A stretch of 32,000 nt of DNA from contig NZ_LN831024.1 in assembly GCF_001457615.1 (NCBI RefSeq), forward strand, positions 1,560,001 to 1,592,000, read 5' to 3'. Of the stretch, positions 1 to 32,000 are shown one piece after another. How positions within the stretch are numbered: the stretch's first letter is position 1; each line of letters opens with the position of its first letter. Under the pieces are notes generated by a model. The model worked only from the letters and a program-made list of their open reading frames with translations. It had not been told where the DNA came from and did no database searches. The translations under genes and the position numbers were made by a program. The stretch comes from Pseudomonas aeruginosa (GTDB lineage Bacteria; Pseudomonadota; Gammaproteobacteria; Pseudomonadales; Pseudomonadaceae).

Positions 1-1302
1 GCCGAGATGGGCATCATCCCCCACGAGGCGGCGCGGGAGATCGACCGCGCCGCCCAGGTGGAGCGCTTCGACCTCACCCAACTGGGCCGCGAAAGCCTGG
101 AGACAGGGCACCTACTGGTGCCTACCATCCGCGCCCTGGCGAGGTCGTGCGAGGGTAGCTGGGGGGAGTACGTGCACTATGGCGTGACCACCCAGGACAT
201 CCTCGACACCGGGCTGATGCTGCAGGTCAAGGAAGCCTGGGGCCATGCGCTCGGGCTCCTGCACTCGATCCGTGGCCATCTGCTGGCGCTTGCCCTGCGC
301 CACCAGCACACGCCGATGGTTGCACGCACCCACGGGCAGCAGGCGCTGCCCACGACCTTCGGCTACAAGGTCGCCGTCTGGGTGGATGAAATCGACCGTC
401 ACCTGGCGCGCTTCGACGAAGCGCGCGAACGCGTCCTGGTCGGCAACCTGACCGGTGCCGTGGGAACCCTGGCGTCGTTCGGCGCCCAGGGCTTCGAGCT
501 ACAGCGGCGAACCCTGGCCAGGCTTGGCCTCGGCGCGCCGTCGACCAGTTGGCACAGCGCCCGGGACCGGGTGCTGGAGGTTGCCGGGTTGCTGGTCCAG
601 GTGTCGGTGACGCTGGGCCGGGTGGCGAACGAGATCTACCACCTGCAGCGCAGCGAAATCGACGAGGTACGCGAGGGCAGCCGGCCGGGACAGGTGGGCA
701 GCAGCACCATGCCGCACAAGCGGAACCCGTCGTCGGTCGACCTGGTCAGCGCGCTGTCGCGGCTGGTGCGGGCACAGATGGTGGCGCTCACCGATGCCGC
801 GTTCCAGTTGCACGAGCGCGACGGCACCGCCTGGCGCATCGAGTGGGCGGCGTTGCCGGAGCTGTTCGTCTACGCCGGCGCCTTGCTGACCCGCATGGAG
901 GCGGTGCTGGCCGAGGGGCTCGAGGTGCGCGAGGAACGCATGCGCGCCAACCTCGACCTGCTGGGTGGGCTGATCCTGTCGGAGCGGGTCATGCTCGCGC
1001 TGGCGGGGCAGTTCGGCAAGCAGACCGCCCACGAACTGCTCCATGAGATAACCCAGGCCTCCCAGCGGCAGGGCGTTCCGTTCCGCGAGGCGCTGCTCGG
1101 GCAGCCAAGGTTGCGCGGCTGTTTCAGCGCCGAGGCGCTCGAAGAACTGCTCGACCCCGTCGGCTACGTCGGCCTCGCCGCGGAGATGGTCGACCTGGTC
1201 GCCGGCAAACCACGAACCGGCGCGTCGGGCGACAGGCCCGAAGGCGCCGCCTCTTCCCAAGGAAATCCCGGTCAGTCCCAGTACGTGATGGAGGATAGGT
1301 GA
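1..1302 (+). CDS. flcC: Fumarase/aspartase/adenylosuccinate-lyase superfamily lyase, 5' end outside window (PA3517-like fluopsin C pathway lyase)
   Basis: Reading frame is open to nt 1, so the ATG at 7 is probably internal. It carries the superfamily signature GSSTMPHKRNP and is a clear paralogue of the next ORF. The stop TGA at 1300-1302 overlaps the next start (TGATG). The symbol comes from remembered synteny with PAO1 PA3515-PA3519 (flcA-E); the B/C assignment is from memory. Confidence 0.85.
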   Translation, partial: AEMGIIPHEAAREIDRAAQVERFDLTQLGRESLETGHLLVPTIRALARSCEGSWGEYVHYGVTTQDILDTGLMLQVKEAWGHALGLLHSIRGHLLALALRHQHTPMVARTHGQQALPTTFGYKVAVWVDEIDRHLARFDEARERVLVGNLTGAVGTLASFGAQGFELQRRTLARLGLGAPSTSWHSARDRVLEVAGLLVQVSVTLGRVANEIYHLQRSEIDEVREGSRPGQVGSSTMPHKRNPSSVDLVSALSRLVRAQMVALTDAAFQLHERDGTAWRIEWAALPELFVYAGALLTRMEAVLAEGLEVREERMRANLDLLGGLILSERVMLALAGQFGKQTAHELLHEITQASQRQGVPFREALLGQPRLRGCFSAEALEELLDPVGYVGLAAEMVDLVAGKPRTGASGDRPEGAASSQGNPGQSQYVMEDR

Positions 1303-2753
1303 TGGATGCTGAATCGCTGGAAATGCTTGCCCGTTCCTCGTGCACCGCGCATCCGCAGAGCTTCGGCGGCGCACCGGCCGAGTCGTCCTGCAAGCACGAA
1401 CACAGTCACATCGTTGACTCTAAAACCCATGGCGGCGGCTACGCCGGTCCGGTGAGCCGCCGGATCTTCTGTAGCCACTGCCGCCTGCAACGCTGGCTCG
1501 ACGTGGAGGCGGCGCTGGCGCTGGCGCAGGCCGATGTCGGCGTCATTCCGCCCGAGGCGGCGCTGGAGATCGCGAAGGCCGCCAGGCTTTCGGCCGTCGA
1601 CCTGCAGCAGATCGCCGACGGCGTGGCCAGCACCGGGCACTCGCTGATGCCCCTGCTGGGCGCGCTGCAAAGGAACTGCAGCCCCAGCGCGCGCGAGTAC
1701 GTGCATTTCGGCGCGACCACGCAGGATATCCAGGACACCGCGCAGTCCCTGGAAATGCGCGATGTGCTGGATGAAACGGAGCGGGCGCTGGACATCCTCC
1801 TGGACCGGCTCTCGGTGCTGGCGAGCGGGACCCGCAATGCGCTGATGGTCGCCAGGACCCACTCGATCCCGGCGTTGCCAACCACCTTCGGGCTGAAGGT
1901 GGCCGGCTGGATCGACGAGTTGCTGCGTCACCGCGAACGCCTGGGCGAGGCGCGCAAGCGGATCCTGGTGGTGCAACTGTTCGGCGGCGTGGGCACGATG
2001 GCCGCCTTCGGCGACGAGGCCATGCTCCTGCTCGAAAGCTTCGCGCGGCGGCTGTCGCTGGACGTGCCGCTGGCGGGTTGGCACGTGTCCCGCGACCGGG
2101 TTACCGAGTTCGTCAGCACCCTGGCCATGGTCACCGCGTCCCTGGCGCGGATCGCCGACGAGATCCGCACCCTGAACCGCTGGGAGATCGGCGAGCTGGA
2201 GGTGGGCTGGACGCAGCAGCAGATCGGTAGCAGCACCATGCCCCACAAGCGCAATCCGGAAGGCTGCGAGCAGGTCGTGGTGCTGGCCCGGCTGGCCAAG
2301 GCCCAGGTCCTGCTCGCGTTGGACGCCATGATCCTCGAGCACGAGCGGGACTACCGCGGCACGCGCCTGGAATGGTGTGCGGTGGCGGACGTTTCCCACT
2401 ATGCGCTGATGGCGCTGTCGCTGCTGACCGACACCATCGACGGGCTCACGGTCCACGACGAGACCATGGCGCGGACGGCGAATGCATACAGCGATGCGAT
2501 CTGTACCGAGGCGTTCGTCTTCGAGATGGCCAAGCAACTGGGCAAGAGCAGCGCTTACGAAATCATCTTCGAGATCACCCAGGCCTGCCAGCGCAAGCGG
2601 ATTCCGATGCGCCAGGCGCTCGAGTCGGATCCGCGGGTGGGCGCCGTCATGCCGAAGGAAACCCTGGCCAGGCTGTTCGAGCCGCGGACCCATCTCGGCA
2701 TGGCCGGGACCATCGTCGACAAGGTGCTGGACAAGGTCGCCAGCCACCACTGA
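1302..2753 (+). CDS. flcB: Fumarase/aspartase/adenylosuccinate-lyase superfamily lyase (PA3516-like fluopsin C pathway lyase)
   Basis: High GC3 through most of the ORF, with signature GSSTMPHKRNP. The ATG at 1302 overlaps the upstream stop by 1 nt; GTG 1299 is an alternative. The first ~50 codons are a Cys/His-containing extension with lower GC3, so the true start is uncertain (an in-frame GTG lies at 1452). Confidence 0.85.
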   Translation: MDAESLEMLARSSCTAHPQSFGGAPAESSCKHEHSHIVDSKTHGGGYAGPVSRRIFCSHCRLQRWLDVEAALALAQADVGVIPPEAALEIAKAARLSAVDLQQIADGVASTGHSLMPLLGALQRNCSPSAREYVHFGATTQDIQDTAQSLEMRDVLDETERALDILLDRLSVLASGTRNALMVARTHSIPALPTTFGLKVAGWIDELLRHRERLGEARKRILVVQLFGGVGTMAAFGDEAMLLLESFARRLSLDVPLAGWHVSRDRVTEFVSTLAMVTASLARIADEIRTLNRWEIGELEVGWTQQQIGSSTMPHKRNPEGCEQVVVLARLAKAQVLLALDAMILEHERDYRGTRLEWCAVADVSHYALMALSLLTDTIDGLTVHDETMARTANAYSDAICTEAFVFEMAKQLGKSSAYEIIFEITQACQRKRIPMRQALESDPRVGAVMPKETLARLFEPRTHLGMAGTIVDKVLDKVASHH

Positions 2754-2802
2754 ATCACCCGCCGCCAGAGGCGGCGGTACTGCACATCAACGGAGAACAA
2801 GA

Positions 2803-3876
2803 ATGACAAAGGCTAACGAGATCGAAACCGCGAAGGTCAAGCAGTTTTCAGCACGGATCATGGAGGACTACGGCAATACCCTGCGCGGCGCGATGCTCTA
2901 CATCGGCGACCGCCTGGGGCTGTTCAAGGCGCTCGCCCATGGCCAATGGGTGACCCTGGAAGAGCTGGCGCAGCAGACCGGCTACACCACCCGCTACCTG
3001 CGCGAATGGCTGGGCAGCATGGTCACCGGCAACTACCTGGCCTACGATCCGCAGAGCAGGAGCTATCGGTTGCCGGCCGAGTTCGTCCCGGTGCTCGCCG
3101 ACGAGGACTCGCCTTATTTCGCCGGCGGGATCATCCAGTTGAGCGTGCCCTTCGTGAGCATGGCGCCGAAGATCATCGAGGCCTTCCGCTGCGGCGGCGG
3201 TTGCCCCGAGGAATCCTTCCCGCTGGAAACCTGGGAAGGCATGGAGCGCATGACCATGCCCTGGTACAAGCACTTCCTCGTGCAGCACTGGATTCCTTCG
3301 CTGGATGGCGTCAAGGAAAAGCTCCAGGCGGGTGGCAGCGTGCTCGATTTCGGCTGCGGCAGCGGGCTGGCCGCGATCATGATGGCCAAGGCGTTCCCCG
3401 AAGCCCAGGTCTATGGCTGTGACTTCCACGCGCCGTCCATCGAACGCGCGCGGGCGAACGCCGAGGCCGCGGGGGTCGGCGACCGGGTGCGCTTCGAGGT
3501 CAGCGATTCCGATGCGCTGGCGGGCAAGAAGTTCGACTTCGTCACGACCTTCGTGGTCATCCACGACGCGACCGACCCGCAGCAGATGATGAAGGACCTG
3601 CGCGAGTCGACCGCCGACGATGGGACCTACCTGATGGTGGAACTCAACCTGTCGCAGGAACTGCACGAGAACATGAACCTGTTCGGTCGCGTGATGTACC
3701 CGCAGAGCACGCTGTATTGCATGACCTGTTCGCTGTCCCACGGCGGCGAGGGCCTCGGCGCCTTCATGGGCGAGGACCGCGCGCGGCAGATGGCCGAGGC
3801 CGCCGGCTTCAGTCGCTTCCGCAAGGTGCCTTCGGAGTGGCCGCCGCTGCCGGCGCTGTTCGAACTGCGACCCTGA
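2803..3876 (+). CDS. flcA: Class I SAM-dependent methyltransferase (PA3515-like)
   Basis: ATG at 2803 sits 7 nt after GGAG (2792-2795). SAM motif I VLDFGCGSG is present, with acidic residues downstream (YGCDFH). The track ORF start at 2482 is an in-frame upstream extension overlapping flcB. Confidence 0.9.
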   Translation: MTKANEIETAKVKQFSARIMEDYGNTLRGAMLYIGDRLGLFKALAHGQWVTLEELAQQTGYTTRYLREWLGSMVTGNYLAYDPQSRSYRLPAEFVPVLADEDSPYFAGGIIQLSVPFVSMAPKIIEAFRCGGGCPEESFPLETWEGMERMTMPWYKHFLVQHWIPSLDGVKEKLQAGGSVLDFGCGSGLAAIMMAKAFPEAQVYGCDFHAPSIERARANAEAAGVGDRVRFEVSDSDALAGKKFDFVTTFVVIHDATDPQQMMKDLRESTADDGTYLMVELNLSQELHENMNLFGRVMYPQSTLYCMTCSLSHGGEGLGAFMGEDRARQMAEAAGFSRFRKVPSEWPPLPALFELRP

Positions 3877-3916
3877 GGTTGCACGCCCGGAGTCGCCTGG
3901 CGCGGCTCCGGGGCGA

Positions 3917-3943
3917 GGGTGGCGTCCGCGGCGGACGCCACCC
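3917..3943 (+). terminator. GC-rich hairpin downstream of flcA (possible terminator without U-tract)
   Basis: GGGTGGCGTCC (3917-3927) pairs perfectly with GGACGCCACCC (3933-3943) around a 5-nt loop, 41 nt after the flcA stop. No T-run follows. Confidence 0.35.
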
Positions 3944-4128
3944 GCAGCCCGGTGTGTCCGGGACCGCCGCAGTCGTTTCGTCCCTGTCTGCCTCGGCCTG
4001 AAGTCTTCGCTGCGAAGACCCTCGTCCTTATATAAGCAGGGGAGTTGCTGCGAGCAGAGGTCGAGAGCCTGCGGCACTCGTTCAAGCGAGCGATGTGGCT
4101 GTCAGGAAACCTTCCCCTGTTACCGAAT

Positions 4129-4158
4129 GGAGCAATGTTGCTCCTTGTGTGTGCAACA
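4129..4158. promoter_or_regulatory. Overlapping inverted repeats, candidate upstream activator/operator site
   Basis: GGAGCAA-TG-TTGCTCC (4129-4144) overlaps TGTTGC-N11-GCAACA (4136-4158). The pair is centred about 180 bp upstream of the sigma54-like element at 4316. Confidence 0.2.
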
Positions 4159-4315
4159 ACGCCCCACTTCCCGGAAGCCTGGCGAACCGCGTGAAAACCG
4201 CTCGGAGCGCCTTTCGTCGCAGGATTCCTCGGTAATTCTCCGCGCTTTAATTCAACTCTCTGATTTTAAAAGTTTAATACTCGGAACAAGGCTGTTTCGC
4301 CGGTGAACTTTCATC

Positions 4316-4331
4316 TGGCATGGCTTCTGCA
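4316..4331 (+). promoter_or_regulatory. sigma54 (RpoN)-type -24/-12 promoter element upstream of the ABC/catabolic operon
   Basis: TGGCATGGCTTCTGCA compared with the consensus TGGCACG-N4-TTGCW. GG and GC are at the exact 10-nt spacing. It is correctly oriented, 58 nt upstream of the ATG at 4389, inside the only AT-rich island of the region. Confidence 0.4.
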
Positions 4332-4332
4332 A

Positions 4333-4367
4333 GTTTTATATTTAAAACGATGTTTCATATATAAAAC
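4333..4367. promoter_or_regulatory. Two tandem AT-rich palindromes (GTTT-N8-AAAC), candidate repressor operators (IclR?)
   Basis: GTTTTATATTTAAAAC (4333-4348; 7 of 8 base pairs symmetric) and GTTTCATATATAAAAC (4352-4367; 7 of 8 symmetric), 19 bp centre to centre. They begin 2 nt after the -12 element and span the predicted transcription start. A related site lies at 19010-19024. Confidence 0.4.
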
Positions 4368-4388
4368 AAGACAAGAGGCTTAGTCCAG

Positions 4389-5240
4389 ATGAGAGCGACG
4401 TCGTTGAGCATCCTCACTTCCGAGCATTCGCTACCTGTAGCCGCTCCTGCGGATAGCCGTCTCGAAATCGAATTCCGCGGCGTCGCCAAGCATTTTCCGG
4501 GCCGCGGCAAAAGCGCGGCGACCCTCGCGGTGCAGGGGCTCGACCTGGCCATCCGCCGCGGCGAGGTGGTGTCCATCATCGGGCCGTCCGGTTGCGGCAA
4601 GAGCACCCTGCTGAACATGGGGGCGGGTCTCTACGCACCCAGCGAAGGCGAGGTGCGGGTCGGCGGCGAGCGGGTCAGCGGTCCGGTACGCAAGGTCTCC
4701 TTCATGTTGCAGAAGGACCTGCTGATGCCCTGGCGCAGCATTCGCCGCAACATCGAGCTGGGCCTGGAGATCGACGGTCGCGCGGCCGGCGAACGGCGCG
4801 CCATCGCCGAGGAAATGCTGGAGAAGTGTCACCTCGCCGGTTTCGCCGAGCACTATCCGTTCCAGCTTTCCGGCGGCATGCGCCAACGCGCCGCCCTGGC
4901 CCGAACCCTGGCCACCGACCCGCAGGTGCTGTTCCTCGACGAGCCGTTCTCGGCCCTCGACGCGCAGACCAAGATGATCCTCCAGCAGGACCTGGCGCGG
5001 ATGCTCTGCGAGCAACGCAAGACCGCGCTGTTCATTACCCACGACCTGGTCGAGGCGATCGCCATGTCCGATCGCATCCTGGTGATGAGCGCGCGGCCGG
5101 GCACCATCGTCGAGGAGATCGAGGTCGGCCTGCCGCTGCGCGACAACCCGCTGGAGCGCCGCAAGCTGCCGGAGATCGGGCCGCTGGTCGGGCGCCTGAT
5201 GACCCTGCTGAAAGTGGGCGAGAGCGCCGAGCTGCACTGA
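4389..5240 (+). CDS. ABC transporter ATP-binding protein, NitT/TauT (sulfonate/nitrate/taurine) family
   Basis: Walker A GPSGCGKST, signature LSGGMRQR, Walker B LFLDEPFSALD, H-loop ITHD. AAGAGG lies 10 nt upstream of the ATG. Confidence 0.93.
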   Translation: MRATSLSILTSEHSLPVAAPADSRLEIEFRGVAKHFPGRGKSAATLAVQGLDLAIRRGEVVSIIGPSGCGKSTLLNMGAGLYAPSEGEVRVGGERVSGPVRKVSFMLQKDLLMPWRSIRRNIELGLEIDGRAAGERRAIAEEMLEKCHLAGFAEHYPFQLSGGMRQRAALARTLATDPQVLFLDEPFSALDAQTKMILQQDLARMLCEQRKTALFITHDLVEAIAMSDRILVMSARPGTIVEEIEVGLPLRDNPLERRKLPEIGPLVGRLMTLLKVGESAELH

Positions 5241-5280
5241 TCGCCGCCTGCCGATCCGAATTCCGTTACAGGAGCCGCTG

Positions 5281-6288
5281 ATGTCCAAGTCATTGCTCAA
5301 CGCCGCATTGTGCGGCGCGTTGTTCGCCGCCGGCCTGACCGTCCAGGCCGCCCCGCGGGAAGTCACCTACCTGCTGCCGGCACCGCCGAACTCGCCGGCC
5401 TTCGCACCCTGGGTGATCGCCCGGGAGAAGGGCTACTACGCCGACCTGGGCCTGAAGGTGACCTTCGTCGCCGGCAAGGGCGGGGTCGACGTGGCCAAGC
5501 AGATCGGCGCCGGCAACGCACCGGTCGGCGGCGCCATCGGCGATACGCCGATCGTGGTGCGCGCCAACGGCATCCCGGTGAAAGCCGTGGCGGTGCTCGG
5601 TGCCGGCGGGGTGACCATGATCGCCACCGATGGCACGGCCGGTATCGACAGCGTCAAGGACCTCAAGGGCAAGACCCTGACCGTGATGTCCTACTCCGAC
5701 ACCACCTACTACGCCCTGCTGGCGTCGATGCGCAAGGCTGGCCTGGGCAAGTCCGACGTGGACATCCAGGCGGCCGGCCCATCCGGCGTCTGGCAACTGT
5801 TCTCCGCCGGCCGCTCGCAGGCCATGGCCGGCGTGCCGGACTGGGTGGTGAGTGCCGAGGATGCCGGCCGGCAGGTGAAGTTGCTGCCGGGCAGCGAGGT
5901 GTTCGAGAGCATGGCCCAGGCGATCCTCGCCTCGGACGAGGCCATCGAGAAGCAGCCTGAGGTGGTCGGCGGGGTGGTCAGGGCGACCCTCATGGGCATG
6001 CGCGACATCATCGCCGACCCAAGGCAGGCCGCCGCCACCTTCGCTGCCGCGGTGCCCGCCTACAAGGGCCGCGAGGCCAGCCTGGAACGGGTCCTGCGGC
6101 TCTATGTCGAGCACGTCTACGCCAACCAGCAGCCGCTCGGGCACATCGATCCGCAGCGCCTGGACAAGGTTCGCAGGTTCTACGTCAGCGAAGGCATCGT
6201 CGGCCGCGAGACGCCGCTGGACGAGCTTTACACCAACCGTTTCGTCGAGTCCGCCGACCTGACCGCGCAGCACGGAGCCCGCCCATGA
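5281..6288 (+). CDS. Periplasmic substrate-binding protein, NMT1/SsuA-like (NitT/TauT family)
   Basis: Sec signal peptide ending VQA/AP. AGGAG lies 6 nt upstream. The size and Gly-rich binding-protein pattern fit SsuA/TauA/ThiY-type proteins. The stop overlaps the permease start (ATGA). Confidence 0.85.
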   Translation: MSKSLLNAALCGALFAAGLTVQAAPREVTYLLPAPPNSPAFAPWVIAREKGYYADLGLKVTFVAGKGGVDVAKQIGAGNAPVGGAIGDTPIVVRANGIPVKAVAVLGAGGVTMIATDGTAGIDSVKDLKGKTLTVMSYSDTTYYALLASMRKAGLGKSDVDIQAAGPSGVWQLFSAGRSQAMAGVPDWVVSAEDAGRQVKLLPGSEVFESMAQAILASDEAIEKQPEVVGGVVRATLMGMRDIIADPRQAAATFAAAVPAYKGREASLERVLRLYVEHVYANQQPLGHIDPQRLDKVRRFYVSEGIVGRETPLDELYTNRFVESADLTAQHGARP

Positions 6289-7061
6289 ACCTCTCCACCA
6301 GACCCTTGCTCGGCAGTCTCGCGCTGTTGTTCCTGTTCCTCGCTGCCTGGCAGTGGGGGCCCGGCCTGCTCGGCATGCCCGAGTTCGTCCTGCCGGGGCT
6401 GAGCCGGGTGGCGGCGGAGGGCGTGGCCATGTGGCACGGCGCCGGACTGCTGGAGCACACGGCGATCACCAGCCTGGAGATCGTCGTCGGTTTCGCCCTG
6501 GGCGCGCTGCTTGGCGTGAGCATCGGCGTTGCCCTCGGCCTGTCGCCGACCACCGAGGCCATGCTCTCGCCCTACATCCTGGCGCTGCAGATCGCGCCGA
6601 AGGTGGCCTTCGCCCCGCTGTTCGTGATGTGGCTGGGCTATACGGTGTACCCGAAGATCCTCATCGCCGTGCTGATCGTGTTCTTCCCGGTGATGATCAA
6701 CGTGCTCTCGGCCATCCGCACCGTCGACCCGGACATGATCAACCTGGTGCGCGCGATGAGCGCCAGCCGTTGGCAGATCTTCCGCCTGGTGGAGTTCCCC
6801 TCGGCGATGGCCGCGCTGTTCTCCGGCCTGCGCATCGCCTCCACCCTGGCGGTGATCGGCGTCACCGTCGGCGAGCTGGTGGGCGGCAACAAGGGCCTCG
6901 GCTTCCTGCTGGTGGATGCCGAAGGGCAGGGCAACACCGCCGGGGTGTTCGTCGCCATCGTCATGCTCACCCTGATCGGCGTGCTCGCCTATGGCGCGGT
7001 GGTCTGGGCCGAGAAGCGCGTCCTGCATTACCTGCCGAAAGCCAACCTGGGCACGGTGTGA
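6285..7061 (+). CDS. ABC transporter permease (BPD_transp_1, NitT/TauT family)
   Basis: Six predicted hydrophobic helices. An EAA-type loop is present (MSASRWQIFRLVEFPSAMAALFSGLRIA). The start is coupled to the upstream gene by an ATGA overlap. Confidence 0.9.
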   Translation: MNLSTRPLLGSLALLFLFLAAWQWGPGLLGMPEFVLPGLSRVAAEGVAMWHGAGLLEHTAITSLEIVVGFALGALLGVSIGVALGLSPTTEAMLSPYILALQIAPKVAFAPLFVMWLGYTVYPKILIAVLIVFFPVMINVLSAIRTVDPDMINLVRAMSASRWQIFRLVEFPSAMAALFSGLRIASTLAVIGVTVGELVGGNKGLGFLLVDAEGQGNTAGVFVAIVMLTLIGVLAYGAVVWAEKRVLHYLPKANLGTV

Positions 7062-7066
7062 ACGCC

Positions 7067-7828
7067 ATGAGCCAGAACTCTCTTCTCGACGGTCGCCGCG
7101 TGCTCCTCACCGGCGGCGCCCGCGGCCTCGGCTACGCCTTCGCCGAAGCGGCGGCACGCGCCGGCGCCCGGGTGGTGATCGCCGACATCCTGGAGGAACG
7201 CGTGCAGCGCTCCGCCCGTGAACTCGCCGAGCAGGGCCTGGATATCAGCGGCCTGCCACTGGACCTGGCCGACCCGGTTTCGATCGAGCGCTGCGTGGCC
7301 GCGGCGGTCGAGCGCCTGGGCGGTCTCGACGGCCTGGTGAACAACGCCTCCATCACCAACTCCGGCGGCAAGAGCTGCGAAGAACTGGAGATCGAGGTGT
7401 TCGACCGGGTGCTCCAGGTCAACGTGCGCGGCACCTGGCTGATGACCCGTGCCTGCCTGCCGGCGCTGCGCGAGTCCGGACGTGGCGCGGTGGTCAACCT
7501 GGCCTCCGACACCCCGCTGTGGGGCGCGCCCAACCTGCTCGCCTACAGCGCCAGCAAGGGCGCGCTGATCGCCATGACCCGCAGCCTGGCCCGCGAGCTG
7601 GGCGGCGACGGCATCACCGTCAACGCCATCGCTCCCGGACTGGTGGAGGTCGAGGCCACCGAGTACGTGCCGGCCGCCCGCCACCGGCTCTACCGCGAGC
7701 AGCGCGCGCTCCAGCGCGGCCAACAGCCGGCGGATGTCTGCGGCGCGGTGCTGTTCGCCCTTTCCGACCTTTCCCGCTTCATCACTGGACAAACCTTGCC
7801 GGTCAACGGCGGGTTCGTCATGCCCTGA
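7067..7828 (+). CDS. Classical short-chain dehydrogenase/reductase
   Basis: Motifs TGGARGLG, NNAS and the catalytic YSASK. The ATG lies 5 nt after the permease stop. The track ORF from 6353 is an upstream in-frame extension. Confidence 0.9.
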   Translation: MSQNSLLDGRRVLLTGGARGLGYAFAEAAARAGARVVIADILEERVQRSARELAEQGLDISGLPLDLADPVSIERCVAAAVERLGGLDGLVNNASITNSGGKSCEELEIEVFDRVLQVNVRGTWLMTRACLPALRESGRGAVVNLASDTPLWGAPNLLAYSASKGALIAMTRSLARELGGDGITVNAIAPGLVEVEATEYVPAARHRLYREQRALQRGQQPADVCGAVLFALSDLSRFITGQTLPVNGGFVMP

Positions 7829-7841
7829 TCCGGAGGACTCC

Positions 7842-8372
7842 ATGACCGATCTGAACCAGAACGCCCCGAAATCCTGGGACCGCCCCGAAGGCGCCAGCTT
7901 CGAGGAGTGGTGCAACACCCGCATCGCCCGTTACTCCACCCGCAAGTACGACTGGAACGCGCTGAAGTTCCAGGCCGACTACGACCCCAGGTTCCGCCGC
8001 GCGCAGATGCGCTACATCGGCACCGGCGGCACCGGTGTGGCCAGTGACATGAACACCATTCCGTCCGAGCACTTCACCTTTTCCACCATGGTCATCCCGG
8101 CGGGTCACGAAGGCCCGCCGCACCTGCACATCGACGTCGAGGAAGTGTTCTTCGTCCTGCGCGGCAAGCTCAAGGTGGTGCTGGAGAAGGACGGCGAGCG
8201 CTTCGAGACCATCCTCACCGACCGCGACGTGATTTCCGTGCCGCCGGGCGTGTACCGCGAGGAGATCAACATCGGCGACGAGGATGCGCTGATGTGCGTG
8301 ATGCTCGGTGCGAAGAAGCCGATCACCCCGACCTACCCGCCGGAGCACCCTCTGGCGAGCATCAAGCGCTGA
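7842..8372 (+). CDS. Cupin-domain protein (metal-binding, function unknown)
   Basis: GGAGGA lies 4 nt upstream of the ATG at 7842. Cupin motif 1 is AGHEGPPHLHIDVEEVFFVLRG. Motif 2 (PPGVYREEIN) lacks the usual His. Confidence 0.85.
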   Translation: MTDLNQNAPKSWDRPEGASFEEWCNTRIARYSTRKYDWNALKFQADYDPRFRRAQMRYIGTGGTGVASDMNTIPSEHFTFSTMVIPAGHEGPPHLHIDVEEVFFVLRGKLKVVLEKDGERFETILTDRDVISVPPGVYREEINIGDEDALMCVMLGAKKPITPTYPPEHPLASIKR

Positions 8373-8380
8373 GGCCGCCG

Positions 8381-9250
8381 ATGAACATGGCGCAGACCCA
8401 CACCCCCGTCCCGAACCTGCAACAGCGCTTTCCCGAGCGGCTGGTGCAACTGGCCGACGGCGCCCAGCTGGCCATCCGCGAATGCGGCCAGGGCCCGGTG
8501 GTGGTGCTGTTGCACGGCATCGGTTCGGGCTCGGCGTCCTGGCTGCATTGCGCCCAGCGCCTGGCCGCCGGCAATCGGGTGATCGCCTGGGACGCGCCGG
8601 GTTACGGCCTGTCCACGCCGCTGCCGCCGGCCCGGCCCAAGGCCTGCGACTACGCCGCGTGCCTGGAGCTGCTGCTGGATGCGCTGGGCGTGGAGAGCTG
8701 CCTGCTGGTGGGCCACTCCCTCGGCGCGCTGATGGCCACGGCCTACGCCGCCGGCATCGGCGCGGCGCGGGTGCGCCGCCTGGTGCTGCTCAGCCCGGCG
8801 CGCGGCTACGGCGCCGCCGAGCTGCGCGACAGCGGCGCCCAGGTGCGCCGCCAGCGCCTGGAGAACCTGGAGCGCTTCGGTATCGACGGCATGGCCAGCG
8901 AGCGCACCGCGCGCCTGCTCGGCCGCAACCCCAGCGAGGAGGCCCTGGCCTGGGTGCGCTGGAACATGGCGCGGCTCAACCCCGAGGGCTACCGCCAGGC
9001 CGTCGAGCTGCTCTGCGGCGACGACCTGCTGGGCAACGGGCAGCCTGCCGCTCCTTGCGAGGTGCATTGCGGCGAGGACGACGGCATCACCACGCCCGAG
9101 AGTTGCGGCGCCATCGCCCGCCAGCTCGGCGCGTCGTTCTCGTCGATTCCCGGGGCCGGCCACGCCAGCCCGATCGAACAACCCGAAGTGGTCGCAGGAC
9201 GCATCGGCCACGCGCAACGCCTCTCTCTTGAAGGAACCGCCAATGGATAA
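8381..9250 (+). CDS. Alpha/beta-fold hydrolase (C-C hydrolase / enol-lactonase-like)
   Basis: Oxyanion HG (LLHGIGSG), nucleophile elbow GHSLG, C-terminal GAGHASPIE histidine. The ATG at 8381 is 8 nt after the cupin stop. Confidence 0.88.
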   Translation: MNMAQTHTPVPNLQQRFPERLVQLADGAQLAIRECGQGPVVVLLHGIGSGSASWLHCAQRLAAGNRVIAWDAPGYGLSTPLPPARPKACDYAACLELLLDALGVESCLLVGHSLGALMATAYAAGIGAARVRRLVLLSPARGYGAAELRDSGAQVRRQRLENLERFGIDGMASERTARLLGRNPSEEALAWVRWNMARLNPEGYRQAVELLCGDDLLGNGQPAAPCEVHCGEDDGITTPESCGAIARQLGASFSSIPGAGHASPIEQPEVVAGRIGHAQRLSLEGTANG

Positions 9251-10076
9251 GTCAGACGATTCGCAAGACAAGTACATCGTGCCTGGCCTCGAACGCGGCC
9301 TGCTGCTGCTCTGCGAGTTCAGCCGGAAGGACCGTACCCTGACGGCGCCGGAGTTGGCGCGGCGCCTGAAGCTGCCGCGCTCGACCATCTTCCGCCTGCT
9401 GACCACCCTGGAGGCCATGGGCTTCGTCACCCGCAACGGCAACGAGTACCGCCTGGGCATGGCGGTGTTGCGCCTGGGCTTCGAGTACCTGGCCTCGCTG
9501 GAGCTGACCGAACTCGGCCAGCCGCTGCTGAACCGCCTGTGCGACGAGATCCGCTACCCCTGCAACCTGGTGGTGCGCGACGGCCGTTCGATCGTCTACG
9601 TGGCCAAGGTTTCGCCGTCCACCCCGCTGAGCAGCTCGGTGAACGTCGGGACCCGGTTGCCGGCCCACGCCACGGTGCTCGGCCGCATCCTGCTGCAGGA
9701 CCTGAGCCTGGGCGAGCTGCGCGAGCTGTACCCGGAGGAGCAGCTGGAGCAGTTCTCGCCGAACACCCCGCGCAGCGTGCTGGAACTCTTCGACATGGTC
9801 CAGGGCGACCGCCAGCGTGGCTTCGTCCAGGGCGAGGGGTTCTTCGAGGCGAGCATCTCCACCGTCGCGGCGCCGGTACGTGATCACAGCGGTCGCGTCA
9901 TCGCGGCGATGGGGGCGACCATCGCCGCCGGGCATATCGACCCGGAACGCATCGAGGGACTGGTCAGCCGGGTGCGCAGCAGCGCCGACGAGCTGTCGTA
10001 CCTGCTCGACTACCGCGCCGACGGCCAGGACAACGTTACCCCGATCTTCCGGAGTCGCCCGCATGAAACCGTATGA
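9243..10076 (+). CDS. IclR-family transcriptional regulator, embedded in the operon
   Basis: N-terminal winged HTH (LTAPELARRLKLPRSTIFRLLTTLEAMGFV) plus a C-terminal IclR effector domain. AAGGAA lies 6 nt upstream of the ATG at 9243. The gene overlaps the upstream gene by 8 nt and the downstream gene by 14 nt. Confidence 0.9.
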   Translation: MDKSDDSQDKYIVPGLERGLLLLCEFSRKDRTLTAPELARRLKLPRSTIFRLLTTLEAMGFVTRNGNEYRLGMAVLRLGFEYLASLELTELGQPLLNRLCDEIRYPCNLVVRDGRSIVYVAKVSPSTPLSSSVNVGTRLPAHATVLGRILLQDLSLGELRELYPEEQLEQFSPNTPRSVLELFDMVQGDRQRGFVQGEGFFEASISTVAAPVRDHSGRVIAAMGATIAAGHIDPERIEGLVSRVRSSADELSYLLDYRADGQDNVTPIFRSRPHETV

Positions 10077-10860
10077 CCTGTCCGAGGCGGTGGCGGTGGT
10101 CACCGGCGGTTCCTCCGGGATCGGCCTGGCCACGGTGGAACTGCTGCTGGAGGCAGGCGCCGCCGTGGCTTTCTGCGCTCGCGACGGCGAGCGCCTGCGT
10201 GCCGCCGAGTCCGCGCTACGCCAGCGCTTCCCCGGGGCGCGCCTGTTCGCCAGTGTCTGCGACGTGCTGGATGCGTTGCAGGTGCGCGCCTTCGCCGAAG
10301 CCTGCGAGAGAACGCTGGGGTGCGCCAGCATCCTGGTGAACAACGCCGGCCAGGGCCGCGTCTCGACCTTCGCCGAGACCACGGACGAGGCCTGGAGCGA
10401 GGAACTGCAACTGAAGTTCTTTTCCGTCATCCACCCGGTACGCGCTTTCCTGCCGCAACTGGAAAGCCGCGCCGACGCGGCCATCGTCTGCGTCAACTCG
10501 CTGCTGGCCAGCCAGCCGGAGCCGCACATGGTGGCTACCAGCGCGGCCCGCGCCGGGGTGAAGAACCTGGTGCGCTCCATGGCCTTCGAGTTCGCGCCTA
10601 AGGGCGTACGGGTCAACGGCATCCTCATCGGCCTGGTCGAGTCCGGCCAGTGGCGGCGCCGTTTCGAAGCCCGCGAAGAGCGCGAGCTGGACTGGGCGCA
10701 ATGGACCGCGCAGCTGGCGCGGAACAAGCAGATTCCCCTGGGACGCCTGGGCAAGCCGATCGAGGCGGCCCGCGCCATCCTGTTCCTCGCATCTCCCCTG
10801 TCTGCCTATACGACGGGCAGTCATATCGACGTTTCCGGAGGGTTGTCCCGTCATGCGTAA
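10063..10860 (+). CDS. Atypical SDR-fold protein lacking the catalytic Tyr/Lys
   Basis: TGGSSGIG and NNAG motifs are present. The YxxxK position reads TSAAR when aligned to YSASK of the SDR at 7067-7828. GGAG lies upstream of the ATG at 10063. Confidence 0.85.
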   Translation: MKPYDLSEAVAVVTGGSSGIGLATVELLLEAGAAVAFCARDGERLRAAESALRQRFPGARLFASVCDVLDALQVRAFAEACERTLGCASILVNNAGQGRVSTFAETTDEAWSEELQLKFFSVIHPVRAFLPQLESRADAAIVCVNSLLASQPEPHMVATSAARAGVKNLVRSMAFEFAPKGVRVNGILIGLVESGQWRRRFEAREERELDWAQWTAQLARNKQIPLGRLGKPIEAARAILFLASPLSAYTTGSHIDVSGGLSRHA

Positions 10861-12535
10861 CGCAAGCCAAGTCACCGTCGGCGCCGCCATCGCCGCCTTC
10901 CTCGAACAGTGCGAGGTGAAGGCCGCCTTCGGGGTGATCTCGATCCACAACATGCCGATCCTCGATGCCTTCGCCAGCCGCGGCAACATCCGTTTCGTGA
11001 TGGCCCGCGGCGAGGCCGGGGCGGCCAACATGGCCGATGCCTACGCCCGCACCAGCGGTGGCCTGGGCGTGTGCCTGACCAGCACCGGAACCGCCGCCGG
11101 CAACGCTGCCGGGGCGCTGGTCGAGGCGCTCACTGCCGGCACCCCGCTGCTGCACCTGACCGGGCAGATCGAAACCCCCTACCTGGATCGGAGCCTCGCC
11201 TACATCCACGAGGCGCCGGACCAGTTGAGCATGCTCAAGGCCATCTCCAAGGCGGCCTTCCGCGTGCGCAGCGTCGACACCGCCATCAGCACCCTCAAGC
11301 TGGCCGTGCAAACCGCCCTGACCGCGCCCGCCGGCCCGGTGAGCGTGGAAATCCCGATCGATATCCAATCGGCGCTGATCAACCTGCCGGCCGACCTGTC
11401 GCCGCTGCCGGTGCCGGTGGCCAGGCCCTCCGAGCAAGCCCTGGACGACCTAGCCGAGCGTTTCGCCCAGGCGCGGCGACCGATGCTCTGGCTGGGGGGC
11501 GGTGCCCGGCATGCCGGCCCGCAGGTACAACGCCTGCTGGCCATGGGCGTGGGCGTGGTCACCAGCACCCAGGGGCGTGGCATCGTCCCGGAAGACGACA
11601 CGCGTTCCCTCGGCGCCTTCAACCTGAACAAACCGGTGGAGCGGTTCTACCAGAGCTGCGACGCCATGCTCGTGGTGGGCTCGCGCCTGCGCGGCAACGA
11701 AACCCTCAAGTACGAACTCAAGCTCCCGCGTCCGCTTTACCGGGCAGACGCCGATGCCACGGCGGAGGGCCGCTGCTACCCCAGCGATTTCTTCGTCTGC
11801 GGCGATTCCGAACGGGTCCTCAAGGGGCTCGCCGACCGCCTGGAAGGGCGCCTGTCGGTGGACCCGGCCTTCGCCGCGGATCTCGCCGCCGCGCGCAACC
11901 AGGCCCGCGCCCAGTTGGTGGACGGCCTTGGCCCCTACGCTTCGCTGGTGGAGCAACTGCAGGCGCTGGCCGGCCGCAATTTCAACTGGGTGCGCGACGT
12001 CACCGTCTCCAACAGCACCTGGGGCAACCGCCACCTGAATATCTTCAGCCCCCGCGCCGGCGTCCACGCCCTCGGCGGTGGCATCGGCCAGGGCCTGGCC
12101 ATGGGCATCGGCGCGGCGGTCGGCGCGGCGGAAACCGCGCCTGGGCGCAAGACCTTCGTGCTCGCCGGCGACGGCGGCTTCATCCTCAACCTGGGCGAAC
12201 TGGCCACCGCCGTGCAGGAGCGGGCCGACATGCTCATCGTGCTGATGAACGACCAGGGCTACGGGGTGATCAAGAACATCCAGGACGCCGCCTACGGTGG
12301 CCGCCGCTGCTACGTCGACCTGCACACCCCGGACTACGCCCAACTGTCGGCTTCCCTCGGCCTGCGTCATGCCAAGGTCAGCGATCTGAAGGATTTCAGC
12401 GCCGTGCTCGATGGCGCCCTGGCCGAGCCAGGTCCCTTCCTGCTGGAGGTGGACATGCTCGCGGTGGGCAGCTTCAAGAGCATTTTCGCCGGCCCGCCGA
12501 CCAACGATGCCAAGACCGACAAGGCCACCGCCTGA
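10853..12535 (+). CDS. Thiamine-diphosphate-dependent enzyme (acetolactate synthase / benzoylformate decarboxylase / Xsc-like family)
   Basis: 560 aa with an N-terminal PYR domain carrying the catalytic Glu (RGEAGAANMADAYAR). The ThDP/Mg motif is GDGGF..(N)..NDQGYG. The start overlaps the upstream stop by 8 nt. Confidence 0.9.
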   Translation: MRNASQVTVGAAIAAFLEQCEVKAAFGVISIHNMPILDAFASRGNIRFVMARGEAGAANMADAYARTSGGLGVCLTSTGTAAGNAAGALVEALTAGTPLLHLTGQIETPYLDRSLAYIHEAPDQLSMLKAISKAAFRVRSVDTAISTLKLAVQTALTAPAGPVSVEIPIDIQSALINLPADLSPLPVPVARPSEQALDDLAERFAQARRPMLWLGGGARHAGPQVQRLLAMGVGVVTSTQGRGIVPEDDTRSLGAFNLNKPVERFYQSCDAMLVVGSRLRGNETLKYELKLPRPLYRADADATAEGRCYPSDFFVCGDSERVLKGLADRLEGRLSVDPAFAADLAAARNQARAQLVDGLGPYASLVEQLQALAGRNFNWVRDVTVSNSTWGNRHLNIFSPRAGVHALGGGIGQGLAMGIGAAVGAAETAPGRKTFVLAGDGGFILNLGELATAVQERADMLIVLMNDQGYGVIKNIQDAAYGGRRCYVDLHTPDYAQLSASLGLRHAKVSDLKDFSAVLDGALAEPGPFLLEVDMLAVGSFKSIFAGPPTNDAKTDKATA

Positions 12536-12545
12536 GGCTCTCGCC

Positions 12546-13349
12546 ATGCTGAATATCGTCATGATCGGCTGCGGCGCCATCGGCGCCGGCGTCCTGGAAC
12601 TGTTGGAAAACGATCCGCAACTGAGGGTCGATGCGGTGATCGTTCCTCGCGACTCCGAGACCCAGGTCCGCCATCGCCTGGCCAGCCTGCGCCGGCCGCC
12701 GCGGGTACTCAGCGCGCTGCCGGCCGGAGAGCGCCCCGATCTTCTGGTGGAGTGCGCCGGGCACCGCGCCATCGAGCAGCACGTGCTGCCGGCGCTGGCC
12801 CAAGGCATTCCCTGCCTGGTGGTCTCGGTGGGCGCGCTGTCCGAGCCGGGCCTGGTGGAGCGCCTGGAAGTCGCGGCGCAAGCCGGAGGCAGCCGCATCG
12901 AGCTGCTGCCCGGCGCCATCGGCGCCATCGATGCGCTGTCGGCGGCCAGGGTCGGTGGCCTCGAGTCGGTGCGCTACACCGGGCGCAAGCCGGCGAGCGC
13001 CTGGCTGGGGACGCCGGGCGAGACGGTCTGCGACCTGCAGCGCCTGGAGAAGGCGCGGGTGATCTTCGACGGCAGCGCCCGCGAGGCGGCGCGGCTCTAT
13101 CCGAAGAACGCCAATGTCGCCGCCACCCTGTCGCTCGCCGGCCTCGGCCTGGACCGCACCCAGGTGCGCCTGATCGCCGACCCCGAAAGCTGCGAGAACG
13201 TGCACCAGGTGGAAGCCAGCGGCGCCTTCGGCGGCTTCGAACTGACCTTGCGTGGCAAACCGCTGGCGGCCAACCCGAAGACATCGGCGCTGACCGTGTA
13301 CAGCGTGGTCCGAGCGTTGGGCAACCACGCCCACGCGATTTCGATCTAG
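12546..13349 (+). CDS. Aspartate dehydrogenase-like NAD(P) amino-acid dehydrogenase (PA3505-like)
   Basis: N-terminal Rossmann motif IVMIGCGAIG. The 267-aa length and C-terminal pattern (ANPKTSALT) fit the NadX/AspDH family. GAGG lies 8 nt upstream. Confidence 0.8.
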   Translation: MLNIVMIGCGAIGAGVLELLENDPQLRVDAVIVPRDSETQVRHRLASLRRPPRVLSALPAGERPDLLVECAGHRAIEQHVLPALAQGIPCLVVSVGALSEPGLVERLEVAAQAGGSRIELLPGAIGAIDALSAARVGGLESVRYTGRKPASAWLGTPGETVCDLQRLEKARVIFDGSAREAARLYPKNANVAATLSLAGLGLDRTQVRLIADPESCENVHQVEASGAFGGFELTLRGKPLAANPKTSALTVYSVVRALGNHAHAISI

Positions 13350-13360
13350 GGACGACTACC

Positions 13361-14845
13361 GTGATTGACCTGAACCCGATCCAACCCATCTGCATCGCCG
13401 GCGAGTGGCGAGCGGGCGGCGGCGACCTCTACGAAAGCCTCTATCCGGCCACCGGCGAGGCCGTCGCCCGCCTGCATGCGGCCAGCCTGGAGGACGTGGA
13501 GGAAGCCATGGCCGGCGCCCACCGCGCCTTCCGTGAGAGCGGCTGGGCCCAGCGCAAGCCTCATGAGCGGGCCACCGTGCTTTATCGTATCGCCGCGCTG
13601 ATCCGCGAGCGCAGCGAAGAACTGGCGCAGTTGCAGCGCCTGGACAACGGCAAGCCGATCAGGGAAACCCGCAACCTGGTGGCCAGCGCCGCCGCCACCT
13701 TCCAGTTCTTCGCCGCCGCCTGCGAGACCCTGGAGGAAAGCATCACGCCGTCGCGCGGCGACTTCGTCAGCATGAGCGTGTACGAGCCCATGGGCGTGGT
13801 GGTTGCCATCACCCCGTGGAACTCGCCCATCGCCTCCGAGGCGCAGAAGCTCGCCCCGGCCCTGGCCGCCGGCAACGCGGTGGTGGTCAAGCCGGCCGAG
13901 ATCACCCCGCTGGCCGCCCTGGCGCTGGCGCGCATCTGCGATGAGGCCGGCCTGCCGCGTGGGCTGGTCAGCGTGCTGCCGGGCAAGGGCGCGCTGATCG
14001 GCGATGCCCTGACCCGCCACCCCCTGGCCAGGCGCGTGTCCTTCACCGGCGGCACCCGCACCGGCAAGCACATCGCGCGCATCGCCGCCGACAAGATGAT
14101 GCCGGTGTCCCTGGAACTGGGCGGCAAGTCGCCGACCATGGTGCTGGCCGACGCCGATCTCGACCACGCGGTGGCCGGCGTGCTCTATGGCATCTTCAGT
14201 TCCAGCGGCGAATCCTGCATTGCCGGCTCGCGGTTGTTCGTCGCCAGCGAGCGCTACGACGAATTCATGGAGCGCCTGGCCACCGGCGCCGCGGCCCTGC
14301 GCGTCGGCAACCCGGCCGACGAGCGCACCCAGATGGGCCCGCTGATCAGCGCGCGGCACCGCGAGTCGGTGGAGCGCTATGTCGAGATGGGCGTGGCCGA
14401 GGGCGGTCGCCTGCGCACGGGGGGCGTACGTCCCCATGGCGCAGCCTTCGATCGTGGCTACTTCTACACCCCGACCATCATCGAAGGCCTCACCAACGAC
14501 GCCCGCCTGTGCCAGGAGGAAGTCTTCGGCCCGGTGCTGGTGGCCATGCCTTTCGACAGCGAAGAGGCCCTGATCGAAGAGGCCAACGACAGCTGCTACG
14601 CGCTGGCCGCCGGCATCTGGACACGCGACTTCCAGCGCGCCTGGCGGCTCGGCCGCGCCGTGCAGGCCGGCACCGTGTGGATCAACACCTACAAGCAGTT
14701 CTCCATCTCCACCCCCTTCGGCGGCTGGCGCGACAGCGGCCTGGGCCGCGAAAAGGGCCGCCTGGGGATACTCCAGTACATGGAGCAGAAGAGCCTCTAC
14801 TGGGGCCTGAACGAACAGCCGCTGGCCTGGGCCGGCAGCCACTGA
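13361..14845 (+). CDS. NAD(P)-dependent aldehyde dehydrogenase
   Basis: Motifs ELGGKSP (catalytic Glu) and GESCIAGSR (catalytic Cys), plus FGGWRDSGLGRE. GTG at 13361 is the first plausible start after the upstream stop, with AGGGA 8 nt upstream. The track ORF from 12752 is an extension. Confidence 0.88.
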   Translation: MIDLNPIQPICIAGEWRAGGGDLYESLYPATGEAVARLHAASLEDVEEAMAGAHRAFRESGWAQRKPHERATVLYRIAALIRERSEELAQLQRLDNGKPIRETRNLVASAAATFQFFAAACETLEESITPSRGDFVSMSVYEPMGVVVAITPWNSPIASEAQKLAPALAAGNAVVVKPAEITPLAALALARICDEAGLPRGLVSVLPGKGALIGDALTRHPLARRVSFTGGTRTGKHIARIAADKMMPVSLELGGKSPTMVLADADLDHAVAGVLYGIFSSSGESCIAGSRLFVASERYDEFMERLATGAAALRVGNPADERTQMGPLISARHRESVERYVEMGVAEGGRLRTGGVRPHGAAFDRGYFYTPTIIEGLTNDARLCQEEVFGPVLVAMPFDSEEALIEEANDSCYALAAGIWTRDFQRAWRLGRAVQAGTVWINTYKQFSISTPFGGWRDSGLGREKGRLGILQYMEQKSLYWGLNEQPLAWAGSH

Positions 14846-14858
14846 TGAGGAAGACGCG

Positions 14859-15824
14859 ATGAGCGTATCGGGAATCGACGAAATCACCTACGGCGTGGAA
14901 GACCTGGCCACCAGCGCGCGTTTCTTCGCCGACTGGGGCCTGGCGCAGGTCGAGGCGAGCGAGGACCAGGTGGTCTTCGAAAGCCTCAACGGCTGCCGCG
15001 TGATAGTCGCGGCGCGGGACAAGCCCGGCCTGCCGCCGGCCATCGAGGAAGGCTCGACCCTGCGTGAAGTGGTTTGGGGCGTGGAGAGCGAGGCGGACCT
15101 CAAGCTGTACGCCGAGCGCATCGCCAATGATCCCGGCTTCATCGAGGGCGAGGGCCGTATCGGCTGCACCGACCCGAACGGTCTGGCCGTGCGCTTGCAG
15201 GTCACCCGTAAACGCGACATCCAGGTGGCCTGCGGCCAGTCCAACACCTGGCAGTTCAAGGGCCGGATCAACCAGGCCAGCCCCATCTACGAACGTGCGC
15301 AGCCCGTCGAAGTCGGCCACGTGGTGTTCTTCGTCAAGGACGTCAACGCCTGCGAACGCTTCTACCGCGAGCGCTTCGGCTTCGTCTGCTCCGATCGCTA
15401 TCCGAATCGCGGCGCCTTCCTGCGTTGCGCGGAGGAGGGCGGCCACCACGACCTGTTCATGCTGCAACTGCCGCAACCGCGCGCCGGCCTGAACCACGTG
15501 GCGTTCACCGTGCGCGATATCCATGAGGTGTTCGGCGGCGGCATGCACATCGCCCGCTGCGGCTGGGATACCGAGATCGGCCCGGGTCGGCATCCGGTGT
15601 CCTCGGCGTACTTCTGGTACTTCCGGAACCCCGCCGGCGCCCTCGTCGAGTACTACGCCGACGAGGACCAACTGACCGGCGAGTGGCAGGCCCGCGAGTT
15701 CGAACCTGGCCCTACGGTATTCGCCGAATGGGCCATCGCCGGTGGCCTGGACGGCAATACCCGGCGACAGAAAAGCGTCGAGGCACCGCAGGGCCGGTTC
15801 CTCACCGACAAACCCAGGAGTTGA
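14859..15824 (+). CDS. Two-domain VOC (glyoxalase/extradiol dioxygenase) family protein
   Basis: Duplicated VOC modules. The C-terminal module carries HVVFFV, NHVAFTV and VEYYADE, candidate His/His/Glu metal ligands. GAGGAAG lies upstream of the ATG. Confidence 0.8.
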   Translation: MSVSGIDEITYGVEDLATSARFFADWGLAQVEASEDQVVFESLNGCRVIVAARDKPGLPPAIEEGSTLREVVWGVESEADLKLYAERIANDPGFIEGEGRIGCTDPNGLAVRLQVTRKRDIQVACGQSNTWQFKGRINQASPIYERAQPVEVGHVVFFVKDVNACERFYRERFGFVCSDRYPNRGAFLRCAEEGGHHDLFMLQLPQPRAGLNHVAFTVRDIHEVFGGGMHIARCGWDTEIGPGRHPVSSAYFWYFRNPAGALVEYYADEDQLTGEWQAREFEPGPTVFAEWAIAGGLDGNTRRQKSVEAPQGRFLTDKPRS

Positions 15825-15831
15825 GACGAGC

Positions 15832-16149
15832 ATGAGCGACACCTTGTTGCTGACCGTGCTGCTCCGGCACGACCAGTCGAAGAATCTCGACGAGATCCAG
15901 GCCCGCATGAAGGCCATGGACTGGTGGGAGCGCTTTCCGGGAGAGGGCGTGGCGATCGTTTCTTGGACCGTCGCCATGGGCCTCGGCCAGATCGTCACCC
16001 TGCGCCTGCCGCCGGCCCTGCTGCCACGCGTCAACGTCGAACTGGAGCGCTCCGCCTGGGGCGTGTTCCGCACCGAATGCTACCCGACCTACGACTTCGT
16101 CCCGGTTCGCGAAACCATCCGCGAACGGGTCCGCACTGGAGGCCAATGA
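15832..16149 (+). CDS. Small hypothetical protein (105 aa)
   Basis: High GC3 throughout. AGGAG lies upstream of the ATG at 15832. It sits 7 nt after the dioxygenase gene and 1 nt before the next gene. I recognise no motif. Confidence 0.7.
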   Translation: MSDTLLLTVLLRHDQSKNLDEIQARMKAMDWWERFPGEGVAIVSWTVAMGLGQIVTLRLPPALLPRVNVELERSAWGVFRTECYPTYDFVPVRETIRERVRTGGQ

Positions 16150-16150
16150 C

Positions 16151-16369
16151 ATGCAAGACCGTTACCTCGAACCCCATCAGGCCCGTACCCGCGAGCCGAA
16201 CGCCTTCGAAGACCTGCTCGGCGATTCCATCGAGCGCGCCTACGCCGCCGGCCTGCACGACCTGCCGGGGCTGCTCGGCTACCTCAACCAGGCCGGCCCG
16301 ACCTGCCCGGGCGGCGGTCCCTGGACCGAGGAAGCCTACAAGACCCTGATGGCCCGCCTGGGCGCGTGA
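16151..16369 (+). CDS. Small hypothetical protein (72 aa)
   Basis: High GC3. GGAGG lies 8 nt upstream of the ATG at 16151. A C-terminal GGGPWTEEAYKTLMARLG segment resembles recombinase-like HTH mini-domains, but this is a weak impression. Confidence 0.65.
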   Translation: MQDRYLEPHQARTREPNAFEDLLGDSIERAYAAGLHDLPGLLGYLNQAGPTCPGGGPWTEEAYKTLMARLGA

Positions 16370-16391
16370 ATTCCCCCGAGAGGAAACCGCT

Positions 16392-17411
16392 ATGAGCACC
16401 GTGAACCCTGTTGAACAGCTTCTCGCCAACGGCCTGAAGAACCTCTGGTACCCGATCTGCCCGGTGGGCTTCATCGAGGACAAGCCGGTGTCCCTGCGCC
16501 GCCTGGGCTACAAGCTGGCCGTCTGGCGCGATACCGACGGCACCCTGCATGCCCTCGAAGACCATTGCCCGCACCGTGGCGCGCCGCTGTCGCGCGGGGT
16601 GAACCTGGGCGACCGCCTGCAATGCCCCTACCACGGCGTGGAAGTGCGCTGCGACGGCGTTACCGCCCGCGTGCCCGGCAGCCCCGGCTGCAAGCTGGAA
16701 GGCAGCCAGGCCACGCGCTTCTTCCACATCACCGAGGCGGCCGGCGCCGTGTGGCTGTACAACTCGGCGGGCAATGTCGAGGAAGCCCCGCCGCTGGTGC
16801 TGCCCGAGCAACTGACCGACCCCGAGTTTTCCCACTTCCTCTGCTATACCGAGTGGCGCGGCGACTACCGCTACGTGCTGGACAACGTCATGGACCCCAT
16901 GCACGGCACCTACCTGCACAAGCAGTCGCACTCCATGTCCGAGGGCGAAAGCCAGGCACGCTTCGTCACCCGCGACACCGACACCGGCTTCATCTTCGAG
17001 AAGGACGGCCAGCGCGGGGTCAACTTCGACTGGACCGAATGGGCCGACACCGGGATGCACTGGATGCGCCTGGAGATTCCCTATCCGAAGACCGGCGGCC
17101 CGGGTGGCAACTTCCATATCGTCGGCAGTTACACGCCGATCGCCCGCGACCTCTGCGCGGTGTTCCACTGGCGTTGCCGGCCGCTCACCGGCTGGCAGCG
17201 TGACACCTGGCGGTTCCTCTACAGGAACCGCCTGGAGGCGCGTCACTGGGCGGTGCTGGAGCAGGACCGGGAAATGCTCGAATTCATGGAGCCGGACGCC
17301 AACCAGCGGGAGAACCTCTACCAGCACGACCTCGGCCTGGTGCGCCTGCGGCGGCACCTGAAGAACCTGGCCAAGGCCCAGCTGGAACTGATCGAGGCCC
17401 GGCAACTGTGA
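16392..17411 (+). CDS. Rieske [2Fe-2S] non-haem iron oxygenase, alpha subunit only (class IA, VanA/TsaM/KshA-like)
   Basis: Rieske motif CPHRGAPLS..(N)..CPYHG. Mononuclear iron motif DPMHGTYLH. 339 aa with no beta-subunit gene. GAGAGGA lies upstream of the ATG. Confidence 0.9.
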   Translation: MSTVNPVEQLLANGLKNLWYPICPVGFIEDKPVSLRRLGYKLAVWRDTDGTLHALEDHCPHRGAPLSRGVNLGDRLQCPYHGVEVRCDGVTARVPGSPGCKLEGSQATRFFHITEAAGAVWLYNSAGNVEEAPPLVLPEQLTDPEFSHFLCYTEWRGDYRYVLDNVMDPMHGTYLHKQSHSMSEGESQARFVTRDTDTGFIFEKDGQRGVNFDWTEWADTGMHWMRLEIPYPKTGGPGGNFHIVGSYTPIARDLCAVFHWRCRPLTGWQRDTWRFLYRNRLEARHWAVLEQDREMLEFMEPDANQRENLYQHDLGLVRLRRHLKNLAKAQLELIEARQL

Positions 17412-17842
17412 CCGCCGTACGCCGGATCCGCGCCGCGGCGCTACCCGACCTGCCGGATGCAAGCTGGTCCAATGCCCTGCTGGTGGGAGAGGAGCTGGTG
17501 ATGTCCGGCATGACCGCGCACCCGGCCACCCGCCAGGCCGCCGAGCGCGGCGCCGCGCTCGACGCCCATGCCCAGGCCCTGGTGGTGCTGGGCAAGGTGA
17601 AGGCGCTGCTGGAGGCGGCGGGAGGCCATGTCGGCAACCTCTACAAGCTCAACGTCTACGTCACCCGCATCGCCGACAAGGACGCTATTGGGCGCGCGCG
17701 GCAGGAGTTCTTCGCCGGCCAGGGCACTTTTCCCGCCTCCACCCTGGTCGAGGTGAGCGGCCTGGTGTTTCCCGAACTGCTGGTGGAGATCGACGCCTGG
17801 GCGCGCCTCGATATCGACCTGGCGAACTGCGACGAAGCCTGA
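17408..17842 (+). CDS. RidA/YjgF/endoribonuclease L-PSP family protein (enamine/imine deaminase-like)
   Basis: The GTG start overlaps the Rieske stop (GTGA). The 144-aa length and the C-terminal PASTLVEVSGLVFPELLVEIDAWA pattern are typical of RidA proteins. Confidence 0.8.
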   Translation: MTAVRRIRAAALPDLPDASWSNALLVGEELVMSGMTAHPATRQAAERGAALDAHAQALVVLGKVKALLEAAGGHVGNLYKLNVYVTRIADKDAIGRARQEFFAGQGTFPASTLVEVSGLVFPELLVEIDAWARLDIDLANCDEA

Positions 17843-17856
17843 AAGCGAGGTAGAAG

Positions 17857-18813
17857 ATGACTCACGACAACAGACTGGCGGCCTTCGTCCATACCCTGCG
17901 CTTCGAGGCGCAGGGTATCCTCGGCGTCGAACTGCGCCCGCAGGGCGACCAGGTCTTTCCGCCATTCAGCGCCGGCGCGCATATCGACCTGCACCTGCCC
18001 AACGGCCTGGTGCGCAGCTACTCGCTGCTCAACTCGCCGGAGGACTGCGGCCGCTATGTGCTCGGCATCCTGCGTGATCGCGGCAGCCGCGGCGGCTCCG
18101 CGTTCGTCCACGATAGCCTGCGGGTCGGCATGCAATTGCAGATATCCCGGCCGCGCAACCTGTTCCCGCTGGAGGAAAACGCTGCGCACAGCGTACTGGT
18201 GGCCGGTGGCATCGGCGTGACGCCGATCTACTGCATGTTCAACCGCCTGCGTGCGCTGGGACGTTCGGTGGAACTGCTCTACTGCGCGCGCTCGCGCCAG
18301 GAAGCCGCCTTCGTCGAAGAACTGGCCGCCAGCGATGCCGCTATCCAGCTGCATTTCGACGACGAGAAGGGCGGCCCCATGGATCTCGGCGCCTTCCTTG
18401 GCGCACGGGCGTCCACCGCGCATTTCTACTGTTGCGGGCCGACCCCGATGATCGATGCCTTCGAGACGCACTGCGAACGCCTTGGCCATCCGCATGTGCA
18501 CATCGAGCGCTTCGCCGCCGCGCCCCAGGCCCCGGCGGCGCCCCAGGGCAGCTACGAAGTGCGCCTGGCGCGCAGCGGCACGAGCATCGAGGTGCCGAGC
18601 GGCAAGTCGTTGCTCGACGCCCTGCTGGAAGCTGGCGTGGTGGTCGATTGCAGTTGCCGCGAGGGCGTTTGCGGTTCCTGCGAGACCCGTGTGCTGGAAG
18701 GCGAGCCGGAGCATCGCGACGGCGTCCTGACCAAGGCGGAAAAGATCGCCAACCAGACCATGATGGTCTGCGTGTCCGGCTGCAAGGGATCGCGCCTGGT
18801 GCTCGACCTCTGA
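17857..18813 (+). CDS. Phthalate-dioxygenase-reductase-type oxidoreductase (FMN + NAD + C-terminal plant-type 2Fe-2S)
   Basis: Flavin motif RSYSL, NAD motif VAGGIGVTP, ferredoxin motif CREGVCGSCETRV...C. GCGAGG lies upstream of the ATG. Confidence 0.9.
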   Translation: MTHDNRLAAFVHTLRFEAQGILGVELRPQGDQVFPPFSAGAHIDLHLPNGLVRSYSLLNSPEDCGRYVLGILRDRGSRGGSAFVHDSLRVGMQLQISRPRNLFPLEENAAHSVLVAGGIGVTPIYCMFNRLRALGRSVELLYCARSRQEAAFVEELAASDAAIQLHFDDEKGGPMDLGAFLGARASTAHFYCCGPTPMIDAFETHCERLGHPHVHIERFAAAPQAPAAPQGSYEVRLARSGTSIEVPSGKSLLDALLEAGVVVDCSCREGVCGSCETRVLEGEPEHRDGVLTKAEKIANQTMMVCVSGCKGSRLVLDL

Positions 18814-18841
18814 TCCCCGGTTATTCCCGCGTTGCCTTTGG

Positions 18842-18869
18842 ACCGGCGTTTGTAACGCCGGTTTTTTTT
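18842..18869 (+). terminator. Rho-independent terminator of the 17-gene operon
   Basis: ACCGGCGTT (18842-18850) pairs perfectly with AACGCCGGT (18854-18862) around a 3-nt loop. T7-8 follows immediately. The hairpin begins 29 nt after the stop codon. Confidence 0.85.
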
Positions 18870-19009
18870 GCCTGGGGATCGAGCCCGGCCAAGGCTGGAA
18901 TAGCGTTCCGGGGGGACGAAAAGTGTCACCGTGATCTTTCTACGCACCCGCTTCGGGCGTTTTCGTTACCTTGCCAAGAGCCTGTTTCGAGGGTGAAAAG
19001 AAGTTGCGC

Positions 19010-19024
19010 GTTTAATATATAAAC
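19010..19024. promoter_or_regulatory. AT-rich palindrome GTTTA-N5-TAAAC related to the 4333-4367 sites
   Basis: GTTTAATATATAAAC shares the core ATATATAAA(A)CAA with 4357-4370. It is centred about 55 bp upstream of the sigma54-like GG at 19072. Confidence 0.35.
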
Positions 19025-19070
19025 AACTGTATTTAAAGGATTTTTTTGTTTTATGAGATTGTTCTTGCAC

Positions 19071-19086
19071 TGGCATGGTTAATGCT
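19071..19086 (+). promoter_or_regulatory. Second sigma54-type -24/-12 element, upstream of the porin gene
   Basis: TGGCATGGTTAATGCT has GG and GC at the correct spacing and the same TGGCATGG head as the 4316 site. It would give a leader of about 185 nt. Confidence 0.35.
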
Positions 19087-19281
19087 CGAAACGTTGTGCC
19101 GCATATGAAACGAAGTGCGGAGCGATAACACAACCGAGGCCGTTCCGACGGCCGGGAAAAATAAAAAACAAGAGCAACCGGAAACCAACTATCCAAGGCC
19201 ACCCGCGCTGTCGGCGAAGTTCGCCGAAGGGGTTCGGCTTGCTCGAAAAAACGCTGCCTTGGCGCACTCGCAGACGAGGTC

Positions 19282-20502
19282 ATGATGAAAACCCATCCGC
19301 TGTTCCCCGTACTTCTTCTTTCCAGTCTTTCGGCCCTGGCCGCTTCGCCGCCGTCCGAGGCGTCGAAGACCGGCAAGCCTTTCCCGCATGTCGGCCTGCG
19401 CAGCGACGACGGGCGCAGCAGCCTGGATATCGGCGGCGCGCTGCGGGTGAACTACCGCGACGAACACTGGAAGAGCACGGAAAACAATGGCCGCCTACTG
19501 TTCGATACCTTCCGCCTGGATATCCAGGCAACCCACGAGGACTTCTTTTCCGACCTCGGCTACTGGTTCCAGGACGACGGCAAGCGGGCCATCGACCGCG
19601 GCTTCGTCGGCTATCGCTTCAGCGACCTATCCAGCCTGCAATTGGGCGCGCCGTTCAAGCCGTTCGGCCTGGAGCCCTATCCGCAGTTCGGCTGGAGCTA
19701 CCACATCCCGTTCTTCCTGGGCTACGGGGTCAGCGCCGGCAGCGGCGCCAAGTACGTCTACAAGGACGCCGACTGGCATGTCCAGGCCGGCTATTTCCCA
19801 CGGATGCTGCCGGGCGGTGTGCGCTATTCGCCGGAAGTCGGCCGTTATACCGACCTGGACGACAACGCGGTCGCGGCGATTCATTCGCGGCAGGACAACG
19901 AGAAACGTGACCAGCTCAACCTGCGGGTCGCCCGTAATCTCGCCGGAGATGGCTGGAAAAGCGAGTTGGGCGCGTCGCTGGCGGCCTCGCGCCTGTACAA
20001 CGCGACCACCAGGGACGATGGCCGCTACTGGGCGGCGGGGTTGCATGGCGTGCTCAACGCCGGCAACTGGACGTTCAGCGGCGAAGCCATTCGCTACGCT
20101 TTCGATCCGAAGAACCCGGCGGGCGTCAGCGACGACGTGGTACTCATGGGTACCAACGGCCTGACCCCGGCCTACCTGATGGCCGCCAGGGCCTCGGTGG
20201 CGTCCTTCAACGTCGCCTACGACGTGCCGACGCCGAACCTGGGCATGCTGAAGAAGCTGCGCTTCTACAACGACTACAGCCGCATGTTCAAGGACAAGGC
20301 CGGCTGGGACGACTCGCAGATGTATACCGCAGGGGTGCAGTTCTTCGCCTTGCCGATCATGGGCTGGCTGGACTTCACCTGGGGACGCAACGCCAATCCC
20401 TACGGCGGTGCCGAGAGCGGCACGGGCTTCAGCAGCACCAGTTCGTCGCGCAGCAACGAGTGGATATTCCGCACCAACCTGAACATCGGCTACTACTTCT
20501 GA
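19282..20502 (+). CDS. Outer-membrane beta-barrel (porin-like) protein
   Basis: Signal peptide (LLLSSLSALAASP). Alternating amphipathic strands rich in Y/G/N. C-terminal NLNIGYYF with a terminal Phe, typical of OMPs. The second ATG at 19285 has better spacing to GAGG (19276-19279), so the start may be 19285. Confidence 0.85.
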   Translation: MMKTHPLFPVLLLSSLSALAASPPSEASKTGKPFPHVGLRSDDGRSSLDIGGALRVNYRDEHWKSTENNGRLLFDTFRLDIQATHEDFFSDLGYWFQDDGKRAIDRGFVGYRFSDLSSLQLGAPFKPFGLEPYPQFGWSYHIPFFLGYGVSAGSGAKYVYKDADWHVQAGYFPRMLPGGVRYSPEVGRYTDLDDNAVAAIHSRQDNEKRDQLNLRVARNLAGDGWKSELGASLAASRLYNATTRDDGRYWAAGLHGVLNAGNWTFSGEAIRYAFDPKNPAGVSDDVVLMGTNGLTPAYLMAARASVASFNVAYDVPTPNLGMLKKLRFYNDYSRMFKDKAGWDDSQMYTAGVQFFALPIMGWLDFTWGRNANPYGGAESGTGFSSTSSSRSNEWIFRTNLNIGYYF

Positions 20503-20517
20503 ACGGCGGAAAAAACG

Positions 20518-20540
20518 AAGCCCCGCCAATTGCGGGGCTT
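20518..20540. terminator. Bidirectional intrinsic terminator between convergent genes
   Basis: AAGCCCCGC (20518-20526) pairs with GCGGGGCTT (20532-20540). A6 on the + side gives a T-run for the minus-strand small gene. The T-tract for the + strand is weaker. Confidence 0.7.
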
Positions 20541-20563
20541 GCTTGCGGTGTGGACGGCGCTGC

Positions 20564-20743
20564 TCACAGGTCGAAGTCGTAGTCCGACAACTGGCGCTGC
20601 AGGCGGCGTTCTTCCAGCAGGTTGTCGATGATGCGACGCTTGGTCAGGTTGGTCTTGGCCACCTCGACGCTGGTTTCCTCGCCGTCATCCTCTTCAACGC
20701 CGGCTTCGTCGTCGATCTCGAGTTCTTCTTTGGCTTTTGCCAT
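20564..20743 (-). CDS. Small highly acidic protein (59 aa; PA3496-family)
   Basis: The ATG at 20743 is 8 nt downstream of GGAG; the track GTG at 20752 overlaps that SD. The sequence MAKAKEELEIDDEAGVEEDDGEET... ends in a conserved-looking basic/acidic tail RRIIDNLLEERRLQRQLSDYDFDL. The family name is recalled from NCBI naming. Confidence 0.7.
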   Translation of the reverse strand: MAKAKEELEIDDEAGVEEDDGEETSVEVAKTNLTKRRIIDNLLEERRLQRQLSDYDFDL

Positions 20744-20780
20744 GACATTCACTCCAACTTATGGGGTGGTAATGGCGCAC

Positions 20781-20809
20781 CTTATAGCGACAAAGCCGTG
20801 GCTGGTAAA
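20781..20809 (-). promoter_or_regulatory. Candidate sigma70 promoter for the small acidic protein gene
   Basis: On the minus strand: TTTACC (20809-20804), a 17-nt spacer, then TATAAG (20786-20781). This lies about 40 nt upstream of the ATG. Confidence 0.3.
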
Positions 20810-20851
20810 AAAGATTTTTTCAATCGTAAAGATAGGATTTCGAATAGTTGA

Positions 20852-21490
20852 TCAATCGTCTGAAGTCTTGTGCTTGTATTCGCACAGGTCCTCGATCCGG
20901 CAGCTTCCGCATTGCGGCTTGCGCGCCTTGCAGACGTAGCGGCCATGCAGGATCAGCCAGTGGTGGGCATCGAGCAGGTACTCGCGCGGCACGAACTTCA
21001 GCAGTTTCTTCTCCACCTCCAGAACGTTCTTTCCCGGTGCTATGCCGGTGCGGTTGGCGACGCGGAAGATATGCGTGTCCACCGCCATGGCCAGTTGCCG
21101 GAAGGCGGTGTTGAGCACCACGTTGGCGGTCTTGCGGCCAACCCCGGGCAGGGCTTCGAGGTCCTCGCGGTTGTCGGGGACCTGGCCGCCGTGCTTTTCG
21201 ATGAGGATGCGGCAGGTTTCGATGACGTTCTTCGCCTTGCTGTTGTAGAGGCCGATGGTCTTGATGTACTCCGACAGCCCCTCGACGCCGAGGGCGTGGA
21301 TCGCCTCGGGGGTGTTGGCCACCGGATAGAGGCGGGCGGTGGCCTTGTTCACCCCGACGTCGGTGGCCTGGGCGGAGAGGATCACCGCGATGAGCAGTTC
21401 GAAGGGGGTGGTGTAGGCCAGTTCGGTCCTTGGCTCGGGGTTGTCTTCGTGCAGTCGGCGGAAGATCTCCGCGCGCTTGGCGGCATTCAT
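20852..21490 (-). CDS. nth: Endonuclease III (DNA glycosylase/AP lyase)
   Basis: HhH-GPD motif [13 protein letters not shown]. Fe-S cluster loop [17 protein letters not shown]. 212 aa. ATGA overlap with rnfE. Confidence 0.95.
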
Positions 21491-22203
21491 TCAATCACTC
21501 CGGTGACGCGGACGCGCTGGCGCTGGGTGGCGGGTACGTCGCCCGCCTGCACCTTGGCGCGTTCCGCCAGGCTTTCATCGATACGGTTCTTCAGGGCGAT
21601 CAGCAGGCCGAGCATGATGAACGCGCCCGGCGGCAGGATCGCCAGCAGGAAGCCCTGGTACTGCGGGAACGGCTGGATCTTCCAGTCCGCCGCCGCCGGG
21701 CCGAACAGCAAGTGCATGTCGGCCAGCAGGGTACCCTGGCCGAGCAGCTCGCGCAGGCCGCCGAGGACCAGCAGGACCAGGGCGAAGCCGAGGCCCATCA
21801 GCAGTCCGTCGAAGCTGGCGCGCAGCACGCCGTTCTTCGCCGCGAAGGCCTCGGCGCGGCCGAGGATCACGCAGTTGGTGGTGATCAGCGGGATGAAGAT
21901 GCCGAGGACCTGGTACAGCTCGTAGGTCCAGGCCTGCATCAGCAGTTCGATGCAGGTGGTCAGCACGGCGATGATCATGACGAACGCCGGTAGCCGGATC
22001 GCCTCGCTCACCGCGCCGCGCACCAACGATACCGCGGCATTGGAGCAGGCCAGCACGAGCATGGTGGCCAGGCCCAGGCCGAGGGCGTTGACCGTCGAGT
22101 TGCTGGTGCCCAGCAGCGGGCACAGGCCGAGCAACTGGACCAGGCCCGGGTTGTTGCGCCACAGGCCGTTGCGGGCGATCTCGCGGAAATCTTGTTCACT
22201 CAT
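21487..22203 (-). CDS. rnfE: Rnf/Rsx electron transport complex subunit E
   Basis: Polytopic membrane protein paralogous to RnfA (LGLCPLL, ITTNC motifs). Its position in the rnfABCDGE-nth order fits. Confidence 0.92.
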
Positions 22204-22840
22204 GTCCGGCAGCCTCTTCGGGGGCGAGCAGGCGTTCGCGGTTGGCGTCGAAGTAGCGCAGCGCCTTGTGCACGGCGCGGACCACGGCGCGCGGGGTGAC
22301 GGTGGCGCCGGCGAACTGGTCGAACGTACCGCCGTCCTTCTTCACCGCCCAGCCGGCGTCCGCCGGATCGCCCAGGCCCTTGCCGTCGAAACCGTGCACC
22401 CAGGGACTCTTGGCCAGTTCGATGCGGTCGCCGAGGCCGGGGGTTTCCTTGTGCGCGACGACCCGCACGCCGAGCAGCCGGCCCTGGGCGGTGACCCCGA
22501 CCAGTAGCTGGATGGCGCCGCTGTAGCCATCCGGCGCGCTGGCCTGGAGGATGACTGCGCTGGCCTGGCCGTGCAGGCGGGCGACATAGGCCGGACGCGG
22601 CGCATCCAGGCCGAGCAGCTTCGGCGCGAAGGTTGGCACCTGGCTGTCCAGCGGATGGTTGTCGTAGCTGCCCGGCGGCAGCAGTTCCAGCAGGGCGCGG
22701 CCGCGCGCCTCGCGCTGGGCTTCGGCGATGCGCGCCTCTGTGAATTGCTGCACCAGGGCCACCAGGCCCACCCCGACCAGGGCGAAGAGCCCGAGCAGGA
22801 GGGCGTTGCGCAGCATCGAGCGGCGAGTCGCGGCGTCCAT
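22196..22840 (-). CDS. rnfG: Rnf/Rsx electron transport complex subunit G (FMN-binding)
   Basis: The ATG at 22840 overlaps the rnfD stop (TGATG). It has an N-terminal TM anchor and the FMN attachment-type motif [10 protein letters not shown]. The track ORF to 23263 is an extension. Confidence 0.9.
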
Positions 22841-23874
22841 CAGTCGCCTGCCTTGAAGCCGCGCTCGGCCTTGCGATGGCCGTAGGTGCGCGGCCGGGTG
22901 TAGTAGTCGATGGTCGGCGCCGCCAGGTTCATCAGCAGCACGGCGAACGCCACGCCATCGGGATAGCCGCCCCAGGCGCGGATGACGTAGGTGAGGACGC
23001 CGACGCCGAGGCCGAAGACCAGCCGCCCGCGATTGCTGGTGGCGCCGGACACCGGGTCGGTGACGATGAAGAAGGCGCCGAGCATGGTCGCCCCGCTGAA
23101 CAGATGGAACAGTGGCGAGCCATGGGAATCGGAGCCGGAACCATTCCAGAACAGCAGGCTCATGGCGAACAGGCCGGCGAGCATGCCCAGCGGCGCGTGC
23201 CAGGTGAACAGCCGGCGCCAGAGCAGGAACAGGCCGCCGAGGAGGAACGCCAGGTTGACCCACTCGCTGCCGGCGCTACCGAGGTGGCCGAAGGCCGGGT
23301 TGCCGGCGAACAGCTCGTCGACGGTCAGGCTGCGGTCGGTCTTCAGCACGTCGAGGGCGGTGGCGTGGGCCCAGGCGTCCGGCCGGGTAGCGAGACCGAG
23401 GAATTCGCGGAGGCTGTCGGGCAGGCCGAGGGCGCTGTCCGGCGAGGGCCAGCGGGTCATTTCCAGGGGAAACGAGACCAGCGCCACGACGTAGCCGAGC
23501 ATCGCCGGGTTGAACGGGTTCTGTCCGAGGCCGCCGTACAGGTGCTTGCCGAATACCAGGGCGAAGAAGGTCGCCACCAGGGTCAGCCACCAGGGGGCGT
23601 AGGGCGGCAGGGCGACGGCCAGCAACAGGGCGGTGACCAGCGCGCTGCCGTCCTTGAGGAACACCCCCGGCGGACGTTTGCGCAGGGCCAGCATGGCGGC
23701 TTCGCAGGCCAGCGCGACGAGGCTGGCCCAGGCCAGGTTGAGCAGGGTGCCCGGGCCGTACAGCCAGGTCAGCGTCAGCAGGCCGGGGACGCAGGCGCCG
23801 AGCACCAGGCGCATGATCGCCGGGGTACGGTTGGAGCCGCGGGCGTGGGGCGAGGTGGGGCGGGGCAGGGCCAT
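22840..23874 (-). CDS. rnfD: Rnf/Rsx electron transport complex subunit D
   Basis: The ATG at 23874 is 2 nt after the rnfC stop. It is a polytopic membrane protein (NqrB-like) with a SGAT flavin-attachment motif ([12 protein letters not shown]). The track ORF to 24303 is an extension. Confidence 0.9.
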
Positions 23875-23876
23875 GG

Positions 23877-26201
23877 TCACTCCGTGCCGTGTTCGGTCAG
23901 GGCGCGCTCGGCGGCGCTCAGGCGCGCGCGGGCGGCGGCGAGTGCGGCGGCGTCGGCGTTCGCCAGGCGTTCGAGCTTCTTCAGGGCGGCGCGGGCGTAG
24001 GCCAGCTCGGTCTTCAGCTCGCGGATGCGCGGGTCGACCGGGCGCTTGTCGATCCGCACCAGCTCCGGCGCCGGCTTGCCGCAGGCGTCCTCGGCGGCAT
24101 GCAGGTCGCGCTCGGCGGCTTGCAGCTCGCCGCGCAGGCGTTCCAGCTCGCTGTCCATCACCCCGGCCTGCTCGGCCTTCTTCAAGGCCGCGCGCTTGCC
24201 GACCAGGGCGATCTTCGCCCGCTTCAGCGCCGCCTGGCCGTCGTCGCCGGGCGCCGCGGGCTTCGGCGCGTGACGCTCGAGGCGGGCCAGGGTGGCTTCG
24301 CAACGCTCGACCTCGGCGCGCAGTTCGTCGAGGGTCGCCCGCTGCTCGGCGCCGGGCGCTTCGCCGAACGCCTTTTCCGAGCGCTTGAGCTGGGCGCGGG
24401 CCATGGCGGCCTGGGCCTTGGCCTTCTTCAGTTCGGCTTCGTCGTCGAGCGCGGCAGGCGGTGCGCTGGGTAGGTCGCGCGGCAGGCTGGCTTCGGCATC
24501 GGCCAGGGCCTTGTCGGCGGCCTCGGCGGCGGCGCGCAGTTCCGCGACCAGGCCATGCTGTTCCGGGGTGTCGTGGCTGAGCAACTGTTTCTCGGCCTTC
24601 TTCAGGGCCACCCGCGCCATGCTCGCTTCGATCTTCAGCCGTTTCAGCCGTTCGCTGCCGCTACCGGCCTGCTTGCGCGCCCTGGCCCGCTCGATCGCCG
24701 CCTGCACCGGGTCGACCGCCGTGGCGGGGGCGGCTTCCTCGCGCTCGGCCTGGGCGGCGCGCGCCAGCGCAGCCTTCTCCGCGCGTTGGGCGCGTTCTGC
24801 GGCCCGGCGCTCCTCGTCGCGGCGCAGGCGAGCCTGGCGTTGCTCGAAACGCTCACGGGATTGTTCGGCCTTCAGCAACTTCTGCCGCTGCTCGCGGATC
24901 TCCGCCTTGGACGCGCGGTAGTACTGCACCAGGGGAATGCTCGACGGGCAGACGTAGGCGCAGGCGCCGCACTCGATGCAATCGAACAGGTTGTGGGCGA
25001 GCAATTGCTCGTGCTCGTCGCCCAGGGCGAAGAAATGCAGTTGTTGTGGCAGCAGGCTGACGGGGCAGACCTGGGCGCAGTCGCCGCAGCGGATACAGGG
25101 CATGGCCGGCACTGGTTCCGGCAGCTCCGTGGCATCGCCGGCGAGCAGGCAGTTGCAGGTCTTGATCAGCGGCACCGAGAGATCGGGCAGGGCGAAGCCC
25201 ATCATCGGCCCGCCCATCAGCACGCGTTCCAGGCGTCCCTCGGCGAGGCCGGCGAACGCCAGCAACTCGTGTACCGGCGTACCGATCAGCGCCTCGACGT
25301 TCATCGGCCGCTCCAGGGCGCCGCCGGCGAGGGTAGTGATCCGCGAGATCAGCGGCCGACCGAGGACGACGGCATCGTGCACGGCGGCCAGGGTGCCGAC
25401 GTTCTGGCACAGGATGCCGATGTCCGCCGGCAGGCCGTCCGCCGGGACTTCCCTGCCGGTGAGCAACTGGATCAGCTGGCGCTCGCCGCCCGAGGGATAG
25501 CGGGTCGGCAGGGCGACGATACGATAGGGCCGTTCACCGAGGGCGGCGCCGAGGGCGGCGATGGCTTCCGGTTTGTCGTCCTCGATGCCGACCAGCACCT
25601 CTTCGGGGCACAGGATCTGCACCAGGATATCGATGCCGCCCAGCACCTGCGTGGCGCGCTCGCGCATGAGCAGGTCGTCGGCGCTGATGTAGGGCTCGCA
25701 TTCGGCGCCGTTCACCACCAGCGTATGGATCTTGTCCGCCGGGCGCGCGGCGAGCTTGGCCGCGGTGGGGAAGCCGGCGCCGCCGAGACCGCCGATGCCG
25801 GCCGCGCGGATGCGTTCGAGCAACGCCAGCGGACTTTCGGCGCGGAAGTCCGGGCAGGGATGCAGCTCGGTCCAGCGCTCCAGGCCGTCGCTGGCGATGA
25901 CGATGGCCGGCGCGGGAAGACCGGAGGCATGCGGATAGGGGTGTGCGCCGATCGCCACCACGGTACCCGAGGTCGGGGCATGCAGCGCGGCGCTGACGGT
26001 GCCGTCCGGGAGGGCGATGGTCTGGCCCTTGAGTACGGCCTGGCCGACTTCCACGCAAGGCCGCGCCGGCGCGCCGATGTGCTGGCCGAGCGGCACGATG
26101 TAGCGCTGCGCCAGCGGCGCCTGCTGGATCGGCAGGGCGGTGGAGCGCTCCTTGTTGGCCGGCAGGCAGAGGCCGCCGGGGAAGGCGTGCAGGGCGCTCA
26201 T
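23877..26201 (-). CDS. rnfC: Rnf/Rsx electron transport complex subunit C with a ~348-aa repetitive C-terminal tail
   Basis: The ATG at 26201 overlaps the rnfB stop (ATGA). It carries the NADH/FMN motif GLGGAGFPT and two 4Fe-4S motifs, [12 protein letters not shown] and [12 protein letters not shown]. 774 aa. The track ORF to 26780 is an in-frame extension across rnfB. Confidence 0.92.
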
Positions 26202-26764
26202 GCCGCTCGCTCCCGGTCGCTGGCGATCAGTCGCGGCGACGGCTGCGGCCATTTCCAGTGGCGCACGTCGTCCGGTATCTCGCGCATCTCGATGCAGTCC
26301 ACCGGACAGGGCTCCAGGCACAGGTCGCAACCGGTGCATTCGTCGGCGATCACCGTGTGCATCAACCGTGCGGCGCCGACGATGGCGTCCACCGGGCAGG
26401 CCTGGATGCACTTGGTGCAGCCGATGCATTCGGCCTCGCGGATGTAGGCTACCCGCGGCGGGGTTTCCTCGGCGGCGTCGAGCGGCTCGGGCTCCAGGTC
26501 GAGCAGGTCGGCGAGGGCGCGGATGGTCGCTTCGCCGCCCGGCGGGCACTTGTTGATCTTGTCGCCGGCGGCGATCGCCTCGGCGTAGGGCTTGCAGCCG
26601 GGGTAGCCACACTGGCCGCACTGGGTCTGCGGCAACAGGGCGTTGACCTGCTCGGCGACCGGATCGCCCTGGACGCGGAAGCGCACCGCCGCATAGCCGA
26701 GCAGCGCACCGCCGGCCAGGCAGATCGGCAGCAGCGCGCCGATCGCCAGGAACACGCCGTTCAT
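26198..26764 (-). CDS. rnfB: Rnf/Rsx electron transport complex subunit B (polyferredoxin)
   Basis: N-terminal TM helix. Cys cluster [15 protein letters not shown]. Two 4Fe-4S motifs, [12 protein letters not shown] and [12 protein letters not shown]. Confidence 0.93.
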
Positions 26765-27345
26765 GGCCGGACCAACCCACTGAAGCCCATGAACGCCAGC
26801 GACATCAGGCCGGCGGTGATCATGCCGATGGCCGCGCCGCGGAACGGCGCCGGCACGTCGGCGATGGCGATGCGCTCGCGCAGGGCGGCGAACAGCACCA
26901 GCACCAGGGAAAAGCCCAGCCCGGCGCCGAAGCCCTGGGTAGTGGCCTGGAGGAAGCCGTATTCAGCCTTGTTGGCGTTGAGCAGGGCGACGCCGAGGAC
27001 GATGCAATTGGTGGTGATCAGCGGCAGGAAGATGCCGAGCACCCGGTACAGCAGCGGGCTGGTCTTCTTCACCAGCATCTCGGTGAACTGCACCACCACC
27101 GCGATCACCAGGATGAAGCCGATGGTGCGCAGGTACTCCAGGTCCAGTGGGCGCAGCACGTAGCGTTGCAGGATATGGCTGCACATCGCCGCCAGGGTCA
27201 GGACGAAGGTGGTGGCGAGGGACAGGCCGATGGCCGTCTCGATCTTCCGCGACACGCCCATGAACGGGCACAGGCCGAGGAACTGCACCAGGACAAAGTT
27301 GTTGACCAGGATGGCGCTGACCAGGATCAGGGCGAGTTCAGTCAT
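26761..27345 (-). CDS. rnfA: Rnf/Rsx electron transport complex subunit A
   Basis: 194-aa six-helix membrane protein ([14 protein letters not shown]). ATGA overlap with rnfB. Confidence 0.93.
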
Positions 27346-27442
27346 ACGCGAAGCATTCGTTGCAGGGCCGGGGCCGTCGGGGGAAATCCCCTATTATCGG
27401 GTGGGATTGCCCTGCAAGGCTAGCGCAAACACGTACGAAAGA

Positions 27443-27473
27443 CCGGGAGACGGACTGCCGTTGCGTCTCCCGG
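27443..27473 (-). terminator. Hairpin terminator downstream of tsi3
   Basis: CCGGGAGACG (27443-27452) pairs perfectly with CGTCTCCCGG (27464-27473) around an 11-nt loop, 9 nt after the tsi3 stop. On the minus strand it is followed by TCTTTCGT. Confidence 0.45.
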
Positions 27474-27481
27474 GGTCGCGC

Positions 27482-27919
27482 TCACTGCAACCTGGCCCGC
27501 TCCAGCAGCGCCCAGGCCAGGGCGAAGGTCGGTTCACCATCCTCGCTCTGCTCGCTGGCGCTGACCACGATCCACCGCGCGCCCGCCGGCTTGGCTGCCC
27601 ACAGGCGGTATTCGCTGCCTGCGGAGCCGCCGTCGTCTTCCTCTACCTTGTAGCGCGCCTCGCCGTCGCCCAGGCGCCTGCTCGCCAGGTCGGGCGGGGG
27701 CGGCGCGTCCTGGCGCTGGACCTCCAGTTGGCGTGGGTTGCGCAGCTTGCCGCCTTCGTCGAAGCGGAAGCCCTCGGCGCTGCGCCGCGCGTCGAAGCCG
27801 ACGGGGCGCTCCACCACCAGGCCGTTCGGGTGGGTCAGGGTCTTGTCGAAGTCCACCCCGGACTCCGCGGTGCAGGCCAGCAGGGCGAGGCTGGCGAGAA
27901 TCAGGGCGACTGTCTTCAT
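27482..27919 (-). CDS. tsi3: Tsi3, periplasmic lipoprotein immunity protein against Tse3
   Basis: 145 aa with a lipobox LLAC (Cys16). ATGA overlap with tse3. The sequence and position match my recollection of PA3485. Confidence 0.85.
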   Translation of the reverse strand: MKTVALILASLALLACTAESGVDFDKTLTHPNGLVVERPVGFDARRSAEGFRFDEGGKLRNPRQLEVQRQDAPPPPDLASRRLGDGEARYKVEEDDGGSAGSEYRLWAAKPAGARWIVVSASEQSEDGEPTFALAWALLERARLQ

Positions 27920-29142
27920 GGGAACCTCATTCCAGGGTCGAGGAAGGTGGCGTAGGCATCGTCGACGAACATCGGCCAGCCCGGCGACAGGTTGTCGTCC
28001 CAGGGCCGCGAGGTGTATTCCGAGGCCAGCGCGCGGACATTGTCCCGCGGCCAGTTGCGCGGATTGCCGGCGTAGGCGCGGAGATCGATGGAGGGAAATG
28101 CGCCGCGGGTCTTCGGCAACTTGCGCAGGTCCTGTTGCGACGCGAGGTTGGCGACGTAGCGGATGTAACGGGCGGTGGCGAAGATGTTGAATTCGTCGGA
28201 AGCCAGCAGGGTGGCGACCGCCTTGCGCGACAGACCGCGGCGCACCGGCTGGCCGAGCAGGTCGGTGAACAGCTCGTACTTGATCGCGGTGGAGACCACC
28301 ACCTGGCCGAGGCCGATGGAGGTGTTGGCGCTCTTGATGCTGACTGCCGCCTGATAGTCCTTGGCGTCTTCGTCGCGGGTCTGGTCACGCTGCTCGGCGA
28401 GGATGATCGCGCCGATCAGTTGCGGCGTCAGGTCGTACTTGCGCGCGGCCGCGGACATGACCTTGGCCCGCGACGGCGGGTTGCCCGGATAGGCGTCGGG
28501 GAACAGCGTGCTGATCGGCTGGCCGACCAGCGTCTGTGCCTGGTTCAGCTTGTCTTGCGGCGAAAGCTGGCTCAGGTAGGCGCCCAGGTCGCCGAGCGGG
28601 TTGCTGTACTTGGTGACGGTCGCCGGGTCCTTGTTGAGCAGCTTGAGCTGGTCGCCGAAGGCAATGGACGGCAGGTCGGTCGGATTGACGCCGGTGGCGC
28701 CGACCCCGCTGAACGGACCCTGGATCGCCTGGCTGGCCACCCCGGTGGCGCCGGCCGCGGCGAAGCCCAGGCGGCCAGCGGCGTCGGCGAGGTCGGCGCA
28801 GATGTCGAAGAAGGTGATGGTGGGGAAGTAGATCCAGTTGTCGGTCTGGGTGCCCAGGGGATTGTTGATCAGGCTGCGGATCAAGGCATTGCGTGCCTGG
28901 TAGCGCTGCATGGTGGTGCGCCCGGCGATGCTGGCGATCAGCGAGCGCGCCAGTTCCGGCGGGCCCACCCGCTGGAACAGCTTGATCAGCGAGCCGCTCT
29001 TGTCGAGTGCGGCGATGGTCGCATCGGGCACGTTGTCGTTGCGGATCGCGGCGATCACCCGGCGGGCTTCCTGGCGGGTCACCTGCCAGTCGTCCCAGCT
29101 ATAGGAAATCAGTGACTCGATCAGGTCGCTGGTGGCGGTCAT
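27916..29142 (-). CDS. tse3: Tse3, H1-T6SS muramidase effector
   Basis: The ATG at 29142 is 6 nt after GGAGGA, giving exactly 408 aa. It has no signal peptide. The Glu in AIILAEQRD falls at residue 250, matching the published catalytic Glu250 of Tse3. The track ORF to 30021 is an in-frame extension. Confidence 0.88.
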   Translation of the reverse strand: MTATSDLIESLISYSWDDWQVTRQEARRVIAAIRNDNVPDATIAALDKSGSLIKLFQRVGPPELARSLIASIAGRTTMQRYQARNALIRSLINNPLGTQTDNWIYFPTITFFDICADLADAAGRLGFAAAGATGVASQAIQGPFSGVGATGVNPTDLPSIAFGDQLKLLNKDPATVTKYSNPLGDLGAYLSQLSPQDKLNQAQTLVGQPISTLFPDAYPGNPPSRAKVMSAAARKYDLTPQLIGAIILAEQRDQTRDEDAKDYQAAVSIKSANTSIGLGQVVVSTAIKYELFTDLLGQPVRRGLSRKAVATLLASDEFNIFATARYIRYVANLASQQDLRKLPKTRGAFPSIDLRAYAGNPRNWPRDNVRALASEYTSRPWDDNLSPGWPMFVDDAYATFLDPGMRFP

Positions 29143-29195
29143 CGGTCTTCCTCCTTGTGAGTTGCCAGGCCCGTCAGGCGGTCCTGGGCGAAAGA

Positions 29196-29214
29196 GCGGA
29201 CCCTCCCGGTCCGC
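29196..29214 (-). terminator. Short hairpin downstream of the DUF4349-like gene
   Basis: GCGGACC (29196-29202) pairs with GGTCCGC (29208-29214) around a 5-nt loop. On the minus strand it is followed by TCTTTCG, the same tail as the tsi3 hairpin. Confidence 0.3.
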
Positions 29215-29228
29215 CCGTATGCCTGGGC

Positions 29229-30029
29229 TCAGCGCGCCTCGTTCTTGCCGGGCCGCCGCAGCCAGCGCCACAGGCCGCGCAGCAACAGGCCCAGCGGCAG
29301 CAGCACGACGAGGAACGGCAGGCTGTAGGCGAAGAATTTCATCGCGGCGATGGTGCCATCGACAAGGTCGTCGAGCAGTTGCCCGGCGGCCGTGGCGAGC
29401 TGGCCGAGGCGGCTGTCCGGCTGCGCCTCGCTGCTGAAGCTCAGGGTCAGCAGGTTGGTGGCGATGCGCCGCTGCTGCTGGGCGCCGGCCTGGGCGTTGT
29501 CGGCCAGTTGAGCTTCCACCGCGGCGATTTCCTTGGCCAGGGCCAGCAGGTCGCCGACGCTCATGTCCTTGCGCCCCTGGTATTGCTGCAGGGTCTGGTA
29601 CTCGCGTTGCAGGCGCTCGCGTTGCTGGCGGGTGTCGGCGACCGCCTGGGCCAGGTCCTCGGCGCGGGTCTGCCGGCTTTCCAGCGTGCCGCCCTGGGCA
29701 GCGGCCGCGACCAGCTTCTCCACGCCGTCCGGGACGATGCGCACGGTGAGTTCGGCGTAATGGCCGATACCGCCGCGTTGTTCGATGGCGAGCACGTCGC
29801 ACTGGCCGAAGTGCTCGCTGTTGCAGGCGTCGCGGCTGGCGGCGAGTTGCGCGTCGATACGCGCGGCGGAAAGGCGGATGCCGACGCGGTGTTCGTAGGC
29901 GAGGGCGGTGCCGGGTTTGCCCGTCTCGCCCTGGAAACCGGCATTGCCGGAGACGCTTTCGGTGTGTTCGGCGGAGCATCCGTAGAGCGCCGCCAGCAGG
30001 ACGCCGGCGGCAAGCTTCCATGCGTTCAT
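29229..30029 (-). CDS. DUF4349-like lipoprotein with central coiled coil and C-terminal TM anchor
   Basis: Lipobox ALYGC. A Gln/Ala-rich coiled-coil segment. C-terminal hydrophobic helix (FFAYSLPFLVVLLPLGLLL) followed by a basic tail. GGAGGG lies 9 nt upstream of the ATG at 30029. Confidence 0.75.
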   Translation of the reverse strand: MNAWKLAAGVLLAALYGCSAEHTESVSGNAGFQGETGKPGTALAYEHRVGIRLSAARIDAQLAASRDACNSEHFGQCDVLAIEQRGGIGHYAELTVRIVPDGVEKLVAAAAQGGTLESRQTRAEDLAQAVADTRQQRERLQREYQTLQQYQGRKDMSVGDLLALAKEIAAVEAQLADNAQAGAQQQRRIATNLLTLSFSSEAQPDSRLGQLATAAGQLLDDLVDGTIAAMKFFAYSLPFLVVLLPLGLLLRGLWRWLRRPGKNEAR

Positions 30030-30062
30030 TCTATCGAGCCCTCCATGGCTTCGTGGTCTGCG

Positions 30063-32000
30063 TTACTTGACGCGCTGGCCCGGCTTGGCTCCGCTGTCCG
30101 GACTCAGCAGGTAGATCTCCTCGCCACCCGGGCCGGCGGCCAGGACCATGCCCTCGGACACCCCGAACTTCATCTTGCGCGGCGCCAGGTTGGCCACATA
30201 GAGCGTCAGGCGGCCTTCCAGGGCGCTCGGGTCGGGATATGCGCTCTTGATCCCGGAGAACACGTTACGCTTCGCGTCGCCGATGTCCAGCGACAGGCGC
30301 AGCAGCTTGTCGGCGCCTTCGACGAATTCGCACTTCTCGATCAGGGCGATGCGCAGGTCGACCGCGGCGAAAGCGTCGAAGTCGATCTCCGCGGCGATGG
30401 GTTCCTTGACCAGCTCGCCGTTGCCGGCGGGTTGGGATGCGGCGGCGAGGTCTTCCTTGGAGGCTTCGATCATGGCTTCTACTTTCGCGGGCTCGATACG
30501 GGTCATCAGGGGCTGGAACGGGTTCAACTGGTGGTTGGCCAGCAGGGTCTGGTGGTCGGCCCAGGTCAGCGGGGCGACGTTGAGGAAGGCTTCGGCGGCG
30601 GCGGCCAGCTTCGGCAGCACCGGCTTGAGGAAGATCACCAACTGGCGGAACAGGTTGATGCCCAGGCCGCAGACGGCCTGGACCTTGTCCTGCTGGCCTT
30701 CCTGCTTGGCCAGCGCCCAGGGCGCCTGTTCGGCGATCCAGGCGTTGGCGCGGTCGGCGAGGGCCATGATCTCGCGCATGGCGCGATTGAAGTCGCGGGC
30801 CTCATAGGCCTCGGCGATTCCCGGGGCGGCCTCGCGGAAGGCGGCGAGCAGCTCCGGCGCCGGATCGGCGCCGACCAGCACGCCGGCGTTGCCCTTGTGG
30901 ATGAAGCCGGCGCAGCGGCTGGCGATGTTGACGACCTTGCCGACCAGGTCGGAGTTGACCTTCTGCACGAAGTCCTCGAGGTTCAGGTCGAGGTCCTCGA
31001 CGCCGCGGCCGAGCTTGGACGCGTAGTAGTAGCGCAGGTATTCCGGGTCCAGGTGGTCGAGGTAGGTGCGCGCCTTGACGAAGGTGCCGCGCGACTTGGA
31101 CATCTTCTGGCCGTTCACGGTCAGGTAGCCGTGCACGTTCAGCGCGGTCGGCTTGCGGTAGCCGGCGCCTTCGAGCATGGCCGGCCAGAACAGCGCGTGG
31201 AAGTTGACGATGTCCTTGCCGATGAAGTGGTACAGCTCGGCACTGGAGTCCTTGCCCCAGAACGCGTCGAAGTCCAGCTCGGGACGCCGCGCGCAGAGGT
31301 TCTTGAAGCTGGCCATGTAGCCGATCGGCGCGTCCAGCCAGACGTAGAAGTACTTGCCGGGAGCGTCGGGAATCTCGAAGCCGAAGTACGGCGCGTCACG
31401 CGAGATGTCCCACTGCTGGAGGCCGCTGTCCAGCCATTCGGCGAGCTTGTTGGCCACCGACTCCTGAAGGGTGCCGCTGCGGGTCCATTGCTTGAGCATG
31501 GCCTCGAAGTCCGGCAGCTTGAAGAAGTAGTGCAGCGATTCCTTGAGCACCGGGGTGGCGCCGGAGATCGCCGATTTCGGGTCCTTCAGTTCGGTCGGGG
31601 CGTAGGTCGCGCCGCAGGCCTCGCAGTTGTCGCCGTACTGGTCGGCGGTGCCGCACTTCGGGCAGGTGCCCTTGATGAAGCGGTCGGCGAGGAACATCTG
31701 CTTTTCCGGGTCGAAGTACTGGGTCACCGGGCGGGTGTCGATGTGCCCGGCGTCGCGCAGTTTCAGGTAGATCGCGCTGGACAGCTCGCGGTTCTCTTCC
31801 GAGTGGGTCGAGTGGTAGTTGTCGAAGTCCACCAGGAAGTCGGCGAAGTCGCCCATGTGCTCGGCGCGCACGGCGTCGATCAGTTGCTCGGAGGTGATGC
31901 CCTCGCGCTCGGCGCGGAGCATGATCGCCGAACCGTGGGCGTCGTCGGCGCAGACGTAGACGGCCTGGTTGCCACGCATCTTCTGGAAGCGCACCCACAT
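30063..32000 (-). CDS. metG: Methionyl-tRNA synthetase, 5' end outside window
   Basis: Zinc knuckle CPKCG...CEACG, KMSKS motif, and a C-terminal EMAPII/Trbp111-like tRNA-binding domain. The frame is open to nt 32000. Confidence 0.95.

Follow-up and report, generated by a model that had tools for sequence, protein, structure and literature searches.

The window analysed here, a stretch of 32,000 nucleotides from Pseudomonas aeruginosa, carries 17 open reading frames on the forward strand, spanning 4389-18813 (GC3 0.84-0.94), with intergenic gaps of -14 to +40 nt. The initial annotation had described this same run of genes, and its tight packing stands; its count of six start/stop overlaps hinges on the choice of starts. 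With the present choice there are five; a sixth is gained if a TTG at 9228 is taken as the start of the IclR gene. The AT-rich island announced upstream of the block is there: GC content falls to 0.52 at 4001-4500, against about 0.69 elsewhere. Downstream of g17, an intrinsic terminator on the forward strand (18840..18872) combines a stem of 11 pairs (stem-loop 18840-18864) with a tail of T8, again as proposed. A gap of 468 nt then precedes a separate gene of 406 codons for an outer-membrane barrel (g18, 19282-20502), which has a second promoter-like element of its own, as had been claimed. Sixteen nucleotides past its stop lies a G+C-rich hairpin (20518..20540, strand unassigned); its T-run is on the reverse strand, where it serves nth, transcribed convergently, as terminator, and the hairpin may thus work in both directions. 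The block is flanked by nth, rnf, Tse3 and metG. These flanking genes, together with PDB entries 2IG8 ('PA3499') and 3LF1 ('Q9HYA2'), confirm the synteny with PA3514-PA3497 of PAO1; PA3507, PA3508 and PA3512 appear in papers as an SDR, a regulator and an ABC component, respectively. Profile searches reproduced the gene family calls made earlier. All this supports an operon-like unit of 17 genes with an associated outer-membrane channel gene.

The candidate promoter of the operon is a sigma-54-type -24/-12 element, TGGCATGG-N4-TGC, on the forward strand at 4316..4330. A second one, TGGCATGGTTAATGC, is found on the same strand upstream of g18 (19071..19085). The exact pattern occurs in the window at these two places only, for 0.05 occurrences expected. 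An equivalent element, TGGCAY-N6-TGC, stands ahead of the first gene in every Pseudomonas locus inspected and in three of the four Herbaspirillum-type (Oxalobacteraceae) ones, and the element at 19071 is conserved upstream of g18 in other Pseudomonas loci. The sole match of a sigma-70 scan overlaps the element at 4316..4330. Two palindromes, GTTTTATATTTAAAAC and GTTTCATATATAAAAC (4333..4367, forward strand), are candidate operators of the IclR regulator, and a further operator-like palindrome, GTTTAATATATAAAC, lies at 19010..19025 on the same strand, upstream of the porin promoter. The motif thus has three matches in the window, for none expected, and it is kept before cluster, porin or transporter genes in Pseudomonas, Herbaspirillum, Massilia, Collimonas, Cupriavidus and Ralstonia, and likewise in the Alcaligenaceae locus of Eoetvoesiella. 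The regulator itself is encoded within the operon by g07 (PA3508, 9243..10076, forward strand; HTH_IclR and IclR_C domains). It scores 176 bits against the PcaR/PcaU/PobR subfamily, for a cut-off of 285. Binding to GTTTyATATATrAAAC palindromes, it would control both sigma-54-type promoters. Promoters of this type require an enhancer-binding activator; none is encoded nearby, which counts against the proposal.

The first three genes, all on the forward strand like those that follow, encode an ABC importer. They comprise an accessory ATPase (g01, PA3514, 4389..5240, PF00005), the nearest families of which, of the TauB, SaoA and NrtCD types, all score below cut-off, a periplasmic binding protein of the NMT1/SsuA type (g02, PA3513, 5281..6288, PF09084) and a permease (g03, PA3512, 6285..7061, PF00528). 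The initial annotation had spoken of a 'sulfonate-family importer'. As a guide to the substrate, this label is not reliable. The binding protein is far under both the SsuA and TauA cut-offs (101 bits against SsuA_fam, for a cut-off of 163), with only remote matches in the PDB, and the importer is swapped in other genomes. Five non-homologous types are met across loci: ABC, two MFS types (an aromatic-acid/H+ symporter and an ACS-type carrier), TTT with TctC binding proteins, and TRAP; g01 is missing where an MFS or TTT importer takes over. The porin, by contrast with this interchangeable importer, adjoins the cluster in almost every locus. The product of g18 (PA3497, forward strand) has a signal peptide, a C-terminal ...GYYF and no match in Pfam; its AF2 model is a confident beta-barrel (pLDDT 85.9) with a fold like that of OprP/OprO/DcaP porins, the Foldseek top match being OprP 2o4v (E 1e-13, TM 0.62). 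An interchangeable importer, one type of which belongs to the aromatic-acid/H+ symporter family, with a near-constant porin, points to an aromatic carboxylate rather than to a sulfonate.

Several genes would be suited to attack on an aromatic ring. An alpha-only Rieske oxygenase (g15, PA3500, 16392..17411; Rieske and VanA_C domains) retains the motifs CPHRG..CxYHG and DNVxDPMHGxxLH, and is remote from DdmC, phthalate dioxygenase and others. Its partner is a PDR-type reductase (g17, PA3498, 17857..18813), with a flavin/NAD part (NAD_binding_1, DmmA-like_N) followed by a C-terminal plant-type 2Fe-2S domain (Fer2 at 237-307); in Acinetobacter and Klebsiella, a ferredoxin and an FAD reductase stand in its place. 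A 72-residue HTH_62 protein (g14, PA3501, 16151..16369; PF20552, 108 bits) is encoded directly 5' of the Rieske gene in all loci, including those of Acinetobacter, Klebsiella and Novosphingobium. It is modelled as a three-helix bundle, for which a structural search gave no significant match. The classical SDR g04 (PA3511, 7067..7828; PF13561/PF00106, YxxxK intact), whose gene overlaps that of the Rieske protein in Cupriavidus, Acinetobacter and Klebsiella, is proposed to be a cis-dihydrodiol dehydrogenase. The two-domain type I extradiol dioxygenase g12 (PA3503, 14859..15824; PF00903, VOC), remote from HPCD and C23O, keeps H154, H213, E264 and H196-H197 in 80 orthologues. Active sites are likewise intact and conserved in the Rieske protein, the cupin and the hydrolase.

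The remaining enzymes would deal with the side chain and with the second ring. One of them is g08 (PA3507, 10063..10860; PDB 3LF1/3LF2, 571 bits to 3LF1), an atypical SDR where the Tyr/Lys dyad is absent, YxxxK being replaced by an invariant T-S-A-A-R in 80 orthologues; this TxxxR centre has been noted in the literature. Its gene overlaps that of the ThDP enzyme by 8 nt and is translationally coupled to it, an arrangement which, with the TxxxR centre, agrees with reduction of a bond other than a carbonyl and subsequent decarboxylation. We propose that g08 reduces the C=C bond of an oxopropenyl side chain, and that g09 (PA3506, 10853..12535; three TPP domains; NF005470, 928 bits) is a 2-oxo-acid decarboxylase. 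The nearest functionally named family of g09, its third-ranked match, is 5-guanidino-2-oxopentanoate decarboxylase, a long-chain 2-oxo-acid decarboxylase; identity is 75-94% in Beta- and Gammaproteobacteria. An aldehyde dehydrogenase follows with a GTG start (g11, PA3504, 13361..14845; PF00171, 562 bits), its nearest families, BADH and HpaE, both falling below cut-off. The cupin g05 (PA3510, 7842..8372, Cupin_2), with a GHEGPxHxH..EE motif near-invariant among 77 orthologues and a weak match to quercetinase QueD as nearest PDB entry, is a proposed ring-cleaving dioxygenase of a dihydroxypicolinate intermediate, and g06 (PA3509, 8381..9250), an alpha/beta-hydrolase with conserved GHSLG, Asp and His, a proposed amide or C-C hydrolase. 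The aspartate dehydrogenase g10 (PA3505, 12546..13349; equivalog NF009827, 479 bits, cut-off 226) is never missing from cluster loci; an iminoaspartate/aspartate step is its proposed role. Finally, the RidA-family protein g16 (PA3499, 17408..17842; 304 bits to 2IG8), possibly an accessory imine/enamine deaminase, is found only alongside the accessory 105-residue protein g13 (PA3502, 15832..16149), and the two co-occur in every locus that has either. The latter has relatives in 453 representative clusters and no match in Pfam or NCBIfam even at E<=10.

This gene set is recurrent, more so than chance would allow, as comparison of genome neighbourhoods established: it was met again in 80 of 80 related loci, with the gene order retained. 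These loci came from Pseudomonas, Cupriavidus, Ralstonia, Herbaspirillum, Collimonas, Massilia, Polaromonas and Pusillimonas. A core of 12 genes (g04-g12, g14, g15 and g17: Rieske protein and reductase, HTH_62, two SDRs, extradiol dioxygenase, ThDP enzyme, ALDH, cupin, alpha/beta-hydrolase, AspDH and IclR) is present in nearly all these Pseudomonas and Burkholderiales loci, its order mostly kept. Accessory to this core are the ABC genes, the g13/g16 pair and the porin of Pseudomonas type. Hundreds of bacterial species share the enzyme core, with 40-67% identity in Acinetobacter baumannii, Klebsiella pneumoniae, Burkholderia cenocepacia and Novosphingobium; the electron-transfer chain differs in A. 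baumannii, K. pneumoniae and Novosphingobium. The earlier view of the locus as three modules with a sulfonate importer attached is thus not supported, for the core has been inherited as one set in Gamma- and Betaproteobacteria, and its enzymes reach Alphaproteobacteria.

What, then, is the substrate? PA3514-PA3497 may be induced by its substrate and serve the catabolism of an aromatic N-heterocyclic carboxylate, most likely kynurenate (4-hydroxyquinoline-2-carboxylate), a reading, substrate and steps alike, to which we give an even chance. The compound would enter through g18 and the importer g01-g03. The Rieske protein with g17, and possibly g14, would yield 7,8-dihydro-7,8-dihydroxykynurenate, which g04 would oxidize to 7,8-dihydroxykynurenate. 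Opening of the benzene ring by g12 would give 5-(3-carboxy-3-oxopropenyl)-4,6-dihydroxypicolinate; its side-chain double bond would be reduced by g08, the 2-oxo acid decarboxylated by g09, and the aldehyde converted by g11 to 5-(2-carboxyethyl)-4,6-dihydroxypicolinate. With O2, the cupin would cleave the beta-dicarbonyl-like pyridone ring, and g06 would release 2-oxoglutarate and iminoaspartate (aminofumarate). The latter would go to L-aspartate via g10, or to oxaloacetate and NH3 via g16 (with g13). These last three steps, up to the split into 2-oxoglutarate and oxaloacetate or aspartate, are the more conjectural ones, drawn from 1960s work and carbon bookkeeping: by mass balance, the pyridine C2-carboxyl, C2, C3, C4 and N would make the aspartate skeleton and the other five carbons 2-oxoglutarate. 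Such products would explain why AspDH and RidA genes are there.

The assignment to kynurenate is based on chemical fit and on a single growth correlation across genera, which comes from a review: A. baumannii can use kynurenic acid as its only carbon source and it carries the cluster, with a g18-type porin (46% identical) inside it, a correlation that counts in favour of kynurenate. Pseudomonads degrade kynurenic acid, with glutamate and alanine reported as end products; 7,8-dihydroxykynurenate, the 3-carboxy-3-oxopropyl compound and 2-carboxyethyl-4,6-dihydroxypicolinate are recognized compounds of tryptophan pathways. In several Cupriavidus, a two-subunit Mo-hydroxylase, of a kind known to act on N-heterocycles, adjoins the cluster. 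It comes with an IclR paralogue that is 78% identical, and it shares the operator motif; this link would also favour kynurenate. Other observations go the opposite way. In P. aeruginosa CHA deleted for kynU, kynurenic acid builds up to about 100 uM in LB, hence is not consumed there; catabolite repression or absent induction could account for this. No kynurenine-pathway gene (kynA, kynB, aminotransferase) adjoins the cluster in any locus, which is again unfavourable. The same holds for g13 and g14, to which the scheme gives no definite role. In Vibrio, the cluster comes without a Rieske system, so that some versions at least must act on another compound, one that already bears hydroxyl groups, and this speaks against one uniform kynurenate route. 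A competing substrate assignment was found neither in family libraries nor in the PDB or the literature.

Likeness to known systems has to be considered at two levels. The analogy drawn with the toluenesulfonate (tsa) system of Comamonas stops at protein families: TsaC matches g08 with 98 bits, like any other SDR. Orthologues in a characterized pathway were found neither in the PDB, Pfam and NCBIfam (June 2026), where names are those of generic families, nor in the literature, which, searched by PA number, assigns no substrate to the operon genes. The view that no characterized pathway corresponds to the operon thus holds for genes; it is probably untrue for chemistry, since the described degradation of kynurenate fits all the enzymes. 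We know of no genes for three enzymes of this 'quinoline' pathway (EC 1.14.99.2, 1.3.1.18 and 1.13.11.10), and none came out of literature and databases. The pathway itself belongs to the biochemistry of the 1960s, and the gene content of the operon maps onto it step by step. If this is true, the operon supplies the genes for the long-known, never gene-mapped breakdown of kynurenic acid, a metabolite of tryptophan.

Seventeen open reading frames follow one another on the + strand from 4389 to 18813 (GC3 0.84-0.94, in a window whose G+C is about 0.69). When start codons are picked by conservation and ribosome-binding sites, five neighbouring pairs overlap and the spacing ranges from -14 to +40 nt. 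Upstream of the operon the G+C content falls to 0.52 in 4001-4500; after the last gene, g17, a stem-loop with a T-run (18840-18872, + strand) forms an intrinsic terminator. A scan of the window found no terminator or promoter signal above background inside g01-g17. Then, beyond a gap of 468 nt, comes g18 (19282-20502, + strand), an ORF of 406 aa whose product carries a signal peptide and ends in ...GYYF. ORF calls and spacing thus bear out the initial annotation, which had seen here seventeen tightly packed same-strand genes and a separate barrel gene, and Pfam and NCBIfam reproduced all of its family assignments. Its identification of the block with PAO1 PA3514-PA3497 is right as well. Crystal structures exist for two block proteins, PDB 2IG8 ('PA3499'), which is the RidA-like protein, and 3LF1 ('Q9HYA2'), which is the second SDR, and the flanks fit, with two adenylosuccinate-lyase-like genes and a methyltransferase gene upstream, and nth, rnf, Tse3 and metG downstream. 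A preprint treats PA3504-PA3514 as one operon, in which PA3507 is called an SDR, PA3508 a regulator and PA3512 an ABC component; PAO1 transposon mutants in genes of the block are already in published use. In the downstream flank, the mechanical ORF of 701 aa at 27916-30021 (- strand) has its Tse3 (T6SS muramidase) domains over residues 295-625 only, and the true start of the gene is probably internal.

Control signals are common to the two units. The palindrome GTTTyATATATrAAAC occurs at 4333, 4352 and 19010, for a chance expectation of 0; from Pseudomonas to Cupriavidus it precedes cluster, porin or transporter genes, and also the gene of a paralogous Cupriavidus IclR protein. It is likely the operator of the cluster IclR regulator, g07. 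Since the same palindrome lies before g01 and g18, the porin would be co-regulated with the operon, and this motif, common to both promoters, supports the view that the operon has its own porin. A sigma-54-type element, TGGCATGG-N4-TGC, lies at 4316-4330 and 19071-19085 (chance expectation 0.05). It is kept before both units in all Pseudomonas loci and before the first gene in three of the four Herbaspirillum-type loci; with its GG at -24 and GC at -12, canonical spacing and conservation across species, it has the make-up of a sigma-54 promoter. At g01 the palindromes follow this promoter; at g18 the palindrome precedes it. No gene for an enhancer-binding (AAA+) activator was found in the window, where IclR is the sole cluster regulator; such an activator may be encoded outside it. 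Another motif, of 16 nt (CTGTTTCG-NN-GGTGAA), also precedes both promoters but was set aside, as other species do not conserve it. An RNA-seq study reported a 358-nt sRNA, 'PA3514.1/pant326', at PAO1 3,930,282-3,930,639, with 10-fold higher levels in biofilms and no orthologue in PA14. Its name and PAO1 coordinates would place it in the intergenic region of 512 nt (about 3877-4388) that precedes g01. A small hairpin is seen there at 4129-4144; an Rfam search of the whole window gave no match, at this place or any other.

The gene set is widespread. When the ThDP enzyme (g09) is searched in a single genome of each species, relatives are found in at least 558 species; they number in the thousands, the betaproteobacterial ones being 75-80% identical. 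Eighty loci were taken with 10-kb flanks, searched by tblastn with all 18 window proteins and mapped for gene order. Essentially every one contains a core of twelve genes: classical SDR (g04), cupin (g05), alpha/beta-hydrolase (g06), IclR regulator (g07), atypical SDR (g08), ThDP enzyme (g09), AspDH (g10), ALDH (g11), extradiol dioxygenase (g12), HTH_62 protein (g14), Rieske oxygenase (g15) and reductase (g17). AspDH is present in every cluster examined. The core enzymes of Acinetobacter baumannii and Klebsiella pneumoniae are 40-67% identical to those of the window, and there a Rieske-type ferredoxin and an FAD reductase stand in for the PDR-type reductase. In Burkholderia cenocepacia the core was found from the Rieske to the VOC gene, with no reductase match in the stretch searched; Novosphingobium has a similar enzyme set. 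Gene order is permuted in Cupriavidus, and the Rieske block is transcribed divergently in two loci of the Alcaligenaceae (Pusillimonas and Eoetvoesiella); the ALDH gene always remains within the ThDP-AspDH block, and in other genomes the classical SDR gene adjoins or overlaps the Rieske gene. This co-inheritance of the core over several bacterial orders, despite rearrangement, excludes that the modules came together by chance, so that the initial idea of three separate modules joined together has to be given up. At the level of the system, we class it as an aromatic-acid catabolic operon with several non-canonical components, each protein being ordinary at the level of its family.

What accompanies the core varies. 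After the extradiol gene, about a third of the loci (26) have an inserted FAD monooxygenase gene of the 3-hydroxybenzoate-6-hydroxylase/salicylate-hydroxylase type, absent from the window (for example at 14984-16144 of locus L008 and 14857-16116 of locus L058, with 24 further loci). These insertions suggest that related substrates are funnelled into the same route. On the Cupriavidus pauculus plasmid NZ_CP033971.1 (L087, 23896-28541) the cluster is followed by a second IclR gene, a TctC gene and a two-subunit Mo-hydroxylase; another example of this module lies at 18424-21734 of L001. The second IclR protein is 78% identical to that of the cluster, with the same palindromic motif in front of its gene, and the whole unit is carried by a conjugative plasmid, with an integrase at its end. 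Several Cupriavidus have such a Mo-hydroxylase attached to the cluster. Two-subunit Mo-hydroxylases of this type are known to hydroxylate N-heterocycles, and by way of the Cupriavidus enzyme a precursor, quinaldate for example, could enter the pathway. A plasmid of Vibrio nigripulchritudo (L092, 10747-24085) has a 'lower-pathway only' version, with cupin, hydrolase, VOC protein, atypical SDR, ThDP enzyme, AspDH, ALDH, IclR and a TRAP transporter, and no annotated Rieske system. Among the loci examined, none has kynurenine-forming genes linked to the cluster.

Entry into the cell varies as well. Pseudomonas, Herbaspirillum, Massilia and Pusillimonas have the ABC importer (g01-g03); in its place other genomes have MFS proteins of the aromatic-acid/H+ symporter family (23 loci) or of the ACS type (7 loci), TctC binding proteins (22 loci) or, in Vibrio, the TRAP system. 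The components of the ABC importer are closest to the TauB, SsuC and SaoP families, with sulfonate-family scores that all fall far under the cut-offs: the binding protein, g02, scores 101 against SsuA_fam (cut-off 163.5) and 41 against TauA (cut-off 304), belongs to the broad NMT1 fold family alone, and had only remote relatives in PDB sequence searches. With these cut-offs missed and the importer swapped in most genomes, the family to which the initial annotation assigned it says nothing in favour of a sulfonate substrate. As for the outer membrane, a classical porin (Porin_4) adjoins the cluster in 53 betaproteobacterial loci; Pseudomonas uses the g18-type barrel, of which a copy 46% identical lies inside the A. 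baumannii cluster. The model of g18, which has 169 detectable homologues and no Pfam or NCBIfam match at E<=10, is a confident barrel (pLDDT 85.9), with the anion channels OprP (E 1e-13, TM 0.62) and OprO as best structural neighbours, followed by OmpT, DcaP and general porins. In Raoultella and Serratia (L084-L086), homologues of g18 that are 53-56% identical stand alone in unrelated neighbourhoods; for this reason they were dropped as a clue to the substrate.

The catalytic motifs of the enzymes themselves are intact. In the Rieske oxygenase, CPHRG..CxYHG and DNVxDPMHGxxLH are near-invariant among some 80 orthologues. With the CxH..CxxH of its Rieske centre, the His-His-carboxylate of its mononuclear iron, and a single-polypeptide flavin/[2Fe-2S] reductase (g17) as partner, it makes a class IA system; no gene for a beta subunit was found in the window or in the mapped loci. 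The extradiol dioxygenase, which has two domains and aligns with catechol 2,3-dioxygenase over residues 9-276, is of type I (VOC), with a His/His/Glu iron triad and a catalytic His in the C-terminal domain, its H154, H213, E264 and H196-197 being invariant in 80 orthologues. Over about 80 orthologues again, the cupin has a near-invariant GHEGPxHxH..EE and the hydrolase keeps its GHSLG, Asp and His. The classical SDR has the expected YxxxK; the atypical one (g08, 10063-10860) does not, having T-S-A-A-R in its place. This TxxxR centre, remarked on in the literature for Q9HYA2 (PDB 3LF1/3LF2), is invariant in 80 orthologues, which makes it a conserved functional feature and not the outcome of decay. 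The ThDP enzyme matches only an uncharacterised equivalog, PRK07064; its closest functionally named family, 2-ketoarginine decarboxylase (AruI), comes third behind two uncharacterised ones, with 250 bits for a cut-off of 500. By contrast, AspDH scores 479 against a cut-off of 226 for its equivalog family (NF009827) and has the Asp_DH_C domain (PF01958); PA3505 is reported to be active as AspDH in vitro.

Three small proteins complete the set. That encoded by g13 (15832-16149), without any Pfam match at E<=10, is a member of a small unnamed family, and a tandem-duplicated form of its domain, of 245-270 aa, is known in other proteins. Each locus examined has either both this gene and the RidA-like g16 (17408-17842) or neither of them, a pattern that suggests paired action. 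The HTH_62 ('recombinase-like') gene, at 16151-16369 in the window and at 1862-2161, 1243-1551 and 21038-21358 in L088, L089 and L091, is always directly upstream of the Rieske gene, also where the electron-transfer partners differ. Its AF2 model is a three-helix bundle for which a structure search returned no significant match, and a homologue search recovered close orthologues only; the protein may be an accessory of the oxygenase or a small regulator. Finally, PDB sequence searches with the Rieske, VOC, ThDP, cupin, hydrolase and AspDH proteins gave only remote relatives. Neither the family libraries nor the PDB nor the literature yielded an orthologue in a characterised pathway, in agreement with what had been stated initially, and as a consequence the substrate has to be inferred.

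Several features constrain it. Transporters and the PcaR/PobR-like regulator point to an anionic aromatic acid, which would be attacked by a dihydroxylating Rieske system together with a classical SDR, whose gene adjoins and often overlaps that of the oxygenase, then by an extradiol dioxygenase. Where a hydratase-aldolase is usual, the atypical SDR, ThDP enzyme, AspDH and ALDH form a tight block, to which cupin and hydrolase must be added, together with a genuine AspDH and an optional RidA imine deaminase. The 'quinoline' pathway of kynurenate degradation in Pseudomonas, reportedly established by Hayaishi, Taniuchi and Horibata around 1961-63, has a known order of steps and three EC entries (1.14.99.2, 1.3.1.18 and 1.13.11.10); we know of no gene tied to these activities. 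An enzyme of suitable class is available in the operon for every documented step (Rieske oxygenase with its reductase, SDR, extradiol dioxygenase, atypical SDR, ThDP enzyme, ALDH). We put at about even the chance that kynurenate is the substrate. It is somewhat less sure, just short of even, that the operon as a whole holds the missing genes by which bacteria break down tryptophan through kynurenate, with several undescribed enzyme functions. These functions share the fate of the whole reading, at that same slightly lesser likelihood: a cupin opening the 4,6-dihydroxypyridine ring, an AspDH used in catabolism of a ring-derived iminoaspartate, a TxxxR SDR acting as ene-reductase, and an HTH_62 mini-protein as constant companion of this Rieske oxygenase.

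The chemistry would run as follows. Kynurenate would give the 7,8-dihydrodiol, then 7,8-dihydroxykynurenate, cleaved to 5-(3-carboxy-3-oxopropenyl)-4,6-dihydroxypicolinate; reduction of this oxopropenyl compound to its oxopropyl counterpart would lead to 5-(2-carboxyethyl)-4,6-dihydroxypicolinate. From there on, carbon bookkeeping suggests that the pyridone is cleaved between C4 and C5 and its N1-C6 amide hydrolysed, so that the side chain with C5 and C6 would make 2-oxoglutarate, and the C2-carboxyl, C2, C3, C4 and N would make iminoaspartate, a putative substrate for AspDH and RidA. The mass balance (C9H9NO6 + O2 + H2O -> C5H6O5 + C4H5NO4) is correct; the last three steps of the scheme would follow from such reasoning. 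Consecutive steps fall on adjacent or overlapping genes (g08 and g09 here, Rieske and SDR genes in other genomes), and, mapped step by step, the route has a role for every core enzyme.

The literature was consulted on several of these points. Four intermediate names were confirmed as those of known compounds, the dihydrodiol and the oxopropenyl compound not being among them; the end products reported in pseudomonads, which are the classical kynurenate degraders, belong to the glutamate and alanine families. With kynurenic acid as its only source of carbon A. baumannii is able to grow, as reported for ATCC 19606 and AYE, and strains of this species carry the cluster, the growth-tested strains being different ones. 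Together with the Mo-hydroxylase of several Cupriavidus, these observations on pseudomonads and A. baumannii give kynurenate circumstantial support. On the other side, kynurenic acid accumulates in LB in P. aeruginosa without kynU, which counts against kynurenate, as do the Rieske-less Vibrio version and the lack of linked kynurenine-forming genes. Searches for kynurenate catabolic genes, for the quinoline pathway and for dihydroxykynurenate produced no gene assignment, and no reference sequence for the three EC activities turned up in the family libraries or the literature searched; a 2024 review cites, for kynurenate degradation, only the 1961 work. The PAO1 locus tags yielded incidental mentions only (a phage-sensitivity screen, a GlpR transcriptome, an sRNA table, a dN/dS study), none with a substrate.

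Another aromatic or N-heteroaromatic carboxylate might be processed with the same enzyme logic, from ring dihydroxylation and extradiol cleavage through trimming of the side chain to a second ring opening that frees an aspartate-type fragment; examples would be xanthurenate, quinaldate, another hydroxyquinoline or indole carboxylate, or an amino-aromatic acid. All that supports an aromatic carboxylate would hold equally, substrate specificity not being fixed by sequence alone; the FAD monooxygenase of 26 loci and the Mo-hydroxylase of Cupriavidus suggest several related substrates, and a Vibrio cluster that dispenses with the Rieske system fits as well. We nevertheless regard this as less likely than kynurenate: to our knowledge no other described pathway calls for exactly this series, in which extradiol cleavage is followed by C=C reduction, decarboxylation of a 2-oxo acid and oxidation of an aldehyde, with an aspartate skeleton coming out, and the growth of A. 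baumannii on kynurenate agrees, at species level, with the presence of the cluster.

The composite proposed in the initial annotation, where tsa-like methyl oxidation (by Rieske monooxygenase, SDR alcohol dehydrogenase and ALDH) of an aryl or alkyl sulfonate or similar compound, brought in by a sulfonate-family ABC importer, is combined with meta-cleavage and a separate amino/2-oxo-acid branch, now looks quite improbable. Its parts list is, at family level, that of tsaMBCD plus a porin, and the ABC components are nearest to TauB, SsuC and SaoP; but the sulfonate-family scores are far too low, the importer is mostly swapped for carboxylate-type MFS, TTT or TRAP systems, and no desulfonating enzyme is present. 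ALDH belongs to the ThDP-AspDH block and the classical SDR gene sits beside or over the Rieske gene, as dihydrodiol dehydrogenase genes do; beyond family level the tsa logic fails, TsaC (8sy8) matching g08 with 98 bits among generic SDRs and neither NCBIfam nor PDB searches linking g15 to a TsaM-type oxygenase. That several unrelated transcription units simply lie side by side, with an AspDH meant for NAD biosynthesis, is very improbable indeed. The PGAP tag of the cluster AspDH ('NAD biosynthetic process'), the divergent Rieske block of Pusillimonas and Eoetvoesiella and the permuted order of Cupriavidus would speak for it, against an AspDH that is never absent, a core co-inherited across several orders despite those rearrangements, gaps of -14 to +40 nt without internal signals above background, and an operator motif common to operon and porin promoters. 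Two further routes were discarded: from cysteate via sulfopyruvate to sulfoacetaldehyde (by AspDH, ThDP enzyme and ALDH), which leaves the Rieske, VOC, cupin and hydrolase proteins unexplained and has no conserved importer, and an Ehrlich-type route for aromatic amino acids, at odds with a true aspartate-type equivalog and with a ThDP enzyme that is AHAS/AruI-like, not IPDC-like.

Biochemists worked out kynurenate degradation in Pseudomonas over 60 years ago, and a correct assignment would supply the genes for this 60-year-old gap. It would also give a first physiological rationale to the 'non-NadB' AspDHs of Pseudomonas, Cupriavidus and Polaromonas, whose study has otherwise been confined to biocatalysis. 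Kynurenic acid is described as an immunomodulatory tryptophan metabolite and a ligand of the aryl-hydrocarbon receptor; on the kynurenate reading, the opportunists that share the operon (P. aeruginosa, A. baumannii, K. pneumoniae and the Burkholderia cepacia complex) could consume it, with a bearing on host-pathogen metabolism. Should the substrate be another one, a twelve-gene core in the genomes of at least 558 species would still be a sizeable unannotated pathway.

The closest gene-level analogues, namely phthalate dioxygenase, tsaMBCD, AruI/KauB and the nic cluster, have only sub-modules in common with the operon. The phthalate system is alike in its alpha-only Rieske oxygenase, its single-polypeptide flavin/[2Fe-2S] reductase, its adjacent dehydrogenase and its aromatic carboxylate; however, the similarity is remote (E about 1e-14), the operon has the extra HTH_62 protein, and the downstream chemistry is entirely different. 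Comamonas tsaMBCD/tsaT offers a Rieske oxygenase, a reductase, an SDR, an ALDH and a porin, without orthology, without any sulfonate-specific feature in the operon and without a conserved importer. With AruI and KauB, of the arginine transaminase pathway, the passage from 2-oxo acid to aldehyde to carboxylate by an AHAS-superfamily ThDP decarboxylase and an ALDH would be the same, but g09, below the family cut-off, is not a member, and its proposed substrate is a pyridine-substituted 2-oxo acid. The nic cluster of Pseudomonas putida deals with an N-heteroaromatic acid, using a two-subunit Mo-hydroxylase, a ring-cleaving dioxygenase, an alpha/beta-hydrolase that acts on the N-acyl product and the NicP porin. 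The operon would resemble it in catabolism of an N-heteroaromatic acid, ring cleavage, hydrolase and dedicated porin, yet the ring-cleavage families differ and nic is devoid of Rieske, extradiol, ThDP and AspDH genes. For the cupin, the best PDB match is QueD, which, like Dke1, cleaves enolised dicarbonyls; the likeness lies in a small single-domain metal cupin, yet the score, 26 bits, is very low, and g05 shows no evident motif-2 histidine. The kynurenate pathway itself, whose last ring-opening steps were never enzymatically defined, is a different case: from NADH- and O2-dependent dihydrodiol formation, through diol dehydrogenation, extradiol cleavage and side-chain reduction, to the loss of CO2 that gives carboxyethyl-dihydroxypicolinate, and on to end products of the glutamate and alanine families, each type of reaction has, in the same order, one counterpart in the gene content, and from this match we infer the link to the operon.
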